A stretch of 64,000 nucleotides of DNA from a virus: positions 1 through 64,000 of the IMG/VR virus record IMGVR_UViG_3300035698_019240; one strand, written 5' to 3'. The notes under the pieces were generated by a model. The model did not search any database. It had not been told where the DNA came from and saw nothing but the letters and a program-made list of their open reading frames with translations. The number at the start of each line of letters is the position of its first letter. Position 1 is the first letter of the stretch. Made by a program: the position numbers and the translations under genes. This document shows, one piece after another, positions 1 to 64,000 of the stretch.

Positions 1-1
1 G

Positions 2-3000
2 TGTTGTTAGTTCCGTGCCTGTTGCCGTTGTATCATGGTCTGCAATTACCTGAGCGTCAACATATTCCTTAACGGCCTGTTCTGTTGGTACAGCGTCATC
101 ACTATTACCTGCTAATGTTCCGTCAATACTAAACTCGTTAATACCTGTACCTGAACCTAAAGTTATTTTACCAGCAGAATCGATACCCATTGCTGTAGTC
201 CAGGAAATTGCCGCATCGGCTGTTCCGCTAGTTTTAACATAAAAGACATGTGTTCCATCCATTTGTTGATATAATGAAGCTTCATCTGTATCTTGATATT
301 TATATCCACCACTATCTCGATAAGCATTTTGCATGATATTTAATATACCTGAAGCTCCAGCTGCCGTAACTGCTGAAAATGAACTATTACCACCTACTTG
401 TAATGCTGTATAAGAACTATGCCATGACTCAAGAGAAGTGTTTCCTATTCCAACATTCCGGTCTTTATCAATTCTTATTGCTTCATAAGAATGATTACCT
501 TGAGATACTATAAATCCTAATTCACTTATACCTCCAGTAGTATTTTGTGCAATTCCTACTATACCAGAGCCTTTTTCTGTATGTGTATCACTAGGACCTC
601 CCTGAAACATTATACCTGTCGCAACTCCAGTTACCTCGGCTTCTTTATGAATTCTAACATCTGCCCATGTTGAGAGGGTATTTGAATCAAAAGTAGCAGA
701 AGTAGCTGCTGATTGTACTTCAAATTTACCAGCAGGACTTGTTGTTCCTATTCCAACATGACCACTATCGTCAATCTTCATTCTATCAGCATTTGAAGTA
801 TTAAATGTTATTGTTCCGCCAGCAACATTACCGGCAGTTAAAATAAGTCTACCTGTTTGGACATGTTCGTTTCCATGAAAAGATACAAGTGCTCCACGAG
901 AACTACTAACATCACCACCACCACCTATCCTAACTACTTTTGTATCTGATCCATTCAAAGTATCCATATAGAGATCAAGATAAGTTGTATCTTCTCCTAT
1001 TATAGATTTATAAACATGTATCTTACCCGCAGAATCAACACTCAATGCAGGATCAGGATCACCATCACTTGCAACCAATTCACTATGCCTATGCAATGTG
1101 TCCGCAATAGAATTGTCGGTTAGTGTTGTTAGTTCCGTGCCTGTTGCCGTTGTATCATGGTCTACAATTACTTGAGAATCAACATATTCCTTAACGGCCT
1201 GTTCTGTTGGTACAGCGTCATCACTATTACCTGCTAATGTTCCGTCAATACTAAATTCATTGATACCAGTACCTGAGAGTAATGTAAGTTTACTATCATT
1301 ACCGATAGTCATTGCTGTAGTCCAGGAAATAGCCGTATCAGCTGTACCAGATGGCGCTACATAGAAATAATGTTTTCCAGAAGCTTGTTTATAATAACTG
1401 GCTTCATCTGTTGAAATGTATTTCCATTCTCCATCATAATAAGAATTTTGAGATATATATAATGAACCTCCTGCTGCAGCAGGAGTGGTAGAAAAAATTG
1501 AGCTATTACCACCTATTTGTAAGGCAGTAAAAATTGCATGCCATGACTCAAGAGAATTGTTTCCAATCCCAACATTACCAGTAGAATCAACGCTCAATGC
1601 AGGATCAGGAGCACCATCACTAGCCACTAATTCACTATGCCTATGTAGAGCATCCGCAATAGAATTGTCTGTTAGTGTTGTTAGTTCCGTGCCTGTTGCC
1701 GTTGTATCATGGTCAGCAATTACTTGAGCATCAACATATTCCTTAACGGCCTGTTCTGTTGGTACTGCGTCATCGCTATCACCTGCTAATGTTCCATCCG
1801 TGCTAAATTCGTTAATACTGGTACCTGATGTTAACTCTAGCTCACCTGTTATATTCATTCCTCCTTGATATAAATTATCATGAGGAATTTCATTTATTTC
1901 TGCTTTACCAGAAGTCATTACTCTATCTAGAGTACCTGAAGTAGATGTAGCTACAAATAAACCATTACCATAAGTAACTCCACCCCAATTGTTATTATTA
2001 GGAGTAACTCTACTTGTCCAATTAATACCATCAGGTGAGGTCATTACTCTATCAAGGGAACCTGTACTAGATACTGCTACAAATAAACCATTACCGTAAG
2101 TAATTCCATACCAATCATTATTATCAGGAGTAGTTCTACTTGTCCAGGTAATACCATCAGGAGAGGTCATTACCCTATCTAGAGTGCCTGAATAAGATGC
2201 AGCTACGAATAAACCATTACCATAAGTAACTCCACCCCAATTGTTATTATTAGGAGTAACTCTACTTGTCCAATTAATACCATCAGGTGAAGTCATTACT
2301 CTATCAAGGGAACCGTCATAAGATACAGCAACGAATAAACCATTACCGTAAGTAACTGATCGCCAATTATTATCAACAGTAGTAGTCCTACTTGTCCAGG
2401 TAATACCATCAGGTGAGGTCATTACTCTATCACTACCTGAAGTAGATGTAGCTACAAATAAACCATTACCATAAGTAACTGAAAACCAATTGTTATTATT
2501 AGGAGTAACTCTACTTGTCCAATTAATACCATCAGGTGAGGTCATTACTCTATCAAGATCACCCGAATTAGAAACAGCAACGAATAAACCATTACCATAA
2601 GTAACCGATGTCCAACCGTTATCAGCGGCACTAACTCTACTTGTCCAATTAACTCCATCAGGGGAGGTCATTATTCTATTATTGTTACCATCATAAGATG
2701 CAGCTACGAATAAACCATTACCATAAGTAACCGATAACCAACCATTATCACCACCACTAACAGTACTACTACTTGTCCAATCAGTACCTTTAGATATAAT
2801 ATCACCTATTACTTCTAACTTGTCTGTTGGTGTTGATGTTCCTATTCCAACATTACCAGAATCATCAATTCTCATTACTTCTACATTATCTGTTGTAAAT
2901 GTTATATATCCTGTCCCTGCATCTATACATTCAACCGATGTATCACCTTCAAAAATCCTATCCGATATTCCACCACTAACTGATGCAACATAAGTAGATA

Positions 3001-5368
3001 CATAAGTTGTAATTGCTTGTTCTGTTGGAACGGCAGTATTACTATTACCTGCAAAAGTTCCATCAGTACTAAACTCATCAACTCTTGCACCTGCTGAAAG
3101 ATATAATCCTGAATCATTAAGATCCATTCTTCTAAAACCACCAGTTGCAAAGCCTATATTATCAGAACCAATTCTATATAATCCTGTATTAACATCAGAA
3201 TTAAAGGCAAGTCCAGGCGTTGCTACTAAACCATCTGCTATTAATATTGTATCACCTGCATCATATTTTGATGAAAGTAATACATCAGTTTCAGTTTCAG
3301 TATAATATCTACCATCATGATAATGTGTTGTATTACTATCACCTGTAAGACCTAAATTGACTCTGGCCGCTGAAGCACTACTAGCACCTGTACCGCCATT
3401 TACAACTTCTAAGTCTGCGCCTAACCAGTCATTATCATTTACTGTACTTTGTATTGCAAGATCGCCAAGTCCTAAATTAGTTCTAGCTGTTGGGGCATCA
3501 CTAGCACCTGTACCGCCATTCACAACTGCCAAATCGGTGCCACTCCAATTATCATTATTGATAGTACTTAATACTGCTAAAGATCCAAGACCAAGGTTTG
3601 ATCTAGCTGTAACAGCACTAACAAGATCACTAAGGTTATTAGCCTCTAATAGAAATCTATCATTCGATTCCGTTTCAGTATAATATCTACTATCATGGTA
3701 ATGTGTTGTATTATCATCACCTGTGAGACCTAAATTGACTCTGGCCGCTGAAGCACTACTAGCACCTGTACCACCGTTCACAATTGCTAAATCCGTGCCA
3801 CTCCAGTTATCATCGTTAATAGAACTCAACAATGCAATAGTTCCAAGACCGAGGTTTGATCTAGCTGTAACAACATTATCAAGATCACTAAGGTTATTAG
3901 ATTCTAATAGAAATCTAGCATCCGATTCGGTTTCGGTAAAATAACGTCCATCATGGTAATGTGTTGTATTACTATCACCTGTAAGACCTAAATTAGTTCT
4001 AGCTGCCGAGGCATCTGTCAGATCACTAAGGTTATTAGATTCTAATAGAAATCTAGCATCCGATTCGGTTTCGGTAAAATAACGTCCATCATGGTAATGT
4101 GTTGTATTGCTATCACCTGTAAGACCTAAATTAGTTCTAGCTGTACCTACATCACTAGCACCGGTACCTCCATTTACAACTGCCAAATCCGTACCATTCC
4201 AATTATCATTGTTGATAGAACTCAACAATGCAATAGTTCCAAGACCTAAATTATCTCTGGCTGCTGATGGACTAACAAGATCACTAAGATTGTTAGATTC
4301 CAATAGAAATCTAGCATCCGATTCCGTTTCGGTAAAATATCGTTGGTCATGGTAATGAGAATCTTCATTATCACCACTTGTACGACCATCAACATAAGTT
4401 TTTATTGCAAGTTGTGTGCTTATTACATCATCGGATGATCCAAGACCTGTATTAGTTGATATATCATTAACATTTGTACCTGATTGTAATTGCATATCAC
4501 CATTTACATCAAGTGTTGCTGATGGACTTGGTTCATTTATACCAAGTCTATCATTTAAATCATCATATACTGAATTTTCACCAAGATTTATACTACCTTT
4601 AGTTCCATTAGATGTACTTTTTAATTGTAAGTCATCACCAGCCGCAGTACCACCATATAGTATTTGACCACCTGAACGACCATTTAAATAAGCATATTGT
4701 GTATGATCATCATCTGCAAGACCTAATAAATTACCATGAGTTGTTGTGGATCCAAATTTAACCCATACTGATCCGTTATATACATATAGAACATTCTCAT
4801 CTTCAACCCATGAAGCAAACCCTTCTGTAGGAACTACTTCAATCCATCCTGCACCAGAACTTTCATATATATTATTTGTAGTCCAACCACCACTTGTAGC
4901 AGTTGATATATATCTATTACCTAATGTTGAAACGGCACTACCCATAGGTATTCTACTTAATACAGATTCTTGCCAATCAATGCCTTGTGCAAAAGTATCA
5001 ACATATTCTTTTACTGCTTGTTCTGTTGGAACAGCATTATCACTATCTCCTGCTAATGTTCCATCAGTGCTAAATTCACTAATAGTTGTACCACTTGTAA
5101 GTTTTACACTGCCACCAGTTATGCTTACATTATTAGCATTTTGAGTACTCATTGTTCCGAGGCCATGCACAGCTGTTCCTGTATTACCTATATGGGTTTG
5201 TAAGGCTGCATCGTCTGCCATTTTTACCCAATCAGCTGATCCACCAATATACATTATATCATTTGTTGTGTCATATATTATTCTACCTTCATCGGCGGCT
5301 GTCCATGCAGGCAAGGCATTCATTTCTAAAATGAATTCACCTTTCATTTCAATTCCGTGAAATTCCAA
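2..5368 (-). CDS. Long tail fibre protein, 3' end outside window (>1789 aa)
   Basis: Absent from the ORF track, presumably because no stop falls in the window. TTG start at 5368 after a GGAGG RBS gives MEFHGIEMKGEFILE...; the same frame reads DAQVIADHDTTATGTELTT at the window edge (only spot-checked in between). Repeated EFSxDGTLAGxSDDAVPTEQAVKEYVD and VGIG(T/N)TS fibre motifs. Confidence 0.85.
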   Translation of the reverse strand, partial: MEFHGIEMKGEFILEMNALPAWTAADEGRIIYDTTNDIMYIGGSADWVKMADDAALQTHIGNTGTAVHGLGTMSTQNANNVSITGGSVKLTSGTTISEFSTDGTLAGDSDNAVPTEQAVKEYVDTFAQGIDWQESVLSRIPMGSAVSTLGNRYISTATSGGWTTNNIYESSGAGWIEVVPTEGFASWVEDENVLYVYNGSVWVKFGSTTTHGNLLGLADDDHTQYAYLNGRSGGQILYGGTAAGDDLQLKSTSNGTKGSINLGENSVYDDLNDRLGINEPSPSATLDVNGDMQLQSGTNVNDISTNTGLGSSDDVISTQLAIKTYVDGRTSGDNEDSHYHDQRYFTETESDARFLLESNNLSDLVSPSAARDNLGLGTIALLSSINNDNWNGTDLAVVNGGTGASDVGTARTNLGLTGDSNTTHYHDGRYFTETESDARFLLESNNLSDLTDASAARTNLGLTGDSNTTHYHDGRYFTETESDARFLLESNNLSDLDNVVTARSNLGLGTIALLSSINDDNWSGTDLAIVNGGTGASSASAARVNLGLTGDDNTTHYHDSRYYTETESNDRFLLEANNLSDLVSAVTARSNLGLGSLAVLSTINNDNWSGTDLAVVNGGTGASDAPTARTNLGLGDLAIQSTVNDNDWLGADLEVVNGGTGASSASAARVNLGLTGDSNTTHYHDGRYYTETETDVLLSSKYDAGDTILIADGLVATPGLAFNSDVNTGLYRIGSDNIGFATGGFRRMDLNDSGLYLSAGARVDEFSTDGTFAGNSNTAVPTEQAITTYVSTYVASVSGGISDRIFEGDTSVECIDAGTGYITFTTDNVEVMRIDDSGNVGIGTSTPTDKLEVIGDIISKGTDWTSSSTVSGGDNGWLSVTYGNGLFVAASYDGNNNRIMTSPDGVNWTSRVSAADNGWTSVTYGNGLFVAVSNSGDLDRVMTSPDGINWTSRVTPNNNNWFSVTYGNGLFVATSTSGSDRVMTSPDGITWTSRTTTVDNNWRSVTYGNGLFVAVSYDGSLDRVMTSPDGINWTSRVTPNNNNWGGVTYGNGLFVAASYSGTLDRVMTSPDGITWTSRTTPDNNDWYGITYGNGLFVAVSSTGSLDRVMTSPDGINWTSRVTPNNNNWGGVTYGNGLFVATSTSGTLDRVMTSGKAEINEIPHDNLYQGGMNITGELELTSGTSINEFSTDGTLAGDSDDAVPTEQAVKEYVDAQVIADHDTTATGTELTTLTDNSIADALHRHSELVASDGAPDPALSVDSTGNVGIGNNSLESWHAIFTALQIGGNSSIFSTTPAAAGGSLYISQNSYYDGEWKYISTDEASYYKQASGKHYFYVAPSGTADTAISWTTAMTIGNDSKLTLLSGTGINEFSIDGTLAGNSDDAVPTEQAVKEYVDSQVIVDHDTTATGTELTTLTDNSIADTLHRHSELVASDGDPDPALSVDSAGKIHVYKSIIGEDTTYLDLYMDTLNGSDTKVVRIGGGGDVSSSRGALVSFHGNEHVQTGRLILTAGNVAGGTITFNTSNADRMKIDDSGHVGIGTTSPAGKFEVQSAATSATFDSNTLSTWADVRIHKEAEVTGVATGIMFQGGPSDTHTEKGSGIVGIAQNTTGGISELGFIVSQGNHSYEAIRIDKDRNVGIGNTSLESWHSSYTALQVGGNSSFSAVTAAGASGILNIMQNAYRDSGGYKYQDTDEASLYQQMDGTHVFYVKTSGTADAAISWTTAMGIDSAGKITLGSGTGINEFSIDGTLAGNSDDAVPTEQAVKEYVDAQVIADHDTTATGTELTT
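1911..2780 (-). repeat. Seven tandem ~126-nt (42-aa) repeats in the tail fibre (WTSR...W..VTYGNGLFVA...RVMTSPDG), beta-propeller-like
   Basis: accattacc recurs at 1961, 2087, 2213, 2339, 2462, 2588 and 2714. Confidence 0.85.
3300..4360 (-). repeat. Imperfect internal repeats in the tail fibre (HYHDGRYFTETESDARFLLESNNLSDL...ARxNLGL)
   Basis: Near-identical blocks, e.g. 3885-4005 vs 4020-4140. Confidence 0.8.
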
Positions 5369-5371
5369 TTA

Positions 5372-5470
5372 TTATTCCTCCAACTTGAATTTTATTGTTG
5401 TTAGTTCTTCTTTTAAGTTATTTACTTCAACACATAACTCTTGAACCGATTTTTACTAATAATGCTACTA
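5372..5470 (-). pseudogene. Frameshifted remnant resembling the C-terminal coiled coil of a tail-fibre intramolecular chaperone (peptidase S74 type)
   Basis: Reads VALLVK/SVQELCVEVNNLKEELTTIKFKLEE* if one A is removed from an A run. Confidence 0.45.
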
Positions 5471-5522
5471 TAACTACTATCATATAATAGCCCCGTATAC
5501 TAATTTAATATTTTAAAATATC

Positions 5523-6437
5523 CTATTCAGAATAAGGTGAAGTTTCTAAATCAAAAGAAACTCCTTTATAACAAGCAGTGCCTACTACAATTCTCGCCTC
5601 ATCAATGTATCCGTCAAGATAATTACCACCAAAATTGATATAATTAATACTAGTGGGATTTATTATACCTGTAAATGATGTGCCAATATCCCATGTAACC
5701 TTATTACCATTTATATAACCATAAACATTGTCACCGTATCTCTCAACAGCAAAGTGATTCCAGGTGTTAGAAGTATATGCTTGAATTGATTTAAAGATAC
5801 ATGCTGTTGTTGTTGTATTCAAATACATAAGGAGCTTATCTCCATTTCCGATATACATTACAAAACTTCGATTACTACCAGAATCATAATATCTATAAAA
5901 TAACTTTCCTGTATCACTATAAAGAGCGTTAGGGTATACCCACGTATCCATAGTCCAATCATCAGAACCAAGAATATAATCTTCGATAGATGGCATTTGT
6001 ACTTCATCACCGCCTGAAAATCTACCTGAGTAAGTTCCAAATTTCTTTGTTCCACTTGAAAAAGACACTCCGCTATTAACAGGTATATTGTTTCCTGTTG
6101 CGTCATCAACATTATTATCTAAATGTAGTAATAAAGTTGAAAAAGTTGAAAAGGTCATTGTATTTAATTGACTCAACATGGTAGAGTGTAGAGTTGCTGT
6201 AATTATATTACCTGAGGATACTGTACCCTGTGTATCGTCCGACTCATTGGACAGAACCGATAGTTCATTATGTTTATTAATAAGTGTTGTATGCCATGAG
6301 GCTTGTATTAAATCACCTGATGATATATCACTTAAACCAGTTACATCAACTCCTGCTTCACCAGCCTTGGTATCACATAAATCTTTTAAAGCGTTTATGT
6401 CTGTTGTTGTTATTTTTTCACTTGAAGTTATTGCCAT
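5523..6437 (-). CDS. LamG/concanavalin A-like domain virion protein
   Basis: LLLHLD, WTMDTWVYP, WNHFAVER...YING and YLDGYIDEARI motifs. Confidence 0.75.
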   Translation of the reverse strand: MAITSSEKITTTDINALKDLCDTKAGEAGVDVTGLSDISSGDLIQASWHTTLINKHNELSVLSNESDDTQGTVSSGNIITATLHSTMLSQLNTMTFSTFSTLLLHLDNNVDDATGNNIPVNSGVSFSSGTKKFGTYSGRFSGGDEVQMPSIEDYILGSDDWTMDTWVYPNALYSDTGKLFYRYYDSGSNRSFVMYIGNGDKLLMYLNTTTTACIFKSIQAYTSNTWNHFAVERYGDNVYGYINGNKVTWDIGTSFTGIINPTSINYINFGGNYLDGYIDEARIVVGTACYKGVSFDLETSPYSE

Positions 6438-6439
6438 TC

Positions 6440-7111
6440 CTATTTTACCTTAACCCAATGACGACCATTAACGTCTATATTTTCAGGTCCCCAATTTTTA
6501 GAATTTTCAGGTTTATGATACATTGCTGTTAATCTTCCTGGATACATAATTGTTTCTTCTTTGGTCATTTCAGTTAAATGACCATTTTCATCATTTGTTA
6601 ATATTGTACCACAAGGATATATTTGGTCTACATAAGCTAATACCCATCCTGAGATTGCAACTGGTAGTTTTTCTTTATTACTATCACTACCAACACTTAG
6701 ACCAAAAGTATCTGAAGCAATTCCAATAACTGCCATTTGACACCTTTCAGTACATAATTTAGCTCCTTCATATGAATCATAGTAACACATACCGGGGATT
6801 ACCTCATCAATAACATCATGAAAGTCTGCTATATCGTTATATACAGGATTAAAACATTTTGTAGCGTAGAAATAACCGTCATAATTCAATCTTGTTGATC
6901 CAGATGGATCAACTGTTCCTAAATAAAAGGATCCTGATGTTTTAGTTGTAAAAGTACTGTTAATACTTACCCATTCCGTACTATTACCCACCATTAATGT
7001 TTCAGTATCAGTATCATATATTATTCTACCTTCATCGGCAGCTGTCCATGATGGCAAGGCATTCATTTCTAAAATGAATTCACCTTTCATTTCAATTCCG
7101 TGAAATTCCAA
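6440..7111 (-). CDS. Short tail fibre-related protein with the shared fibre N-terminus
   Basis: MEFHGIEMKG N-terminus nearly identical to 5368; C-terminal YNDIADF...PVAISGWV domain. Confidence 0.65.
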   Translation of the reverse strand: MEFHGIEMKGEFILEMNALPSWTAADEGRIIYDTDTETLMVGNSTEWVSINSTFTTKTSGSFYLGTVDPSGSTRLNYDGYFYATKCFNPVYNDIADFHDVIDEVIPGMCYYDSYEGAKLCTERCQMAVIGIASDTFGLSVGSDSNKEKLPVAISGWVLAYVDQIYPCGTILTNDENGHLTEMTKEETIMYPGRLTAMYHKPENSKNWGPENIDVNGRHWVKVK

Positions 7112-7114
7112 TTG

Positions 7115-7555
7115 TTATTCCTCCGTTTTTATATCTTGATATGTTTGATGACTTTCTAATTTTTTTTGAATTTGTTGATCTATCATTCTTTTCTCTATAT
7201 CTTTTTCATGCGTCTTTTTCATATCTTCAAGTAATGCCACTAATTGTTGTAATGCTGGATCAGGTTTAGGTATTGTGGTACCATTAGTTGTATTGAATAC
7301 CATTCCATTACGAAATGTTTCAATTGCTTGCTGATTACCTTCTAATAATCCTAAAGATTCCCATTGCATTCTAAACATAAAAATATCAAGACAATCTTTT
7401 ACTATATCTTTCTCCATTGGGTTATCTTTTTTTGGCATTGATACTTCTGTCCAAGCAGGACATCCTTCTTTACCATCCCAACACTTTTCCGGACAACCTT
7501 TTTTAAAAGCTGCTATATTTCTAATACATGGTCTTTTTTTTACACTTTTTAACAT
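7115..7555 (-). CDS. Hypothetical Cys-containing protein, possible fibre assembly chaperone
   Basis: RBS and position directly after a fibre gene. Confidence 0.55.
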   Translation of the reverse strand: MLKSVKKRPCIRNIAAFKKGCPEKCWDGKEGCPAWTEVSMPKKDNPMEKDIVKDCLDIFMFRMQWESLGLLEGNQQAIETFRNGMVFNTTNGTTIPKPDPALQQLVALLEDMKKTHEKDIEKRMIDQQIQKKLESHQTYQDIKTEE

Positions 7556-7574
7556 ATTTTTAATTCTCCTTTAT

Positions 7575-8432
7575 TTAACTTTTTACAGCTACAATAACTG
7601 TTAGATATCGTGGATTTAATATTACTCCGCTTGAGCCTGTATTACCATGACCATGGGCATTACTACCACCAGAATAACCAACACCATTTCCTATATATGT
7701 TGCTCCTCCTGAACCACCCCAACTACCTTCAGCATAAGAGTGTGTACCAGAACCAGCACCATCTCTCCAAGGCCATTTCCATTGGGCATGAGTATGACTT
7801 GGCATTTCTGCATATGTTAATGAATGACTTGAGGTACTATGTAAATGTGACATACTTTTACCTATTAAATCCCAACTACCACCAGTTAAGGCTCCTGTTC
7901 CCCCAGTATTCGCTAACATTATTGCTCCTTTATATGATGAATGAGAATATGTTTCATCTCTTACCCATCCTGTAGGTGCCGAAGCTTGTGTAAATAACAT
8001 TTTCGTACTTGAAGGAAAAACATTTGCTGCTGTATATGAAGCTGTATATGTCTTTACTGCCTTTTCTGTAGGAACTACATCATCACTATTTCCTGCAAAT
8101 GTCCCATCAATACTAAATTCACTAATAGTTGTACCACTTGTAAGTTTTACACTGCCACCAGTTATGCTTACATTATTAGCATTTTGAGTACTCATTGTTC
8201 CGAGGCCATGCACAGCTGTTCCTGTATTACCTATATGTGTATTTGTATCGACTATATGAGATTGTAAGTCTGCATCATCTGTCATTTTTACCCAGTCAGT
8301 CGATCCACCAATATACATTATATCATTTGTTGTGTCATATGTTATTCTACCTTCATCGGCGGCTGTCCATGCAGGCAATGCCCTTTTCTCTAATATAAGT
8401 TGTCCTTGCATTTCAATTCCATGAAATTTCAT
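7575..8432 (-). CDS. Short tail fibre with collar-like region and HxH tip motifs
   Basis: Shared N-terminus; MLFTQASAPTGW, LTYAEMPSHTH, HGH and NPRYLTVIVAVK motifs. Confidence 0.75.
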   Translation of the reverse strand: MKFHGIEMQGQLILEKRALPAWTAADEGRITYDTTNDIMYIGGSTDWVKMTDDADLQSHIVDTNTHIGNTGTAVHGLGTMSTQNANNVSITGGSVKLTSGTTISEFSIDGTFAGNSDDVVPTEKAVKTYTASYTAANVFPSSTKMLFTQASAPTGWVRDETYSHSSYKGAIMLANTGGTGALTGGSWDLIGKSMSHLHSTSSHSLTYAEMPSHTHAQWKWPWRDGAGSGTHSYAEGSWGGSGGATYIGNGVGYSGGSNAHGHGNTGSSGVILNPRYLTVIVAVKS

Positions 8433-8795
8433 TTAATTTTTCTCCTGTATTTGTTTTTCCACAGATGTCTGAGCTTTACCTATTTTATCACAAGCTTTAA
8501 AAAATTTCGCTTTTAAAACAGACCTCTTTCTTTCATTGAGTTTGATTTTATTTATTGATATTCCTTCATCAAGACAAAAATCAAATTTTAATTTACCTTT
8601 ATAAAACTTTCGTAATTGTTTGTTGAGACATTCTACAATTTCTATTACATCATTATCAATAATATATTTCTCTTGTACCTTTTCAACAGAATCTTTATAA
8701 TCTGTTTTACCATTCACCAATTTTACATTCATTGATCTAAAGATGTTGACATCTTTATCATCACACGACAATCCCATGTATTTGAATAATCTCAT
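8433..8795 (-). CDS. Hypothetical protein
   Basis: 120-aa ORF within the operon. Confidence 0.55.
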   Translation of the reverse strand: MRLFKYMGLSCDDKDVNIFRSMNVKLVNGKTDYKDSVEKVQEKYIIDNDVIEIVECLNKQLRKFYKGKLKFDFCLDEGISINKIKLNERKRSVLKAKFFKACDKIGKAQTSVEKQIQEKN

Positions 8796-8803
8796 TTATT
8801 TAC

Positions 8804-9814
8804 CTATCCCGCTACCGTTGCGTTTGATGTACCGAAAGTAGCAGGCACCGTAGCTATCCATAACCTTATTGTACTGGAACTTATATATTCTATATCAGCA
8901 GGCATTACTCTCATACTTGTACTATCTCTATAGAGTTCAACAACCGGATAATTCCACGGCCAAGTTGCATTCTCAGTATTTACTAAATCAGTTGAATAAG
9001 GACCTGTACCACTCCAACCACTTGTAGCTATACTAAACGATTCTCTATAAGGTCTTGTATACATCATGTTATTACTAACTACTTTATCTTTAACTGTGTC
9101 TGTATCAGTCTCGTCAACTTCTGTAATACCATGAGGATTACTTGTAGTGGTTATTGAATCTTTATGATCTTCCCAACCTTTAGCCAATAAGTTATTTAAT
9201 AATTTATTGTATGTTGCATCTGTATCAATCTCATCAACATCTGTTAAATCATGAGGATCACCAGTTGCATGGGTAAGGTCTTTATGGTCTTCCCAACCTT
9301 TAGCTAAATTATTACTTACAACCTTATTTAATGCTATTGTTGTGTCAGTTTCATCAACCTCTGTTATATCATGAGGAGTACTGGTTAATATAGACTCGTC
9401 TGCATGATCATTCCATTTTTTAGCAAGAAGGTTACTAAGCATTTTATTTTTTGTAGAGTCCGTACTAGTCTCATCAACCTCTGCTAACGCTACAAACACA
9501 TCTATATAATCTATTTGACCTGATGTTATACCTGTTTTATACCATGCCAGTTTAAATTTTTGTGTATTACCGTAACCAGACGTTTCATCTGTATCACCTA
9601 CCCAAAATTCAAAAAATCCATCAAGTCCTGTAAGTATAATATCTGATTCTGTTCCTCCATCTGCAACCGGATAAGTCTTAAATGCAGTTCCACCTGACTC
9701 ACTTGGATATAACCAAACAGCTTCGGTTAATGCTGCTTTATATACATATATTGAAGCGTTTGTAATTGGTTCACCTACTTCATTCACTAAATATTGCCAA
9801 TAGTGTTTCCTCAT
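8804..9814 (-). CDS. Putative virion structural protein with ~38-aa repeats
   Basis: Four EVDETDT...NK..SN.LAK.W.DH repeats; baseplate/fibre context. Confidence 0.65.
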   Translation of the reverse strand: MRKHYWQYLVNEVGEPITNASIYVYKAALTEAVWLYPSESGGTAFKTYPVADGGTESDIILTGLDGFFEFWVGDTDETSGYGNTQKFKLAWYKTGITSGQIDYIDVFVALAEVDETSTDSTKNKMLSNLLAKKWNDHADESILTSTPHDITEVDETDTTIALNKVVSNNLAKGWEDHKDLTHATGDPHDLTDVDEIDTDATYNKLLNNLLAKGWEDHKDSITTTSNPHGITEVDETDTDTVKDKVVSNNMMYTRPYRESFSIATSGWSGTGPYSTDLVNTENATWPWNYPVVELYRDSTSMRVMPADIEYISSSTIRLWIATVPATFGTSNATVAG

Positions 9815-9844
9815 ATTATCTCCTTCTCTCTTTCAATCTTTTCT

Positions 9845-12700
9845 TTATGTTCTTTTCTCTATCTTAAAATGAACTTTTAAATCCACAATTCTAGGTTTAT
9901 GTAAATTAGTCATTCTTGTATAGAATATTAAATAATCACTACTATTAAATATACCAAACTCTCTTATATCTTCTATAGGTTTATTAATATAATCCCAACT
10001 AATATAATAAAAATCTTTATCTTCTGCATATTCTAAATCTGTACCACTTGCAAACATACTTTGTAAAGATTTTGAATCTGGTAAAAATGTTGGATCATAT
10101 GTATTATCTGTACCATTTCCCATTTGCCAGTAGCCATTATTATATATATCTTCCATTATAAGTGAGTCATTTAAACCACCTGATACTTCTTTTAAAACAA
10201 CCCATCCTGATATTGCACTATTAAAAACCGCTACTAACTTCCTGGTATTTATAATTGTAACACTTTCAGGTATTATTAAATTATCTGAACTATCAAAGAA
10301 TTGTACAACAACACCTTCAACACCAAAATTATGTTGTATTGTCCATATATTAGAAGCAACTACTTGATCATAATTATAATCATTATCAACTATTATTGTT
10401 CTACCTATTACAGTACTATCCCATATGGCATTTACATTATTATTATTCATATTTTGTATAGATGGCACTATTTTTTCATAATTATCATCAAAATGTTGTG
10501 ATATTATTTCTTTTTTATTGAGAGTATGTGTTATATCCCAACTGGCCGAAGGTGTTAATGTATCTGTACCTTGGTCTACTGATGTAATGTATGCCTCACC
10601 AGCCACACCAGAATCAAATATAATTTTTATTGACTCATTGTTTATAATCTCTATAGTATTTGGTTCTATTTGTTCACTGTTTTCATTAAAACATTGTACT
10701 ATTAAATCTTTGGTACTAAGATCATGATATATATTCCATTCATCTTTAAAAGATTTTTGTAAATGTACGGTTGTTTCAACAGCAGCAGAAGCTGCTGATG
10801 TTACTGTTGATTCTGTAAATTCTGCAAATTCAGCTGTAAATTTTGTAACTAATGAATTTTGATGTGCATCTGTTGATCTCCATGTACCTGAAAAATCAAC
10901 TATTGGTGATATCACATAATTATAATGCGCATATCTTGATACAGGTTGTAATATTTCCCATTCAGCAAGTAATGCATTCATCATATCTTCACTCATTATT
11001 TCAGTATCTAACATAGGCTCATATGATAAATCAAGTTCTAATCTATAGTGAGGTGATAAAATCATACCACTTGGTCCATAAGTAGGTAATGGATATTCCA
11101 TAGATTTTTGTGTAGGTGTTTCTGTTATCAAAGCGTATCCACTTTGATTTGGTGAAAATGATGCTGATACATCAAGTGAAGTTGTTGCACTTGTACTAAC
11201 AGTATATGTTACACCAGAAGTTGCCATTTCTGTATGTGTTAAATCAAAGAATTGTACAATCGGTCTATTAATATCAGTACTACAATTTATGCTCCATGAA
11301 CTATCAGAAGATGGATGATAATGTAACCAATCTACATTATCATCATCTGTGCTGCCTGATACAGCATCACTCCAAGCTATATCTTGAGTACCGCCAGGCC
11401 ATACATTAGTAACATAATAATCAACTTTATTACTTAAATTGGTGTAATCAAAAAGACTTCTTTTCATTGTATATGATTCACCTGCTATGTAACCATTAAA
11501 TGTTAACACACTTACTAAGTTAGTAATATTACTAACATCTGGATAAATTCTATTACCAATATTATCATATACTTGTGTTATTAAATTAGTTGTTTCCATA
11601 TTATGATATATTGTCCATGGATTTTGCTGATATCTTTCTAAGTGATAAGGATTAGGATGTTTACCAAAAGACATATTATAATACTCACTACCTGCATAAC
11701 CTGTACCACTTACACCATAATTTAATGTATATAATAAATCCGTAAAATCATCTGTAGGATCACCTGATACACTTGGTGAATGCCATCTTTCATAAACATT
11801 TAATGGATTTAATGAGTAACCAAATAATACATTCCAAGGAATATATAATGCTGTATATGTTCCTTTTCTTTTTAGTAGTGATACAAGACTCTCAACCCAA
11901 TCTCTTTGAGACCTCTCACCTGTTGTTAAGTTGGAACTCATCTTATACATATTCGCTAAATATTCAAGATATACAATATCAATTTCTTTTGGATCAATAA
12001 GAGTATTAATATTTTTCATTTTATTATATATCTGTTGGTTTACTTGATCAAAATATACTTTAAGCCATTCAGTCATTCCATCTGTTCTATTATGTTCTGG
12101 TAAAGCAGATAATGTCCAATCTTTCATACCATTAAATTCAATATGATAATCATTAGGTTCGCCTATTTTATATATTTTACCGAAGTATATCCATTTTTTA
12201 TCTTGATTGACAAAAGGTTTATATAGCGGTTCTGTTGCTAACCATGTATGGAACGGACTACCTTTTCTAAAATATACCTCATCACCATTATTAAATACAC
12301 TTGTGGCGTCTGAATGAACAGATATTACATCTCCTTTCACAAAATTGAAAAAATTACCATTTATATGATTTTGGTTTGGAAATGGTACAAACTGATGTCC
12401 TATATATCCTACATCTTCTGTTTTTACATAAAGATCGTTCCAATAACCTGTCGCCACAATACACATCTCAGCGCCTCTTAAATACGATCTATATCCTAAT
12501 ACTTTAGTAGTAGTGTCCCAATAATTTGGAGTTGTCCATTCTATTCCATTTCTATTATGATAAAAATAGAAAAGATTTGTGGCTATAGTATTAATTTCTG
12601 GTAGTGTTAAATTTTCACCTATTTCTATTAAAGCACTACTAACTACAGAATTAAAATAATCTTCAAGTAAAAAATATGAACTATCACTAAAACGGCCCAT
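9845..12700 (-). CDS. Baseplate wedge protein (T4 gp7-like)
   Basis: LIDP...YLEYLA...LKRKGT motif; W.I.HNL repeats; follows the gp6-like gene. Confidence 0.65.
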   Translation of the reverse strand: MGRFSDSSYFLLEDYFNSVVSSALIEIGENLTLPEINTIATNLFYFYHNRNGIEWTTPNYWDTTTKVLGYRSYLRGAEMCIVATGYWNDLYVKTEDVGYIGHQFVPFPNQNHINGNFFNFVKGDVISVHSDATSVFNNGDEVYFRKGSPFHTWLATEPLYKPFVNQDKKWIYFGKIYKIGEPNDYHIEFNGMKDWTLSALPEHNRTDGMTEWLKVYFDQVNQQIYNKMKNINTLIDPKEIDIVYLEYLANMYKMSSNLTTGERSQRDWVESLVSLLKRKGTYTALYIPWNVLFGYSLNPLNVYERWHSPSVSGDPTDDFTDLLYTLNYGVSGTGYAGSEYYNMSFGKHPNPYHLERYQQNPWTIYHNMETTNLITQVYDNIGNRIYPDVSNITNLVSVLTFNGYIAGESYTMKRSLFDYTNLSNKVDYYVTNVWPGGTQDIAWSDAVSGSTDDDNVDWLHYHPSSDSSWSINCSTDINRPIVQFFDLTHTEMATSGVTYTVSTSATTSLDVSASFSPNQSGYALITETPTQKSMEYPLPTYGPSGMILSPHYRLELDLSYEPMLDTEIMSEDMMNALLAEWEILQPVSRYAHYNYVISPIVDFSGTWRSTDAHQNSLVTKFTAEFAEFTESTVTSAASAAVETTVHLQKSFKDEWNIYHDLSTKDLIVQCFNENSEQIEPNTIEIINNESIKIIFDSGVAGEAYITSVDQGTDTLTPSASWDITHTLNKKEIISQHFDDNYEKIVPSIQNMNNNNVNAIWDSTVIGRTIIVDNDYNYDQVVASNIWTIQHNFGVEGVVVQFFDSSDNLIIPESVTIINTRKLVAVFNSAISGWVVLKEVSGGLNDSLIMEDIYNNGYWQMGNGTDNTYDPTFLPDSKSLQSMFASGTDLEYAEDKDFYYISWDYINKPIEDIREFGIFNSSDYLIFYTRMTNLHKPRIVDLKVHFKIEKRT

Positions 12701-13578
12701 TATATTGTCTCTCTTATAAAAGAATGAATATTATTAACACATTCTTTTTTATTATTAATCCAGTCTTGTTCTTCTATTATCATCAAATTAATTCCTTTAT
12801 CTTCACACTGTATTATCTTCTGTTCATCTTTATATTTCATGTAATTACTACTATGCCAATATGTACCATTAAATTCTATAGCTTTATCCAATGCTGGAAT
12901 ATAAACATCCAATTCTAAATTCTTACCAGTCTTAGGGTTTATTATCTGTGTTCTATCATTTTCCATTACTAACTTATTAGTAAATGACTTTACTATCTCT
13001 AATACTTCTTTCTCTGGTTTTGAATGTGATGTTTCTTCCCAACATTCAGGACATCGTTGACCGATTTGAAAATTGTTCCAACGCATTTTAAATTTATGAC
13101 CTTTTGGACATTGTATTTTTAATTTTATGTGATTATTTTCGTATTCATTACTCAATAGTTTGTAACTTTCCTTTTCAATTTGTCCTTTTACATATTCATG
13201 TGTTAGTTTTTTCTTTCCAAAACACACAAAACATCCCTTGTTAAGTCGTAAATTGGTAAAAGACATTTTAAATTTATGACCTTTTGAACATTGTAATTCT
13301 AATTTTGAACCGCAACTATTATATGTTTTACTCAATAACTTATGTCCATAATTTTCAACAACCTGTTTTACATATTCATACGAATATTTATATGTGCCGA
13401 AACATTTAGGACACCCATGACCTTGTTGAAAATTATTCCAAGTCATTTTAAATATATGTCCTTTAGAGCATTGTAACTCCAATTTCGATATACTATTTTT
13501 ATACTCATCACTTTTCAATTTATATCTTGTATTTTCTATATGTTTCTTTACATAATCATATGAGATTATTTTACCCAT
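12700..13578 (-). CDS. Putative homing endonuclease (zinc-ribbon repeats plus PD-(D/E)XK-type domain)
   Basis: Three CxKGHxF...CxxC repeats; ELDVYIP...AIEFNGTYWH. Confidence 0.75.
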   Translation of the reverse strand: MGKIISYDYVKKHIENTRYKLKSDEYKNSISKLELQCSKGHIFKMTWNNFQQGHGCPKCFGTYKYSYEYVKQVVENYGHKLLSKTYNSCGSKLELQCSKGHKFKMSFTNLRLNKGCFVCFGKKKLTHEYVKGQIEKESYKLLSNEYENNHIKLKIQCPKGHKFKMRWNNFQIGQRCPECWEETSHSKPEKEVLEIVKSFTNKLVMENDRTQIINPKTGKNLELDVYIPALDKAIEFNGTYWHSSNYMKYKDEQKIIQCEDKGINLMIIEEQDWINNKKECVNNIHSFIRETI

Positions 13579-15287
13579 TAAACCACAGTCTCCTCATTTA
13601 TTATACTTAAAGTATCAAGACTTAATACAGGAAATTGATTTCTTCCTAATTCAACAGGTCTTAATATATTCTCATTACTCCAACTTGCTGTTGTATATTG
13701 TGGATAATTCCATACTTGATTATTAGGCTCATATACAGTTTTACTAATAACAATATCTCTTATATTTAAATTTCTTATCCCTTTTATATTTGTAAATGTA
13801 TCAGTAGGTGATGTTTCTGTTATATCCATTAAATATTCTTGAATATCCATAAAATTAATTTCTTGAGCAAATGATTTATTATCACTTCTAAACCAATAAT
13901 CTAATTTATTATATATATCTAACTGTACATCTGTAAATGTGTATAATCTTTTTAATCTCAAACCTATTTCAAAATAAAAATAAACTAGTTCAGGTGCCTG
14001 AAATGCCTCATATGTTGTTATTATTTTACGAGGTTCAAGATATGATGATAATGAACTTTGATAAGAACTTGAAAAATCATAAGGTGTTGATATACTACCA
14101 CTAACACCTAATGTTGGTGTCCATGTACTAGCTGATGTATTAATTGTATCAGTTTCCCATTGTGAGGGCATTACAGTAATATTAATTTTATTATATTCAT
14201 CTATATGTCCACCTGAAGGATATAAATCTTGTTCACCCCATACATTAGCTGTTATTATATCAGCCCTCTCTTGTAAATGGGATCTATAATCTTCTTTTGA
14301 TACATTTCTTTTTTGTGCATGTTGAATTGATTTTGCATTTTCTTTAATAGTACTAATAATTTCGGGATCTTCGGCACCTAAAGAAGCTGTAGAATTAGTT
14401 ACATTTATTACAGTATTATCAAGCCATGTATTGGTAGTTAAATTCTTTATAAAAACATCTTCAGGTGTTATTATAGTACCTGCTGCTGCACCACCGTTGA
14501 CACCTAAACTCTTTAAAGCTTTAATTGATATATCGTCTTCTATAATAGGCACATTTCTTGCCTCACTGAATATTATTTTATAGTTTTCATATTTATCATA
14601 TACAAACATGAAAACATCATTATCAACACCTAATGCTGAAATACCTTCATAGAAATCATCAACTCTTGTCCATGGTTCTTCGTTTACATATACTTCAATA
14701 ACGGGTTCAACATCCTCATATTCTGAATGTGTGAAATCATAATCAGGTAATAATAATTCATTATCAATCAAATCTCTACCTTTATATCCTGTTATTGGAT
14801 TTACAATACCTTGTATTACTTCTATATCAAAAGAATGATCACCACTTGATGTTACTGTTTCTGTATAAGCAGAGGTTGTTGCATACTTTATTGTTTCACT
14901 TTCATATGTTAAACTACTATCTATTTGTTTCCATGCAGGTATATAAAGTACATCACCTGTATTTACGGTACCACCACTTGTAGCCACTATTGTTATTGTT
15001 GCTTTAGCTGATCTATGACCTTTAGGATCATAACCTACTTGTCTTGCCAATCTACTAGCATTTTCATAAATATCTGTAGTTTCCATATATATATTCTTTG
15101 CTAATTTATTCAAAAAGTATGTATTTAATTCTCCTTGATATGACATTAATTCAATTAATACGGATATATTACTTCCTTCATAATTAAAATCATTAAAAAC
15201 TGTAGAATTCTGTAATTCTTCTCTTAATTTTGTTATTAATGAATTAAAATCTATACTGAGATACTCTGGGGTAAAATATTGAGACAT
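13578..15287 (-). CDS. Baseplate wedge subunit (T4 gp6-like)
   Basis: DFNSL...FNDFNYEGSNISVLIEL, LARQVGY.P and QKRNVSKEDY motifs. Confidence 0.85.
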   Translation of the reverse strand: MSQYFTPEYLSIDFNSLITKLREELQNSTVFNDFNYEGSNISVLIELMSYQGELNTYFLNKLAKNIYMETTDIYENASRLARQVGYDPKGHRSAKATITIVATSGGTVNTGDVLYIPAWKQIDSSLTYESETIKYATTSAYTETVTSSGDHSFDIEVIQGIVNPITGYKGRDLIDNELLLPDYDFTHSEYEDVEPVIEVYVNEEPWTRVDDFYEGISALGVDNDVFMFVYDKYENYKIIFSEARNVPIIEDDISIKALKSLGVNGGAAAGTIITPEDVFIKNLTTNTWLDNTVINVTNSTASLGAEDPEIISTIKENAKSIQHAQKRNVSKEDYRSHLQERADIITANVWGEQDLYPSGGHIDEYNKINITVMPSQWETDTINTSASTWTPTLGVSGSISTPYDFSSSYQSSLSSYLEPRKIITTYEAFQAPELVYFYFEIGLRLKRLYTFTDVQLDIYNKLDYWFRSDNKSFAQEINFMDIQEYLMDITETSPTDTFTNIKGIRNLNIRDIVISKTVYEPNNQVWNYPQYTTASWSNENILRPVELGRNQFPVLSLDTLSIINEETVV

Positions 15288-15362
15288 TATACTATAACCT
15301 CCATAAATATTCTTATATCATTGTTATATTTATTTTTATTATCCATTTCTTCTTTCCTTTTA

Positions 15363-15370
15363 TATTTATA
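15363..15370 (-). promoter_or_regulatory. T4-type late promoter TATAAATA
   Basis: Exact motif upstream of the gp6-like gene. Confidence 0.55.
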
Positions 15371-15371
15371 T

Positions 15372-15749
15372 TTATTTGAGTACAAATTTAAGAGTTTCCG
15401 TTCTAACTGTGCCTTTAATTTGAAATACCATACTACACTTATATTGGCCTACATCAGGAAGTGGTTGAATTACAAAATCCAAAATATCAACACGATCATC
15501 CCAAAGTTCAATAGACCCCACTACTTGATCTGCTATTTGTCTTGCTGTGCTTTCATCAATAGGCTCAAATAAAAGTTTATGTATTTCAGTTGCAAATTCA
15601 GGTAACATCCTTCTATCACCTTGTATTGTAAGTACTATGTTCTTGAGTGAATTTCTTACAGCATCCTCATCTACATCTCGTTTCATGTCACCATCATTTT
15701 GTCTAATCATTTCCGGATCAAAATCCGAGAATACTGAATTTGTTGCCAT
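15372..15749 (-). CDS. Baseplate wedge subunit (gp25/GPW family)
   Basis: AVRNSLKNIVLT..GDRRMLPEF...LLFEP. Confidence 0.88.
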   Translation of the reverse strand: MATNSVFSDFDPEMIRQNDGDMKRDVDEDAVRNSLKNIVLTIQGDRRMLPEFATEIHKLLFEPIDESTARQIADQVVGSIELWDDRVDILDFVIQPLPDVGQYKCSMVFQIKGTVRTETLKFVLK

Positions 15750-15872
15750 AAAAATTCTCCTTAATTATTTCTTATTTAAATTTTAATTACTTAATTAAAT
15801 TTTAATTATTGCTGGTTTTACGCCTTTCTGGAGACCCTCCAGGAGCGCTTTTCTTTGCGTACTTACACACGC

Positions 15873-16568
15873 CTAAAATAAATTTTCTGATACAACAGAT
15901 GGTATAAGTGCAGTGGCACCGCTCAGAATATCCATAGAGTCAGTCTTTACTTCATCCATCTTATTTGATATGTTTTGTATATTAGTTTTAACTGATCCAT
16001 CAAGACCAGGAACACTACTTAAAAAACTATCACTATCAAAAATTCCATCATCATCTAAATGTAGATAAACCATAACACTATTGATATCACTTATAGCTCC
16101 ACTTATATCATCTAAACATGTATCAATTCCTGCAACCTCTGTTAAACAGGTAGTTAATTCATCAACAGATGAAATTATATCAGGTATACTGAATCCTGAT
16201 ATTAAACCTTTAAGTCCCTCAAGTAACATACTTAATGGTTTTTCTACAATACCAGAAAGTGTATCATTTAAAAGTGTTTGTGTTAATGAATCAAATTCTC
16301 CCATAGCGTTTATAACATTACCTATTACTTTATCAAAACAACTTCCAGCAAATAGACTTGCTTCAACTCCTAAATCTTCTGTAAATCCAATTGCATCTGT
16401 GGTCATATCATTAATTTTATCACCAAGATTCGACGCAGGATCTGTCCAATCATTTAAATCATCATATAAACCATCAATAGAATCTTCACATTTACTCTTG
16501 ATTTCTAATAGTTTTGCGGCATGTGATTCTATTTTATCACACAAACCTTTACTTATATCAAACGTCAT
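15873..16568 (-). CDS. Hypothetical acidic helical protein
   Basis: 231-aa ORF with RBS in the baseplate cluster. Confidence 0.6.
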   Translation of the reverse strand: MTFDISKGLCDKIESHAAKLLEIKSKCEDSIDGLYDDLNDWTDPASNLGDKINDMTTDAIGFTEDLGVEASLFAGSCFDKVIGNVINAMGEFDSLTQTLLNDTLSGIVEKPLSMLLEGLKGLISGFSIPDIISSVDELTTCLTEVAGIDTCLDDISGAISDINSVMVYLHLDDDGIFDSDSFLSSVPGLDGSVKTNIQNISNKMDEVKTDSMDILSGATALIPSVVSENLF

Positions 16569-16580
16569 TTATATTCTCCT

Positions 16581-16796
16581 TTATACAATGTGACCTTGAT
16601 GTTCACCATTCGGTGCTCCACTTGTAGTCACAACTACAGCACTGTCTTTTATATGATCAACTACTGCTTTTGCTATAGCTGCAGCAAATCCGACTTGCCA
16701 GTTAATACCATCTTTAACTCCTGCGTGTATTATGAATCCTCGATTTTCCATTTCTGCTAATATTGAAATTGTTAATGTAGTACTATTTAATGACAT
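16581..16796 (-). CDS. Small baseplate spike-associated hypothetical protein
   Basis: FAAAIAKAVVDHI helix; follows the gp5-like gene. Confidence 0.55.
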   Translation of the reverse strand: MSLNSTTLTISILAEMENRGFIIHAGVKDGINWQVGFAAAIAKAVVDHIKDSAVVVTTSGAPNGEHQGHIV

Positions 16797-16820
16797 AATT
16801 TCCTCACTCTTTAAAATTTT

Positions 16821-17849
16821 TTAATAACTCGCCTTAACAGTAGAACTATAGTCACTCATTTTATTACCAGTTATTGGACAAATATGATCTCCTGTTACAA
16901 CTCCATTAATTATTGCTCCCCCACCATCTATTTCTACAATATTTGCTTTTACAGTACATTTTCCTGACACTGTAATATCACAAGTGCCTGATACCGTAAC
17001 ATCCCAATTTCCGCCTATTTCTTCTTGTTTGTCTGTTGCCACTTGTAAATAATCACTTATACCTATTTTTTCTCTTCTACTTTGATCTATATTAAGATTT
17101 GCATTTCCTTTTATATGTACATTTCTATTACCTATCGTTATTTCAAATTTATCTTTTTGATTCCTTATAACTATGTTACCATCATTATCTATTTCAATAT
17201 ATGTGTTAGAAGGGTGATAAACATGAAATCTCTTATTACCTGGTGTTGAGTCCCATTCTGTTAATAGACCACCGTGTGTTGCTAACATTGTATTGTGTGG
17301 GTATTCAGTAGCATATGGAGATACAGGTTCATCCCAACTTCCACTAAACGCTGTTGCTATACCAGTATCAACATTACTATTCTTAAAATCAACTATTGTA
17401 CCACTACTCTCTCCTCTTGCCAATCTATGAACATCGGACTCTCCCATTCTGGTAGTTGTTGGATAAGTGCCTGTAGGATCATTAAAACCTTTTGATGTAT
17501 CAGGTGCCTCTGTTGGTATACCAGGTAGTGTGCCCATATATCTTGGTTGATCTGGGTTACCATTCTCAAAAAATATGAGTATATGGGATCCTTGTAGAGG
17601 TACAGACCATAAACCAAAACCACTTATACTACCACCAATTAGTCCTTTTACAGGTTCAATCCATGGTAAATCAGCTGTTGGTATACCTTCTACTTCATCC
17701 TGAACCAATTTATCTGTATGAAGGCCCCAAATTCTGGCTTTTACTCGTTCACACTTGTCAGGATCTAAGTTGGATTCTACGACGCCACGCCAAAACCCAA
17801 ATAGCCTATCTTCGTGCAATTTTAAATCTTCTAATTGATTTTTTAACAT
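16821..17849 (-). CDS. Baseplate central spike (T4 gp5-like, no lysozyme domain)
   Basis: FWRGVVE..DP....RVKARIWGLHT OB-fold; YPHN...EWDSTPG.KR...HPS; beta-helix repeats. Confidence 0.85.
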   Translation of the reverse strand: MLKNQLEDLKLHEDRLFGFWRGVVESNLDPDKCERVKARIWGLHTDKLVQDEVEGIPTADLPWIEPVKGLIGGSISGFGLWSVPLQGSHILIFFENGNPDQPRYMGTLPGIPTEAPDTSKGFNDPTGTYPTTTRMGESDVHRLARGESSGTIVDFKNSNVDTGIATAFSGSWDEPVSPYATEYPHNTMLATHGGLLTEWDSTPGNKRFHVYHPSNTYIEIDNDGNIVIRNQKDKFEITIGNRNVHIKGNANLNIDQSRREKIGISDYLQVATDKQEEIGGNWDVTVSGTCDITVSGKCTVKANIVEIDGGGAIINGVVTGDHICPITGNKMSDYSSTVKASY

Positions 17850-17859
17850 ATATTTTCCT

Positions 17860-17867
17860 TATTTATA
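17860..17867 (-). promoter_or_regulatory. T4-type late promoter TATAAATA
   Basis: Exact motif just upstream of the gp5-like gene. Confidence 0.55.
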
Positions 17868-18858
17868 GCCGTGTAAACGCTCTTTTACCTTTTATAACAT
17901 CATAAATCTTATCATGATCTATAGAATAATCAAAATCATCCTTCTCAAATTTCTTCTCACCTTTTATATCAACATTATGAATTATTAATAACTCATCAAT
18001 AGTATTTGACGCTTGTAATAATTTCAAACCTGAAGGAGCCCATAGTCCAGACCCACCCCAAAATTCTGCTTTACTTATAGCATGTGTGCCTACAGCGTTA
18101 GCGGCTATGACCCACATTTGATTTCTTGCAGCTGTACCATCCATAAGCATATTCCATAAATCACCATAATAGTTATTAGTAGAAACACCCATACCTGGAT
18201 AATCACGCTTTGAACTACCTCTCCATGATGCCAACTGTATAACTCCATCAACTTTATCAATTTGTGACATTTCATGAAATGATTGAGAAAAACAAAAATC
18301 ATAACATGTACTAAACCCAAACTTACCCCATTTTGTATCTATAATTAAAATATCTGTTTTACCTGAAACTGTATAATCATTCTCTATACCAGGTAGAAAT
18401 GTTTTATCATATATCCATTTAGGATTTTTGTAGTCCAACTTTTTATTGATAATATATGTTGAGTTAAGGTATTTTTTTGTTTTACCTTTTCTTATATTAT
18501 TAAAGATTATGAACTGTAAATCATCATCTAGTTGAGATTCTAATGAATCTTCTACCCAATCCCAATGATTGTCTATAACCGCTTGATCCATATAAGGCCA
18601 ACATGCCTTTTCATCTTCCCAGAAATAACCGGCTAAACAAAATTCAGGAAATAGAATCATGTTGATACCCTTATTTTTAAAGATTTCTACTGCTCTTTCT
18701 ATCTTATCTTTATTAGCGTCAATGTCTGGTACTGTAGCATGTATGTTAGCAATACCTATTGATAATCCTTTCTCATCATCACTAAATTTTCTCTCAACAA
18801 TACTAAAACCATCTTCATTGATGGCCTCTGTTTCATTTATGTAATTTTTAAATTTCAT
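17863..18858 (-). CDS. Carbon-nitrogen hydrolase (nitrilase superfamily)
   Basis: Glu-Lys-Cys triad motifs LFPE, YDK and TCYD; ARNQMWVIAANAVG...FWGGS. Confidence 0.9.
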   Translation of the reverse strand: MKFKNYINETEAINEDGFSIVERKFSDDEKGLSIGIANIHATVPDIDANKDKIERAVEIFKNKGINMILFPEFCLAGYFWEDEKACWPYMDQAVIDNHWDWVEDSLESQLDDDLQFIIFNNIRKGKTKKYLNSTYIINKKLDYKNPKWIYDKTFLPGIENDYTVSGKTDILIIDTKWGKFGFSTCYDFCFSQSFHEMSQIDKVDGVIQLASWRGSSKRDYPGMGVSTNNYYGDLWNMLMDGTAARNQMWVIAANAVGTHAISKAEFWGGSGLWAPSGLKLLQASNTIDELLIIHNVDIKGEKKFEKDDFDYSIDHDKIYDVIKGKRAFTRL

Positions 18859-18859
18859 C

Positions 18860-20131
18860 TTAGTTACCTGTCCTTACCGTTGTTTGGTCTGAATATAAAT
18901 TCATCTTACTAACACTTACTAAATCCTTCATATCCGAATCTTCAAAACCATTTTTAAGTAATACTAATCTTTGTCTATATGACATAGAGGTACCGCCTAA
19001 TAATTGATGTGTTATTGATTTTATTAACCATTTACCTTTCAACTGTTTATTAAATGATTTTGTTCTTTCTCTCTCATTACTTGGCCATTCTATTTCTATC
19101 TGCATGCCAGCGTGTCTTCTCTCAAAACCCCTTACTATGATATTTAGCACCTGTTGCATGCTGTATCTTCTCACCCAACCATCATATAATCTATTTTTTA
19201 TTATTTTTTCATCACTATCTCCCAACATATCGTATGTTGAAACATCTGATGATATATCAGTAAATAAAGATTTTTTACCAAGAACAGTTGTATCGTTAAT
19301 ACCATCTGTATATTGATATGATTCATCTAAAAATTTCTTTCTTGTATGATCGTATCCTTTCCAATGACCACCTCTTATACCTCTCATACCAAATCTATCT
19401 AAACCATTTATCCACCATTCAAATATTTTATTTTCTCTTACTTGATTAACATCTTCAAATACATAGTTTTCAGGATCAAGATATGATTCATTACTAAATA
19501 ATGAATTTAATGTCTTCATATTCATCATAGGTTTTTCGTTAGTATTCACGAAACAGAGATACCCAGATGTATCGGTTTCAGCACTTTTACCTCTTTTCAT
19601 TAGATACTTGATAGTTTGCATTGGTGTCCAATAAGGCATTATAAAATTCATTTTATTTTCAGTAGCCTCAATGTTTAAAAACTCACTCTCAACACCTATC
19701 ATATTAATGAAAATATGTTCAATTATATCAGATATTTTTGTATCAGTCCAACTTCGGCTAAATTTCATATGTGTCAATGGTTCAAATAAAGGATCGACAA
19801 GTATCATTTCTATTTGTTGTGCAGCTGTTGCATCTTGTACACTACCCTGTGTAATTTTGGAGATTTTGGATATATTTAATTTTAACTCTCTATCTTCTTT
19901 AACACCATATGATAATGTAACTGTTTCATTACCAGTAAGAGGACCATATTCCATAATACCATATCTATCATATATTATAACTTTACCTGTTAAACAGTAT
20001 GAGAATATATCTTCTATAAAGTAACACTCAGCCACATCCTTACTATCTATTATTACACCACCACTATCTAAATTGAGTATTAGTGAGAATATTCCCTTAT
20101 TTACTATATTATTTTCTAAAGCTTGTGTCAT
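18860..20131 (-). CDS. Baseplate hub protein (gp27-like)
   Basis: EDIFS..LTG, GNETV, FIMPYWTP and GKWLIKSITH motifs; lies between gp53-like and gp5-like genes. Confidence 0.7.
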   Translation of the reverse strand: MTQALENNIVNKGIFSLILNLDSGGVIIDSKDVAECYFIEDIFSYCLTGKVIIYDRYGIMEYGPLTGNETVTLSYGVKEDRELKLNISKISKITQGSVQDATAAQQIEMILVDPLFEPLTHMKFSRSWTDTKISDIIEHIFINMIGVESEFLNIEATENKMNFIMPYWTPMQTIKYLMKRGKSAETDTSGYLCFVNTNEKPMMNMKTLNSLFSNESYLDPENYVFEDVNQVRENKIFEWWINGLDRFGMRGIRGGHWKGYDHTRKKFLDESYQYTDGINDTTVLGKKSLFTDISSDVSTYDMLGDSDEKIIKNRLYDGWVRRYSMQQVLNIIVRGFERRHAGMQIEIEWPSNERERTKSFNKQLKGKWLIKSITHQLLGGTSMSYRQRLVLLKNGFEDSDMKDLVSVSKMNLYSDQTTVRTGN

Positions 20132-20133
20132 AT

Positions 20134-20982
20134 TTAAATTTCCTTATCCTTATCACATCTCATTTCATGATACCCACAACCGGGTATTTTGTGTATTTTC
20201 TTATGGCAATTCTTACAAACCGTGATACACATATCAACATCGGCAGATTGTAAAGGATCCCATCTTATTCCTTCTCTATGGTGACAATGTAAATTACCAC
20301 CTCTTGTATTACATTTCACACAGGTCCAATTATCACGCTCAAAGACCATTTGTCTTAGTTCAGGTTGGGTCTCACGGTTCAATTCAGATAAATCTAATCT
20401 CCCAGCTCTTAAAGCATCTTCTTTTATCAAAGATGTGGATTTTTTATTAAATACAGGACATTCTGTTTTACAACCATCAGAACAATAAAGTCTACATTCT
20501 CTACCTATATCCTTGTTTATAGCTCTTATTCTATTTTCTATGCTTGTTCTTTTAGATATATGCCATTTACCACAATAAGTACATTTAACTTCCATGATAA
20601 TAGGATCTTCCTCATTTCTTCTAACTTTTTCACACCATTCAATTTGATGTGCATAAGTATCATATAAAGGAATACCATCTTTCGTAACTCCACCTTTCCA
20701 TCTTCCATTATTTTTACCATGATTATTCGTATTAATTCTCATTGACCTTTTTGATTCCTCTGTATGTTTTCTACCATACATACCATTCTTTTCACCTGTA
20801 AAAGATTTTGTATTACTACACCCTACACTACACACATCTGTTTTTCTATATTTATTACATAAAAAATCGTCTCCACATATAATACATTTTCCTCCATGAA
20901 TTTGAAGATTCCATGAGCCTTCTTTTTTCCAATAGTTTTTATAGTATTTCCATCCATTTTCAATAGCTACATTTATTTTCAT
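20134..20982 (-). CDS. HNH homing endonuclease with NUMOD3 motif
   Basis: YGRKHTEESK; ERDNWTCVKC...HCHH...CKNCHKKIH. Confidence 0.85.
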   Translation of the reverse strand: MKINVAIENGWKYYKNYWKKEGSWNLQIHGGKCIICGDDFLCNKYRKTDVCSVGCSNTKSFTGEKNGMYGRKHTEESKRSMRINTNNHGKNNGRWKGGVTKDGIPLYDTYAHQIEWCEKVRRNEEDPIIMEVKCTYCGKWHISKRTSIENRIRAINKDIGRECRLYCSDGCKTECPVFNKKSTSLIKEDALRAGRLDLSELNRETQPELRQMVFERDNWTCVKCNTRGGNLHCHHREGIRWDPLQSADVDMCITVCKNCHKKIHKIPGCGYHEMRCDKDKEI

Positions 20983-21001
20983 TATTAATTTCTCCTGTAA
21001 C

Positions 21002-21009
21002 TATTTATA
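21002..21009 (-). promoter_or_regulatory. T4-type late promoter TATAAATA
   Basis: Exact motif upstream of the HNH gene. Confidence 0.5.
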
Positions 21010-21052
21010 AAAGTCACGGAGAAATGTGATGTTTTCGGAGAAGCAATGGTGG

Positions 21053-21433
21053 TTATAGACTACTTATTGATTCCATATCGCGTAGTAGAGCATATAAATA
21101 TTCTTCTCTGAGATACTTTATAAAATCACCATCATTTAATTCTTCAAAAGGATTTACAACCTCATTCATTAAAGTAATAATCCACCACAAGAATGGTGTA
21201 CCATAAACATTATATGATATATTATCCCACCACTCATCATTACCTACTTCGTAAGTATTGTAGAAAGTGGCATCATTAACTATATCGTCATTAGTATTAA
21301 AAGACCTAAAAATATTCATGAATTTTGTACCGTCATGATCTTTTAGTATATTGAATAATTTTATAAAACTAGCATTGTTTAATTTTTTACCAGTTTCTTC
21401 ATAATAGCTTGTATTTGTTCTTGTTACAGTCAT
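21053..21433 (-). CDS. Baseplate wedge subunit (gp53-like)
   Basis: YEV...EWWDNISYNVYGTPFLWWIITLMN.V.NPF. Confidence 0.8.
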   Translation of the reverse strand: MTVTRTNTSYYEETGKKLNNASFIKLFNILKDHDGTKFMNIFRSFNTNDDIVNDATFYNTYEVGNDEWWDNISYNVYGTPFLWWIITLMNEVVNPFEELNDGDFIKYLREEYLYALLRDMESISSL

Positions 21434-21450
21434 TGTCTGTTCTCCAAATA

Positions 21451-21500
21451 AAAAAGTCTCAAAGGTATTTCACTTATAAGTGAGAAGCCCTTGAGACTTT
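21451..21500 (-). terminator. Stem-loop with U tract immediately before the RBS of the gp53-like gene
   Basis: Minus strand aaagtctcaagg...cctttgagactttttt. Confidence 0.6.
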
Positions 21501-21640
21501 AAAAAATTGTCCATTAGTTTGTAACTAAAGTGCGACTATTAATATTTATGTTGGAGTGTATGAATATATTTTATTATTTCCAAAATTTCTTGTATATATT
21601 AATATCTAAAATGTAATATTCCTTATAACCAAACCATATC

Positions 21641-22456
21641 TTATCCTTTCACCATTCCTTCCAAATTATTCATTAACTCATCAGTACTGTAAGTGTTTTC
21701 AATTTTTACCATTACTGATTTACCATCAGTCCATACTTCCCGCTCATCTCTAGGAAGTGGCTTACCAGCTGTTACTAACTTTATACCATTTTTATTAGGA
21801 TCAAAATCTTTGTTAAGAGTACTAACAGTATTACCGTCATAATTTTTTAACCATTTTACTGTAGAAGTCATATAATCCTCTGTAACTCGATCAATATTCC
21901 CTCTTTTTTCTACATATTCATCAAATTTTTTCATAGCAATCTTTAGTGTTTTCCAATCTTTATCTATACCTATACTATCTGGAGAATCATCATGCTTATC
22001 AAGAACATCTGCAAGCACATAATCAAAATTCTTGTTAAATACTCTTAAACTTCCAATCTCTTTGAAAGAAAACCATATATCTTCTTTAGATGCCACAGCT
22101 ATTTTAGATCCATCATACGGAAACACAGCGTAACCTATACCATGACCCGATGTTCTGCCTTGAAATGTTGTACATATAAGTGATCTACCTCTTTTTGGAA
22201 ATTTCTTCCAACTTGGTAAGTTATCCATTAAGAGTGTATAATGATTTGATGTGTTTGCTGATTCTCGTGGACTACCAGATTTAGGATCCACTAATAGGGC
22301 TTCTTTATTATTATTAATACCTCTATATATTCTTGCTGTATCTTTATGATATGCTTTAGCTGCCTTCATACACTTATTCTTTATAATATCATAAGCTTCA
22401 TCAAGTTCTATTTTTTTACTTCTGCCTTCTGTTAGTAGATATGATTCTAATCTCAT
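21641..22456 (-). CDS. Hypothetical protein, possible internal head protein
   Basis: MRLESYLLTE leader; IYRG motif; paralog of 22934. Confidence 0.65.
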   Translation of the reverse strand: MRLESYLLTEGRSKKIELDEAYDIIKNKCMKAAKAYHKDTARIYRGINNNKEALLVDPKSGSPRESANTSNHYTLLMDNLPSWKKFPKRGRSLICTTFQGRTSGHGIGYAVFPYDGSKIAVASKEDIWFSFKEIGSLRVFNKNFDYVLADVLDKHDDSPDSIGIDKDWKTLKIAMKKFDEYVEKRGNIDRVTEDYMTSTVKWLKNYDGNTVSTLNKDFDPNKNGIKLVTAGKPLPRDEREVWTDGKSVMVKIENTYSTDELMNNLEGMVKG

Positions 22457-22947
22457 CTGCTATATTTTCCTATGTCAAATAATTTACCGTTTGTCTTGAG
22501 AAAGTCATTACCAGGGAATACCTGCCCATGCATAACGGCATATACACCGTAAGGTAAACTCTGTACGGCATGTAATGCGTAGCCTATATTTATACATGTT
22601 TCTATTTTATTATCAATGTACGGAACCATTGATCCTGTTATTACTATTGTTTTGTCGCACTTGAGTGACACTAAGTTCCTTGCTGTGAAGTGCATTTTGT
22701 CCGTACCATGTGTTACGATTATTCTGTCACTCTCTAAACTTAGTACCTTACGAGCTACAGTGTCTCTATCAGCTTCACTCATGACAAGGCTATCCTTACT
22801 CATCAATTTGTGTATCTCATATTTCACATCTGTATGTTTCAATATATCTTCAATTACAGGTAAACCTACATGTAAAGGTGTTATTTTATCTAATGTACCG
22901 CCACATGTAATTATACTTATTATAGGGTCTTCTTTAAATTTTTTCAT
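22453..22947 (-). CDS. Short-chain (single-domain) asparaginase-like protein
   Basis: TCGGTLDK, THGTD and VITGSMVP motifs. Confidence 0.8.
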   Translation of the reverse strand: MKKFKEDPIISIITCGGTLDKITPLHVGLPVIEDILKHTDVKYEIHKLMSKDSLVMSEADRDTVARKVLSLESDRIIVTHGTDKMHFTARNLVSLKCDKTIVITGSMVPYIDNKIETCINIGYALHAVQSLPYGVYAVMHGQVFPGNDFLKTNGKLFDIGKYSR

Positions 22948-23548
22948 TAAAACACCTCTTTAAAGTAACTTCATATTTTCTATCTATAATATAATACCTG
23001 TTCACATCAAACATAATTTCATTTCCTGACATTGCAGCATCGTTTAATCTTTTAGATTTATATAGTTTAACTGTTTCTTTGGCCCAATTTTCAAGGCCTT
23101 CTTCTTTTGAACCTTCATAGTTATGAGTATAATTGGACTTGAAATCATCCAAATAACTATGAGTATAAAAATCTTTTATTTTAGGAGACCATATATATCT
23201 ATATTTACCTATTGGAAAGAAAAGATGTGGTATACCGTAAACTGTTGAGGTTCTACTATTACCTGTTGCAAAAACTCCTTGAGTTCTTGGCTTCCAACCA
23301 AATTTACTATTAAATGTATTATCAATCTCTCTAGTTACATCTTCTGGTGTATCAGTAGGTTTCCTATCCTTTCGTCTTTTTTTATTTTGAATACCATCAT
23401 GATCATTTGTCATTCTGGTACCTCTGTACAAAAATTTTGATGATACTGGAAATTCTTTTAGAAAAGGTTTACATTCTCTCCTTATTTTAACAACTATATA
23501 CTTAACAGCATCTTCAAAATCTTCATTTATGTAAGTTTCTAATCTCAT
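22934..23548 (-). CDS. Hypothetical protein, paralog of 21641
   Basis: MRLETYINE leader; LYRG...R.P.DT...FP.G motifs. Confidence 0.65.
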   Translation of the reverse strand: MRLETYINEDFEDAVKYIVVKIRRECKPFLKEFPVSSKFLYRGTRMTNDHDGIQNKKRRKDRKPTDTPEDVTREIDNTFNSKFGWKPRTQGVFATGNSRTSTVYGIPHLFFPIGKYRYIWSPKIKDFYTHSYLDDFKSNYTHNYEGSKEEGLENWAKETVKLYKSKRLNDAAMSGNEIMFDVNRYYIIDRKYEVTLKRCFNEKI

Positions 23549-23763
23549 TCAATCTCCCACATACCATCCCATGACTTCTTATATTTTCTTTTCTTTATGA
23601 TATCTTCAAGTTTTTCTATATCACTTCCTACTACTTGTGGATACAGTGAACCTATCATTGTATTTATAAGGTATTCTCTTAACCTTATTTGTTCCTTTAT
23701 TTCTTCGTCTGATAATTTGTTACAATCATTCACATTCACATACAAAGTATTATTCACAATCAC
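23545..23763 (-). CDS. Hypothetical protein, paralog of 44772
   Basis: L..(D/E)EIKEQI..R motif shared with 44772. Confidence 0.55.
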   Translation of the reverse strand: MIVNNTLYVNVNDCNKLSDEEIKEQIRLREYLINTMIGSLYPQVVGSDIEKLEDIIKKRKYKKSWDGMWEIE

Positions 23764-23960
23764 TCTCCACCTACATATTCAAAATCGTGTTTCTTTAAAT
23801 AGGCTTTCAATTCTTTTTCATCTTTAAAATGTTCGTCTTTTTCAACACCATATGTATAATATTCTTCACCTCTTAATTCTACAAATAGTATCTCTCCATC
23901 CTCATTGATCCATTCTGATTCTTCAATCATAGTTTTCACATAATTATTAAATCTACTCAT
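23760..23960 (-). CDS. Small acidic hypothetical protein
   Basis: Probable start MSRFNNYVKTMIEE. Confidence 0.55.
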   Translation of the reverse strand: MSRFNNYVKTMIEESEWINEDGEILFVELRGEEYYTYGVEKDEHFKDEKELKAYLKKHDFEYVGGE

Positions 23961-24131
23961 TATTTCCATATCCTCTTAGCCAGATTATCAGGCAAACTTC
24001 GCCAACACCATAATATATAACACGCGATACTTCCTACAACCAATTGTAGGAAGAATATTGCCAGTTCTTCAAACATAACCTTATCCTCCCTCAGTAGTTA
24101 TTTACTACTCTATGATATTTATGCTAATCGT

Positions 24132-24320
24132 TCAACTTCTATTGTGATTTTTTTTACCACAATTTATACATTTCTCAGTAACAGCATATACATAATATTC
24201 TATAGGACAAATACTCGTTGGATTTAGTCTCTTTATACTTCTAAGAAAATCATTATGTGTATCTTTAAATATGTGACAACAAAAGAGTTGTTTGAAAAAT
24301 TTCTTTATTTTATGTATCAT
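24132..24320 (-). CDS. Hypothetical protein
   Basis: KQLFCCH...CINCGK. Confidence 0.5.
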   Translation of the reverse strand: MIHKIKKFFKQLFCCHIFKDTHNDFLRSIKRLNPTSICPIEYYVYAVTEKCINCGKKNHNRS

Positions 24321-24342
24321 CTATATTCATCCTTTCTTTATT

Positions 24343-24885
24343 TTATATATAATCTATTTCTACATGCATCCATTCATCATCATGTATAGCTGTAAATTTA
24401 CCAATCTTTACCTCTTTCCAGTTATCATTTAGTGTCAGTACATACTTAATCAACTCTTGAAAATCCCCAAGTGTTTCTATTGGTAAACTTAATATTAAAT
24501 CAGGTGTTGGTATTTTTAATGTCAACGGTGGTTTATCTCTATTTCTAAATCTTTCAACATATGGAGGTCCGTAATCTACCAAATGACACGGCTCTGGTGG
24601 CGGTGGCCATGGTCCATTTGGATGCACTTTATGTGTAGGCGGTGGTAGAGTAGGCTTATCAGGAACAGGCGGTGGTAGAGTAGGCTTATCAGGAACAGGC
24701 GGTGGCGGTGGACAAGGCATATTAGGAACTGTTGATGGTTGTTCTGGTTCATAACCTGATCCTCTTGGCCATGGTTCACTTGGTTGTATACCACATTGAT
24801 AAACTTTACCTGAATCTTTGATTTTACCTATAAGAAAATCAGTACTATTAGGCATATCAGGTCTTGCAGGGCTAATGTAAATCAA
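24343..24885 (-). CDS. Proline-rich hypothetical protein
   Basis: Poly-Pro; 30-nt tandem duplication encoding PPPVPDKPTL. Confidence 0.5.
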   Translation of the reverse strand: MIYISPARPDMPNSTDFLIGKIKDSGKVYQCGIQPSEPWPRGSGYEPEQPSTVPNMPCPPPPPVPDKPTLPPPVPDKPTLPPPTHKVHPNGPWPPPPEPCHLVDYGPPYVERFRNRDKPPLTLKIPTPDLILSLPIETLGDFQELIKYVLTLNDNWKEVKIGKFTAIHDDEWMHVEIDYI

Positions 24886-24924
24886 AAAATTTCTTTATAA
24901 ATTTCCATATTTTCTTTAATTTTG

Positions 24925-25413
24925 TCATATTATTTTCCTTTCTATTATTGCTACCGTATCATGTATTGCTCCACCGTGACTCAAGAGTAACACTTCCTCT
25001 TGTTCAAAACCACGGGTCTTACCCATACTCACGGAGTGGTAGCCAAAGGTTATTACTATACCATCTTTAACTAATAAATCACTAAGGTTATTTTTCACAG
25101 CATTGAATGTACTCATTGTACGGCCACCGTACATCTCCATACTCTTTCTATATGAGTATGGGGGATCAAGTAACACTGTTTCAAATACTACATTATCTTT
25201 AAACAATTCAACTAATTGTAGACCATCCTCATGGTAATCTGATGGCGACTCTGGATCACTATCATTTCTTATTTCATTAACCCCTTCTAACTCAGTAATA
25301 CCTGCAAACAGGTTTAATGTTAAACCTTCACAACGACTTTCAACCCATTCCCGTATCCTTCTATTTCTAAAAGTGTATTTATACAGTGGTGTCTTCATGT
25401 ATGTAAATTTCAT
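24925..25413 (-). CDS. Small SAM-dependent amino-methyltransferase (probable DNA adenine MTase)
   Basis: LNLFAG (motif I) and LLDPPY (motif IV). Confidence 0.7.
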   Translation of the reverse strand: MKFTYMKTPLYKYTFRNRRIREWVESRCEGLTLNLFAGITELEGVNEIRNDSDPESPSDYHEDGLQLVELFKDNVVFETVLLDPPYSYRKSMEMYGGRTMSTFNAVKNNLSDLLVKDGIVITFGYHSVSMGKTRGFEQEEVLLLSHGGAIHDTVAIIERKII

Positions 25414-25709
25414 ATCTCTATCTCCTTAAATAGTTCATCTACATCTATAATAGGTTTATCTTCTATCCAATTTTTATTACAAGCCCATGTATATCCTGAA
25501 ATTTTATCATATATCGCAAAATGATAAGTGGCACTATCATTATTATTGTAATATTTGTCTATAGTAAACTCTTTACCGAATATATGAAACATTTCACTGT
25601 CAATATAACTTTTATTTGCATGAAATCCTCCACATTTATCCTTTAGTATTTTAAATTCTTCTCTCATCTTATCCAGAGTTTTGAATTTTACCTTATCTCC
25701 TACTTTCAT
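25410..25709 (-). CDS. Tail-tagged small protein, family B
   Basis: GDKVKFKTL...MFHIFG; ends [13 protein letters not shown]. Confidence 0.8.
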   Translation of the reverse strand: MKVGDKVKFKTLDKMREEFKILKDKCGGFHANKSYIDSEMFHIFGKEFTIDKYYNNNDSATYHFAIYDKISGYTWACNKNWIEDKPIIDVDELFKEIEI

Positions 25710-25951
25710 ATATCTATATCCTCAAACAATTCATTAACATTCATAATAAGATCATCCACCATAAACAAATCATTAAATGAGTAATTGTTTTCTTGTCCAT
25801 TATCCCATTCTATACTTATCCAGTCCTTAAAACCTTCTGTGTGATTTTTTACTGTACCCACTACCTTTGATTTGCTATACCAAGGATTAGATGGACGATT
25901 AAAATATCGATCATCTATAAGTCCTACTCTGTCTCCTATCTTAAATTTCAT
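25706..25951 (-). CDS. Tail-tagged small protein, family A (SH3-like)
   Basis: IGDRV...IEWDNG..NNY; ends IMNVNELFEDIDI. Confidence 0.8.
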   Translation of the reverse strand: MKFKIGDRVGLIDDRYFNRPSNPWYSKSKVVGTVKNHTEGFKDWISIEWDNGQENNYSFNDLFMVDDLIMNVNELFEDIDI

Positions 25952-26172
25952 ATATCTATATCCTTAAATAGATCATCAACATCAAGTAACATTGAATCCT
26001 TACACTCTTTATAAGTATGTTCACCACCAAATAGTGAACTAGTATTTTCACAATTCCATTCACATGAACGATTTGTTTTAATATGAGGCACTTTATGAAA
26101 ACATCCCACTACTGTACAATAATCATATGCACTACATATAACTTTATTCTTATACATTATAACACTTTTCAC
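25948..26172 (-). CDS. Tail-tagged small protein, family C (Cys/His-rich)
   Basis: C..C.H..PH..C; ends LLDVDDLFKDIDI. Confidence 0.75.
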   Translation of the reverse strand: MKSVIMYKNKVICSAYDYCTVVGCFHKVPHIKTNRSCEWNCENTSSLFGGEHTYKECKDSMLLDVDDLFKDIDI

Positions 26173-26187
26173 GCATATTGTAAATTT

Positions 26188-26328
26188 TTATTTAATTCCC
26201 CATGTGACGAATTTTTCTGCCAATCTTTCTGCTAATTTCATATATTTTAATAAAATCAATGTCATAACTATTACCCATACAGGTGCCAAACATGTGTAAA
26301 ATATAATATTTTTAATTCCTTTTCTCAT
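26188..26328 (-). CDS. Small hydrophobic peptide (46 aa)
   Basis: Hand-translated; starts at the ATGA overlap with the upstream tagged gene. Confidence 0.5.
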   Translation of the reverse strand: MRKGIKNIIFYTCLAPVWVIVMTLILLKYMKLAERLAEKFVTWGIK

Positions 26329-26561
26329 ATATCTATCTCCTCAAATAGTTCATCTACATCAATAATAGGATCCTCATCTACTATAAATAATTGATGAGGT
26401 TCGTAATTGTTTTCTTGTCCATTATCCCATTCTACACTTACCCAATCCCATTTTGATAATAAAGTACCTATAATTCCAGTCTTACTATACCATGGATTAG
26501 CGGCTCTGTTAGTGTAAATATCATCATATAGACCTACCCTATCACCTACTTTAAATTTCAT
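26325..26561 (-). CDS. Tail-tagged small protein, family A
   Basis: Ends IIDVDELFEEIDI. Confidence 0.8.
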   Translation of the reverse strand: MKFKVGDRVGLYDDIYTNRAANPWYSKTGIIGTLLSKWDWVSVEWDNGQENNYEPHQLFIVDEDPIIDVDELFEEIDI

Positions 26562-26815
26562 ATATCAATCTCCGAAAATAACTCGTCCACATCCATGATG
26601 TTTTCAATTACTTCAAACAGTTCGCCTCTACTGTATCCGTTTTTAAGTCCGTTATCCCACATTACAGATGGATGCCAACCAGACCTTAATATAGTACCTA
26701 CAATTCCAGTCTCACTATACCATGGATTATGGTCATTATTTGCGTATAAACCTACTCTATCACCAACTTCCCATTTTCTATTATCTTTTTTTCTTATATC
26801 TTTTCCTTTTATCAT
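26558..26815 (-). CDS. Tail-tagged small protein, family A
   Basis: Ends IMDVDELFSEIDI. Confidence 0.8.
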   Translation of the reverse strand: MIKGKDIRKKDNRKWEVGDRVGLYANNDHNPWYSETGIVGTILRSGWHPSVMWDNGLKNGYSRGELFEVIENIMDVDELFSEIDI

Positions 26816-27027
26816 ATCTCTATATCCTCAAACAGTTCATCTACATCTATTATTATATTCACTTCTTCCTTACAAAATACAGCAATTTCCCACTTAAACC
26901 TGGCATGATAACATTCGTTACGCTTACACTCATCACCACTATTCATAGGTATATGAGGAGTTCTGTGAGAACATGTACGCCTATCACATTTATCACTATA
27001 TTCACATATAATTTTTTGTTCTATCAT
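26812..27027 (-). CDS. Tail-tagged small protein, family C
   Basis: Ends IIDVDELFEDIEI. Confidence 0.8.
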   Translation of the reverse strand: MIEQKIICEYSDKCDRRTCSHRTPHIPMNSGDECKRNECYHARFKWEIAVFCKEEVNIIIDVDELFEDIEI

Positions 27028-27212
27028 ATATCTATATCCTCAAACAACTCATCAACATCCATTAATTTTTCATCTAAAGGAACGCATTTATGATTAGTCT
27101 CTTGCATACAAATGGCTCCACATCGTAAAGATTTACAATGAGGCACCATGTGATTACACATATCACAATCTAATTTACATATGTTCGCTGATTCACATAT
27201 ATATAATGTCAT
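27024..27212 (-). CDS. Tail-tagged small protein, family C
   Basis: Ends LMDVDELFEDIDI. Confidence 0.8.
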   Translation of the reverse strand: MTLYICESANICKLDCDMCNHMVPHCKSLRCGAICMQETNHKCVPLDEKLMDVDELFEDIDI

Positions 27213-27514
27213 ATATCAATCTCCTTAAATAGGTCGTCTACATCCATTATGATTTCAATAAACGGTACAATCCAATCATACTTGAAACTCCAAAACCTCC
27301 TGTTTATTAGATCCCAGATTACAAAATCGTATTTAGAATACGGTTGTTTTACATACTGTATCGTCTGTTCCCAACCGAACATATGAAACATTTTCTTATT
27401 GATTAACCATCCACCAATAACAATACTTTCATCATCACGACAGTAACAATCATATTGTAGTTTTATATCTTCAAGAGTTTTTAACTTTATTATGTCATTT
27501 TTTACGTATGTCAT
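27209..27514 (-). CDS. Tail-tagged small protein, family B
   Basis: Ends IMDVDDLFKEIDI. Confidence 0.8.
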   Translation of the reverse strand: MTYVKNDIIKLKTLEDIKLQYDCYCRDDESIVIGGWLINKKMFHMFGWEQTIQYVKQPYSKYDFVIWDLINRRFWSFKYDWIVPFIEIIMDVDDLFKEIDI

Positions 27515-27858
27515 TACACATCATCCGTATCATATAACAGGTTAATAACTATATTTGCTATATCAATTTTATGCTCGTTAATTGTTTTTTTAATAATTGG
27601 CATATGGTAATTTTTCTCATTTTTTGATATATACAAGGCCAAATTGTGTGTCTTTACTCGTATATGGTCAGTAATCATCAAATCCTTTACCACTTGTCCA
27701 ACCGGCACACATTCTTCCTTAACCATTCCATCGAAGTCGTTTCCATCAATCTTGTTACTCTCTTTATCATTAAACCATGATTCAACTCTTGCCATTCGTT
27801 GTTCCATTTTCTTCATCCATCTTTGTGTTATATTATCTGTCTTTTTAAGTTTCATCAT
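27514..27858 (-). CDS. Hypothetical protein (untagged)
   Basis: AGGAG RBS; lies within the array. Confidence 0.6.
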   Translation of the reverse strand: MMKLKKTDNITQRWMKKMEQRMARVESWFNDKESNKIDGNDFDGMVKEECVPVGQVVKDLMITDHIRVKTHNLALYISKNEKNYHMPIIKKTINEHKIDIANIVINLLYDTDDV

Positions 27859-27870
27859 AATTTCTCTCCT

Positions 27871-28167
27871 TTATATGTCTATACCCTCAAACAACTCATC
27901 AACATCAATGATAGTTTTATCTTCTATCCATTCTTTACAAAAACTCCATCCGAAATCATAATCATTTTCATATATCTCAAAGTCATAACCATCATAATTA
28001 TCATCATCATATACTCTATATATGATATTTGTATTTCCGAAAATGTGAAACATTTTCTTATTGATAAAATATCCGTTAACATGAATTCCGCTAAGGCCTT
28101 CGTCCCAAGGAAAAATTTCCTTTATCTTATCCAAACTCATTAGTTTTATCTTATCTCCTGCTTTCAT
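27871..28167 (-). CDS. Tail-tagged small protein, family B
   Basis: Ends IIDVDELFEGIDI. Confidence 0.8.
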   Translation of the reverse strand: MKAGDKIKLMSLDKIKEIFPWDEGLSGIHVNGYFINKKMFHIFGNTNIIYRVYDDDNYDGYDFEIYENDYDFGWSFCKEWIEDKTIIDVDELFEGIDI

Positions 28168-28388
28168 ATCTCTATATCCTCAAACAATTCATCAACATCC
28201 ATTATTGAGTCTTCTTTAGGTTTACAACCATCAAATTTTCGGTCTTCACCACCTATAGTTACAGTACAATCTATTGCACAATCATTTGTATATTTATGTT
28301 TACCTCTATGACTGCAATGCATCAATGGACAATTCCCTTCTATCCAACCATCACATTCCACAATTTCATGATATTCAATATCTCTCAT
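28164..28388 (-). CDS. Tail-tagged small protein, family C
   Basis: Ends IMDVDELFEDIEI. Confidence 0.8.
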   Translation of the reverse strand: MRDIEYHEIVECDGWIEGNCPLMHCSHRGKHKYTNDCAIDCTVTIGGEDRKFDGCKPKEDSIMDVDELFEDIEI

Positions 28389-28690
28389 ATGTCTATCTCC
28401 GAGAATAAGTCGTCTACATCCATTATGATTTCCTTATCTATCCACTTTTCACTAAATGCCCAAATACCCTCAGGACCTATTATATCAAAATCATAACCTC
28501 TCCCATTATTATTTTTCAATAAGTTGTTGATTCTCCATGACTTCCCGAACATATCAAGCATAAAACCATTAATGTGTAGATTCCCAACATTAAAATTTCT
28601 ACTATTAAGTATCTCTTTCAAACTGTATTGTAATTTTATTTGTCTAAGAGTTTTCAGTTTTATCTTATCTCCTACTTTCATATCTTTCAT
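28385..28690 (-). CDS. Tail-tagged small protein, family B
   Basis: Ends IMDVDDLFSEIDI. Confidence 0.8.
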   Translation of the reverse strand: MKDMKVGDKIKLKTLRQIKLQYSLKEILNSRNFNVGNLHINGFMLDMFGKSWRINNLLKNNNGRGYDFDIIGPEGIWAFSEKWIDKEIIMDVDDLFSEIDI

Positions 28691-28899
28691 ATCTCTATAT
28701 CCTCAAACAGTTTATCTACATCAATGATAGGACCATCATCTATTACTATCAATTCTGACTCAGTGTATATAACCGTATTTGGTTGATAATCCCATCTAAC
28801 ATGTATAGGATAATGCAACTCATAGTCAACTATCTTAACAGTTCCATGCCTCTTAAGGAGACCACTTTTTAACTTTACTCTATCATCGACTTTTATCAT
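28687..28899 (-). CDS. Tail-tagged small protein, family A
   Basis: Ends IIDVDKLFEDIEI. Confidence 0.8.
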   Translation of the reverse strand: MIKVDDRVKLKSGLLKRHGTVKIVDYELHYPIHVRWDYQPNTVIYTESELIVIDDGPIIDVDKLFEDIEI

Positions 28900-29312
28900 T
28901 ATTCAATAGCCATGAGTACTTTTTTTACCAGGCTTCCATCTACTGTTCCTTTCAATTCTTTCATTATTGGTCCCATTGCTTTCATCTTATTATGAAATTT
29001 ACTCAAGTCTACATTGGTCTTGATATACTCTTTTATGTCATCCTCGGATAGCAAATTTTCTTCCGGCAAGTATCCTTCAACTATATCAAGATATGTAGAA
29101 GTTTTATATTTCTTAGCATCAAGTACCATCTTTTCGTTTTTCCTTAGACCTTTCAGGATGTATACCAATTCGGCATCTGTTACTACTTCACCTACCTTTT
29201 TGTTCAACCGTGGTACCTCACCAAGTATGACCCGTATAGCACTACTCCTCAATGGCGTCTCGGCCTTCATACTTTCTTTTAAGTCTTTTCGTAATCTTTC
29301 ATATATAGTCAT
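28899..29312 (-). CDS. GatB/YqeY domain protein
   Basis: DLKESMKA...IRVIL.E...YLP..LSEDDI...MG.IMKELKG.VDG..VKK. Confidence 0.8.
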   Translation of the reverse strand: MTIYERLRKDLKESMKAETPLRSSAIRVILGEVPRLNKKVGEVVTDAELVYILKGLRKNEKMVLDAKKYKTSTYLDIVEGYLPEENLLSEDDIKEYIKTNVDLSKFHNKMKAMGPIMKELKGTVDGSLVKKVLMAIE

Positions 29313-29497
29313 TTACTAACTCCTTTCTTATTACAGTTTAATTGTTATAATTTCACGATCCTCATCACTAGGTACCTCATGTTCAGCACACCATTCGTTG
29401 AACATACCTGTTGTTATATCAAATCCATCCTCCCAGTCTGTTACCTTTTTACAAACAGTACAGTATTTTCTAAGTTGTTCATCATTGAAGTCCATAG

Positions 29498-29905
29498 TTA
29501 TATCCTTTCTACAAAAAATGGTAAACAGAAATTGAATGTATGTTTACAGTCGGCACACATTACATTTATTGACATTCCCCCTCTTGGTCCTCCACATATG
29601 TACTCACAACCACAATCAGGACAACACCTTTCTAATAGTATCCTTTTGAGTAGAGTGTCACTATCCATTTCAATTTTATCACATAAGGAGTCACATTCTT
29701 TCTCGCAGGGTTTACATGGGTATTTTACCTCAAGTATATCACCTCTAAGGGCTTCAGGAACTCTAACAAATCCCATCGACTTCCATCTTGGGTCTCCTGG
29801 CTGTATATCTTCATTAACCTTTTCTTTATTTTTAAGTATTGCTTCGACAAATACAAACACAAAAAATAATATCAAACCTATCAAACCTATTGTTGTCCAT
29901 TCCAT
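29498..29905 (-). CDS. Membrane-anchored Cys-rich protein, paralog of 32499
   Basis: N-terminal hydrophobic segment; YPCK.C...CCPDCG...C.DC.H.F. Confidence 0.7.
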   Translation of the reverse strand: MEWTTIGLIGLILFFVFVFVEAILKNKEKVNEDIQPGDPRWKSMGFVRVPEALRGDILEVKYPCKPCEKECDSLCDKIEMDSDTLLKRILLERCCPDCGCEYICGGPRGGMSINVMCADCKHTFNFCLPFFVERI

Positions 29906-29909
29906 TCCA

Positions 29910-30047
29910 TTACTCTCCTTTATTCAATTTATTCTTAGCACGTTCATAGTTGTTCGTCCTATTAAGTAGTTCAGTATACTTATCCTTTTCTATACTATTG
30001 TAAAGTCCTAAAGCAATCAATATTAATACCATTAAAATATATTCCAT
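29910..30047 (-). CDS. Small membrane-anchored peptide (45 aa)
   Basis: Hand-translated MEYILMVLILIALG...RTNNYERAK. Confidence 0.55.
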   Translation of the reverse strand: MEYILMVLILIALGLYNSIEKDKYTELLNRTNNYERAKNKLNKGE

Positions 30048-30053
30048 TATCAG

Positions 30054-30245
30054 TTACTCCTTTATTATATATTGTCTTTCACATTGATAACATTTCAAAC
30101 CTTCAGGCAGTGTAACACCACAACTGGGACAATCAATATCATTTTCACTAATGAAGTGATCATTTTTCCTCAGGTTTTCAAGTCGTGTGATACCACCTAT
30201 GCAATACTTTATCGTATCTAATATGTCTATCAAAAATCGTTTCAT
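30054..30245 (-). CDS. Small zinc-ribbon protein
   Basis: CPSC...CYQC. Confidence 0.55.
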   Translation of the reverse strand: MKRFLIDILDTIKYCIGGITRLENLRKNDHFISENDIDCPSCGVTLPEGLKCYQCERQYIIKE

Positions 30246-30246
30246 A

Positions 30247-30540
30247 TTATACCCTCGTATGACATTTATGTTCCCTACGTGCTTTGAAACTTCCCCTTAA
30301 TTCCTCAACCAAAGACTCACACTCTTTACAAATGTATATTTCTATACCCTCTTCCTTCTTATCATACCATACAAATCGACTCTCTACCAGTTCACATTCC
30401 AATCGTTCCAGTTCACGTTCATAATTTTTGACTCGGTGCATTTGAGTCTTTGACATCTGTTTCCTTTCTAAGATAATAATACCTTTAGAAATAAATACAC
30501 CCAGTAAACAAAACACTATTGCAATTAAAATTATTTCCAT
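30247..30540 (-). CDS. Membrane-anchored small protein with CxxC
   Basis: MEIILIAIVF...RVKNYER...CKEC. Confidence 0.65.
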   Translation of the reverse strand: MEIILIAIVFCLLGVFISKGIIILERKQMSKTQMHRVKNYERELERLECELVESRFVWYDKKEEGIEIYICKECESLVEELRGSFKARREHKCHTRV

Positions 30541-30845
30541 TTTGTATCCTCATCTTCATCCTCTTCTCCATTATATTTTGCACATTCATGAATACTTCGT
30601 TGATACATGCTACCTATTTCCTCCTCAACCACTGTGCCACATACCAAACACATGTATCGGTAATTACCCTTTTCATCTGTCCTAACAAAATGGAACATAT
30701 TCTTTAACCGTTCACGTTCCAGCCGTGCCTTTATAGCTTCATAACTATCGGTTCGGGAATACAGTATCTTTCTCCACCTTTTTCTCTCCTTTTCGCTATA
30801 AACTATAATACATAAACATACAATTACAAACAATATCCATTCCAT
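30531..30845 (-). CDS. Membrane-anchored small protein with CxxC
   Basis: MEWILFVIV...RTDSYE...CLVC. Confidence 0.65.
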   Translation of the reverse strand: MEWILFVIVCLCIIVYSEKERKRWRKILYSRTDSYEAIKARLERERLKNMFHFVRTDEKGNYRYMCLVCGTVVEEEIGSMYQRSIHECAKYNGEEDEDEDTKWK

Positions 30846-31061
30846 TATATTATCTCCTTTATCATTTAAGTCCTAACCGTAATACTATCCACCATACGAT
30901 GAAAAATATTACAAAATATATCCATTCACTCATTGTCTATTCCCTTTATATTAGGTACATCACTCCTATCTTGATGGCTCCTATTAGCCACATGATTATC
31001 TTCACTACGCCTATTAGCCACGGGGCTATCAGGCATATAATACAACCAGGTACATCCAGTT

Positions 31062-31316
31062 TTAATTTTTCTTCTGAAGGTTTTTTCCTTCATCCTCAAC
31101 AGCCTTACTTTTGTATATTGGATGTCTCTGTCCACATGAAAGGCACATATATGTGTCCTTTTCAACGGCCTTACCCTTCTCTATCATACGAATTTTTAAT
31201 ATCATATCATACAATTCCTTATACTCTCTTACATGTTCTCCCTTATGACTTCTATTATGATATATATCCTTCACCCATAGAAATACTAACACGATTACCA
31301 ATACCATATACTCCAT
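31062..31316 (-). CDS. Membrane-anchored small protein with CxxC
   Basis: MEYMVLVIV...YMCLSCG. Confidence 0.6.
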   Translation of the reverse strand: MEYMVLVIVLVFLWVKDIYHNRSHKGEHVREYKELYDMILKIRMIEKGKAVEKDTYMCLSCGQRHPIYKSKAVEDEGKNLQKKN

Positions 31317-31588
31317 TATATCACATCCTTTATATACTTATCCGGCTCGTCAAACGCCCACTCTGGTATGGTTATATTGTTGACCAATGTCCAAGCGTCA
31401 TCCAGTCTAACACCACTCTTGTATAAATCAATGTGCCCTATCCATTTTTCATTCAACACAAACTGGTCTGAATCAATCTTATACTTTTTACAGTAATACT
31501 TAACTATTATTTCGGCCGCCTTATTCATTTCCCATAAGGCATCTTTCCCTTTCCCTTGTGCTACCAGTAAATCTGTCACTAATCCCAT
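31316..31588 (-). CDS. Hypothetical protein
   Basis: RBS; within operon. Confidence 0.6.
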   Translation of the reverse strand: MGLVTDLLVAQGKGKDALWEMNKAAEIIVKYYCKKYKIDSDQFVLNEKWIGHIDLYKSGVRLDDAWTLVNNITIPEWAFDEPDKYIKDVI

Positions 31589-31590
31589 TT

Positions 31591-31914
31591 TTATATCTCC
31601 TTTTTTCTTAAATGTTTATAGTAAGCTTTTATTAATTTATTTATTTTTTTCCATACCGAATCAGGTCTTGGCATATTAACATATTCAAATGTAGGCGGTT
31701 TCTCCAAATACCTTTTCAATTCAAAGTACTTGCATTTACCATCTGAGTTTAGATCAGTACATTTCAATCTAACAATATTTCCAGTAATAGGACAGATGTT
31801 ACTCTTATCATGCTTACACCTGTAACCAGATGCCCCAAATTCAACAGAAGGATTATACAAACTATGTTTACATTCTTGACATATTATCATTTTATCTTTT
31901 GTTCTTTTACCCAT
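31591..31914 (-). CDS. Cys-rich hypothetical protein
   Basis: CQECKH...N.DGKCKYFE. Confidence 0.6.
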   Translation of the reverse strand: MGKRTKDKMIICQECKHSLYNPSVEFGASGYRCKHDKSNICPITGNIVRLKCTDLNSDGKCKYFELKRYLEKPPTFEYVNMPRPDSVWKKINKLIKAYYKHLRKKEI

Positions 31915-32235
31915 AATACATTTCCTTTACTGTTAAAGTTTTTATATACTTCTACCATTTCCATCCGATAGTAATTTTATCGTACTGTTCAACCAAACCA
32001 CCACTGTCCACTGGATGCCAACACATATGAGACATTTCAAAATACATACCCTGTTTGAAGATATCTACAGTTAATCCCAGGTCATATTTCACACTTGCTG
32101 GATGGAATCGTGTACTCTCACCCTCACCAACCGAGTCATCCATTAAGGTACTGATATTAGCCCATGGACGAAACATAAAATTCTTAGTATTAAACTTTCA
32201 CCCTACCTCAATCTCCGCTATATACTCCGCCACAT

Positions 32236-32403
32236 TCATACTTTCAATTCTTTAACTATCATCATACTTTCATATAACGGACACTTCTCTAATTTCTCCA
32301 GTGATATATTCTGATCCTCACCACACTCGTAAACACCTGCATCCGTATCGGCAGGGGTAAGCAACATTTCACATCCGTTTTCTTTACAATATTCTACATC
32401 CAT
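32236..32403 (-). CDS. Small hypothetical protein, first gene after an early promoter
   Basis: Probable start MDVEYC after AGGA. Confidence 0.5.
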   Translation of the reverse strand: MDVEYCKENGCEMLLTPADTDAGVYECGEDQNISLEKLEKCPLYESMMIVKELKV

Positions 32404-32433
32404 TTTATATTCCTTTCTCTCATTTATGTATCC

Positions 32434-32462
32434 ATTATAACACACGATGACCTATTTGTAAA
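32434..32462 (-). promoter_or_regulatory. Early (sigma70-type) promoter
   Basis: TTTACA-N17-TATAAT with TG extension. Confidence 0.75.
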
Positions 32463-32498
32463 TCCACCATTTTACACTGTCCTTTCAGTCACTTACTG

Positions 32499-32906
32499 CT
32501 ACAGGCTCATCTTACTACACTTTAATCCTAAGAACATCCTCTCCACACGTGTAGGTTGTTCAAATCTGAAGCCATTAATATGAAAATAATGGCCGCAATC
32601 CTCACATTTCACATCTATTGTCCCTGGTCCACGACGCATCACAGGAACGAACAATGACCCACAATCCGGACAGCACATGTGATTTGTTATCTTTTCCCTC
32701 AAGACATATTCATCCCTCTCCAGCAAGGAGCATAACTTTTCACACCCTGAATTGTACATAAGACAACTCTTACATGGATATAACAAATCCTCCTTCATTT
32801 TCCGTTCATCCTTACATATATCCACCTTCAACTTTCTTATCATCCTCAACTTCTGAATGATCATCACTATCAATATCATTATTAAACTTATCGTAATTAA
32901 TTCCAT
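32499..32906 (-). CDS. Membrane-anchored Cys-rich protein, paralog of 29498
   Basis: Same Cys pattern as 29498. Confidence 0.7.
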   Translation of the reverse strand: MELITISLIMILIVMIIQKLRMIRKLKVDICKDERKMKEDLLYPCKSCLMYNSGCEKLCSLLERDEYVLREKITNHMCCPDCGSLFVPVMRRGPGTIDVKCEDCGHYFHINGFRFEQPTRVERMFLGLKCSKMSL

Positions 32907-33064
32907 ATCTCTATCTCCTTAAATAGTTCATCCACATCCATTATTGGTACTTCTTTAGGTATAAACATATCAAAAACAAAATCAGGAGTAGTCTTACATT
33001 CCTTACAGGGAGACAATCTCCAATTACGTCCTGAATAATAACATGTTGTACAATTCCTTTCCAT
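32897..33064 (-). CDS. Tail-tagged small Cys protein (55 aa, not in ORF track)
   Basis: Hand-translated MERNCTTC...[16 protein letters not shown]. Confidence 0.75.
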   Translation of the reverse strand: MERNCTTCYYSGRNWRLSPCKECKTTPDFVFDMFIPKEVPIMDVDELFKEIEIWN

Positions 33065-33202
33065 AATCCCTTACTTTCGTCTCCGTATACCTTTCTTATT
33101 TCTCTTATTCATATAACAATCCACAACTATCACTATCAAAGCTATACCCCACATCACCAGGACAGCAACTCTTAGTTTTAGTATTATCGTAATTAATTCC
33201 AT

Positions 33203-33820
33203 TTAATTCACCAACCTTATGATAGGACCACACACATCCTTTGCTAAGTTACCATAACTGATATCCTTACCGGCGGCATGTTTCCTTTTATGACATGGTA
33301 CACACAAGCACTGTCCGTTCGGTGGGTCAAGAGCTAAATACTTCTTTCTCTTTACAGGCTCTATATGGTGTACTTCCTCCGCCTGTCGTCCACACTCCTC
33401 ACAGGTGGGATAATTCTTTTTATACTTCGCCATATTCCGTCGTCCAACTTCTTTCCTCCACGCCGCCCTTTCCGAACTTATGGTAACTACACCTATCCAC
33501 TCTTCCGTCTCAACACCCAGTCTACTCCTCTCGCCCGCTTTCTCCAGGTAATCAAGACCTTTACCAAATACAGGACAGGAATGTTTACATCCATCACTGC
33601 AATAGAAATTATTACTCCCCGGCAGCCTCCCCTTTAAGACACCACTTCTATGTAGTACCTGATTCATCGTAGGTCGGAACACCTTCTCACACCCACTATA
33701 GTAACATCTAACATTCAGGACATCACTATCCTCAGGGTCCCGGAAACATTCATTAGCAGGATACAACTGTGGCTGATACAATTTATAACTCGGTAACTTA
33801 TCACCATACTTCCATCCCAT
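33203..33820 (-). CDS. HNH endonuclease
   Basis: CEECG...VHHIEPV...NGQCLCVPCH; probable start MGWKY. Confidence 0.8.
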   Translation of the reverse strand: MGWKYGDKLPSYKLYQPQLYPANECFRDPEDSDVLNVRCYYSGCEKVFRPTMNQVLHRSGVLKGRLPGSNNFYCSDGCKHSCPVFGKGLDYLEKAGERSRLGVETEEWIGVVTISSERAAWRKEVGRRNMAKYKKNYPTCEECGRQAEEVHHIEPVKRKKYLALDPPNGQCLCVPCHKRKHAAGKDISYGNLAKDVCGPIIRLVN

Positions 33821-33998
33821 ATCGTTATCTCCTCCACGGTAGGAAATCACAAATACAAACCAACACTACATCCATAATAGTCACTAAGACCAACGCTATA
33901 TTCATCACCATTTCCACTAACACATCAACCACTCTCACCAAGACCGTTATACAGTCCATCAATATATAAGCTATCACTTCAAGTACCGCCATCATACC

Positions 33999-34907
33999 CT
34001 ACACCTTTCTTTTACATATTTTATTTGCTAACATTCCCGTACTACAGTCCTTATCTCCGGCAGGATGTCCTATTTTGTAGTGACACCTTTTACATAAGCA
34101 CATACCGTTATTTGGATCCATTGCCTGTTCAGGATGTGTCTTAACCGGATGTATATGGTGCACAACTTCTGCCGGCTCCTCACATTTCTCACAGGTAGGA
34201 TGGAAATTATCGTATATCACTATGTTCCGTTCAATAACCTCAGTTCTCCATATGACCCTCTCCGAAGCCGTGTATATAGTACCTTCCCATTCGTTATCTT
34301 CATCATGACCATTGTGTATCTTTATCAACGCTTCTTCCGCTCCCTTCACCGATTTACCATATATAGGACACATATCCTTACAACCATCACTACAATAAAG
34401 ATCACCACTTTTCCCACATGTTTTCATCGCATTAATCCTACGCCACACTTGACCTCTTGTAGGTCTGAACACCTTCCCACAACCACTATAGTAACATTTC
34501 ACATTCAAAATATTACCATCCTCCGGGTCACGGGAACACTCATATCCAAGCAACTGTTCCGCATATAAATCATATCTCGGTATATCTCTTGTACCATACC
34601 CACCCTTCCAAGTAGGATTATTCACTCCACTAACTTTCCCCTTCGTCTCCTCAGTATGTTTTTTTCCATACATAGGATGATTTTTTCCTCCACTCACAAC
34701 ACATTTATTATCACAATAATGAAATTTAGATTTACTACCTTTACTATAAAACATTTTTCCACCACAATTCCGACATATTCCTTCAAGATATAAATTAAAA
34801 TCTATTTTACCACCCTTACCAACACCCTTTTTCCTCCATACTCCTTTCAATTTCAGGTGAGGTATCAAGATTTCTATACCAGTTTTATATTTCATTATTT
34901 TATCCAC
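33999..34907 (-). CDS. HNH homing endonuclease with NUMOD3 motif
   Basis: YGKKHTEETK; CEKC...VHHIHPV...NGMCLCKRCH. Confidence 0.85.
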   Translation of the reverse strand: MDKIMKYKTGIEILIPHLKLKGVWRKKGVGKGGKIDFNLYLEGICRNCGGKMFYSKGSKSKFHYCDNKCVVSGGKNHPMYGKKHTEETKGKVSGVNNPTWKGGYGTRDIPRYDLYAEQLLGYECSRDPEDGNILNVKCYYSGCGKVFRPTRGQVWRRINAMKTCGKSGDLYCSDGCKDMCPIYGKSVKGAEEALIKIHNGHDEDNEWEGTIYTASERVIWRTEVIERNIVIYDNFHPTCEKCEEPAEVVHHIHPVKTHPEQAMDPNNGMCLCKRCHYKIGHPAGDKDCSTGMLANKICKRKV

Positions 34908-34930
34908 TTTCCTTTCACTTTTACACTATA

Positions 34931-34959
34931 AGGATAACACATTTTTTACCCATTGTAAA
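34931..34959 (-). promoter_or_regulatory. Early promoter, leftward
   Basis: TTTACA-N17-TATCCT with TG extension. Confidence 0.65.
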
Positions 34960-36029
34960 TCTATTACATCTAAAATTTTGTGCGGACGGAAGTTGAATGT
35001 CCTAAGGTTTAACAGGTGTATTTGTAGTGTAGTCAAACGCACCTTCATATCCGTCATCGCAAAAATTAGAAAATTTAGTGGCCTAAAGGTTTGGAGCAAA
35101 GGAGCACGCTCTCCGGTATAATCACAACCGCCTCAGACGCACGGGATTTCTTTTTCCTGTTCCAATCTTGCTCCAATCTCCCGTTAGTCACTATCACATC
35201 ACGGCTACTGGGTTACTGTTCTCCTTTCTCACATCCCATACCACGGGATACACATTACTCATGCACTTATTGATCAGGAGCACAGAGGCCTCGATCCTCT
35301 ACACACCCAATACCATATTCCCGCAGGATAACATTTTTCCTGTGGGAAATGAGGAAATGTGTGGGATATTGAGATAATAAGACCCACGGCGCACAGGACT
35401 CGTTGGATATCGTTGGGATGGTGCGCGGTCTTCCACATGTGAAAGGAGGTCAATGGGTGTCAGAGTGTATGATCACTCGGACTCGCGTCAGCATATACAG
35501 AATCACGATGAAATCTGCTCCAGAATCCGGGAGGGGCCCGGAATTCAATCCTCACTACATCTTGCGCAAACCTCTCAAAAACCACTAAACCGCCCTTTAC
35601 TCACCCATATAATATAAGCAAAAACACACATTTTCCTGCTCCCGGAATCCTGGAGGGGAGGATTTGCGGTAAAGCCATGGTGTCAAAAGTTCCGACGATC
35701 TTTACCTGTCTCACTATCCGTCATTTTGCGCAGTTTATACTTTTCAATCCGGATTCCGGGAAAATCCACGATTCCCATCGGAGAATGCGTTTTTAGTGTC
35801 CAGACCCCTGGATATCTATAGTACATAACTTCTTTAATACTTGGAAAGTATATAAATATTGCTTTTCCTTTATATTTGCTTATTTTTCACTGGATTCACG
35901 AAATCCTTAGATTAACACAAATGTCCTGATACTCTTTTCCTACTTTTCAATGGTATTTGCGTAAATTGTCAAAATAGTCCCGGGCCAGCTCAATTTCAAA
36001 ACGCCGGAAATGAAGGTTACAATATTATG
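34960..36029. other. Apparently non-coding, GC-richer region at the divergence point
   Basis: No credible ORF; coding strand switches here; flanked by divergent promoters. Confidence 0.6.
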
Positions 36030-36058
36030 TTTACATTTTATCAAAAATAATGTATAAT
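36030..36058 (+). promoter_or_regulatory. Early promoter, rightward
   Basis: (G)TTTACA-N17-TATAAT. Confidence 0.75.
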
Positions 36059-36082
36059 AGGTATATGAAATAAAGGAATAAA

Positions 36083-36820
36083 GTGCAAATGAAATATAGT
36101 GGGAAAAAATCTAAACCATTTACTTTCTTACATAGTGGTGTCAAGCTTTTAAAAAACACACCTGCAAAAATAAGAGAAAGTAAAAATAAAAGTACTAAGA
36201 ATAGGTGCTATGGAGAAAATCATCCTGGATGGAAAGGTGGTTATAGTATAAAAGGTATACCAACATATGATACTTACGCTCCTAAACTCTTTGCGGATGA
36301 GTGTTCCCGTGACCCGGAGGATGGTAATATCTTGAATGTGAAATGTTACTATAGTGGTTGTAAAGAATGTTTTAGGCCAAGTATAGGACAAGTCAGTGCA
36401 CGACTAACTGTTATAAAAATAGGAAATGATGGTAGAAATTTCTACTGCTCGGAAGAGTGTAAAAAATCTTGTTCTGTGTATCACATGAGAGTTGAATGGA
36501 TTATGAACCAGAATGATGGTAGAAATTTTTCAGATAATGAGGATAGATGGTATAGAGACACCCAACCAGAATTACGGGCCATGTGCTTGGAAAGAGATGG
36601 TTATATTTGTCAAACATGTGGAAAGCATGAGAGTGATCTTGATGTTTCATTACACTGTCATCATAGAGAAGGTGTATTTTGGGAACCATTGATGTCTGCT
36701 GATTTAGATATGGTTTTGACCGAGTGTGAAACATGTCATTATGATATACATAGAAAAGAAGGATGTAGGTCAGTGGATATGCAATGTCCATTTCTTGGAG
36801 CAGAAGGAGCGGATATATAG
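36083..36820 (+). CDS. HNH endonuclease
   Basis: ERDGYICQTCG...HCHH...CETCH. Confidence 0.85.
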   Translation: MQMKYSGKKSKPFTFLHSGVKLLKNTPAKIRESKNKSTKNRCYGENHPGWKGGYSIKGIPTYDTYAPKLFADECSRDPEDGNILNVKCYYSGCKECFRPSIGQVSARLTVIKIGNDGRNFYCSEECKKSCSVYHMRVEWIMNQNDGRNFSDNEDRWYRDTQPELRAMCLERDGYICQTCGKHESDLDVSLHCHHREGVFWEPLMSADLDMVLTECETCHYDIHRKEGCRSVDMQCPFLGAEGADI

Positions 36821-36894
36821 GTGTGAATAATGGGGGTCCGTTAGGAATCGAAACAACGATGTCCGAGGAATCGGAAAAGGAAAGGGCGTGAGTT

Positions 36895-37107
36895 ATGAAA
36901 AAAATAACAGTATGGAATCGGTTAGGAGAAAATGGTTGGAATCACAATCATATTGAGGACGGATGGGTTGAAGGATCTAAACCAAAGGCGAAAAAAGCTG
37001 AATTCAAAAGGCAGATTAGTGGTTGGAAAAATAATTTGTGGAGAAAGTCATATGAGTATTTGACTGTTGATAATAAAGTAATATGGTGGAATGGTGAAAA
37101 TAAATGA
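36895..37107 (+). CDS. Hypothetical Trp-rich protein
   Basis: 70-aa ORF overlapping the next gene by ATGA. Confidence 0.55.
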   Translation: MKKITVWNRLGENGWNHNHIEDGWVEGSKPKAKKAEFKRQISGWKNNLWRKSYEYLTVDNKVIWWNGENK

Positions 37108-37373
37108 AGAGAAAGATCATGAAAAAAGGAAGCATTATAGTATTAAAAACTTTGGAAGAATTAAAGAAGGGAAAAACATGTGTTGCTGATAGAGGTGGTA
37201 TTTCAATAGATGGAAAATATATACGTCCGGATATGTACAACATGTTTGGGAAAAAGCATGTGATAGAAGACATATATTATGTATGGAATGGTAGTATTAT
37301 TGAAATAAAACATGAACGAAGTAATTGGTATATAAGAGAAGAATGGATTGAAAAGGTATTGAAAGGAAAATAG
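37104..37373 (+). CDS. Family B small protein lacking the C-terminal tag
   Basis: LKTLEEL...MYNMFGK...EEWIE. Confidence 0.65.
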   Translation: MKRKIMKKGSIIVLKTLEELKKGKTCVADRGGISIDGKYIRPDMYNMFGKKHVIEDIYYVWNGSIIEIKHERSNWYIREEWIEKVLKGK

Positions 37374-37551
37374 TATGGAAAAGTATTCAAGAAAGTGGAA
37401 GTATGTTAGTAATGACAATGGTATAATTACCAAGAGATTGAAGGTTCCTAACGGTTGGATAGTTAAGTCCTGGATGGATGGTAGTCCTGATTCGTTGAAT
37501 ATGTTATTTGTTCCAGAAGATCAGGCACATTACTGGGAGTTAGAAAAATAA

Positions 37552-37803
37552 ATGAGTGCCATTCAAATAGGAGATAGAGTAATATTAACAACTGATAGGT
37601 ACGATAGTAGTGCTATGAATCCTCGTTATGATAAAACAGGAATTAAAGGAAATGTAACGAGGATAGTATATATGGACAGAAAAACAAGGATATATGTTAA
37701 ATGGGATACTGGAAGGAATAATGGATATGATGTGTCGGACTTAGAAGTTGCTGATAACATCATCATTGATGTGGATGACCTGTTCTCGGAGATTGATATA
37801 TGA
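37552..37803 (+). CDS. Tail-tagged small protein, family A
   Basis: Ends IIDVDDLFSEIDI. Confidence 0.8.
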   Translation: MSAIQIGDRVILTTDRYDSSAMNPRYDKTGIKGNVTRIVYMDRKTRIYVKWDTGRNNGYDVSDLEVADNIIIDVDDLFSEIDI

Positions 37804-38027
37804 TAGTTGGAGATACAGTAAGGTTAACGACCGACAGGTATGGTAATTGTGATGTAAATCCTTGTTATGATAAAACAGGAGTTGAAGGAGAAGTAACTGA
37901 TATAGAAGAAGGTACTATATATGTTAAATGGGATAATGGAAGGAATAATGTATATGTTAAGTCGGACTTAGGAGTTATTCTTCCTATTATAGATGTGGAC
38001 GACCTGTTCTCGGAGATTGAGATATGA
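37800..38027 (+). CDS. Tail-tagged small protein, family A
   Basis: Ends IIDVDDLFSEIEI. Confidence 0.8.
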   Translation: MIVGDTVRLTTDRYGNCDVNPCYDKTGVEGEVTDIEEGTIYVKWDNGRNNVYVKSDLGVILPIIDVDDLFSEIEI

Positions 38028-38266
38028 AGTTTAAAGTTGGAGATAGAGTAAAACTAATAACAAAAAGACATGGTGTAGGTTATTCTAATCCTTATTGGCC
38101 AAAATATGGAATAGAAGGTGTTATAACGGAAACATGGCAGGACATAACTTTTTATGTCAAATGGGATAATACGGGGAAAAATAGTTATAGTTCTAATGAT
38201 TTGGAATTAGTAGATGTTAAACCTCTTATAGATGTGGATGAACTGTTTGAAGGGATAGAGATATGA
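38024..38266 (+). CDS. Tail-tagged small protein, family A
   Basis: Ends LIDVDELFEGIEI. Confidence 0.8.
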   Translation: MKFKVGDRVKLITKRHGVGYSNPYWPKYGIEGVITETWQDITFYVKWDNTGKNSYSSNDLELVDVKPLIDVDELFEGIEI

Positions 38267-38508
38267 AAGTCGGAGATAGAGTAAGGTTAACAAAGGATCG
38301 TTTTACATTGTGTGAGGAAAATCCAAAATGGCCTGAGTATGATGTTCTTGGTGTTATTGCTTATATCGGAAATTCAAATATGGAAATGAATATAAGGGTA
38401 GATTGGGATAATGGACATAATAATATTTATGATAACTTTGATTTAAGAATTATAGAAGATAAACCTATTATAGATGTAGATGAACTATTTAAGGAGATAG
38501 AGATATGA
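38263..38508 (+). CDS. Tail-tagged small protein, family A
   Basis: Ends [13 protein letters not shown]. Confidence 0.8.
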   Translation: MKVGDRVRLTKDRFTLCEENPKWPEYDVLGVIAYIGNSNMEMNIRVDWDNGHNNIYDNFDLRIIEDKPIIDVDELFKEIEI

Positions 38509-39617
38509 TAGTTGGAATTTTAAAAGAGATTATGGATAGTGAAAATCGTGTTTCAATGACTCCGGCAGGAGTCGAGGTAATTAAAAAGAATGGTCATACT
38601 GTTCTAATAGAAAAGGATGCCGGTAAAAAAAGTGGTTTTGAAAACAGTGAATATGTTAAGGCAGGAGGCAACATTGTATTAAAACCTGATGATATCTATA
38701 AATGCGCTGATATGGTAATGCATGTTAAAGAACCTCTACCTGTTGAATATGGATATTTCAGAAAAGATCAGATTATCTTTACATTTTTACACTTGGCTGC
38801 AAAAAAAGAACTCACTAATACCCTTATAAGAAAACGTTCTGTTGCTATTGCATATGAAACCATTCAAAAAAAGGATGGCTCTTTACCATTGCTTATACCC
38901 ATGAGTGAGGTGGCTGGAAGGATGTCTATTCAGGCGGGAGCGAAGTGTCTTGAAATGACCTATGGTGGTCAGGGCATACTACTCGGTGGAGTTCCCGGTG
39001 TACAGCCCGGCATGGTTGTAATTTTAGGCGGTGGTGTAGCCGGTGTAAATGCGGCGAAGATAGCATCAGGTTTTGGTGCAAGGGTTTACCTATTGGATAT
39101 TAATCAGGAACGCCTACGATATTTGAGTGATGTTATGCCGAAAAATTGTTTTCCTATAATGTCAAGTCCTTCAAAAATTCGTGAGTTATTAAAGGAAGCC
39201 GATCTTGTTGTAGGTGCTGTTCTAATACCAGGAGCCAAGGCCCCTAAACTTGTAACAAGAGAAATATTAAAGACCATGAAAAAAGGTTCCGTTATAGTTG
39301 ATATTGCTATAGACCAGGGAGGGTGTTTTGAAACATCCAAACCCACTACACATTCAAACCCGACTTACATTGTAGACGGTGTTATTCATTATTGTGTTGC
39401 AAATATGCCCGGAGCTGTGGCAAAAACTTCAACCCTTGCCCTTACTAATGTTACATTACCTTATGCTGTTGATATAGCAAATAAGGGATGGGAAAAAGCG
39501 GCCAGGGAAAATCCTGAAATCATGATGGGATTGAATGTGGTAAAAGGAAAGGTAACATGTAAAGGTGTGGCAGATGCTTTTAAACTTGAATATGCTCCTA
39601 TTGAAAGTTGGGGATAG
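38505..39617 (+). CDS. ald: Alanine dehydrogenase
   Basis: 370 aa; KEI...[33 protein letters not shown] and VANMPGAV motifs. Confidence 0.95.
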
Positions 39618-39795
39618 AGTATATAACCAGAATCATGAGGGAATCGTTGTACGGATTGATTATAATTTACGTCATCCAATATATGTTGAATGGGATGGTT
39701 CTTGTTTTCATTATTGCTACTATGCTAACGAATTGGGATTGTTGATTGAAAACATCATAGATGTTGATGAGTTGTTTGAGGATATAGAGATATGA
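39601..39795 (+). CDS. Tail-tagged small protein, family A (probable TTG start overlapping the ald end)
   Basis: TTG AAA GTT GGG GAT AGA GTA = MKVGDRV; ends IIDVDELFEDIEI. Confidence 0.75.
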   Translation: MKVGDRVYNQNHEGIVVRIDYNLRHPIYVEWDGSCFHYCYYANELGLLIENIIDVDELFEDIEI

Positions 39796-40064
39796 ATGCA
39801 ATAACTGTTGAAATATTGATGAGTATATTTGGGGTTCTTACTTCTTTTCAAATAATACCTCAATGTGTTAGGATACATCGTAGAAGAAAAAGTGACGATC
39901 TTAGCCTTTGGACTATGTATATTAGTATAATACAACAGGTTTTATGGTTAGGATATGCTATTTGGAAACCTGTTATATGTCTAGTTGTAACAGAAGGTGT
40001 TTGGTTAACACTTTTAATAGTCTTGTTATGTTTTATATTTAAATATAGAGGAAAAAGAGATTGA
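39792..40064 (+). CDS. PQ-loop / SemiSWEET-like 3-TM protein
   Basis: IIPQ...RRKSDDLS...WLGYA. Confidence 0.75.
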   Translation: MNAITVEILMSIFGVLTSFQIIPQCVRIHRRRKSDDLSLWTMYISIIQQVLWLGYAIWKPVICLVVTEGVWLTLLIVLLCFIFKYRGKRD

Positions 40065-40067
40065 TAT

Positions 40068-40340
40068 ATGAGTACATTTATTGTTGAACTATTTATGACT
40101 ATATTAGGCACAATTGGTGCTTGTCAAATAATACCTCAATGTGTTAGGATACATCGTAGAGAAAAAAGTGATGATATTAGCTTTTGGACTATTGGTATTA
40201 ATATAATGTCCCAGTCAGTGTGGTTAGTGTATTCCTTTTGGAAATTTGTACCATGTATGATTATATCCGGTTCCGTTTGGTTAACACTTTTACTGATAAT
40301 GTTAGGATTGGTAGTGAAGCATAGAGGGGAAAATAAATGA
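40068..40340 (+). CDS. PQ-loop / SemiSWEET-like 3-TM protein (paralog)
   Basis: IIPQ...REKSDDIS...WLVY. Confidence 0.75.
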   Translation: MSTFIVELFMTILGTIGACQIIPQCVRIHRREKSDDISFWTIGINIMSQSVWLVYSFWKFVPCMIISGSVWLTLLLIMLGLVVKHRGENK

Positions 40341-40585
40341 AAAAATGGAAAGTAGGAGATAGGGTAGTACTGAATAACAACATTTATGGTGATAGTCCTA
40401 GTAACCCTTTTATAGACCAAACAGAAGGTACAATTAGAGAGGTTGATGATCCTTCTTTTTATGGTCAAAATATAGTAGTGGACTGGTTGAATGGTAGTCA
40501 TAATTGTTATTATTCTAGTGATTTAAAGGAAGTTGAAGAAAATATAATAGATGTTGATGAACTATTTTCGGAGATAGATATATGA
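40337..40585 (+). CDS. Tail-tagged small protein, family A
   Basis: Ends IIDVDELFSEIDI. Confidence 0.8.
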   Translation: MKKWKVGDRVVLNNNIYGDSPSNPFIDQTEGTIREVDDPSFYGQNIVVDWLNGSHNCYYSSDLKEVEENIIDVDELFSEIDI

Positions 40586-40797
40586 AGTTAAAAATTGGAA
40601 ACAGAGTGGCATGGTATGGAGATCAAAGTTTTACTCGTAAAGGAACAGTAAAGAATATATCAAATATTTCCAAGTTTCCTTATTTAATACTATGGGATGA
40701 TGGAAGTCGTGGATGGTACAGTGAATCATTTATAGTATTAATGGATGATGATAAAATTATGGATGTTGAAGAATTATTTAAGGAGATTGAGATATGA
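40582..40797 (+). CDS. Tail-tagged small protein, family A
   Basis: Ends [13 protein letters not shown]. Confidence 0.8.
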   Translation: MKLKIGNRVAWYGDQSFTRKGTVKNISNISKFPYLILWDDGSRGWYSESFIVLMDDDKIMDVEELFKEIEI

Positions 40798-41045
40798 AGT
40801 TAAAAATTGGAGATGAGGTAAAATTAATAACCAAAAAGCATGGTATTAGTAATAATAATCCTTACTGGCCCGATTATAAAAAAATAGGAACTATTGATCG
40901 TATACATAATACAGGGGGTCTGAATATTAGAGTTGTGTGGGAATTAGGAGGTATGTGTCATAATGTTTATAGTAGTTCAGATTTAGAATTGGTAGATGAA
41001 CCTATTATGGATGTTGAAGAATTATTTGGAGATATAGATATATAA
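40794..41045 (+). CDS. Tail-tagged small protein, family A
   Basis: Ends IMDVEELFGDIDI. Confidence 0.8.
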   Translation: MKLKIGDEVKLITKKHGISNNNPYWPDYKKIGTIDRIHNTGGLNIRVVWELGGMCHNVYSSSDLELVDEPIMDVEELFGDIDI

Positions 41046-41278
41046 TGCGGAAAGTAGGAGATAGAGTAAAATTAACAAGTATAGTTCACGGTATATCTGA
41101 TAGTAATCCATATTTTCTAAAATACAAAATCTTGGGAACCGTTTATAAAGTTTTAGGTTTAGAATGGACTTGTCCATTTAAAGTTAAATGGGATAATGGT
41201 ATAAAGAATGGATATAATTCATGGGATCTAGAAGACTCGGAATATATTATTGGTCTTGATGAGTTGTTTGAATTATGA
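41045..41278 (+). CDS. Family A small protein with degenerate tag
   Basis: Ends IIGLDELFEL. Confidence 0.75.
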   Translation: MRKVGDRVKLTSIVHGISDSNPYFLKYKILGTVYKVLGLEWTCPFKVKWDNGIKNGYNSWDLEDSEYIIGLDELFEL

Positions 41279-41448
41279 TGATTTGTCCCATGGCTGATAA
41301 ATGTATATGTTATACATGTACTCATAGAATACCTCATAAACACTGTGACGGTCTATCATGTTTAAGACATGTTGATAATAAATGGCCTCATGTTTGTATA
41401 CCACTTATCATTGATATAGATGATTTATTTTCTGATGTTGAAGTATAA
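41275..41448 (+). CDS. Family C small protein with divergent tag (57 aa, not in ORF track)
   Basis: Hand-translated MMICPMADKC...CTHRIPH...IIDIDDLFSDVEV*. Confidence 0.75.
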   Translation: MMICPMADKCICYTCTHRIPHKHCDGLSCLRHVDNKWPHVCIPLIIDIDDLFSDVEV

Positions 41449-41472
41449 ACCATATTTGAAATAAATGCTTTA

Positions 41473-41501
41473 TTTACATTTTGTTTATTTTATGTTAAAC
41501 T
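41473..41501 (+). promoter_or_regulatory. Early promoter
   Basis: TTTACA-N17-TAAACT with TG extension. Confidence 0.6.
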
Positions 41502-41527
41502 AGATATAGAATTTAAAGGAGAATATA

Positions 41528-41740
41528 ATGGGTGAAAAGTTATTAGATAATGGAGATCAATATTTACCAGAGCAGTATATTAAATACTGTGACAATTTAC
41601 AGGAAGACAGTGAGGTCACATGGGACGATTTTTTTGATCATGTTAATCTTTCAAGTGATAAGAGGTCAGACTTTCTTATAGCTGCTATATATAAACAAGC
41701 ACTGGAGACATTAAGTGTGGAAGTAGACTATCAAATATAA
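41528..41740 (+). CDS. Hypothetical protein
   Basis: AGGAG RBS. Confidence 0.6.
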   Translation: MGEKLLDNGDQYLPEQYIKYCDNLQEDSEVTWDDFFDHVNLSSDKRSDFLIAAIYKQALETLSVEVDYQI

Positions 41741-41976
41741 TGAGAAAAGGATTAAATATAAATTGTATTCATTTTAAAGGTCCTTCAAGTTGTCCACGAA
41801 AACCTAAAAGACTTGGATTTTTAATGGCTAAATGTCATTTGGCTAACGATCTTACAAAAACTTGTGCTATTCAGGAAAAATACCCAAGACCATCCCATCC
41901 ACCTCCACCTCCACCACCAAAGAGAGTTATCAGTGAAGATGTAGGTTGGAAATATATAAAGAGAAGGAAAGGATAA
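41740..41976 (+). CDS. Hypothetical Cys/Pro-rich protein
   Basis: Within operon. Confidence 0.55.
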   Translation: MRKGLNINCIHFKGPSSCPRKPKRLGFLMAKCHLANDLTKTCAIQEKYPRPSHPPPPPPPKRVISEDVGWKYIKRRKG

Positions 41977-42147
41977 ATGTGGATAGATGATAAAAGTGAT
42001 GGCTGTGTTTACGATACGGTAGACTGTGACCATAATTGTCTTGGATGTAACCATGGCTCTATGCAATGTACATCATGTGGACTTATTGTATATTATCCCG
42101 ATAATAAATGTGACTGTGGTCATGTTTTGGAAGACAGAGATTTCTAA

Positions 42148-42354
42148 ATGGAAGATTATGTAATATGTGATGCGTATGTAATTTGTGATTGGCATGGTAA
42201 ATGTCATCATAAAAAACCTCATATTAAAGATTCTATGTGTGATATCAATGGATGTAATTGTGTAGATGGAAATGTTAGTTGTTCTCCTGTAAACACTGTT
42301 GATATATTGGATAAAAATGAAGTGGATGAATGGTTCAGAGAAATAGAATTGTAA
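42148..42354 (+). CDS. Family C small protein with degenerate tag
   Basis: C..CHHKKPH; ends EVDEWFREIEL. Confidence 0.7.
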   Translation: MEDYVICDAYVICDWHGKCHHKKPHIKDSMCDINGCNCVDGNVSCSPVNTVDILDKNEVDEWFREIEL

Positions 42355-42383
42355 TTTACATAATTACATTTATATGATATAAT
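42355..42383 (+). promoter_or_regulatory. Early promoter
   Basis: TTTACA-N17-TATAAT with TG extension. Confidence 0.7.
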
Positions 42384-42409
42384 AAAAGGTGATAAAAAAA
42401 GGAGATTAA

Positions 42410-43342
42410 ATGAAGACAGCTGAAATTTTTAATAAGGCAATAGCAACAGGAATGGAGTTTGATCCTAGAGGTTTTAAAGAAGTAAGGAAGATTCTTGTAG
42501 ATACAAAAAAACAATGGGATAAACTTAAAGAAAAGGATAAGGAATATTTTGATACAGATAAATTATTGAATCCATATCCTGATTCAAGAATTCTATTTAA
42601 CTTAGAAGATGGTGTTTCAAATGTGAAGAAGATACTTGTTGGTATTGATCTTGAAGGTCCTGAATTACTTCTCGCAAGTCATATAGGTGTTGATTTGGCT
42701 ATAGCTCATCATCCAGAAGGTATGGGTTATGCAGGGCTTCCTGATGTTATGAGTATGCAAGCCGATGTTCATCATCAATTAGGTGTTCCTATCAGTACCG
42801 CAACAGGACTTATACGGCATAGACAAAACGAGGTAAGAAAAAGTATAATGGGGTCAAACTTTTCAAGACCTATTGATTTTGCAAGAATTCTAGGAATACC
42901 ATATATTTGTCTACACACTCCAGCAGATAATATGGTTCAGGCAAATGTACAGAGTACGATTGATAAAGCTTCTCCTGAAACCCTTGGAGATATAATTGAT
43001 ATTCTTCTTGAGTATCCTGAATATAAAAAAGGTAAGAAAATGGGAGAGGGTCCTGTTATTCATGTTGGTTCAAAATCTAATAAAGCCGGTAAAGTATTTG
43101 TTGAATTCACAGGAGGTACAAGTGGAAACAAAAACATTTATCAGAGGTTGTCTTATGCAGGTGTTGATACAATAGTTGGAATGCATATGGGTACTGAACA
43201 TGAAAAAGAAGTTAAAAAATATAACATGAATGTTATTATTGCAGGACATTATTCAAGTGATTCAATTGGTATTACAAAACTTCTTGAGCAGATTTTACCA
43301 AAAGATGTTGAGATAATAAAATGTTCAGGTTACATAAGATAA
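42410..43342 (+). CDS. NIF3 (DUF34)-like dinuclear metal protein
   Basis: ILVGID, AHHP, LHTPADN and AGH..SD motifs. Confidence 0.75.
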   Translation: MKTAEIFNKAIATGMEFDPRGFKEVRKILVDTKKQWDKLKEKDKEYFDTDKLLNPYPDSRILFNLEDGVSNVKKILVGIDLEGPELLLASHIGVDLAIAHHPEGMGYAGLPDVMSMQADVHHQLGVPISTATGLIRHRQNEVRKSIMGSNFSRPIDFARILGIPYICLHTPADNMVQANVQSTIDKASPETLGDIIDILLEYPEYKKGKKMGEGPVIHVGSKSNKAGKVFVEFTGGTSGNKNIYQRLSYAGVDTIVGMHMGTEHEKEVKKYNMNVIIAGHYSSDSIGITKLLEQILPKDVEIIKCSGYIR

Positions 43343-43343
43343 G

Positions 43344-43529
43344 ATGTCAAGGAGAAGGAAGAAACAAAAGCGTAATAAAGTAAGATGTGATAATCACGAG
43401 CTTTGTTTAATAAAAGATTGTTTTCACAGATTTTTTCATAAAGGATTTAAAGGCTGTAAAGAAAAGTGTCCATATTATGGTGGTGGATATAAATGTATGA
43501 CTGAGGAGGAAATGAATGGGAAAGTATGA
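43344..43529 (+). CDS. Cys/His-rich small protein (family C-like, untagged)
   Basis: C...C..DCFH...H...C...C. Confidence 0.55.
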   Translation: MSRRRKKQKRNKVRCDNHELCLIKDCFHRFFHKGFKGCKEKCPYYGGGYKCMTEEEMNGKV

Positions 43530-43725
43530 TGATAAAAAAATGACATATAGAAGTGAGGATCTTAGTAATACTCGTAAAATAAAGGTACAGAATATACTAT
43601 GTGACATTGCAAGTGAGATAACGGAACTCAAAGAAGTGGTGGATAGTTTTTCGAAAGCATGTGAACAACCACGACCAAAGCGTGAGAGTTGGTTTAAAAG
43701 ATTAATAAAATGGGGTGAAAGATAA
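43516..43725 (+). CDS. Hypothetical protein
   Basis: GAGGAGG RBS. Confidence 0.55.
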   Translation: MGKYDDKKMTYRSEDLSNTRKIKVQNILCDIASEITELKEVVDSFSKACEQPRPKRESWFKRLIKWGER

Positions 43726-43866
43726 TGGATATTGAAAGAAAAATAGAATTGGAAAATGTTAACACCGCAAAGCAGTTAGGAATGATAAGTACCGAAAAGG
43801 CTATTAAAATGAGAAAGAAAATTTATAAAAAAATATTTGAAGATGATATAAAAGAAGGAGAGAAAA

Positions 43867-44091
43867 ATGGTAGATGATTTTGAAGACTTAGAAACTATTC
43901 TAAGTAGAAACATGGAAGAGGAACTTAAAGATGCCATGGATGCTGGAATAATTGATATTAAAATCAATGGTAAAAAGGCTACAGATGTTGATATAGCTGT
44001 TGATGAGGATACAGGAGCAATCGTTATTACTAACGGTGATGGTGATACAACTGAAATTATAATTAATGGAACAGGAGAGCATATAATATAA
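43867..44091 (+). CDS. Acidic hypothetical protein
   Basis: AGGAG RBS. Confidence 0.55.
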   Translation: MVDDFEDLETILSRNMEEELKDAMDAGIIDIKINGKKATDVDIAVDEDTGAIVITNGDGDTTEIIINGTGEHII

Positions 44092-44093
44092 TC

Positions 44094-44324
44094 ATGAGTG
44101 TTAATAAAACTCTTTGTAGTAAATGCGATAATTTATTTTTTGTACGATTACAAGTACAATGGAGTAATGGTGGTAAAGGTAAGGTATCAGGATCATGTTT
44201 ATTACAACCAAATTTTTTTGAGAAAACTAAAAAAATTAAGGGTGTAATGTTCGATGGAAATGGATTACCAGTTATATTAAAATGTGGTAAGTTTAGAATT
44301 AAAAAAGGAGTAGTAAATGTTTAA
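44094..44324 (+). CDS. Hypothetical protein
   Basis: Within operon. Confidence 0.5.
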   Translation: MSVNKTLCSKCDNLFFVRLQVQWSNGGKGKVSGSCLLQPNFFEKTKKIKGVMFDGNGLPVILKCGKFRIKKGVVNV

Positions 44325-44553
44325 TGATATAATAGATGGTTCAACGGGACCATGGAAAAGAAATGGTAATAATGAATGGTATCATATTGATAATATGATT
44401 ATTAGATTATGTAAGAGATCATTGGTGATATATGACCTGTACTATAATGTTAATAAAACAAAAGTAGTTATAAGTAAAGTGATTGTAGGAAGAACGGAAG
44501 ACGAGGCTAAGGATAAAGCGGAAAGTTATTTAAAGAAAAGAAAAATAATATAA
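44317..44553 (+). CDS. Hypothetical protein
   Basis: AGGAG RBS. Confidence 0.55.
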   Translation: MFNDIIDGSTGPWKRNGNNEWYHIDNMIIRLCKRSLVIYDLYYNVNKTKVVISKVIVGRTEDEAKDKAESYLKKRKII

Positions 44554-44567
44554 GAAAGGAAAATACA

Positions 44568-44771
44568 ATGGATTGGAAGTTAGATACAGAATTAATAAAA
44601 ATGTTTCTTGAAGAATGTGGAACAGATGGTGATAAATGGGAAAGTAAGTTCAATAAAATTCCCAATGAAGAAAGACAAATAAGTTTTGATTTTATATGTC
44701 CTGTAGAGAGGAAAAAAATAAATCTCAAATTTGGTATAACCGTTAACAATGTTACACTTACGGAGGTTTAA
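44568..44771 (+). CDS. Hypothetical protein
   Basis: Within operon. Confidence 0.5.
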   Translation: MDWKLDTELIKMFLEECGTDGDKWESKFNKIPNEERQISFDFICPVERKKINLKFGITVNNVTLTEV

Positions 44772-44945
44772 ATGTTTTACATTCACGTAAAGAATTTTCC
44801 ACTATTAACACTTGATGAAATAAAAGAACAGATAAATATGAGAATAAATGGACTCAAGAATCAAAGAGGTACAGGTATACCAAGAAAAGATGTACTGATT
44901 TCTGAAATTACAACTTTAAAAAAATTATGGAGGAAAAAGAAATGA
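44772..44945 (+). CDS. Small protein, paralog of 23545
   Basis: Hand-translated; GGAGG RBS; LTLDEIKEQINMR. Confidence 0.5.
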   Translation: MFYIHVKNFPLLTLDEIKEQINMRINGLKNQRGTGIPRKDVLISEITTLKKLWRKKK

Positions 44946-45081
44946 CAACTATACTTATTATACTTATTATAATTACTATAGGTTCATCTATACACTTTTA
45001 CTATAAAGGACTAAAAAGGGGATATGATGACGGATGGAAAGACGCTGGTGGTGATAATATTCCAGAAGAGGAAAAGAATTA

Positions 45082-45912
45082 CTAACCAACAGTTTTTCCA
45101 TTTTCATCAACAACCCTTATAATACCACCTTTTTTAATTGTAGTTCTATAAAGAGGTGACATGTCAGAGAAACTTAAAGTTAATTCACATCTTGTTGGCA
45201 GTCCATTTATATATGGTTGTTGCCATGTAGGTTGTACAGAAGTCAGAGCCGCAAATTGACATATTATGAGTTCATTCGGATGTGTTTTTAATTCAAAAAT
45301 CCACGGAAGTTCAATACCTATATTCCAATCCCTAATTTCAGGTGAGGAATATTTCATAAGGTCTTTTACTGGTTCCACTACATCTAGAGAAGGATTACTT
45401 TGTGATATCAAATTAAAAAGAAAATTCCATTCTCTTCTTCCAGAACCTGTAAATGTTAAAGGAGAATCAATCTTTTCTGTAGGTACTTTTGTTGCAAGTC
45501 CATTTGATATTTCATTAAATGCGGATCTTGCCCCAGAACCTAATTCTTTCCTTTTGGCTGAATCTCCAAGGGTATTTTTAATATTTTTTCCTATGGTTTT
45601 TACATCCCTAACAGTTTTTGAAGCTGTGATAGCTTTATTGGCAAGTGAGTTGACCGTTGAGTTTTCATAAGGAGACCAATCATTTCTAATTGTTTCCTGT
45701 ATTACCTCAGGTGCTAAGAATTTAAAAGTTGGTCCTGTTTTACCTCTTGTTATTCCCCCACCTTTTGATAGAGTTGTTTGATATTTCAATTCTATTGCTT
45801 TCATTGTTATCCATAAAGCATTATCACCAAATGAACCTTGAGGAATTGTAGCACTTTCTTTTGGTCTTTGTATAGTTTGTGTTCCTGTATATGTAAAAGT
45901 ATCCTTGGCCAT
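45082..45912 (-). CDS. Baseplate tail-tube cap/initiator (gp48/gp54-like)
   Basis: F.G..RR.WNF.F.L...P.IF...ALTSV...G.P...ELTLSF. Confidence 0.7.
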   Translation of the reverse strand: MAKDTFTYTGTQTIQRPKESATIPQGSFGDNALWITMKAIELKYQTTLSKGGGITRGKTGPTFKFLAPEVIQETIRNDWSPYENSTVNSLANKAITASKTVRDVKTIGKNIKNTLGDSAKRKELGSGARSAFNEISNGLATKVPTEKIDSPLTFTGSGRREWNFLFNLISQSNPSLDVVEPVKDLMKYSSPEIRDWNIGIELPWIFELKTHPNELIICQFAALTSVQPTWQQPYINGLPTRCELTLSFSDMSPLYRTTIKKGGIIRVVDENGKTVG

Positions 45913-47798
45913 TAATAAGCTCCTTGTACAGCTAGTGATGTTATTATATTATCCACTTCATCAGGTATTGGTCTTTCACTATCACCACCACCTTGTATAT
46001 TACTTATAGCAGTTACAACTGAAACATTACCTTCTTGTGTCATTATTTCTGTTTTTTCCATAGCTTTTAATTGTTTTTCTTGTATCTTTCTATTCATATC
46101 TGATACATTTTTTTTATCAATTATACTGGATTGTATAACTACTTTTTTCATTTTATTTATTTCGGTAAAATCTGATTTTCTTTTTACCGATTGTGGTAAA
46201 TCAACAACATCTGCAGGTAAAACTCTTTCACCTCTATGTAGATTAACAAGTCCTGTTTTAACTATATCTCCACCTATTCTTCTACTTGGTATTTCTGTGA
46301 CTTCAAGCTCTCCTTCCTTTTTTACTTTTCCACCAAATCCAAACATTCCTTTTAATTTACCGAACATTTCTTTACCAGGAATAAGATCAGTAAAAAAATT
46401 AATAAGATTTTCAGTGGCGTCTTTGATAAGATCCAAGAATGAGAAGTCTTCCCACATAGTTTTTATTCCGTCTAAACCAGTTTTCAAACTATCAATAGGA
46501 TGAAAAAATACATCTAAGATTCCATGTATAAAAGATTCAGCTTTTTCTGTAACCAAATTTATCTTTTCAATAATGTGTTCCATTCCAAAATCAAGTTTAA
46601 CACCTTTTAAAAAATCTTCTCCAAATACTTTTCTTGAAAGCCATAGTAATCCATTACCTATCATTTCAGGTATTGCTAATATAGGATCTAATAATCCAGC
46701 TGACATACCGAGTAATTTATCTCTAATAGTATCACCTTGAAAAATACCTGTAACGGCCTTTACTATCATTTCTACAGGTAATAATACCTTACCTATTATT
46801 TTACCTACTGAGAAAAACTTTCCCATTTTTCCAAAAATCCCTGTAAATTTGGTAATGAATTTCATTGTAGATTCCACGAATTTACCTTTCATTAAATTAC
46901 CAGCTTTAGAGAATGTACCACTAACGGTCTTTGTAAATTTTGTAAGTGATTTTCCTATACTACGAGCCTTGAACTTATTCAGTTTGCCTCTCAGTTCCGT
47001 TATTCTATCAAATTTCCAGCCATGAAATGCTTCTTGCATCTTAAAAATTTTAGAGCCTATAATACCGTTACCACCAAACATACTTGTTATTTTACCAAGT
47101 TTTGTACCTACACCTGTTCTAAATTTTATTAATATTTTTCCAAAAGATTTATTAAACTTTGTCAGTGTTTTTCCAAAAACTTTGTTAAATTTAGTCATGG
47201 ACTTAAAGAATGGAGGAAAAACATCTTTGAACTTTGAAATATAACCTACTATAATACCTGAAAGTAATGCGCCTGTAAAAAGAAGATATTTAAACACACC
47301 ATCATCTTTAAATCCTTTATCACTTTGAAGATCCCATCTCTTTTGTTCCATTTTAAAATGATCTACAATTTGTCCAAGCATGGTATTTCTATTTTTATCA
47401 GTTTTAGATTCTTCCTCGTCATCCTCACCTTTACCAAACAATGCTTTTCCAATACCAACAGTCGATTTAAGTGAACCTATAGCAACACTACTAACTTTAG
47501 TTAATTCTGGACCTAATACATCAGATGTTTGAGAGGCGACCTCTCCAACAACTTTATCCATATCTCCCTTTATTATATTAGATATTGCTGAGGCTGTTGC
47601 TGACATTTCTTTACCAGCAACCTCTGCTACTTGTTTTCCAACTTCATCACCAGCCTTTTTAACATCATTTTTTATTACATCAGAAGTGTTGGAGAATTTT
47701 TTTAATATTCCACTAAAAAATCCTCTTGTTTGTTTCTGTGATGTCTCATTAGCTTGTTTTTGATTTTGTAGAATTTTTTCTAATTCTTCGTTAGCCAT
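45912..47798 (-). CDS. Putative tape measure protein
   Basis: Helical K/G/F-rich protein with GG...TG...LH.GE.VLP; follows the tube and chaperone genes. Confidence 0.6.
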   Translation of the reverse strand: MANEELEKILQNQKQANETSQKQTRGFFSGILKKFSNTSDVIKNDVKKAGDEVGKQVAEVAGKEMSATASAISNIIKGDMDKVVGEVASQTSDVLGPELTKVSSVAIGSLKSTVGIGKALFGKGEDDEEESKTDKNRNTMLGQIVDHFKMEQKRWDLQSDKGFKDDGVFKYLLFTGALLSGIIVGYISKFKDVFPPFFKSMTKFNKVFGKTLTKFNKSFGKILIKFRTGVGTKLGKITSMFGGNGIIGSKIFKMQEAFHGWKFDRITELRGKLNKFKARSIGKSLTKFTKTVSGTFSKAGNLMKGKFVESTMKFITKFTGIFGKMGKFFSVGKIIGKVLLPVEMIVKAVTGIFQGDTIRDKLLGMSAGLLDPILAIPEMIGNGLLWLSRKVFGEDFLKGVKLDFGMEHIIEKINLVTEKAESFIHGILDVFFHPIDSLKTGLDGIKTMWEDFSFLDLIKDATENLINFFTDLIPGKEMFGKLKGMFGFGGKVKKEGELEVTEIPSRRIGGDIVKTGLVNLHRGERVLPADVVDLPQSVKRKSDFTEINKMKKVVIQSSIIDKKNVSDMNRKIQEKQLKAMEKTEIMTQEGNVSVVTAISNIQGGGDSERPIPDEVDNIITSLAVQGAY

Positions 47799-47810
47799 AT
47801 ACTCTCCATA

Positions 47811-47848
47811 AAAAAAGGTCTAAAGAACTGTACGCCCTTTAGACCTTT
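47811..47848 (-). terminator. Stem-loop with U tract immediately before the tape-measure RBS
   Basis: Minus strand aaaggtctaaag...ctttagaccttttttt. Confidence 0.65.
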
Positions 47849-47884
47849 AAAGTCCGTTGAGTTGCCTCAAGTGTGGCTTATTTA

Positions 47885-48064
47885 CTATAATTCAGATTCC
47901 TCTTTCAAGTCATTTTTTAACATATTAATGTAAGCTTCTCTTTCAAAGTCTGGTAAATAACTACTTTCAGTAATACTTATACCCGCTTTTCGCGATAGAT
48001 AGTATTGTTCTTCCACAATAGTTTCAAGACTTACATTAGTAAACAGATTAACTAGACGAAAAAA
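47885..48064 (-). CDS. gp51-like tail/baseplate chaperone segment, probably made by -1 frameshift from 48052-48801
   Basis: -1 frame reads ...VSLETIVEEQYYLSRKAGISITESSYLPDFEREAYINMLK...; slippery T TTT TTC at 48064-48058. Confidence 0.65.
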   Translation of the reverse strand, partial: FFRLVNLFTNVSLETIVEEQYYLSRKAGISITESSYLPDFEREAYINMLKNDLKEESEL

Positions 48065-48801
48065 CCTTCAGTAGGTACATTCACCGTTTCCTTTCTCTTA
48101 CAATGGACACATTTAAAAATAAATTTAAATTCCATTCCAAAGTCATTATCTTTATGCCATTTTTTAACTTTATCATAACCGTCTGTTGGACAATTTTCTA
48201 AAAGAAATTGTTTGTCCAATAACTCTGGTGCTTCTTTACCTTTAGGTGTTTTTACAGATTCAATAGAAGCGGCATGTGTTAATATGGTCATTTCTGTATC
48301 TTTTTGTGTTTTAGTCATTTCATTATAACTTTCAATATTTTTAAGGGTTTCAAATGCTTCAATATTATGTTTCCTTTTTATATATACAAGTTTTACAGAA
48401 ATGTCTTTATCCACTTTTACCCATTGATCTACTTTTGTAGGTTTCTTAACCTTCATTTTACCTATATCAATAGATTGAAGTGTGTCAGATTTACACTTTT
48501 TATTATTACATGTATGTGTAAATGTATATTTACTTCCTTTTGTTCTTTTTCTTATTTCTACAAGAAGTTGAAATCTATCTTGTAAGTATAAATCCGTTAT
48601 ATCAAAATCTTCCGTTATGATAGCTGAGGACATTAGTTTATCTAATGCTTCCTCTATTACCATAGGATCGGTTTCACCTTCATATGTCAAAAGAGTTTTC
48701 AATTGACCGGTAGTGATGGGTTTAAATTTAACCTTTTTACCACTACCTGGTAAAACACAATCAAATTCATACACATTTAAAAATTCACGAAAATCACTCA
48801 T
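48052..48801 (-). CDS. Baseplate hub assembly protein (gp26-like)
   Basis: LP.SGKKVKFKP...LLVEIR....G...C..C; ends EGFFV. Confidence 0.75.
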   Translation of the reverse strand: MSDFREFLNVYEFDCVLPGSGKKVKFKPITTGQLKTLLTYEGETDPMVIEEALDKLMSSAIITEDFDITDLYLQDRFQLLVEIRKRTKGSKYTFTHTCNNKKCKSDTLQSIDIGKMKVKKPTKVDQWVKVDKDISVKLVYIKRKHNIEAFETLKNIESYNEMTKTQKDTEMTILTHAASIESVKTPKGKEAPELLDKQFLLENCPTDGYDKVKKWHKDNDFGMEFKFIFKCVHCKRKETVNVPTEGFFV

Positions 48802-48832
48802 TATTATCTCCTACAATTTTTTTTTATTTTTT

Positions 48833-49351
48833 TTATTCTATAGTATGATATTGATAACCAAATGTTATATCAAACTGTGCTGTATCATTTGAAGAATAAT
48901 CTAATGTAACAGCACCCAAAGTTTTTGGATAACTGTGATGAAGTTTATAATCTATTAATGATGCTCCATCCATGGATAAAAGCTGTAATCTTTGTACGGG
49001 TACCATATAATCATCTATACTACCATGTACATTTGTAACAGGATTATGTATTAGTGTTAACCAATTATTATATTTTTTTAAAATAGCAGCATCTTTATCA
49101 ACATTAAATGTAACTGTAAAATCTGCAAAAGTATGTTTACCTGCCATCTTGAAATCATATCCTTGCCAGTTCGTTGTTATATCTTCCAACGACATTTCTG
49201 GTAAAGTAGTACTTCGTACAAGATATGTAACTTTCTCACTTGTTAACCCTCCTGAAATAGCTCCAGGAAATGTAGGTAAGAAGTAGAAAAGGTACGCTCT
49301 TGCTCCGCCTTCAAAATTAGCTTTAAAACTTTCTATGTCAAAATTAGGCAT
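48833..49351 (-). CDS. Tail tube protein (gp19-like)
   Basis: GGAR..LF, K.AG..TF.D.TVTF, YP..LGA..LDY motifs. Confidence 0.9.
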   Translation of the reverse strand: MPNFDIESFKANFEGGARAYLFYFLPTFPGAISGGLTSEKVTYLVRSTTLPEMSLEDITTNWQGYDFKMAGKHTFADFTVTFNVDKDAAILKKYNNWLTLIHNPVTNVHGSIDDYMVPVQRLQLLSMDGASLIDYKLHHSYPKTLGAVTLDYSSNDTAQFDITFGYQYHTIE

Positions 49352-49369
49352 GTTTTTCCTCCTTAATTA

Positions 49370-51133
49370 TTACGGTGTAACCGCCGTTACTAATTCTGTA
49401 AACGACGCACCTGTTTTAGTTGCGATAAAATTCAATACGATGAACTCAGAAGACCTGGTAGGCTTAACATAAATATCTAACCAAAGTTCATTACGATCAA
49501 CTCTTTCTGGTGTATTATTTCTTTCATCACATACAACTAAGAAATCATAAACACCTCTTCTTGCTTTAACATCTCTCAAAAAAGGTTCTACCATATCAAT
49601 TAAAAGAAGTCTTGTATAGTCATCATTAGGCTCAAATAAGAAATACTTAGCGGCTGTTGCTATAGCCTTCTCAAGAACTATAAATAATCTACGAACATTA
49701 ATTCTATTGAATGCTGATGATTTATCTAATAGGTTCTTTTGACCCCATATAACTTTACCTTGACCAGAAAACGATACAACTGGGTTGATACCGTTCTTAT
49801 AGAGAATGTCTCTATGTCCTTGGGTTGGATTCCATGCAAGTTTTCTAATGCCTGTTAGAATTGCTCTATTGAGTCCTGCTGGAGCGAACCAAGGATCACT
49901 AACATCATCCGTATTAGCAAAAATTCCTGCAGCATGTCCTGACATTGGAATCCATCTATATTGTGCATTCCATTTATCATAAACATTCAACCAATTACCA
50001 TAGAGAACAGCGTAACTTGTATTCTCATTAAGAGTTGTTGTTCTATAATCTCTAAGGTCAGTTGTTTCAGAACCTTTGTTATTTATTACTGATGTACTAA
50101 GACAATCAAGTATTGCAACTGAATCTAATCTAGCTTCACAAATCTCTATGAGGCTTGATTTTACTGTAGTTGATTTATTAGAGTCAATGAAAATATTAAC
50201 ATCAATTTCCTCAGGACTTTCATATAATTCAAATGCTTCAATAATGTTTGCATCTGATACAACATCAGCTACATGACTATCATCACTATTCTGACCACCG
50301 GCAAAACTTTGATAATCAAGATGACCCATAACGGATACATCAGTATTATTTGTTGCTGCCGATATAGCAACTCTTATATAATTAGATTCTTGATTGATTA
50401 CATTTTCTATAAAAATATTTCTACCTTCATCATCTTTTTTATTTGGATCAACAGATGTGTAAAATGTTTCTTTAACAGAATATGTAGTTTTCCCTTGACT
50501 CATAACACTTACAAGTATCATAAGATCAGTTGTTTCATCAAGTGTCATATCAACATCAATTACATCATTGTAAAGTGTTGTTGAAAGACCTGTTGTGTTT
50601 AATGTATCGCCTGCGTTTGCTTTAACTTCATCAAATTTTGTTTTACCAAGAACAGCTACTCTTATGTTATTACCCCATGCACCTCTTGAAGAGGCAATGA
50701 ATGCAATATTTGAAGTTAGTTCAGGAGAAGCTGCTCCGAACGCTTCATCAGCGAATTCATCTGGATCTGTACTATCAAAATCACCTAAGATATAGGCGTT
50801 TGCTGTAGAGTATGATGTTGCTGTAGTACCAGATGCCGCAGATGTGTACATTCCGGAAAATGTTGAATCATCTGACATACATCTTGTACAATATAATGTG
50901 TTACCAAATTTTAAATATCCTGTCGCAGTAAGAATATCAACATATGATCTTGTTTCTGGTTCACCAAATATATCTATAAGTTCATCAACCGTGGTTATTA
51001 ATTGTCTTTTTAACTCAGGACCTTTATAAGTGTCACGGAGTACAGTTACAGCAATTGATGTTGCTACTGCTGGAATTGTTGTGGATAAGTCAATCTCGTT
51101 TACATCTACTAATGGGCTTAAATATAGTGCCAT
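49370..51133 (-). CDS. Tail sheath protein (gp18-like)
   Basis: SP.V.V.E.DL, PWFAPAGLNR, INPVV.F, SAFNRINVRRLF and KPTRS.EFI motifs. Confidence 0.95.
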   Translation of the reverse strand: MALYLSPLVDVNEIDLSTTIPAVATSIAVTVLRDTYKGPELKRQLITTVDELIDIFGEPETRSYVDILTATGYLKFGNTLYCTRCMSDDSTFSGMYTSAASGTTATSYSTANAYILGDFDSTDPDEFADEAFGAASPELTSNIAFIASSRGAWGNNIRVAVLGKTKFDEVKANAGDTLNTTGLSTTLYNDVIDVDMTLDETTDLMILVSVMSQGKTTYSVKETFYTSVDPNKKDDEGRNIFIENVINQESNYIRVAISAATNNTDVSVMGHLDYQSFAGGQNSDDSHVADVVSDANIIEAFELYESPEEIDVNIFIDSNKSTTVKSSLIEICEARLDSVAILDCLSTSVINNKGSETTDLRDYRTTTLNENTSYAVLYGNWLNVYDKWNAQYRWIPMSGHAAGIFANTDDVSDPWFAPAGLNRAILTGIRKLAWNPTQGHRDILYKNGINPVVSFSGQGKVIWGQKNLLDKSSAFNRINVRRLFIVLEKAIATAAKYFLFEPNDDYTRLLLIDMVEPFLRDVKARRGVYDFLVVCDERNNTPERVDRNELWLDIYVKPTRSSEFIVLNFIATKTGASFTELVTAVTP

Positions 51134-51188
51134 ATTATTTTTCTCCTTTTCATTATGCAGTAATCTGCATAAGCATATTCATTACTAT

Positions 51189-51220
51189 TATTTATACTAT
51201 TATTTATAAAATTATTTATA
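51189..51220 (-). promoter_or_regulatory. Three tandem T4-type late promoter boxes TATAAATA
   Basis: Exact motifs at 51189, 51201 and 51213, upstream of the sheath gene. Confidence 0.65.
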
Positions 51221-51228
51221 AAATTATC

Positions 51229-51738
51229 TTATTCAATAGCACGAATTTCAAATCTATTATATACAAATGACGCCTGACATTCTAAAAGACTTTCACCTTC
51301 TCTTTGGGATAATGATACCTCGCCTAACATATTAGGCCAAACATCTACAAAAAAGATTTTTAAAGTTTCATTGTGAAAATTATCAATAATTCTTAATGTT
51401 GCGTCTACTGTATAATTTTTATAATCTTCTGAAAATTTATCTTTAGAATTATTGATGTACATTATCCATTTAAATAGTAACTGCCAGTTTTTAAATTCCG
51501 AATCAACAAGGAAATTTACATTCCATTGTTCCCATTCTGCTTTACCTGTAGCCTTTGTTCTTTTTGTTCCCATCCAATCATCAATACCTGTTTCTAATGT
51601 TAAACTAGGAATGATTGTTGAAAATATATTTAAAGTGAGTTCATCATTATCTTTAAAACCAGCAGCTCTTGGTATAAGAGGAAATACTAATTCAAAATTT
51701 GTTGGCGAACTTTTATTTACTTGTGTAGCGAGAGCCAT
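51229..51738 (-). CDS. Tail completion / tube terminator (gp3-like)
   Basis: N..SP.NF...IP.L...F.VD..F.NW..LFKW...DATL.I...F....P..L motifs. Confidence 0.7.
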   Translation of the reverse strand: MALATQVNKSSPTNFELVFPLIPRAAGFKDNDELTLNIFSTIIPSLTLETGIDDWMGTKRTKATGKAEWEQWNVNFLVDSEFKNWQLLFKWIMYINNSKDKFSEDYKNYTVDATLRIIDNFHNETLKIFFVDVWPNMLGEVSLSQREGESLLECQASFVYNRFEIRAIE

Positions 51739-51746
51739 TTATACTC

Positions 51747-52613
51747 CTATTGGTAGATGCTATCTAAAAATCCATCGTCACCAAATTCGGCAAGATGTGT
51801 ATTTCCATGATTTTCATTACCATCAAATATTTCATAATCTAACATTTTACCTGCTTCTGTTTCCCATGGTGTGGAACCTTCTATTACTAATGATTCAGCT
51901 TCATGACCACTAGCACCAGATGTAAACATACTTGTAGGATCTTCATATCTATGTTCTTCCCAAGTATCTTTGTCCGTATAAAATCTTGTTATCATTTTCT
52001 CAACAACCCCACCATTAGTGCCTCCAAGAATTTCAAGAGGTTTAAACATGTATGTATGAACCATAAAATCAATATTCCATTTTATAACTCTTGGTTCATC
52101 ATCAGCCATGATATCGTTAACTTCAGGAGAGCAAGCCAGAAATATTACTTTGGTATCAATAGATGCATCATATTCTGGAATATTAACTCTCATCATTATT
52201 TCAGGTGCAAAATAAGGAAGTATTTGCTCAAGTATTTGATCTACATCAACCATATGAAGAGACCATAGACTTATTGTAAATGATATATTGTATGGTGTTG
52301 TATTAGGAAATCTTTCCAATCTACCAGCACTTGGTGTTGAACTCTTTAAAATAGTGCTTAATCTATTACCAAGTCTATCAGCTGCAAATTCAATAGAAGT
52401 TATTGATGCTGACATTATAGGAAGAACTTCTTCACTCTTTCTCTCATTTACCCAATACCATATCTTCTCTTTAGGTCCATATTTTAATGGAACCTTTATT
52501 CTTGATCGTCTGCTTCCATCTCTGTTATATCTTACAATTTTGATATCATTGAAAAGATCCAAAAATTGGATTATATTTTTTCTTAGAATGTTATTATAAT
52601 AGTATTTTTTCAT
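51747..52613 (-). CDS. Tail sheath stabiliser (gp15-like)
   Basis: YYY...RK.I..F..LFNDI, IKVPL.YGPKEK and QILEQILPYF.P motifs. Confidence 0.88.
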   Translation of the reverse strand: MKKYYYNNILRKNIIQFLDLFNDIKIVRYNRDGSRRSRIKVPLKYGPKEKIWYWVNERKSEEVLPIMSASITSIEFAADRLGNRLSTILKSSTPSAGRLERFPNTTPYNISFTISLWSLHMVDVDQILEQILPYFAPEIMMRVNIPEYDASIDTKVIFLACSPEVNDIMADDEPRVIKWNIDFMVHTYMFKPLEILGGTNGGVVEKMITRFYTDKDTWEEHRYEDPTSMFTSGASGHEAESLVIEGSTPWETEAGKMLDYEIFDGNENHGNTHLAEFGDDGFLDSIYQ

Positions 52614-52623
52614 TTATTAATTC

Positions 52624-53229
52624 CTAATAGCCGTAAGTCTCGGTATCTACATCTGAATAATCATCAATGACATCGGAAGCATCTTCTATAAATTCATTGT
52701 CTCCCCATGCTGAAATAGGAGCAGATTCGGTTATGTCTGCTGAATCTGATTGATCTGAGAATCTGAAAGGCTTTAAAATAAATTCCCATATTAATTTTTC
52801 CAATTGAAATATTTGTGATTCTTCATGAACATCTACAACCTCATATACTTGATTGTTCCAAAGAGTTTTCAATACATCTCCTGGTTTTGGACTGTAAGAA
52901 CCAGATACATCTCTTGAGAAAGTAAATTTTGGTATTGAGGCAAATTGCACCATGTCCTCTGATGTTATACCAAATCCTGTGGTAGATGTTACTTCCTCTG
53001 TAGGTTCATATATAATTTTTGTTCTTAATGCATCCAAGTATTCTGTGTTTGTGGACTCTCCATAGAGTTGGTCCATAGCAATACTTTCATCTCTGATATA
53101 ATAATCTATAGCAATACCACTGATGTCCGTAAATTCTGTGATATAGCCTACGAATAACTTATGCTCTGGATTGTCTTCCAGATCGTACATATTCCATTCA
53201 GGTTTACTACTTTCGAAAGGGTTAGCCAT
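52624..53229 (-). CDS. Neck protein (gp14-like)
   Basis: G....Y..R......LYGE...FG....D...P..GD...YEV..V motifs. Confidence 0.75.
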   Translation of the reverse strand: MANPFESSKPEWNMYDLEDNPEHKLFVGYITEFTDISGIAIDYYIRDESIAMDQLYGESTNTEYLDALRTKIIYEPTEEVTSTTGFGITSEDMVQFASIPKFTFSRDVSGSYSPKPGDVLKTLWNNQVYEVVDVHEESQIFQLEKLIWEFILKPFRFSDQSDSADITESAPISAWGDNEFIEDASDVIDDYSDVDTETYGY

Positions 53230-53232
53230 TAA

Positions 53233-53469
53233 TTATACCTCTACTCCAGCATTTCTTAAAAAATCACGAAGGTCATTTCCTGCTTTAACAAACTTTTTTC
53301 TTAAAGTGTGAAACTTAGAATTTTTTATTTCTGAGAAATTACTATAATCCATAAATCCATAACCAAATCCTTCATTATCCATAATACCTGATAAATCTTC
53401 AACATCCTCATCACTCAATTCTTTTTTTATAACTTCATTTATATACTCATCTATTTTTTCAGTTATCAT
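53233..53469 (-). CDS. Small putative internal head protein
   Basis: MITEKIDEYINE leader; paralog of 53479. Confidence 0.65.
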   Translation of the reverse strand: MITEKIDEYINEVIKKELSDEDVEDLSGIMDNEGFGYGFMDYSNFSEIKNSKFHTLRKKFVKAGNDLRDFLRNAGVEV

Positions 53470-53478
53470 TGTTGCTCC

Positions 53479-53688
53479 TTAATAAATATAACCTTTTAAT
53501 TCATTTGTAGCTTTAATAAACTTTTTTCTTAAAGCGTGAAATTTTTTATCTTGTATATTTTTAAAACTTGATCCAAAATCAAGAAATGCTTGTTCAAATC
53601 CTTCCTTCTCTATAATCGTATCTATATATTCAAAATCATCTTCACTCAATCCTTCGTTTAAATACTCATCTATTTTTTCTGTTATCAT
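53479..53688 (-). CDS. Small putative internal head protein
   Basis: MITEKIDEYLNE leader. Confidence 0.65.
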   Translation of the reverse strand: MITEKIDEYLNEGLSEDDFEYIDTIIEKEGFEQAFLDFGSSFKNIQDKKFHALRKKFIKATNELKGYIY

Positions 53689-53702
53689 ATTAATTTCCTT
53701 TT

Positions 53703-53930
53703 CTATAAAAAATCTATCATTGACTTTAGATGTTTAATTTCATTATCCATATTATAAATTAAATCAAAAGCTTCCGCTTCCTTTCCACTTTTTATTTTCT
53801 TCTTTACATTATTTAACTGTTTAATAATATCATCTATCATATTAATTTTTCTTTTTTGACCGGTTTTCACTTCATCAACCTTTTTATCGTTAGCTTCATT
53901 TAAATATTCATCTATTTTTTCTGTTATCAT
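53703..53930 (-). CDS. Small putative internal head protein
   Basis: MITEKIDEYLNE leader on an unrelated body. Confidence 0.65.
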   Translation of the reverse strand: MITEKIDEYLNEANDKKVDEVKTGQKRKINMIDDIIKQLNNVKKKIKSGKEAEAFDLIYNMDNEIKHLKSMIDFL

Positions 53931-53931
53931 A

Positions 53932-54135
53932 TTAGTCAGCCTGTCTTTTCATCAATTTTAGTAAAGATTCTATCTTATCCATTCTTTGTTCAAGTTTTTT
54001 AACTCTTTGTTCAAGGTTTGTACCTGGCGATCCACCATCTCTTCCAAACTCATCAACCTTTTGTTCAGGTTTAATTATTTGTTTAATTGTTCCTTCACTC
54101 ATCATTTTTTCATATGCTGATTGTACTTTATTCAT
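53932..54135 (-). CDS. Small coiled-coil protein
   Basis: Late promoter and RBS upstream. Confidence 0.6.
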   Translation of the reverse strand: MNKVQSAYEKMMSEGTIKQIIKPEQKVDEFGRDGGSPGTNLEQRVKKLEQRMDKIESLLKLMKRQAD

Positions 54136-54145
54136 TTTAAACTCC

Positions 54146-54153
54146 TATTTATA
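54146..54153 (-). promoter_or_regulatory. T4-type late promoter TATAAATA
   Basis: Exact motif. Confidence 0.6.
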
Positions 54154-54180
54154 TTTTCATCAATCTCATTATCCTTTATA

Positions 54181-54999
54181 TTACCCAAAAAGTATACCAT
54201 ATCCATCAAATGCCTCTTCCAGGTGTAATTTTTCCTCAAGAGCAAGAACTTTCTCATTACCCTCGGAGATTAGAGAATCACCATCAAGTGATATTCCAAC
54301 ATTACCAATTGACGCAAAATTGGCAAATTTATTTCTGATGCGTCCAATAATTACCATACTCTGTGCAAATGCATAATCTAATATCCAATCCTCACCATAA
54401 AAATCAGTATTACTGTCGCCAGTTTCCCAATCAGAATATGTAGATCCTTCAATCATGTAACCCTTCAACAAAATAAATCCCGGTGAGTCAATCACTATTG
54501 TTCCACCTGATGCGTTTAATACCTCTAATGATGACCCAGAAGATGGTGCCGGATGAATTTCTAATTGATTTGAATATCGGTGATACTTCCAGTTATACGA
54601 ATCAGGAGTATATTTTCTTAGCGTCTCCAAAAAGTCCAAAGCTATATGATAATCAATCATAGAATATGGATTACCAGATGTTGTTCGCATACCATCATAT
54701 AGTCCCTGATTATACATGTAATTGTCTATAGTAAACAGCGTATTAATCCCACCTGTAGAAAAGTCCGATAGATAGGCTACTATTTCAGTAACACCTATAG
54801 GTAGATCGTAAAAATTTTGACCACCAGAGAGTGCAATTGTGAAGAAAACCTCGTGTGTACTTTGTCCTACTGCCCATTTTATCCACTTTTGACGAGCAAA
54901 ATCAATCGAATCAAAAATTTGTGAGTTATCTAACTCCACTTTTACCATGGGGTGTCCAAATCTTCTTCTTATTTTTTCCGCAAGTTCTATTTTTGTCAT
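54181..54999 (-). CDS. Neck protein (gp13-like)
   Basis: RR.G.P.V.VELD..QI.D.ID; W..DY..A......G..R.KF...G..L.G motifs. Confidence 0.88.
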   Translation of the reverse strand: MTKIELAEKIRRRFGHPMVKVELDNSQIFDSIDFARQKWIKWAVGQSTHEVFFTIALSGGQNFYDLPIGVTEIVAYLSDFSTGGINTLFTIDNYMYNQGLYDGMRTTSGNPYSMIDYHIALDFLETLRKYTPDSYNWKYHRYSNQLEIHPAPSSGSSLEVLNASGGTIVIDSPGFILLKGYMIEGSTYSDWETGDSNTDFYGEDWILDYAFAQSMVIIGRIRNKFANFASIGNVGISLDGDSLISEGNEKVLALEEKLHLEEAFDGYGILFG

Positions 55000-55091
55000 A
55001 TTATTTCCTTTATATTTTTATAAATAATTTTACCCGTTTTTTTACTGGATTTTTTAAAAATCCTCAAAAAAAGTAAACCTACCACTCATTA

Positions 55092-55099
55092 TATTTATA
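55092..55099 (-). promoter_or_regulatory. T4-type late promoter TATAAATA
   Basis: Exact motif upstream of the gp13-like gene. Confidence 0.5.
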
Positions 55100-55263
55100 T
55101 AAAAAAATCTGAATATAAAAAAGTGTTTAAGTATTTTTAGTAAGTTTACTACCTGTCGTGGTAGTATATAATGGAGGTGGAATAAAAATAAATGGGTGTG
55201 AAAGTCCAAGTTTTATCATTTTAATTGGACTTACCACCACCTTACTAATATAAAGGATAATAA

Positions 55264-56055
55264 GTGAAATATAAAGATGGAATAGCAAAAGGATTAACGA
55301 AACATCCAACGATTGAAGGGATGTGGAGGGATAAAAATAGGAAACACTACCTTATAGGTGTATGCCATCGTTGTGGCTCCAAAATGTTTTATTATAAGGG
55401 AAATAAGGGAAGTAAGGTGAAGAATAACTATTGTGATAAGAAATGTATCAGTAAAGACCGTGAGTTATCCGAAGAACATAAAAGAAATATAGGTAAAGCA
55501 AGGAAAGGTCGGAAACATTCAGAAGAAACTAAAAGGAAAATGAGTGAGGTAAAGAAAGGTTGTAAAGGTCGGAAACAGTCAGAAGAAACCAAAAAGAAGT
55601 TGAGTTCTTATATGCAAGGAAGGTATGTCGGAGATAAACATCCTTTTTATGGGAAGAAACACTCGGAGGAAAGTAAAAGGAAAATGAGTGTTTCTACTAG
55701 TGGTAAGAGTCATCCTTTGTATATAGACGGACAAGGTAATTACCCATACACATCCGACTTTACGAAGGAATTGAAGGTAAAAATAAAAGTAAGGGATGGT
55801 GGTGTTTGTCAAGGTCGTAAGTGTAGCAGTAAAAGTAAAAATTATTGCGTCCACCACGTAGATAGAAACCATATAAATTGTAATGAGTGGAACCTGATTT
55901 ATATTTGTTTATCGTGTAATATGAAGGCGGCCCATAATTTAATAAAGGATTATATATACTATACTTCTATAATGGGACATTTTGACCCAGGAGTGGTAGA
56001 AGCATTTGAAAGGATTGAATTGGAGAGGAAGCAAAGGAAGGTAAATAGAAATTAA
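55264..56055 (+). CDS. NUMOD3-repeat HNH homing endonuclease, antisense to flanking genes
   Basis: Several KHSEETKRKMS repeats; RDG..CQ...VHHVD...NLI.ICLSCN. Confidence 0.85.
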   Translation: MKYKDGIAKGLTKHPTIEGMWRDKNRKHYLIGVCHRCGSKMFYYKGNKGSKVKNNYCDKKCISKDRELSEEHKRNIGKARKGRKHSEETKRKMSEVKKGCKGRKQSEETKKKLSSYMQGRYVGDKHPFYGKKHSEESKRKMSVSTSGKSHPLYIDGQGNYPYTSDFTKELKVKIKVRDGGVCQGRKCSSKSKNYCVHHVDRNHINCNEWNLIYICLSCNMKAAHNLIKDYIYYTSIMGHFDPGVVEAFERIELERKQRKVNRN

Positions 56056-57599
56056 TCGTATAATGAACTATCGGTAACCCACGACCAATCTTCTACTTCA
56101 CTTTCTATATCTGATAATATACCCCATATTTCTTCTTCACTATCTTTCTTTTCTTCAAAAGAAAAAGATTCATCAAAAATATTCATTTCTAAGATATAAG
56201 ATCCCCAATATAAAGCACTTACACAGTCATCAGGTTTATCTTTACCAAAGAATTTACCCTTTTCTTCAATGAATGATCCTAATTCCTCTATAGTTTCTTT
56301 ATCTATAAGTTCAATACTTCCATCTTCTATAAGTTTTTTCATGAGTAGAACAGCCTTAGGTTTAGTTGTTTTTGTTGCACGAATTCCAAGATTAGCTGTT
56401 TTCATTCCAGTATTAACAAGATTTTCATTTTCATGTTCCCACCAAATTCTTTGTATAACAGCAGAACCTTCTCCATTATTTTCACACATAATATGTGCGT
56501 TGTTATAATAATATGATATACGATTTATAATATCAGAAAAATCATACACATCTGTTTGGTTATGTCTGAAAACGGCAACCTGTTTCATTTTAATAGGTGT
56601 CATTCTTATAAGTTTTAAAACTTGTATAACTGACCAGTTTTCACCAGTACCCTTTGCAGGATCAACACCAAGAACATATTTTGCATCTTTTTCAGGTTTT
56701 TCATAAATTGATAATCTATCTTGTAAATCCATTATCTCTGGTTCTTTACTAATAGAAAGTAATACTTTCAAAACTTCAGGAGATATAACGGTATTTGTAG
56801 AACCTACAAATTCAACATTAAACTCTTGAGCAAACTTAATTTTACCAAGATTTTTTACTTGCTCCTCAGCCCATTCTATATCTCTTCCTGGGACATCACT
56901 CCATGTAACCTTCTTATGTTTGAATGTATTGAGGCCTGCTTCGGATTGACTATAGATTCTATGGAATATATTGAATAGACCGTTAGGTGTGGATATAATT
57001 ATAATTTTGGCTTTCTTTGATGCGGAAATTGTTGGATAATTTGCTGCCCAGAATTCTTCTGCTTGACTACCAGGTACGAAAGCAAACTCGTCACAAATTA
57101 ATAGATTCATGGATTCACCACGAAAAGCGTCAGCAGATGTAGCTGATATAAAAATTCGCGTCCCGTTATCAAAGGTCACGAACATTTTGGAATATTCGGA
57201 TGCTCCTGGTTTTAGCCATAGTGGAAGTCCCTCCCACATTCTTTTCAATCTGGCCAATATCATTTTTGCTGAGGATTCTTTATTGGAAACGATACCTATA
57301 TTCTTATCCTTATTGAAAAGGGCGTACCATAAAGCGTATACACATACTGTCGTGGTTTTACCACTTTGACGTGAGCATAAAGATACAGAGAATCTATTAT
57401 TCTTATAAAGTTTCAGGAGGTCTCTTTGATAGTCGTAAGGCTCGTAAAGCATTTCTCCTTCATCAGGATTGATGATTTTGACATATTTCATAAAATAGAA
57501 TAAACTATCACGGCATTTGCCTAATTCTACTATATCTTCTGGTGAATATTCTATCTCCTCTCCAGGTCTTTTAACAAATTGATCATATTTCACCGGCAT
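56052..57599 (-). CDS. terL: Terminase large subunit (gp17-like)
   Basis: SRQSGKTT Walker A, LLICDEFAF Walker B, ISTPNG, GVDPAKG, ENNGEG and DDCV motifs. Confidence 0.95.
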   Translation of the reverse strand: MPVKYDQFVKRPGEEIEYSPEDIVELGKCRDSLFYFMKYVKIINPDEGEMLYEPYDYQRDLLKLYKNNRFSVSLCSRQSGKTTTVCVYALWYALFNKDKNIGIVSNKESSAKMILARLKRMWEGLPLWLKPGASEYSKMFVTFDNGTRIFISATSADAFRGESMNLLICDEFAFVPGSQAEEFWAANYPTISASKKAKIIIISTPNGLFNIFHRIYSQSEAGLNTFKHKKVTWSDVPGRDIEWAEEQVKNLGKIKFAQEFNVEFVGSTNTVISPEVLKVLLSISKEPEIMDLQDRLSIYEKPEKDAKYVLGVDPAKGTGENWSVIQVLKLIRMTPIKMKQVAVFRHNQTDVYDFSDIINRISYYYNNAHIMCENNGEGSAVIQRIWWEHENENLVNTGMKTANLGIRATKTTKPKAVLLMKKLIEDGSIELIDKETIEELGSFIEEKGKFFGKDKPDDCVSALYWGSYILEMNIFDESFSFEEKKDSEEEIWGILSDIESEVEDWSWVTDSSLYD

Positions 57600-57631
57600 C
57601 TAAATCACCCCCTACGTTTCAACACATCTTC

Positions 57632-58159
57632 TTATTTTATATATATATTTCCTTTAACTTTACTTACCTTTCTTACATCTTCTTCTGTAAATTCTTTTGT
57701 GTTACCACTACACCTAAAATTACCATCAACTATCTTTGGTGCTCCGTCCAATGATGTAAGTTTATTCTCAGTACAGTCAAAAAATCCACCAACACTCTTT
57801 GGTGATCCTTTAAGTGAAGTTAGTCTATTATTACTACACCAAAAAATTCCATCAACATTCTTTGGTGATCCTTCTAATGAGGTTAGTTTATTACCACGAC
57901 ACCAAAAATCTCCACCAACATTCTTTGGTGATCCTTTAAGTGAGATTAATTTGTTACCATTACATTTAAAATTACCTTTTACACTATATTCCCCTAAATC
58001 TTTAAGTTCTTGTGGTAATTCTTTAAGATTGAGATTACTAATATCTATCTTATTAAATACACTTACATTTCCTTTAATATTATATTTTAAAGATTTACCA
58101 TTAATTTTTAAATATTCTTCACAAATAAAATATATATTTATTCTTTCTATTATATCCAT
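57632..58159 (-). CDS. Leucine-rich-repeat-like protein (22-aa repeats)
   Basis: LTSL.GSPK.V.G.F.C..N repeats; probable start MDIIE after GAGGAG. Confidence 0.8.
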   Translation of the reverse strand: MDIIERINIYFICEEYLKINGKSLKYNIKGNVSVFNKIDISNLNLKELPQELKDLGEYSVKGNFKCNGNKLISLKGSPKNVGGDFWCRGNKLTSLEGSPKNVDGIFWCSNNRLTSLKGSPKSVGGFFDCTENKLTSLDGAPKIVDGNFRCSGNTKEFTEEDVRKVSKVKGNIYIK

Positions 58160-58245
58160 ATTACATCTCCTCACATTAAATTCTAAGCATAAAAAAACCT
58201 TCTATCATTCCTTATTTAGAACAAGTAGAAGGCTTTTTACTTAAT
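58150..58245 (-). repeat. Leader copy 1: terminator-like hairpin with TCTAAATA in the loop, plus RBS
   Basis: Direct repeat of ~59473-59568. Confidence 0.7.
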
Positions 58246-58259
58246 TTATCTATATATCC

Positions 58260-59483
58260 TTACCACTTTATTGTTACTTTTCTCTTTACCTTACTTATCT
58301 TTCTTACTTCCTTTCTTGTAAATTGTTTTGTATTATTAGAACAGTCGAAGTTCCCACCGACAATCTTTGGTGCACCTTTCAATGTTGTAAGTTTATTATC
58401 ATTACAATGAAAATTCTTACCAACATTCTCTGGTGCACCTTTCAATGTTGTAAGTTTATTATTATCACAATGAAAATCACCACCAACACTCTTTGGTGCA
58501 CCTTCTAATGAAGTTAAATTATTACTATTACAATAAAAATCACTATTCATAATCTTTGGTGCATATTTCAATGATGTAAGTTTATTTTGGCCACACCTAA
58601 AAAGTCCACCTATACTTGTTGGTATTCCTTCTAATGATGTAAGTTTATTAATGCTACAATCAAAGTATCCTCTCACATGATATTCACCAAGATCCTTCAA
58701 TTCTTGTGGTATTTCTTTAAGGTTTGCATCATCAATGTTCATCTCAGCAAACACATAAACACCATTTTTTATTTCATAGTGAAATCTCCTACCAAGTACT
58801 CTGAATGTGTCTAATATCTTTAATCCTATTTTATCCACAAAGAACTTTCCTAACTTTTCATTTTCCTTAAAGAAATCTTCCAAATCCATTGTATCATCGT
58901 TTCTTCTGTCTTGTATTTCAGTATCTATATTGTTTTTATTAATAAACAATTGATACAACTCCTTATTAGGTTTATTCTTATTCCTTATAACATATAATTT
59001 TCCTTTTTTGTTATAACTTTTCCAATGTGTAGGACCTCTACTTTTACTGGCCGTACACCATGATGTTATTTTTCCATAAGCACCACAAGAGCTTTCAAAG
59101 TCTTTAGGTATTTCCACAATCCATTGTGAATCTGAATATATAACCTCATTAGATTCGTTACTTGATAGTTCCGCCAATTCGTCAAAAGATTTTAACCTAC
59201 TTATATCTCCTTTAAAGTTTATAAGTTTTTTTCTTAGACTATCTAAATTTTTAATTTCCAGTTTTCCTTTTTTATACCAATTCAATATAGTATTGGAAAA
59301 TTTTCCAAGTTTTTTAATCACCTTTCCTTTTATTTTTGAGGTTGGATCTGCACTTACAATTGCCATAAAAGTATTTATAGGCATGTAGTTATAGAATTTA
59401 TCATATGCTATTTCTCCTGATATTTCGGTTAGCATATATTCTTCACCGATAAGATATATATCTATAGTTTTTATTATATCCAA
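58260..59483 (-). CDS. Protein with a WCTA-motif N-terminal domain and C-terminal LRR-like repeats
   Basis: YG..T.WCTA; LTSLEGAP..V.G.F.C..N repeats; probable TTG start. Confidence 0.75.
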   Translation of the reverse strand: MDIIKTIDIYLIGEEYMLTEISGEIAYDKFYNYMPINTFMAIVSADPTSKIKGKVIKKLGKFSNTILNWYKKGKLEIKNLDSLRKKLINFKGDISRLKSFDELAELSSNESNEVIYSDSQWIVEIPKDFESSCGAYGKITSWCTASKSRGPTHWKSYNKKGKLYVIRNKNKPNKELYQLFINKNNIDTEIQDRRNDDTMDLEDFFKENEKLGKFFVDKIGLKILDTFRVLGRRFHYEIKNGVYVFAEMNIDDANLKEIPQELKDLGEYHVRGYFDCSINKLTSLEGIPTSIGGLFRCGQNKLTSLKYAPKIMNSDFYCNSNNLTSLEGAPKSVGGDFHCDNNKLTTLKGAPENVGKNFHCNDNKLTTLKGAPKIVGGNFDCSNNTKQFTRKEVRKISKVKRKVTIKW

Positions 59484-59568
59484 GTTACATCTCCTCATAT
59501 TAAGTTCAAAGCATAAAAAAGCCTTCTATTATCCTTATTTAGAACAAGTAGAAGGCTTTTTACCTAAT
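59473..59568 (-). repeat. Leader copy 2: terminator-like hairpin with TCTAAATA in the loop, plus RBS
   Basis: aaaaagccttcta...tagaaggcttttt. Confidence 0.7.
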
Positions 59569-59587
59569 TAATGTGAGAATTATATGT

Positions 59588-61222
59588 CTATTTTTCTATC
59601 ATCACATATGTTGTGTCCACTTCCATGGGATTATATCCCTTGTTGTTTGGTTTGTTCAGTGTATTGCCAGGTATATCAGTCAAACCTTGTGACATTTGAA
59701 CTAATGGTTTTCCACTCATATTCAAGCTTGGAGCTTGATCTTTTGAACATACTTTGTATGATACAACCTTTTTATCAATCTGAGTGGTCAGCGTTACAGG
59801 TCTACCCCATAATCTCCATATATGTTTCAAAGTTTCCTCTGAATATACCTTATCAAGGTTTGCTCCACTCCATTTATGTTCAAGTAACATTTCACCTGTA
59901 TTATTAAAGTTACCGTTGGTAACCTCGATCTTTGGTATGTTACTATGGGCAAAGCTATTGATTATAATCTGGGCAACCTCTTTTGCTTGGTGGCCTGTGA
60001 TGACAAAATCCGTATGTGAATATTCTTCTTTTGCCATATAGATATAAAGCTTGAGTTTATCCACAACTTCTTGTGTCAAGAAACTTTGCATGAAGAACCA
60101 GTCAGTCTGAGTTCTCATTGACTCAAACAATTTTTCAGTACCTTTATCTTCTTTTGTATCCCAGTTCTTTTTTTCTTCTCTGTTATCACAGTTTTCATAC
60201 TCACGACCGTGACGACCTTTATCCCATCTTTCTTTAATGTCTTCCCACATACCACTACCTATATGGTAAGGATTCATACCACCAGGATTCATGGCTTTAA
60301 CAAGTGAGTTGGAATAATTGTACTGAGCATGATCAGAAACACTCAAAAGTTCCTCTTTGAATAATGTACCCATCATTTTTTCATGCCAATATGTAGCCCA
60401 ACCTTCATTCATATACTTTGTTTTCATCTGAGGCCAGTAATACTGACCTTCAATTCTCAAAACTTCAAGTATATCTTTATGCCAGTCTTCAAGTTGAGGA
60501 GAATTATCAATAACATATCTCAAAATATCCTCAGTAGGCTCAACAGGCGTTTGAAGTTTAAGATATCTGTAAAGTTTCTGGTTATAAAGATGTACTTCTT
60601 CACCAGGATCAGGCTTATTACTTTCTACCAAATCTCCAAATTGCTCTCCGGGGCCTTTTTTATTTGTAAGTTTTTTCTGTCTAAAACACCTTTCAAGCTT
60701 TTCTTTTTCCGTTTCCGTATCAAATGGACTTGAGTGTAACTGTAACGCATGTCCTGCGTCAATCACTGCTTCAACTTCATCAATACCGTACATAATTTCA
60801 AATTTGTTAAAACGCTTACTGGCTTCTGACATAATTTCCACAATGTCTCGCCTTGTCTCACAAAAATGTTTATTTTCAGTGAAAAAATTAACATGTCCTA
60901 TAACATGAGCCATAACCAGAGCTTGTACTGCGAAGGTATTTTCCTTCATGAGATAAGCTCTTGAAGGATTAGAGTTAATAACAACTTCATATGGTAAACC
61001 ACCTGAACCGTTTTCATATATAGTTCTTTGTCTTTCATAATCTCTACCATATTTCCAGTTTGATACGTTGGTAGGCATGTGGTACGCCATTATTTCTAAC
61101 ATTTTCTGAGGAGGTATAATATCAAATTCTATTGGACAATATTTCATTCCAAGATCATCTGTTGCAATTTGATTTAATCTATCCTCAATTTTTATCAGTC
61201 TTCCAAGTTCACTTTTCTGCAT
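59588..61222 (-). CDS. spoVR: SpoVR / YcgB family protein
   Basis: YEVVINSNP, AHV.GH..FF..N and PQMKTKYMNEGWATYWH motifs. Confidence 0.92.
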   Translation of the reverse strand: MQKSELGRLIKIEDRLNQIATDDLGMKYCPIEFDIIPPQKMLEIMAYHMPTNVSNWKYGRDYERQRTIYENGSGGLPYEVVINSNPSRAYLMKENTFAVQALVMAHVIGHVNFFTENKHFCETRRDIVEIMSEASKRFNKFEIMYGIDEVEAVIDAGHALQLHSSPFDTETEKEKLERCFRQKKLTNKKGPGEQFGDLVESNKPDPGEEVHLYNQKLYRYLKLQTPVEPTEDILRYVIDNSPQLEDWHKDILEVLRIEGQYYWPQMKTKYMNEGWATYWHEKMMGTLFKEELLSVSDHAQYNYSNSLVKAMNPGGMNPYHIGSGMWEDIKERWDKGRHGREYENCDNREEKKNWDTKEDKGTEKLFESMRTQTDWFFMQSFLTQEVVDKLKLYIYMAKEEYSHTDFVITGHQAKEVAQIIINSFAHSNIPKIEVTNGNFNNTGEMLLEHKWSGANLDKVYSEETLKHIWRLWGRPVTLTTQIDKKVVSYKVCSKDQAPSLNMSGKPLVQMSQGLTDIPGNTLNKPNNKGYNPMEVDTTYVMIEK

Positions 61223-62542
61223 TTATTTTGCTCCTTTCTTCTCAAATAAGAAGTGTTTTAATGTCTCCCATATATGTTCTTTTTTCTTTATTACGGCTAA
61301 CAGTAATCTATGTTCGTCATTTTTATAAAAATTCGTTCCCTGTCTTGATGTTACTTTGAAGGGCCATTTATTCTTTATGGTTGTTAACAGTCCGTTAGTT
61401 GATGAGTAGTAACCCCCACCAGTTTGTATCTCTGCATATGCTAACATGTTTATGTTCTTACTTACCATTTCTTCAATCTTTGGAATTGTTTCCTGTGGAC
61501 TCCAATCTTCTCCGTCTCCAAGATATACACAATATACATTCCACGAGTCTAATGGGAACTCTGTATCTATCATGTAGTTGGCTTTTTCAAATGCTGAACC
61601 ACACATTGTGCCACCACTTTCTCCCTTGTGGAAGAATGTGTCTTCATCAACAACTTGGGCTGTCGTGGTATGAGTAATGAACTTAATTTGAACATTATCA
61701 TAACATTTCTTTAAGAATTCTACAAGCCAGAATAACATTGAACGAGCCAGATATTTTTTATCACTGGTCATTGAACCAGATACATCCATCATTGCTATAA
61801 CAACAGCGTTAGAACAATACTCCTCATCGTGTTCAATTTGTTTGTACCTCATATCATCATCTTCAATCATGATATTACTTCTAGTTTCAGTGAGCTTGCC
61901 TTCTTTCATAATATCAATTGCATCATTGATATCACCTTTTGACTGCATCAAAGCTCTACGAGCCTCATCCTCAGTACATCCAGTTTCATCTACAATCTCT
62001 GCTTCATAAGAGACCATTCTTTTGATTGCTTCCATTATGGTTCTCTTTTTATGAACTCTTGGCATAATACCTGTTTTTGAAATTGACTCAAATTTCCACC
62101 CTTTAGGTACAAGGGTTTCCTTTCTTGTTTTTTCCTCGATATAAGGAAGACCAAGATCGTCAAACATTATCTTGATAAGGTAATCAATATCAACTTCGGT
62201 TTCCATGTAATCATTACCCTGTTTGTTTCCTGCTTTATCGCCTTCACCCTGACCCTGGCCATCTTTTTTTTGTCTACCTATGATATCACCACCTTCTCCA
62301 TCACCTTGGCCGACACCAGAACCACCGCCTTCTCCATCATTACCATAAACAAAACGATAATCTTTAAGACCTTTTACAGGAATACGAACTTTCTTACCTT
62401 TTCGTTTGGTGATAATGGATTCTTCACCGATAACATCCTTTACACTCTTCCTGATTGCATCATCAATTTTTTCTTGATGTCTTTCTGCGTCTTTTTTACC
62501 TTTTTCACTTAGCTCCCAATCATCATGATGTACGATACCCAT
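61223..62542 (-). CDS. yeaH: YeaH/YhbH (DUF444) vWA-domain protein
   Basis: D..RH..K, GVGQGDG..GD, MMDVSGSM, GESGGT and DGED motifs. Confidence 0.9.
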   Translation of the reverse strand: MGIVHHDDWELSEKGKKDAERHQEKIDDAIRKSVKDVIGEESIITKRKGKKVRIPVKGLKDYRFVYGNDGEGGGSGVGQGDGEGGDIIGRQKKDGQGQGEGDKAGNKQGNDYMETEVDIDYLIKIMFDDLGLPYIEEKTRKETLVPKGWKFESISKTGIMPRVHKKRTIMEAIKRMVSYEAEIVDETGCTEDEARRALMQSKGDINDAIDIMKEGKLTETRSNIMIEDDDMRYKQIEHDEEYCSNAVVIAMMDVSGSMTSDKKYLARSMLFWLVEFLKKCYDNVQIKFITHTTTAQVVDEDTFFHKGESGGTMCGSAFEKANYMIDTEFPLDSWNVYCVYLGDGEDWSPQETIPKIEEMVSKNINMLAYAEIQTGGGYYSSTNGLLTTIKNKWPFKVTSRQGTNFYKNDEHRLLLAVIKKKEHIWETLKHFLFEKKGAK

Positions 62543-62544
62543 TC

Positions 62545-62829
62545 TTAATCTCCTTCCTTTATCTCTATTTCAAGCCAATCGGCTTTTAAACCACTATTAT
62601 TTAAAATTGCAAACCATTCACACTTACAATCATCACAAAACATTTTTTGTCTAAAAGAAGTTCTGGACATAAATTTTCCACCATTGAATCTTATATTGGT
62701 AGACCCACATAATAGACATGTAGAAGGCGAATTGTTATAAGAACTTGTGTCCTTTATAATCTTTAACCTCTTACCCTTTTTAGTCTTTTTTTCCTCTTTT
62801 GTTATTACTATTAAATCATCGTTTATCAT
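62545..62829 (-). CDS. Small zinc-ribbon protein
   Basis: CLLCGS.NI...K.FCDDC..EW. Confidence 0.6.
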   Translation of the reverse strand: MINDDLIVITKEEKKTKKGKRLKIIKDTSSYNNSPSTCLLCGSTNIRFNGGKFMSRTSFRQKMFCDDCKCEWFAILNNSGLKADWLEIEIKEGD

Positions 62830-62833
62830 TCTA

Positions 62834-63052
62834 TTACCTTATAGGTACAAGTGAGTTACATGTTACATACCATTTTAAACCACATGTACTGCAGACCATT
62901 TTTTTATTAAAGAACTGATTTACCATTCCTCTGGGTTCTTCCTGTATATTTTTTGAACCACAATCTATACATTTTGGATCTTTAAGATATCCCTTTATAT
63001 CCCATATAATTCCTGTGGTTCTTTTTTCCTTCTTCACCAAATCCTCAAACAT
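62834..63052 (-). CDS. Small zinc-ribbon protein
   Basis: Probable start MFEDLVK after GAGGAG; CIDCGS.NI...CSTCG..W. Confidence 0.6.
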   Translation of the reverse strand: MFEDLVKKEKRTTGIIWDIKGYLKDPKCIDCGSKNIQEEPRGMVNQFFNKKMVCSTCGLKWYVTCNSLVPIR

Positions 63053-63066
63053 ATACTCTCTCCTCA

Positions 63067-63282
63067 TTATACTGGTAATACAACCCAAGAAAAATTACAA
63101 TTCAAACATCTCATTACTTTCATATTGAAATATGGTGGAATATTTTCATATCCTGTTGATATAACATTAACCGACTTACATTTAGGACATTGTTTATCAT
63201 TATATGTATCTTTCCTGTCTTTTATATTTTCTGGTTTCTTACCAGTTTTATTTTTTCCTTCACTTATCATATCATCAAACAT
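63067..63282 (-). CDS. Small zinc-ribbon protein
   Basis: CPKCKS.NV...CLNC.FSW. Confidence 0.6.
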   Translation of the reverse strand: MFDDMISEGKNKTGKKPENIKDRKDTYNDKQCPKCKSVNVISTGYENIPPYFNMKVMRCLNCNFSWVVLPV

Positions 63283-63309
63283 TCTTAATCCTCACTCAAT
63301 CGTATGTCC

Positions 63310-63338
63310 ATTATAACACATTACTAACACAAAGTAAA
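63310..63338 (-). promoter_or_regulatory. Early promoter
   Basis: (G)TTTACT-N17-TATAAT with TG extension. Confidence 0.7.
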
Positions 63339-63341
63339 CGC

Positions 63342-63380
63342 AAAAAAAAGGTGCGGCCTATAAAAGGCCGCACCTTTTTT
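63342..63380 (-). terminator. Rho-independent terminator after prkA
   Basis: Perfect stem aaaaaaggtgcggcct-N5-aggccgcacctttttt. Confidence 0.85.
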
Positions 63381-63396
63381 GTTGAATTATGGAAAA

Positions 63397-64000
63397 CTAG
63401 TTTTCCTTTCTTATTACTTCTCCAACAAACTGTAGTAAAACGCTGGCACAGTGATCACAATATCCCTTAGCTATAAGCCTGTTCATCGCCTCACTTCTCC
63501 GTTTTACACCCTTTGGATCAGTGTTTGTTGTATCTGATATTGAAAGTGAAACAACAGACTTGAGGTCGTTCATGAGTTTCTTTTCAATCGCCTCACGAAC
63601 AGGATCGTAATCCTTGAATGTGAACTTTTTACCTTCGCTGAGATATTCTGCCTTATAGACAAAGATGCCATTTCTGAAGGTCTCTTTTGAGTTCACTGGG
63701 ATACTTATAAGTTCTTCGATTGACCTCATAAGTTTTTCATCGGCATCAGAATATTCACCGGTGATCTTATCTTGAACCTTATCTTTCTTACAGAAAGCTG
63801 TTACATTGGTCATGTAGTTATCAAAAAGGTTCTGTGCTTGATCTTCATAAGCCGCCAAGAATGACATATTAACCTCTTTTTTGGCGATCTCTTTATACTC
63901 GTCTGCAACAGAGTTTTTATCACCTGCGAGGATGTTCAAATATGTTGCTGTATCCTCTTCGGTTATACCGATGTGATGGTTGAAGTTCTCACGAAGGGCT
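63397..64000 (-). CDS. prkA: PrkA/YeaG family serine kinase/AAA ATPase, C-terminal part (5' end outside window)
   Basis: AQNLFDNY..NV.A...DEKLMRSIEE.I...K..FR...REAIEKKL...GYC..CA; upstream of yeaH-spoVR. Confidence 0.88.
   Translation of the reverse strand, partial: ALRENFNHHIGITEEDTATYLNILAGDKNSVADEYKEIAKKEVNMSFLAAYEDQAQNLFDNYMTNVTAFCKKDKVQDKITGEYSDADEKLMRSIEELISIPVNSKETFRNGIFVYKAEYLSEGKKFTFKDYDPVREAIEKKLMNDLKSVVSLSISDTTNTDPKGVKRRSEAMNRLIAKGYCDHCASVLLQFVGEVIRKEN

What the first reader, a model, noticed from the sequence alone, without database searches (positions are those of the whole stretch)
25410..42354. Tagged-cassette system: ~24 small genes from unrelated families share one C-terminal peptide, (I/M)DVDELFxxI(D/E)I-stop
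Seen: 13 minus-strand ORFs (12 in 25410-28899 plus 32897-33064) and 8 plus-strand ORFs (37552-41045) end in this motif, and 3 more (41045, 41275, 42148) carry degenerate copies. Their bodies fall into at least three unrelated families: A, SH3/Mib-Herc2-like KVGDRV...VxWDNG..N.Y; B, GDKIKLKTL...MFHxFG; C, Cys/His-rich. Untagged members of B and C exist (37104, 43344), so the tail is a separable module. Variation is mostly synonymous (V as GTA/GTT/GTG, L as CTA/TTA/CTG/TTG) or conservative (IIDIDDLFSDVEV at 41275, which has no overlapping downstream gene), pointing to selection on the peptide. Inference: a library of early effectors all addressed to one partner by a shared acidic amphipathic tag, such as a docking hub, a clamp or RNA polymerase, or a protease acting on it as a degron. 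I do not recognise this as a described system.
Basis: partly seen in the sequence, partly recalled or inferred. Interest (0 to 1): 0.95.

Follow-up and report, generated by a model that had tools for sequence, protein, structure and literature searches.

The report
Shared C-terminal docking tag on phage proteins
An uncultured T4-like phage from salt lakes ends 24 small, fast-evolving proteins with the same 12-residue acidic tail; selection keeps the tail as a peptide, so it looks like an address label read by one partner that I could not identify.

Summary
Twenty-two ORFs in 25.4-41.5 kb end in (I/M)DVDELFxxI(D/E)I, and two more carry weaker copies. All copies are in frame at C-termini, and there are none elsewhere in the 92-kb contig.

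Codon analysis shows two layers:
- Codons 1-7 (IDVDELF) are conserved as peptide. Synonymous sites are saturated (pS 0.71, pN 0.09); the bodies give 0.63 and 0.45.
- Codons 8-12 also encode the Shine-Dalgarno site and the ATGA restart of the next gene, and pS falls to 0.31.

The bodies are two kinds of SH3-like barrel and a Cys-rich family. In the models the tail is a flexible appendage.

The tag is a long form of a clade-wide motif, [DE][DE]LFx[LIV]-COOH. I found this motif independently in relatives: 11 to 13 copies in a 98%-complete genome, 2 or 3 in three others, and none in about 1 Mb of control fragments. About 17 other metagenomic protein clusters carry the long form. This scan reported a ..DLFEV tag on other T4-like DNA before (e1-5337514). 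I found no publication.

Best reading: a short linear docking motif read by one shared partner. The partner is unidentified. The tag resembles the gp32 acidic tips of this clade more than its polymerase clamp-binding tails, but neither match is significant.

The parts
25410..25709 (-). Tagged ORF, 99 aa, family B (SH3-like barrel with helices), tail [12 protein letters not shown]
25706..25951 (-). Tagged ORF, 81 aa, family A (SH3-like), tail MNVNELFEDIDI
25948..26172 (-). Tagged ORF, 69-74 aa, family C (Cys/His-rich), tail LDVDDLFKDIDI
26325..26561 (-). Tagged ORF, 78 aa, family A
26558..26815 (-). Tagged ORF, 85 aa, family A
26812..27027 (-). Tagged ORF, 71 aa, family C
27024..27212 (-). Tagged ORF, 62 aa, family C
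27209..27514 (-). Tagged ORF, 101 aa, family B
27871..28167 (-). Tagged ORF, 98 aa, family B. It ends TAA, and the next gene has its own SD site 13 nt downstream, so there is no ATGA overlap.
28164..28388 (-). Tagged ORF, 74 aa, family C
28385..28690 (-). Tagged ORF, 101 aa, family B
28687..28899 (-). Tagged ORF, 70 aa, divergent family A, tail IDVDKLFEDIEI
32897..33064 (-). Tagged ORF, 55 aa, Cys-rich. The tail is followed by WN because the next start is ATGG, which removes the stop.
37552..37803 (+). Tagged ORF, 83 aa, family A
37800..38027 (+). Tagged ORF, 75 aa, family A
38024..38266 (+). Tagged ORF, 80 aa, family A
38263..38508 (+). Tagged ORF, 81 aa, family A. Its tail and linker DNA is 97% identical over 62 nt to that of the family B gene at 25410.
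39565..39795 (+). Tagged ORF, about 73-76 aa, family A. Its 5' end overlaps the 3' end of the alanine dehydrogenase gene.
40337..40585 (+). Tagged ORF, 82 aa, family A
40582..40797 (+). Tagged ORF, 71 aa, family A, tail [12 protein letters not shown]
40794..41045 (+). Tagged ORF, 83 aa, family A. It ends TAATG.
41045..41278 (+). Family A ORF, 77 aa, ending LDELFEL. This is the short form of the tag that relatives carry.
41275..41448 (+). Family C ORF, 57 aa, tail IDIDDLFSDVEV. It has no downstream overlapping gene and no SD core in the 'xx' codons (TCT GAT).
42148..42354 (+). Family C ORF, 68 aa, weak tail EVDEWFREIEL
37104..37373 (+). Untagged paralogue of family B (28% identity)
43344..43529 (+). 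Untagged Cys-rich protein, a weak relative of family C (22% identity)
36030..36058 (+). Sigma70-like promoter candidate (TTTACA-17-TATAAT) at the head of the right arm. This is a consensus match only.

Best explanation
The tail is a C-terminal short linear docking motif. It hangs by a flexible, often Pro-containing linker from small, fast-evolving binding domains (two kinds of SH3-like barrel and a Cys-rich, probably zinc-binding module). Each protein is a variable head plus a constant handle, and the handle brings all of them to one reader protein.

Shown:
- The handle IDVDELF is under strong purifying selection as peptide, although its synonymous sites are saturated.
- It is modular across body families and across phages.
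- It is predicted to be disordered with a short helix.
- Its core, acidic-acidic-L-F near the carboxyl end, is shared with relatives whose major capsid protein is only about 60% identical.

Also shown: the last five codons (xxI[DE]I) double as the Shine-Dalgarno site, spacer and ATGA restart for the next gene. One junction therefore provides both the handle and translational coupling. At least one recombination event between tails of different families is visible.

Inferred:
- A single reader exists.
- The genes are early.
That means either the partners of the gp32 acidic tip or the gp45 clamp. A host protein, such as a protease adaptor, is the alternative.
For: Count and position:
- 22 strict and 2 weak copies, all in frame at C-termini and none elsewhere.

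Selection:
- Codon positions 1 and 2 carry about 2 bits and position 3 about 0.3-0.5 bits across I-D-V-D-E-L. L uses four codons.
- Nei-Gojobori proportions: tail codons 1-7 pS 0.71, pN 0.089; family A bodies pS 0.63, pN 0.45; tail codons 8-12 pS 0.31.
- The peptide is kept where there is no downstream overlapping gene (41275-41448 and 27871-28167 here). It is also kept in 6 of the 11 tails of relative G001 that end TAA or TAG.

Structure:
- AlphaFold2 gives an SH3-like barrel at pLDDT about 90. The tail is at about 55, with a 4-6 residue helix that is not packed on the body, in both family A and family B.

Distribution:
- An unbiased search for recurrent C-termini in relative G001 (98% complete) recovered [DE][DE]LFx[LIV]-stop on 11-13 small ORFs of several body types.
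- The DNA pattern gives 11 hits in G001, 3 in G008, 2 in G002 and 2 in G003. The reversed-pattern control gives 0, and 30 other fragments (about 1 Mb) give 0.
- A PSSM built from the tails of this window ranks G001's short-tail proteins in 12 of the top 16 places among 556 ORFs.
- A profile search of 1.84 billion proteins found about 17 further clusters with the long form and about 10 with the short form, from JGI, ENA and Logan data.

Precedent:
- T4 gp43, gp55 and gp33 end in ..SLDFLFG..SLDFLYEAND and ..TLDFLL. These tails are read by one pocket of gp45 (PMC7892883, PMC3012046).
- The acidic C-terminal domain of gp32 binds several replisome proteins (PMC3012046).
Against: - No reader was identified and no binding was tested.
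- In the clade the polymerase clamp-binding tails (QAFNFFFGG, QAFNAFFG, GLNLFFGE) do not resemble the tag. They rank 340-458 of 556 under the tag PSSM. In T4, by contrast, all clamp clients share one motif.
- The gp32 tips of the clade, (T/S)DxxLLxELxx(L/M) in 12 loci, are closer but rank only 37-79 of 556.
- Part of the conservation (codons 8-12) is at DNA level.
- A shared tail would also be expected for a degron or a sorting signal, and sequence alone cannot separate these.
Confidence: 0.5

Rival explanations
1. The tag is a degron or timer. A host or phage protease or adaptor recognises it, so that all these (probably early) effectors are removed together once they have done their job.
For: - The position is at the extreme C-terminus, with a hydrophobic last residue (I, L or V) in both the long and short forms.
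- The tail is flexible.
- Relative G001 encodes a ClpP-like protein, judged from its sequence as read and not tested with a profile.
- The arrays lack late promoters.
Against: - Known bacterial C-terminal degrons are non-polar or basic at the end (ssrA-type LAA, MuA-type). This rests on my own knowledge. The tag has an acidic residue at position -2 and six acidic residues in twelve.
- Such strict conservation of seven residues is more than most degrons need.
- No protease or adaptor could be linked to the tag.
Confidence: 0.15
2. The conservation is only a by-product of a standard gene junction. The DNA supplies the SD site, spacer and ATGA restart, and a homology patch for cassette recombination. 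The encoded peptide has no function of its own.
For: - The 'xx' codons are AAGGAG, GAGGAG, TCGGAG or GAGGAT, and 18 of 22 tails end ATATGA.
- pS drops to 0.31 in codons 8-12.
- A 62-nt copy at 97% identity joins a family B gene and a family A gene.
- Assemblies of four salt-lake runs have loose ends at junctions 25951 and 38030. This is weak evidence, because repeats break assemblies.
Against: - Codons 1-7 vary almost only synonymously (pS 0.71, pN 0.089). RNA- or DNA-level selection cannot produce that.
- The peptide is kept without an SD core and without a downstream gene at 41275-41448.
- It is also kept on TAA/TAG-terminated genes of G001.
- This is a real second layer of the system, not a sufficient explanation.
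Confidence: 0.05
3. The tail acts in cis as a nascent peptide in the ribosome exit tunnel. It slows termination so that the ribosome restarts efficiently at the overlapping ATG.
For: - The conserved peptide lies immediately before a stop that overlaps the next start in 18 of 22 cases.
- Acidic nascent stretches are known to affect ribosomes (my own knowledge).
Against: - The distance of the invariant LF from the stop differs between forms: 5 residues in the long form and 2 in the short form, and both forms occur in this phage.
- The tail is kept on genes with no coupled downstream gene.
Confidence: 0.05
4. The tail is a self-association or sorting element. It bundles the small proteins into hetero-oligomers, or targets them into the virion for injection, as the N-terminal capsid-targeting sequence of T4 internal proteins does.
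For: - The pattern is amphipathic (hydrophobic at tail positions 1, 3, 6, 7, 10 and 12).
- The logic of the T4 internal-protein cassettes is analogous: unrelated bodies with one shared tag (my own knowledge).
- The bodies diverge fast, as expected for anti-defence cargo.
Against: - The net charge of about -6 argues against self-bundling.
- There is no T4-type late promoter on the coding strand inside the arrays.
Confidence: 0.1

Closest known systems
T4-family sliding-clamp-binding motifs at the C-termini of gp43, gp55 and gp33, read by gp45
   Same: - It is a short peptide at or within a few residues of the C-terminus.
- It sits on a flexible linker on otherwise unrelated proteins.
- All copies are read by one pocket.
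- The long form's V-D-E-L-F fits the loose pattern hydrophobic-[DN]-x-hydrophobic-F seen in T4 (LDFLF) and in the polymerases of this clade (FNFFF, FNAFF, LNLFF).
   Different: - T4 has three clients; here there are 24 small proteins of unknown function.
- The tag is strongly acidic, while the polymerase tails of the clade are aromatic and uncharged and score poorly under the tag PSSM.
- In the short form the spacing from the upstream hydrophobic residue to LF is one residue longer.
- Clamp binding is not shown.
Acidic C-terminal tips of single-stranded-DNA-binding proteins (T4 gp32 A-domain, T7 gp2.5, bacterial SSB-Ct)
   Same: - It is an acidic run with embedded hydrophobic residues at the extreme C-terminus, acting as a protein-recruitment handle.
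- The gp32 tips of this clade, (T/S)DxxLLxELxx(L/M), and T4's ..DLDDLLNDL share [DE]-[DE]-L-[LF]-x-[DE]-[LI] with the long form DELFxEI.
   Different: - There, one protein carries the tip and many partners read it. Here, many proteins carry it.
- The resemblance is not statistically strong (rank 37-79 of 556).
- The gp32 of this phage itself is not on the contig.
T4 internal-protein cassettes with a shared capsid-targeting sequence
   Same: Unrelated, fast-evolving small proteins in a hyperplastic locus carry one short shared tag that addresses them to one destination.
   Different: That tag is N-terminal, is cleaved by the prohead protease and is expressed late. This one is C-terminal, and its arrays lack late promoters.
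Earlier findings of this scan: ..DLFEV tag on 23 small proteins of a giant T4-like phage (e1-5337514) and a similar tagged microprotein set (e1-5782019)
   Same: - The core ([DE][DE]LFx[LIV]-COOH) and the kind of carrier are the same.
- Dual use as the SD site and start of the next gene is also noted there.
   Different: - Those are on other DNA.
- This window carries a 12-residue extended form, with the short form surviving on one gene (41045-41278).
- Those notes are AI reports, not publications.

Membership tests
T4-type sliding-clamp-binding motif (SCBM) | Located at or near the extreme C-terminus on a flexible linker | tested here: met
   All 24 copies are C-terminal. Tail pLDDT is about 55, against about 90 for the body.
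T4-type sliding-clamp-binding motif (SCBM) | Same motif as on the cognate DNA polymerase C-terminus. In T4, gp43, gp55 and gp33 all carry LDFL[FLY]. | tested here: not met
   - The cognate polymerase is not on this contig.
- In relatives that carry the short tag, the polymerase ends QAFNFFFGG (G001) or QAFNAFFG (G003).
- The G001 polymerase tail ranks 340-458 of 556 under the tag PSSM.
T4-type sliding-clamp-binding motif (SCBM) | Binds the hydrophobic pocket of the gp45-type clamp | not testable with these tools
SSB/gp32-type acidic C-terminal tip | Acidic run with hydrophobic residues at the extreme C-terminus | tested here: met
   Six acidic and six hydrophobic residues in twelve.
SSB/gp32-type acidic C-terminal tip | Carried by the ssDNA-binding protein | tested here: not met
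   The carriers are SH3-like barrels and Cys-rich microproteins. There is no gp32 on the contig.
SSB/gp32-type acidic C-terminal tip | Sequence likeness to the gp32 tip of the clade | tested here: inconclusive
   [DE][DE]L[LF]x[DE][LI] is shared with 12 gp32 tips, but the PSSM rank is only 37-79 of 556.
T4 capsid-targeting sequence cassettes | N-terminal leader, cleaved after (L/I)xE, late expression | tested here: not met
   The tag is C-terminal. There is no TATAAATA on the coding strand inside the arrays.
Pfam MIB_HERC2 (family A) and SH3DP (family B) | Score above Pfam's gathering cut-off | tested here: not met
   - MIB_HERC2 scores 15.9 bits against a cut-off of 33.5. SH3DP scores 14.3 against 25.
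- At fold level both families are SH3-like barrels. Hits include YorP, NusG/Spt5 KOW, PsaE, and phage DUF4314-type domains.
C-terminal degrons (ssrA-like or ClpX C-motifs) | Non-polar LAA-like or basic C-terminal tripeptide | tested here: not met
   The tails end I-[DE]-I or F-x-[LIV]. Recognition by another protease is not excluded.

The most novel reading that the evidence does not exclude
A clade of T4-like phages runs an addressed effector library. Dozens of hypervariable small binding domains (SH3-like barrels and zinc modules) each carry a copy of a handle that imitates the acidic C-terminal tip of the phage's own gp32. All of them are therefore recruited to, or compete at, the replisome proteins that read that tip. 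The handle's DNA doubles as a plug-in junction (SD site plus ATGA) that lets new heads be swapped in by recombination.
Probability: 0.15. Interest if true: 0.85.

Novelty: new variant of a known kind. Interest (0 to 1): 0.7.

Why it matters
If one reader binds this tag, then about a tenth of the genes on this contig form a single functional system, and so do similar gene sets in related uncultured T4-like phages. These are genes that annotation currently leaves blank.

The arrangement would be a natural head-plus-handle design, like clamp toolbelts or adaptor libraries, evolving under arms-race pressure.

The tag is short, portable and easy to test with peptide pull-down or a GFP fusion. It therefore gives direct experimental access to the function of phage 'dark matter' microproteins.

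The dual coding (peptide handle plus translation restart) is also a clear example of how phage hyperplastic regions can accept new genes without losing expression.

Tried and rejected
- Complex prediction with the G001 clamp (3 copies, alignment A4) and a G001 short-tail protein (A5): no verdict, score 0.02 against a mark of 0.32. This is neither for nor against binding.
The contexts of P0002 and the other metagenomic tag-bearers could not be fetched.
- Long-form DNA pattern in viral contigs: 0 hits.
- Long-form DNA pattern in metagenome contigs: 61 single hits. All are out of frame or internal, so they are chance.
- Long-form DNA pattern in genome contigs (185,579 species): 8 hits. All are internal to unrelated genes and none is C-terminal. 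I found no host protein or prophage with the long tag.
- The search for homologous proteins with a family C protein: no candidates.
- tblastn of a family A protein against 50,697 cultured phage records: one weak hit, with no tag.
- No gp45, PolB or gp32 on the contig. The contig is 47% complete.
- The gp32-tip pattern [DE][DE]L[LF]x[DE][LIF]-stop matches only gp32 in T4, and nothing in G000, G001, G002 or G004.
- tblastn of the genes in the hyperplastic region against G001 and pieces of other relatives found only family A in common. No neighbouring reader candidate emerged.
- Recurrent-tail scans of G004, G005 and G007 gave only a 3-copy ..EIE[KR]IL[DE][IL] set in G004. That is too few for a co-variation test.
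- No RNA holder is listed among public runs.
- Joints in laid contigs have sides of about 20-23 letters, which is too short to trust.
- Literature search for DVDELF: 0 papers. Search for SH3DP: nothing relevant.
- Resemblances to the FtsZ C-terminal peptide, the HslU C-terminus, bacterial QL[SD]LF and PDZ ligands were considered from memory only. I did not pursue them, because none fits both the long and the short form.

Full report
WHAT IS THERE

The window is the first 64 kb of a 92,055-bp linear IMG/VR contig that CheckV rates 47% complete. It belongs to a distant T4-like myovirus. PHROG profiles find a tail sheath, large terminase, gp23-type major head protein and portal. The head protein is 37% identical to that of Pelagibacter phage HTVC008M and 58-67% identical to about 80 uncultured IMG/VR contigs. 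Near-identical DNA occurs in at least six salt-lake metagenome runs from six studies.

A six-frame scan of the whole contig found 22 strict matches to the tail pattern. All are in frame and all lie at an ORF end. Thirteen are on the minus strand (25410-28899 and 32897-33064) and nine on the plus strand (37552-41448). Two weaker copies lie at 41045-41278 and 42148-42354. There are no matches out of frame, in spacers, or outside 25.4-42.4 kb.

The two arrays diverge from a central stretch at about 33-36 kb. That stretch holds three HNH-type endonuclease genes and an ORF-free region of about 1 kb. GC skew flips sign at about 36 kb.

PEPTIDE OR DNA?

I aligned the 22 tails with their flanks. Across I/M-D-V-D-E-L-F, codon positions 1 and 2 carry 1.7-2.0 bits. 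Position 3 carries 0.3-0.5 bits wherever synonymous change is possible. Leucine is written CTA, CTG, TTA and TTG.

Nei-Gojobori proportions:

| Region | pS | pN |
|---|---|---|
| Tail codons 1-7 | 0.71 | 0.089 |
| Family A bodies | 0.63 | 0.45 |
| Tail codons 8-12 | 0.31 | 0.205 |

Synonymous sites in the tail are therefore as saturated as in the bodies. The copies are old, not homogenised, and the first seven residues are held by selection on the protein.

Codons 8-12 behave differently. The 'xx' codons read AAGGAG, GAGGAG, TCGGAG or GAGGAT, which is a Shine-Dalgarno core. ATA TGA then gives an ATGA overlap with the next start in 18 of 22 cases. The tail at 41275-41448 has no downstream gene. 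It keeps the peptide (IDIDDLFSDVEV) but loses the SD core (TCT GAT).

One pair of tails, on a family B gene at 25410 and a family A gene at 38263, is 97% identical over 62 nt. Recombination between tails does happen, but it is the exception.

THE CARRIERS

Family A has 13 members at 33-65% identity. It gives a confident AlphaFold2 SH3-like barrel with pLDDT about 90 over residues 1-64. Residues 65-81 sit at pLDDT about 55, with a four-residue helix over ELFE. Foldseek hits are YorP, NusG/Spt5 KOW, HERC2/CPH, and many phage DUF4314-type domains.

Family B has 4 tagged members and 1 untagged. It is also an SH3-like barrel, with inserted helices, and again the tail has low confidence.

Family C is Cys/His-rich.

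Pfam matches to MIB_HERC2 and SH3DP fall below the cut-offs.

The heads are thus small binding-type domains and the tail is a flexible appendage, often preceded by Pro. That is the usual anatomy of a short linear motif.

THE TAG IS A LONG FORM OF A CLADE-WIDE MOTIF

I clustered the last residues of all ORFs without a prior pattern. In this contig the method recovers the 22 tails. In relative G001 (235.8 kb, 98% complete, head protein about 61% identical) it recovers small ORFs ending [DE][DE]LFx[LIV]-stop.

The corresponding DNA pattern gives these counts:

| Genome or set | Hits |
|---|---|
| G001 | 11 |
| G008 | 3 |
| G002 | 2 |
| G003 | 2 |
| Reversed-pattern controls | 0 |
| 30 other fragments (about 1 Mb) | 0 |

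The carriers in relatives include family A-like barrels, Cys-rich proteins and at least two further body types. Leucine codons vary there too, and 6 of G001's 11 tails end TAA or TAG without an overlapping start. The peptide therefore does not depend on coupling.

The 'degenerate' copy at 41045-41278 in this window (LDELFEL) is exactly this short form. A PSSM built from the tails of this window ranks G001's short-tail proteins in 12 of the top 16 places among 556 ORFs.

A profile of family A searched against 1.84 billion proteins found 1,136 relatives. Among the best 150, about 17 clusters that are not from this window carry the long form, with endings such as ..IEL..IDV and ..IEV. About 10 carry the short form. 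They come from short JGI, ENA and Logan contigs, and one 1.5-kb contig holds four of them. Other homologues end in different acidic-hydrophobic endings (..LLSDI..VLDDI..INETLTI).

This scan had already reported a ..DLFEV tag in another giant T4-like phage (e1-5337514, e1-5782019). My result on relatives of this window is independent of those notes and agrees with them.

WHO READS IT?

This is not settled. The contig lacks the replication module: there is no PolB, gp45 or gp32. I therefore compared the tag with the two classes of C-terminal handles known in T4.

T4's clamp clients end ..SLDFLFG (gp43)..SLDFLYEAND (gp55) and ..TLDFLL (gp33). They bind one pocket of gp45 (PMC7892883, PMC3012046). 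The long form's V-D-E-L-F fits the loose pattern hydrophobic-[DN]-x-hydrophobic-F. However, the polymerases of this clade end QAFNFFFGG, QAFNAFFG and GLNLFFGE. These tails are uncharged and aromatic, and the G001 polymerase tail ranks 340-458 of 556 under the tag PSSM. In T4 all clamp clients share one motif, so this mismatch counts against the clamp pocket.

T4 gp32 ends ..DLDDLLNDL. Twelve gp32 genes of this clade end (T/S)DxxLLxELxx(L/M). That shares [DE][DE]-L-[LF]-x-[DE]-[LI] with DELFxEI. The gp32 tip ranks 37-79 of 556, which is closer than the polymerase tail but not significant. The gp32 A-domain is known to recruit gp59, gp61 and RNase H (PMC3012046), and Dda through a helix at residues 248-270 (PMC11551737).

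A host reader, including a protease adaptor, remains possible. I found no bacterial or archaeal genome with a C-terminal long tag.

TIMING

T4-type late promoters (TATAAATA) lie on the coding strand upstream of several structural genes, but none lies on the coding strand inside the arrays. The best sigma70-like matches (TTTACA-17-TATAAT) sit at the heads of the arms and in intergenic gaps. 'Early' is plausible but inferred.

VERDICT

The most likely mechanism is a C-terminal docking handle that brings a diversifying set of small binding domains to one reader (confidence about 0.5). A built-in translational-coupling junction makes the arrays easy to extend.

Rivals:
- A degron or timer: 0.15.
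- A sorting or self-association signal: 0.1.
- A cis-acting nascent peptide: 0.05.
- A pure DNA junction: 0.05. This one is contradicted as the sole cause.

Shared C-terminal tails read by one hub are known in principle (T4 clamp clients, T7 and SSB acidic tails). A 24-member, multi-fold, clade-wide tagged microprotein set has not, to my knowledge and by my searches, been described in print.

Noticed in passing
L187-L200, L170, L171, L160:571-1536 (gp32 genes of related IMG/VR phages); T4 L169:1449-2354: The extreme C-terminus of gp32 is itself a conserved motif across this clade and T4: (T/S)DxxLLx(E/D)Lxx(L/M)-COOH in 12 loci, and ..DLDDLLNDL in T4. The structural paper I read left residues 281-301 out of its initial binding screen. 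When it later tested peptide 271-301, binding to Dda was much weaker. This tip may be an uncharacterised docking element.
   Followed up: partly
window 29331-33202, minus strand: Between the tagged genes lies a run of small proteins with an N-terminal membrane helix that begin ME(W/Y/L)I... Two 135-aa paralogues (29498-29905 and 32499-32906) pair that helix with a Cys-rich CPDCG module. This looks like a second family set sharing an N-terminal feature.
   Followed up: no
window 39792-40064 and 40068-40340 (+): Tandem pair of 90-aa PQ-loop / SemiSWEET-like membrane proteins (Pfam PQ-loop, E about 1e-6; 73% nucleotide identity) inside the right array.
   Followed up: partly
window 38505-39617 (+): A full alanine dehydrogenase gene (AlaDh_PNT_C, E 1e-87) sits inside the array. 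It starts at a tail's ATGA, and its 3' end overlaps the next family A gene. Its DNA is 67% identical to sequences filed as Staphylococcus and Listeria phage records.
   Followed up: partly
window 33203-34907 (-), 36083-36820 (+), 34928-36082: Three HNH / NUMOD3-type endonuclease-like genes flank an ORF-free stretch of about 1 kb with higher GC (0.40) at the point where transcription diverges. A 65-nt inverted repeat at 98% identity (34479-34543 and 36297-36361) links two of the genes. Rfam and tRNA scans found nothing there.
   Followed up: partly
window 28899-29312 (-) and 42410-43342 (+): A YqeY-like protein (Pfam E 6e-13) and a NIF3/DUF34-like protein (E 8e-7) border the arrays. These are auxiliary genes of unknown role in a phage.
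   Followed up: no
P0009 (clamp homologue, 57% identical to the G001 clamp): NCBI files a clamp of this phage clade under a Candidatus Izimaplasma MAG (125-kb contig). This could be a mis-binned phage contig or a hint at the host. Strong SD sites and about 32% GC would fit a low-GC Bacillota-type host.
   Followed up: no
window 25951, 38030, 38053, 42414: Contigs from four salt-lake runs have loose ends at these points, running on into other sequence. Positions 25951 and 38030 are tail/gene junctions. This may mean that cassette order varies in the population, or only that the repeats break the assemblies.
   Followed up: partly
G004 8954-9292, 9428-9670, 26918-27109 (L201, L202): A relative without the DELF tag has three small ORFs ending ..EIE(K/R)IL(D/E)(I/L). 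This may be another dialect of the same kind of tail.
   Followed up: no

Follow-up and report, generated by a model that had tools for sequence, protein, structure and literature searches.

The C-terminal tails of small genes in an uncultured, T4-like salt-lake phage are under two constraints at once. Their DNA encodes a common peptide tag, and it also carries the Shine-Dalgarno (SD) sequence and the ATGA start of the following gene. The last codons of the tag have very probably been chosen to spell, in addition to the peptide, the ribosome-binding site and the overlapping start of the next gene. The mechanism is the already known -4 overlap with an intragenic SD, an ordinary form of gene packing and nothing new. 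The window analysed comprises the first 64,000 nucleotides of the 92-kb record IMGVR_UViG_3300035698_019240.

Tagged genes and their junctions

The tag is common to about 25 small genes. Across the whole 92-kb record, 22 ORFs end in the motif DVD(E/D)LFxxI(D/E)I and three more have degenerate tails. All 25 are confined to 25.4-42.4 kb (Table 1), with nine tails between 26325 and 28899. The small tagged genes of this early region form two divergent arrays without intergenic space. The excess over chance is large: GAGATATGA occurs 10 times, with 1.1 occurrences expected.

The three tail endings reported by the first-pass annotation are all present. AAG GAG ATA GAG ATA TGA lies at 25410 (-) and 38491 (+), both outside the span 26325-28899; GAG GAT ATA GAG ATA TGA is found at 26812-26829 (-) and TCG GAG ATT GAT ATA TGA at 26558-26575 (-). 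A further combination, AAG GAG ATT GAT ATA TGA, is located at 27209-27226 (-).

Most tails indeed overlap the next ATG by four nucleotides, as had been claimed: 18 of the 22 canonical tails end in ATA-TGA, and an ORF 40 amino acids or longer begins at each of these ATGs. Many of the ORFs start with the family motif MK(F)KVGD. One further tail has ATA-TGG, which brings the endings with an ATG over the stop position to 19. This is the case, noted in the first pass, of a next gene beginning with ATG G. The stop is lost, the sequence at 32906 reads ATA TGG AAT TAA, the tagged protein ends in EIEIWN, and the ORF 32499-32906 begins at the ATG within it. The remaining canonical tails comprise one ATA-TAA-TG ending with a 1-nt overlap, one TAA stop followed by a gene with its own AGGAGAG site and one TAA stop without an adjoining gene.

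Table 1. Tails of the tagged genes, with the SD sequence present in each tail and the gene that follows
Tail	Position	Strand	SD in tail	Junction and following gene
11 aa + TGA	25410..25445	-	AAGGAG, 8 nt before ATG 25413	gene starting at 25413 (-), DPPY-motif methyltransferase-like
NVNELFEDIDI + TGA	25706..25741	-	GAGGAT	ATGA start of gene 25410-25709
DVDDLFKDIDI + TGA	25948..25983	-	AAGGAT	ATGA start of gene 25706-25951
DVDELFEEIDI + TGA	26325..26360	-	GAGGAG	ATGA start of 46-aa membrane ORF 26188-26328
DVDELFSEIDI + TGA	26558..26593	-	GGAG (from TCG GAG)	ATGA start of gene 26325-26561
DVDELFEDIEI + TGA	26812..26847	-	GAGGAT	ATGA start of gene 26558-26815
DVDELFEDIDI + TGA	27024..27059	-	GAGGAT	ATGA start of gene 26812-27027
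DVDDLFKEIDI + TGA	27209..27244	-	AAGGAG	ATGA start of gene 27024-27212
DVDELFEGIDI + TAA	27871..27906	-	GAGGGT, still kept	no overlap; gene 27514-27858 (-) with own AGGAGAG site
DVDELFEDIEI + TGA	28164..28199	-	GAGGAT	ATGA start of gene 27871-28167
DVDDLFSEIDI + TGA	28385..28420	-	TCG GAG	ATGA start of gene 28164-28388
DVDKLFEDIEI + TGA	28687..28722	-	GAGGAT	ATGA start of gene 28385-28690
11 aa, read through as WN-stop	32897..32938	-	AAGGAG	next gene 32499-32906 starts ATG G
DVDDLFSEIDI + TGA	37768..37803	+	TCG GAG	ATGA start of gene 37800-38027
DVDDLFSEIEI + TGA	37992..38027	+	TCG GAG	ATGA start of gene 38024-38266
DVDELFEGIEI + TGA	38231..38266	+	AAGGGA (from GAA GGG), weakest SD, -5.1 kcal/mol	ATGA start of gene 38263-38508
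11 aa + TGA	38473..38508	+	AAGGAG	ATGA start of gene 38505-39617 (+), 370 aa, read as alanine dehydrogenase (ald)
DVDELFEDIEI + TGA	39760..39795	+	GAGGAT	ATGA start of 90-aa membrane gene 39792-40064
DVDELFSEIDI + TGA	40550..40585	+	TCG GAG	ATGA start of gene 40582-40797
11 aa + TGA	40762..40797	+	AAGGAG	ATGA start of gene 40794-41045
DVEELFGDIDI + TAA	41010..41045	+	GGAGAT, 13 nt from ATG	TAATG, 1-nt overlap with gene 41045-41278
(G)LDELFEL, degenerate and short, TTA TGA	41255..41278	+	poor, -2.2 kcal/mol	ATGA start of gene 41275-41448
DIDDLFSDVEV + TAA	41413..41448	+	none (codons TCT GAT GTT GAA GTA), -0.5 kcal/mol	next ORF 80 nt away; natural control
VDEWFREIEL, degenerate	42322..42354	+		Cys-rich head

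Codon and residue choice

Synonymous codon choice separates the two constraints. Lysine in the tails is always encoded by AAG (6/6), a codon with a 25% share in the genome. Serine in coupled tails is always TCG (5/5; genome share 4%), and the final isoleucine at position -1 is ATA in 19 of 19 tails (genome share 0.53). The stop codon is TGA in 18 of 22 tails and in 4 of 74 long genes, and three of these four long genes also have an ATGA junction. For glutamate, 19 tails have 18 GAG and one GAA at -5/-4, compared with 11 GAA and three GAG at -9/-8 (Fisher 2e-5); the tails are paralogous and exchange by gene conversion, so these counts are not fully independent, a problem that the internal controls lessen and do not remove. 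Isoleucine at -3 is less uniform in the 19 tails, with 14 ATA and five ATT.

Pairs of tails that share a residue use the same codon in 94% of cases at -5/-4 and in 100% at -1, compared with 57% at -11 to -6 and 62% at -3. Leucine at -7 is encoded by CTA, CTG, TTA and TTG in about equal use, valine at -10 by three codons, and the upstream aspartate codons vary just as freely. Because these upstream codons are free to vary, the peptide itself must be selected as well.

The residues are also restricted. Seven different residue pairs occur at -5/-4, and every one keeps the purine core. Codons for aspartate never end in G. Glutamate and aspartate are interchangeable at -8, -4 and -2, and position -5 has 18 glutamates and no aspartate in a set of tails including 16 long-tail relatives from other samples (short JGI, Logan and ENA contigs), four of which share one JGI contig of 1,524 nt. 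With distant relatives counted, aspartate is absent from -5 in all 38 tails. The purine core at the variable residues noticed in the first pass is upheld by evidence for selection at synonymous sites, as GGAG, GAGG or AGGA located 8-9 nt before the overlapping ATG.

Strength and accessibility of the SD

The duplex energy with the anti-SD has a mean of -7.1 kcal/mol for the tails and -2.25 kcal/mol for synonymous resampling, with the canonical anti-SD sequence assumed for the host. An SD as weak as codon usage alone would give had been named beforehand as the result that would speak against dual coding; the tails clearly exceed that level. The strength and spacing of the tail SDs match those of the other genes of the phage. 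An SD of -5 kcal/mol or stronger precedes 78% of the 74 long genes and is present at 13-16% of background positions; the spacing peaks at 7-8 nt in the genome and is 8-9 nt in the tails. Non-tail ATGA junctions of the genome likewise have their SD in the upstream coding sequence.

Two tails count against selection for the SD. The tail at 27871 (-) kept GAGGGT despite the SD of the next gene itself, and the degenerate tail at 41255 (+) kept ATGA with almost no SD.

The predicted unpaired probability of the ribosome-binding region is 0.45 at tail junctions, 0.47 in random coding sequence and 0.56 at long-gene starts. A binding region as little open as that modelled at the tail junctions fits a reliance on the upstream ribosome. 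A scan of the arrays for promoters and terminators gave results at or below shuffled expectation, and the sole good promoter-like site within the minus arm is located at 26184-26156. A search for RNA sequencing runs containing the phage gave none.

Proposed mechanism

Transcription of the small early genes presumably yields long polycistronic mRNAs. Each gene encodes a folded head, a flexible linker and a short C-terminal peptide of acidic-hydrophobic character. In ATA-TGA the start of the next gene overlaps the stop codon, and the ribosome-binding site of that gene must therefore fall within the five final codons of the tag. Selection has probably fixed the rare G-ending codons AAG, GAG and TCG there, held the loosely constrained residues -5 and -4 to pairs that give GGAG, GAGG or AGGA, and fixed ATA for the final isoleucine and TGA for the stop. 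A 30S subunit or the terminating ribosome would then pair with the tail site and initiate the next gene. From the sequence we infer that the tail SD is used in vivo and that each start is coupled to termination of the preceding gene. AAGGAG at a distance of 8 nt could also bring in ribosomes independently of upstream translation. The repeated tail may in addition serve as a homology patch, at which cassettes and foreign genes are swapped and are still translatable.

Relatives and structure

Shorter tails of the type (P)EELFEI are present on other, independent T4-like contigs. All seven end in ATA-TGA, and the pattern search was unbiased at the end codons (ATH, TRR). In these tails a weaker SD-like element lies at a distance of 11-13 nt, and three of the seven have just GAAGAG, which counts against selection for the SD. 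A tentative and rather doubtful reading is that the xxI(D/E)I extension represents, for the most part, a translated ribosome-binding site. The short ...ELFEI-stop would be ancestral, nine additional bases including a tandem GAGATA copy would have moved the SD from a poor distance of 11-13 nt to the optimum of 8 nt, and tag, SD and ATGA would have spread as one recombination-competent joint. If true, the joint would shuffle heads, let captured host genes such as ald and the methyltransferase-like gene be translated immediately, and be a coding-sequence counterpart to the promoter-early stem-loop (PeSL) cassettes discussed below.

A distant blastn of 25400-29320 against a collection of cultured phages had no match. 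Cultured phages searched by tblastn with a family-A protein gave heads without the tail and nothing else, among them those of Proteus phage Pm5461 and Pseudomonas phage UAVern. When the long tail was back-translated into an unbiased pattern, IMG/VR yielded only an unrelated internal motif, DVDDFFGMIEIS, and a profile-driven scan for the long tail revealed no relative there. JGI metagenome contigs yielded neither a relative nor a pattern match for the long tail. A word-indexed protein search returned only the query itself.

AF2 predicted a confident beta-barrel head (pLDDT around 90) and a short helix for tail residues 64-81 (pLDDT around 50-55). Foldseek with the family-A head found only generic SH3/KOW-like small barrels (PetP, YorP, PsaE, MIB/HERC2) with E values above 0.001.

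Tail exchange and alternative explanations

Tail DNA moves between unrelated genes. A patch of 57 nt is identical in two unrelated genes, one of family C (25410-25466, -) and one of family A on the opposite arm (38452-38508, +). The chance of this identity given the same peptide is P ~1e-5, and the pre-tail IEDKP of the patch is native to family C. A tail ATG also serves as the start of five non-cassette genes: the methyltransferase-like gene, ald, a membrane gene labelled PQ-loop by the first-pass annotation (39792-40064) and two other membrane genes. The earlier view of the tail as a portable joint is in part supported by these findings. Its second part, that a gene landing behind a tail would be expressed at once, is an evolutionary argument and stays conditional.

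The same patch also speaks for a different emphasis, in which a recombination joint came first. The 33-57-nt tail repeat would be kept mainly as a homology patch for the shuffling of cassettes and the capture of genes, and SD and ATGA would travel along. It would be a translational counterpart to the PeSL cassettes of T4-type phages, which set a precedent (PMC2839356). The head families are intermixed along the arrays and not grouped, the methyltransferase-like, ald and membrane genes adjoin tails, and the first 12 nt of ald are identical to those of the cassette at 37800. However, only the SD and ATGA codons are under synonymous constraint; elsewhere the tail is about 57% codon-identical, and selection for homology length would not leave such a pattern. 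In four salt-lake runs, the contigs also contained no credible rearrangement at the tails and had the same sequence. As the primary cause, a recombination joint is possible and we consider it unlikely; it is compatible with dual coding by the SD, and the two are not mutually exclusive. The only recurrent 'joint' in the contigs of the salt-lake runs had sides of 23 nt and was dismissed.

The GGAG element could have functions other than initiation. The RegB endoribonuclease cuts GGAG in the SDs of T4 early genes. For a T4-like phage with tagged genes in an early-type region, GGAG might mark mRNA-processing sites for a RegB-like shut-off of early transcripts, or an SD-like pausing before termination. 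This is very improbable: many tails have GAGGAT or AAGGAT and no GGAG, and the fixed 8-9-nt spacing to the ATG together with ATA-TGA is explained by initiation only. RegB (PF10715) had no match in the 92-kb record, and control genomes were likewise without a match.

Descent of the G-rich codons from one founder tail, homogenised by gene conversion without any selection for an SD, agrees with the paralogy of the tails and at least one recent conversion tract, yet it is hardly credible at all, as all seven residue pairs at -5/-4 retain the purine core, adjacent codons of these tails differ freely at synonymous sites, aspartate is absent from -5 even in distant relatives and the uncoupled tail at 41413 has lost the core.

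Dual coding makes the tails a clean natural case in which one short sequence carries two codes. With about 20 repeats and internal controls, synonymous sites and even residue choice show directly how strongly an intragenic SD is selected. The last residues of the shared tag cannot be read as a pure protein motif. In studies of binding partners of the tag, positions -5 and -4 and the A-ending terminal codon should be regarded as partly dictated by the ribosome.

Comparison with known systems

PeSL elements are mobile regulatory cassettes of T4-type phages (Arbiol et al. 2010, PMC2839356; Comeau et al. 2014, PMC4122927). Like the tails, they are short repeats between small non-essential genes in hyperplastic regions of T4-like phages and supply expression signals; they make modular shuffling by homologous recombination possible, as the tails may also do. 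In contrast to the tails, PeSLs are intergenic and consist of a promoter and a terminator; the tail is coding and provides translation signals, not transcription signals. The combination of a sigma-70-like early promoter and a stem-loop terminator was not found in the repeat, which is coding. For shuffling at the tails, the 57-nt patch is the one piece of support. Under the recombination reading, the tails would be a translational analogue to the promoter-terminator cassettes that are thought to drive shuffling in the hyperplastic regions of T4-like phages.

T4 gp43, gp55 and gp33 have hydrophobic-acidic C-terminal epitopes that bind the sliding clamp (Geiduschek and Kassavetis 2010, PMC2988020). 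The phage tag shares with them an acidic and hydrophobic peptide at the extreme C-terminus, a flexible linker, the possibility of swapping between proteins and the T4-like background. The register differs: T4 gp43 ends in SLDFLFG and gp55 in SLDFLYEAND, compared with (I/M)DVDELF... in the tag. A clamp-binding function of the tag was considered for its resemblance to the gp43 and gp55 tails and was unsupported in the short-tail relatives. There, the polymerase ends in MIDSIFG and the gp55 homologues in IDYTVLKEEK or similar, both unlike the tail of the small proteins. Homologues of gp43, gp55 and gp33 are not in the 92-kb record, which lacks half of the genome, and a search of the record for gp45 (PF02916) had no match, as was also the case for control genomes.

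At ATGA overlaps, an SD within the upstream coding sequence is the general rule in prokaryotes, and such gene pairs are known for translational coupling by termination-reinitiation (Huber et al. 2019, PMC6728339). The tail junctions share with these overlapping pairs a stop and a start that overlap by 4 nt, a normally spaced SD within the 3' end of the upstream ORF and the co-directional, tightly packed genes. They differ in that the phage joint recurs about 19 times and is built into a peptide tag of unrelated heads.

Embedded motifs cause local codon bias in coding sequences (PMC8410138), and SDs can overlap the upstream coding sequence or its stop codon (PMC2784483). In both these cases and the phage, a downstream SD shapes the choice of synonymous and stop codons at gene ends. 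The effect in the phage is unusually clean and, unlike in the known cases, also limits the residues, with no aspartate at -5.

Arrays of Tailed Genes in a T4-Type Phage

The 92-kb IMG/VR record has an estimated completeness of 47% and a G+C content of 33%; the window is its first 64 kb. Genes for a T4-type tail sheath, baseplate and terminase are present, and the large terminase is ~38% identical to cyanomyophage and other T4-like terminases. Several salt-lake metagenome runs hold near-identical contigs. At 24–43 kb, two divergent small-gene arrays occupy the minus and the plus strand, respectively. The gene-poor island from which they depart (~35–36 kb) is flanked by three paralogous HNH/NUMOD3-type endonuclease-like ORFs. 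The small genes, here called cassettes, share the C-terminal tail DVD(E/D)LFxxI(D/E)I behind unrelated heads, whose families (A, B and C) are intermixed rather than grouped within the arrays. A TTTACA-17-TATAAT site that has the TG of an extended −10 lies at the sole intergenic gap of the minus-arm array. Judged by its sequence, this site, which overlaps an ORF start, may be an internal early promoter.

Coordinates of features in the record
Feature	Strand	Position
ORF whose start overlaps the promoter-like site		25948–26172
TTTACA-17-TATAAT site	−	26156–26184
Intergenic gap	−	26173–26187
57-nt identity, family-C copy	−	25410–25466
57-nt identity, family-A copy	+	38452–38508
Endonuclease-like ORFs	−	33203–34907
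Endonuclease-like ORFs	+	36083–36820
ORF starting in the read-through tail		32499–32906
ald-like ORF		38505–39617
Tail without abutting gene		41413–41448
Non-tail ATGA junctions		23548, 37104, 40337, 89171

Tail Junctions

Scanning all six frames of the entire record yielded 22 ORFs ending in (D/N)(V/I)(D/N/E)(E/D/K)LFxx(I/V)(D/E)(I/V), all located at 25.4–41.4 kb. LDELFEL and VDEWFREIEL are degenerate endings; a third, DIDDLFSDVEV, is already among the 22. The first-pass annotation had proposed that the tail DNA doubles as Shine–Dalgarno (SD) sequence and ATGA start of the next gene and thus forms a portable translational-coupling joint. The junction observation was confirmed and is statistically strong. 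Eighteen tails terminate with ATA-TGA, every resulting ATG begins an ORF no shorter than 40 aa, and the codon strings quoted in the annotation were found in the sequence. The read-through described for the copy at 32906 matches the sequence as well: ATA TGG AAT TAA gives the protein end EIEIWN, and its ATG starts the next ORF. One tail reads ATA-TAA-TG with an overlap of 1 nt, one has TAA and then a separate AGGAGAG site, and one has TAA, 80 nt short of the next ORF. The cassette start at ATG 39592 is overlapped in another frame by the last 26 nt of the ald-like gene (within 39565–39620), so this cassette is without a tail-supplied SD.

Pairing of the 20 nt before the overlapping ATGs with the canonical anti-SD averaged −7.1 kcal/mol, against −2.25 kcal/mol for peptide-preserving resampling from genome codon usage. 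The SD within the tail is thus stronger than codon usage gives. Tail SDs are normal for the phage: pairing of at least 5 kcal/mol (−5 or better) occurs at 78% of long genes versus 13%–16% of background positions, and the spacing between core and ATG peaks at 7–8 nt in the genome and is 8 nt for xxG-GAG in tails. A natural control is provided by the tail without an abutting gene, which reads TCT GAT GTT GAA GTA TAA and lacks an SD (−0.5 kcal/mol). Counter-examples to this simple account are the tail at 27871, which retains GAGGGT though the following gene is served by a separate site, and the short degenerate tail at 41255, which retains ATGA with the SD nearly absent. The proposal is right on dual coding and on the SD with ATGA, and coupling to upstream translation and ‘plug-in’ gene capture are plausible. 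The sole hint that initiation may need upstream translation is the low predicted openness (−18 to +3) of the tail junctions, 0.45, compared to 0.47 for random coding sequence and 0.56 for long-gene starts.

Codon Choice and the Peptide

Codon choice in tails and in the genome (reference: 74 long ORFs of the record; positions counted back from the stop codon)
Codon	Genome	Tails
AAG (Lys)	0.25	6/6
GAG (Glu) at −5/−4	0.22	18/19 (19 coupled tails)
TCG (Ser)	0.04	5/5 (coupled tails)
ATA (Ile) at −1	0.53	19/19
TGA stop	4/74 long genes (3 of the 4 ATGA)	18/22

The strongest evidence that the codons exceed the demand of the peptide is a comparison within the tails. Glutamate at −9/−8 is encoded genome-like by 11 GAA and 3 GAG, and at −5/−4 by 18 GAG and 1 GAA (Fisher 2e-5). 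Isoleucine at −3 is ATA in 14 and ATT in 5 tails; at −1 only ATA occurs. For tail pairs with a shared residue, codon identity is 57% at −11 to −6, 62% at −3, 94% at −5/−4 and 100% at −1. This phage apparently reserves TGA for overlapping starts. Glutamate at −2 is GAG in 10/10 coupled tails (25410–41045), only 2 nt from the ATG and too near for a canonical SD; with the −4/−3 codons it forms the tandem GAGATA GAGATA.

Leucine at −7 uses CTA, CTG, TTA and TTG in near-equal numbers, valine at −10 has three codons and aspartate at −9 is GAT or GAC. The residues were thus kept through nucleotide change, and the peptide itself is also under selection. The label ‘dual coding’ is therefore fair: SD codons are constrained, while the other codons vary and their residues persist. 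AlphaFold2 on the family-A alignment gave a small beta-barrel head (pLDDT ~90) and low confidence for residues 64–81 (~50–55), with a short helix over DELFKEI. The model pictures the tail region as a linker with a short linear motif.

Searched with a profile, a set of 1.84 billion representative proteins gave 1,131 relatives of the family-A head. The long tail is present in 16 relatives from other samples (JGI, Logan, ENA), with the −5/−4 pairs ED, EG, KE, AE, EE, SE and KD; the record itself has KE, KD, EE, ED, SE, EG and GD. Among all 38 tails, position −5 has 18 Glu and 0 Asp, while Glu and Asp are freely interchanged at −8 (27:10), −4 (18:14) and −2 (22:15). The SD thus restricts the residue as well as the codon, since Asp codons, with their final pyrimidine, would disrupt the purine core. 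Proteins of ~1,000 residues (P0008, P0024, P0034) also carry 5–8 tandem repeats of the family-A head, which weak Pfam and Foldseek matches mark as SH3/MIB-HERC2-like.

Probable Exchange of Tail DNA

A 57-nt inverted identity links a family-C and a family-A cassette, and the flanking sequences differ at once on both sides. Chance agreement of all 18 codons for the same peptide has P ~1e-5. The patch looks copied from C to A, because the IEDKP before the tail is native to family C. Both copies precede enzyme-like genes, a DPPY-motif methyltransferase-like ORF and the 370-aa ald-like ORF, interpreted as alanine dehydrogenase. The latter and the cassette at 37800 begin with the same 12 nt, and a tail ATG is the start of five non-cassette genes in all. 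Together with the intermixed head families, this supports an exchange of tail DNA between genes, a reading that rests on one clear event; contigs of four metagenome runs held no alternative arrangement. A role like that of the PeSL cassettes of T4-type phages (PMC2839356) would be compatible with such exchange. Because synonymous constraint is limited to the SD and ATGA codons, selection on the nucleotides is chiefly for initiation, not homology.

Short Tails and Known Systems

A shorter tail, (L)P(E/D)(E/D)LF(E/D)(I/L), forms the C-terminus of many family-A relatives. On the 11-kb contig JAEHCK010000138.1 (L040:763-7400), eight small genes combine unrelated heads with (P)EELF(E/D)I-type ends. 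This contig is filed as a Thermoplasmata archaeon MAG, carries a sigma-70-like ORF and is apparently bacteriophage DNA wrongly binned with an archaeon. Its CCG GAG GAR gives GGAGGA, placed 11–13 nt ahead of ATGA or, where an internal TTG is the start, 5 nt ahead of it, and GAG for the first Glu is far above the 28% usage of the contig. Directly behind one of the tails, a large ORF resembles by eye a radical-SAM enzyme. A PEELFEI pattern with free Ile codon (ATH) and stop (TRR) found seven tails in IMG/VR contigs; 7/7 end in ATA-TGA, so the association of tag and ATGA predates the phage. The SD-like part is weaker, with nothing more than GAAGAG in 3/7. The long tail has nine extra bases after LF, with GAGATA twice in tandem and an SD spaced optimally, at 8 nt; we infer that this extension arose to place the SD there.

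The tag also resembles, suggestively, the ends of T4 gp43 (SLDFLFG) and gp55 (SLDFLYEAND), acidic-hydrophobic C-termini which are interchangeable clamp-binding epitopes behind flexible linkers (PMC2988020). Gp43, gp45 and gp55 were not found in the 92-kb record, and the gp45 profile search missed control genomes too. Gp55 homologues occur in 4/4 PEELFEI-tail records tested. In short-tail relatives, the polymerase ends in MIDSIFG and the gp55 homologues in IDYTVLKEEK or similar, different from the small-protein tail, and the tag was not classed as a clamp-binding motif. In a 204-kb T4-like contig (L056, G004:C1:157165-157491), the matched part of the gp55 homologue contains a single in-frame TGA.

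The non-tail ATGA junctions of the same genome also have the SD inside the upstream ORF. Overlapping gene pairs of the ATGA type are usually coupled, with a variable SD contribution (Huber et al., PMC6728339). The mechanism is thus known in kind. What differs here is the placement of the joint inside a mobile peptide tag, in ~20 copies.
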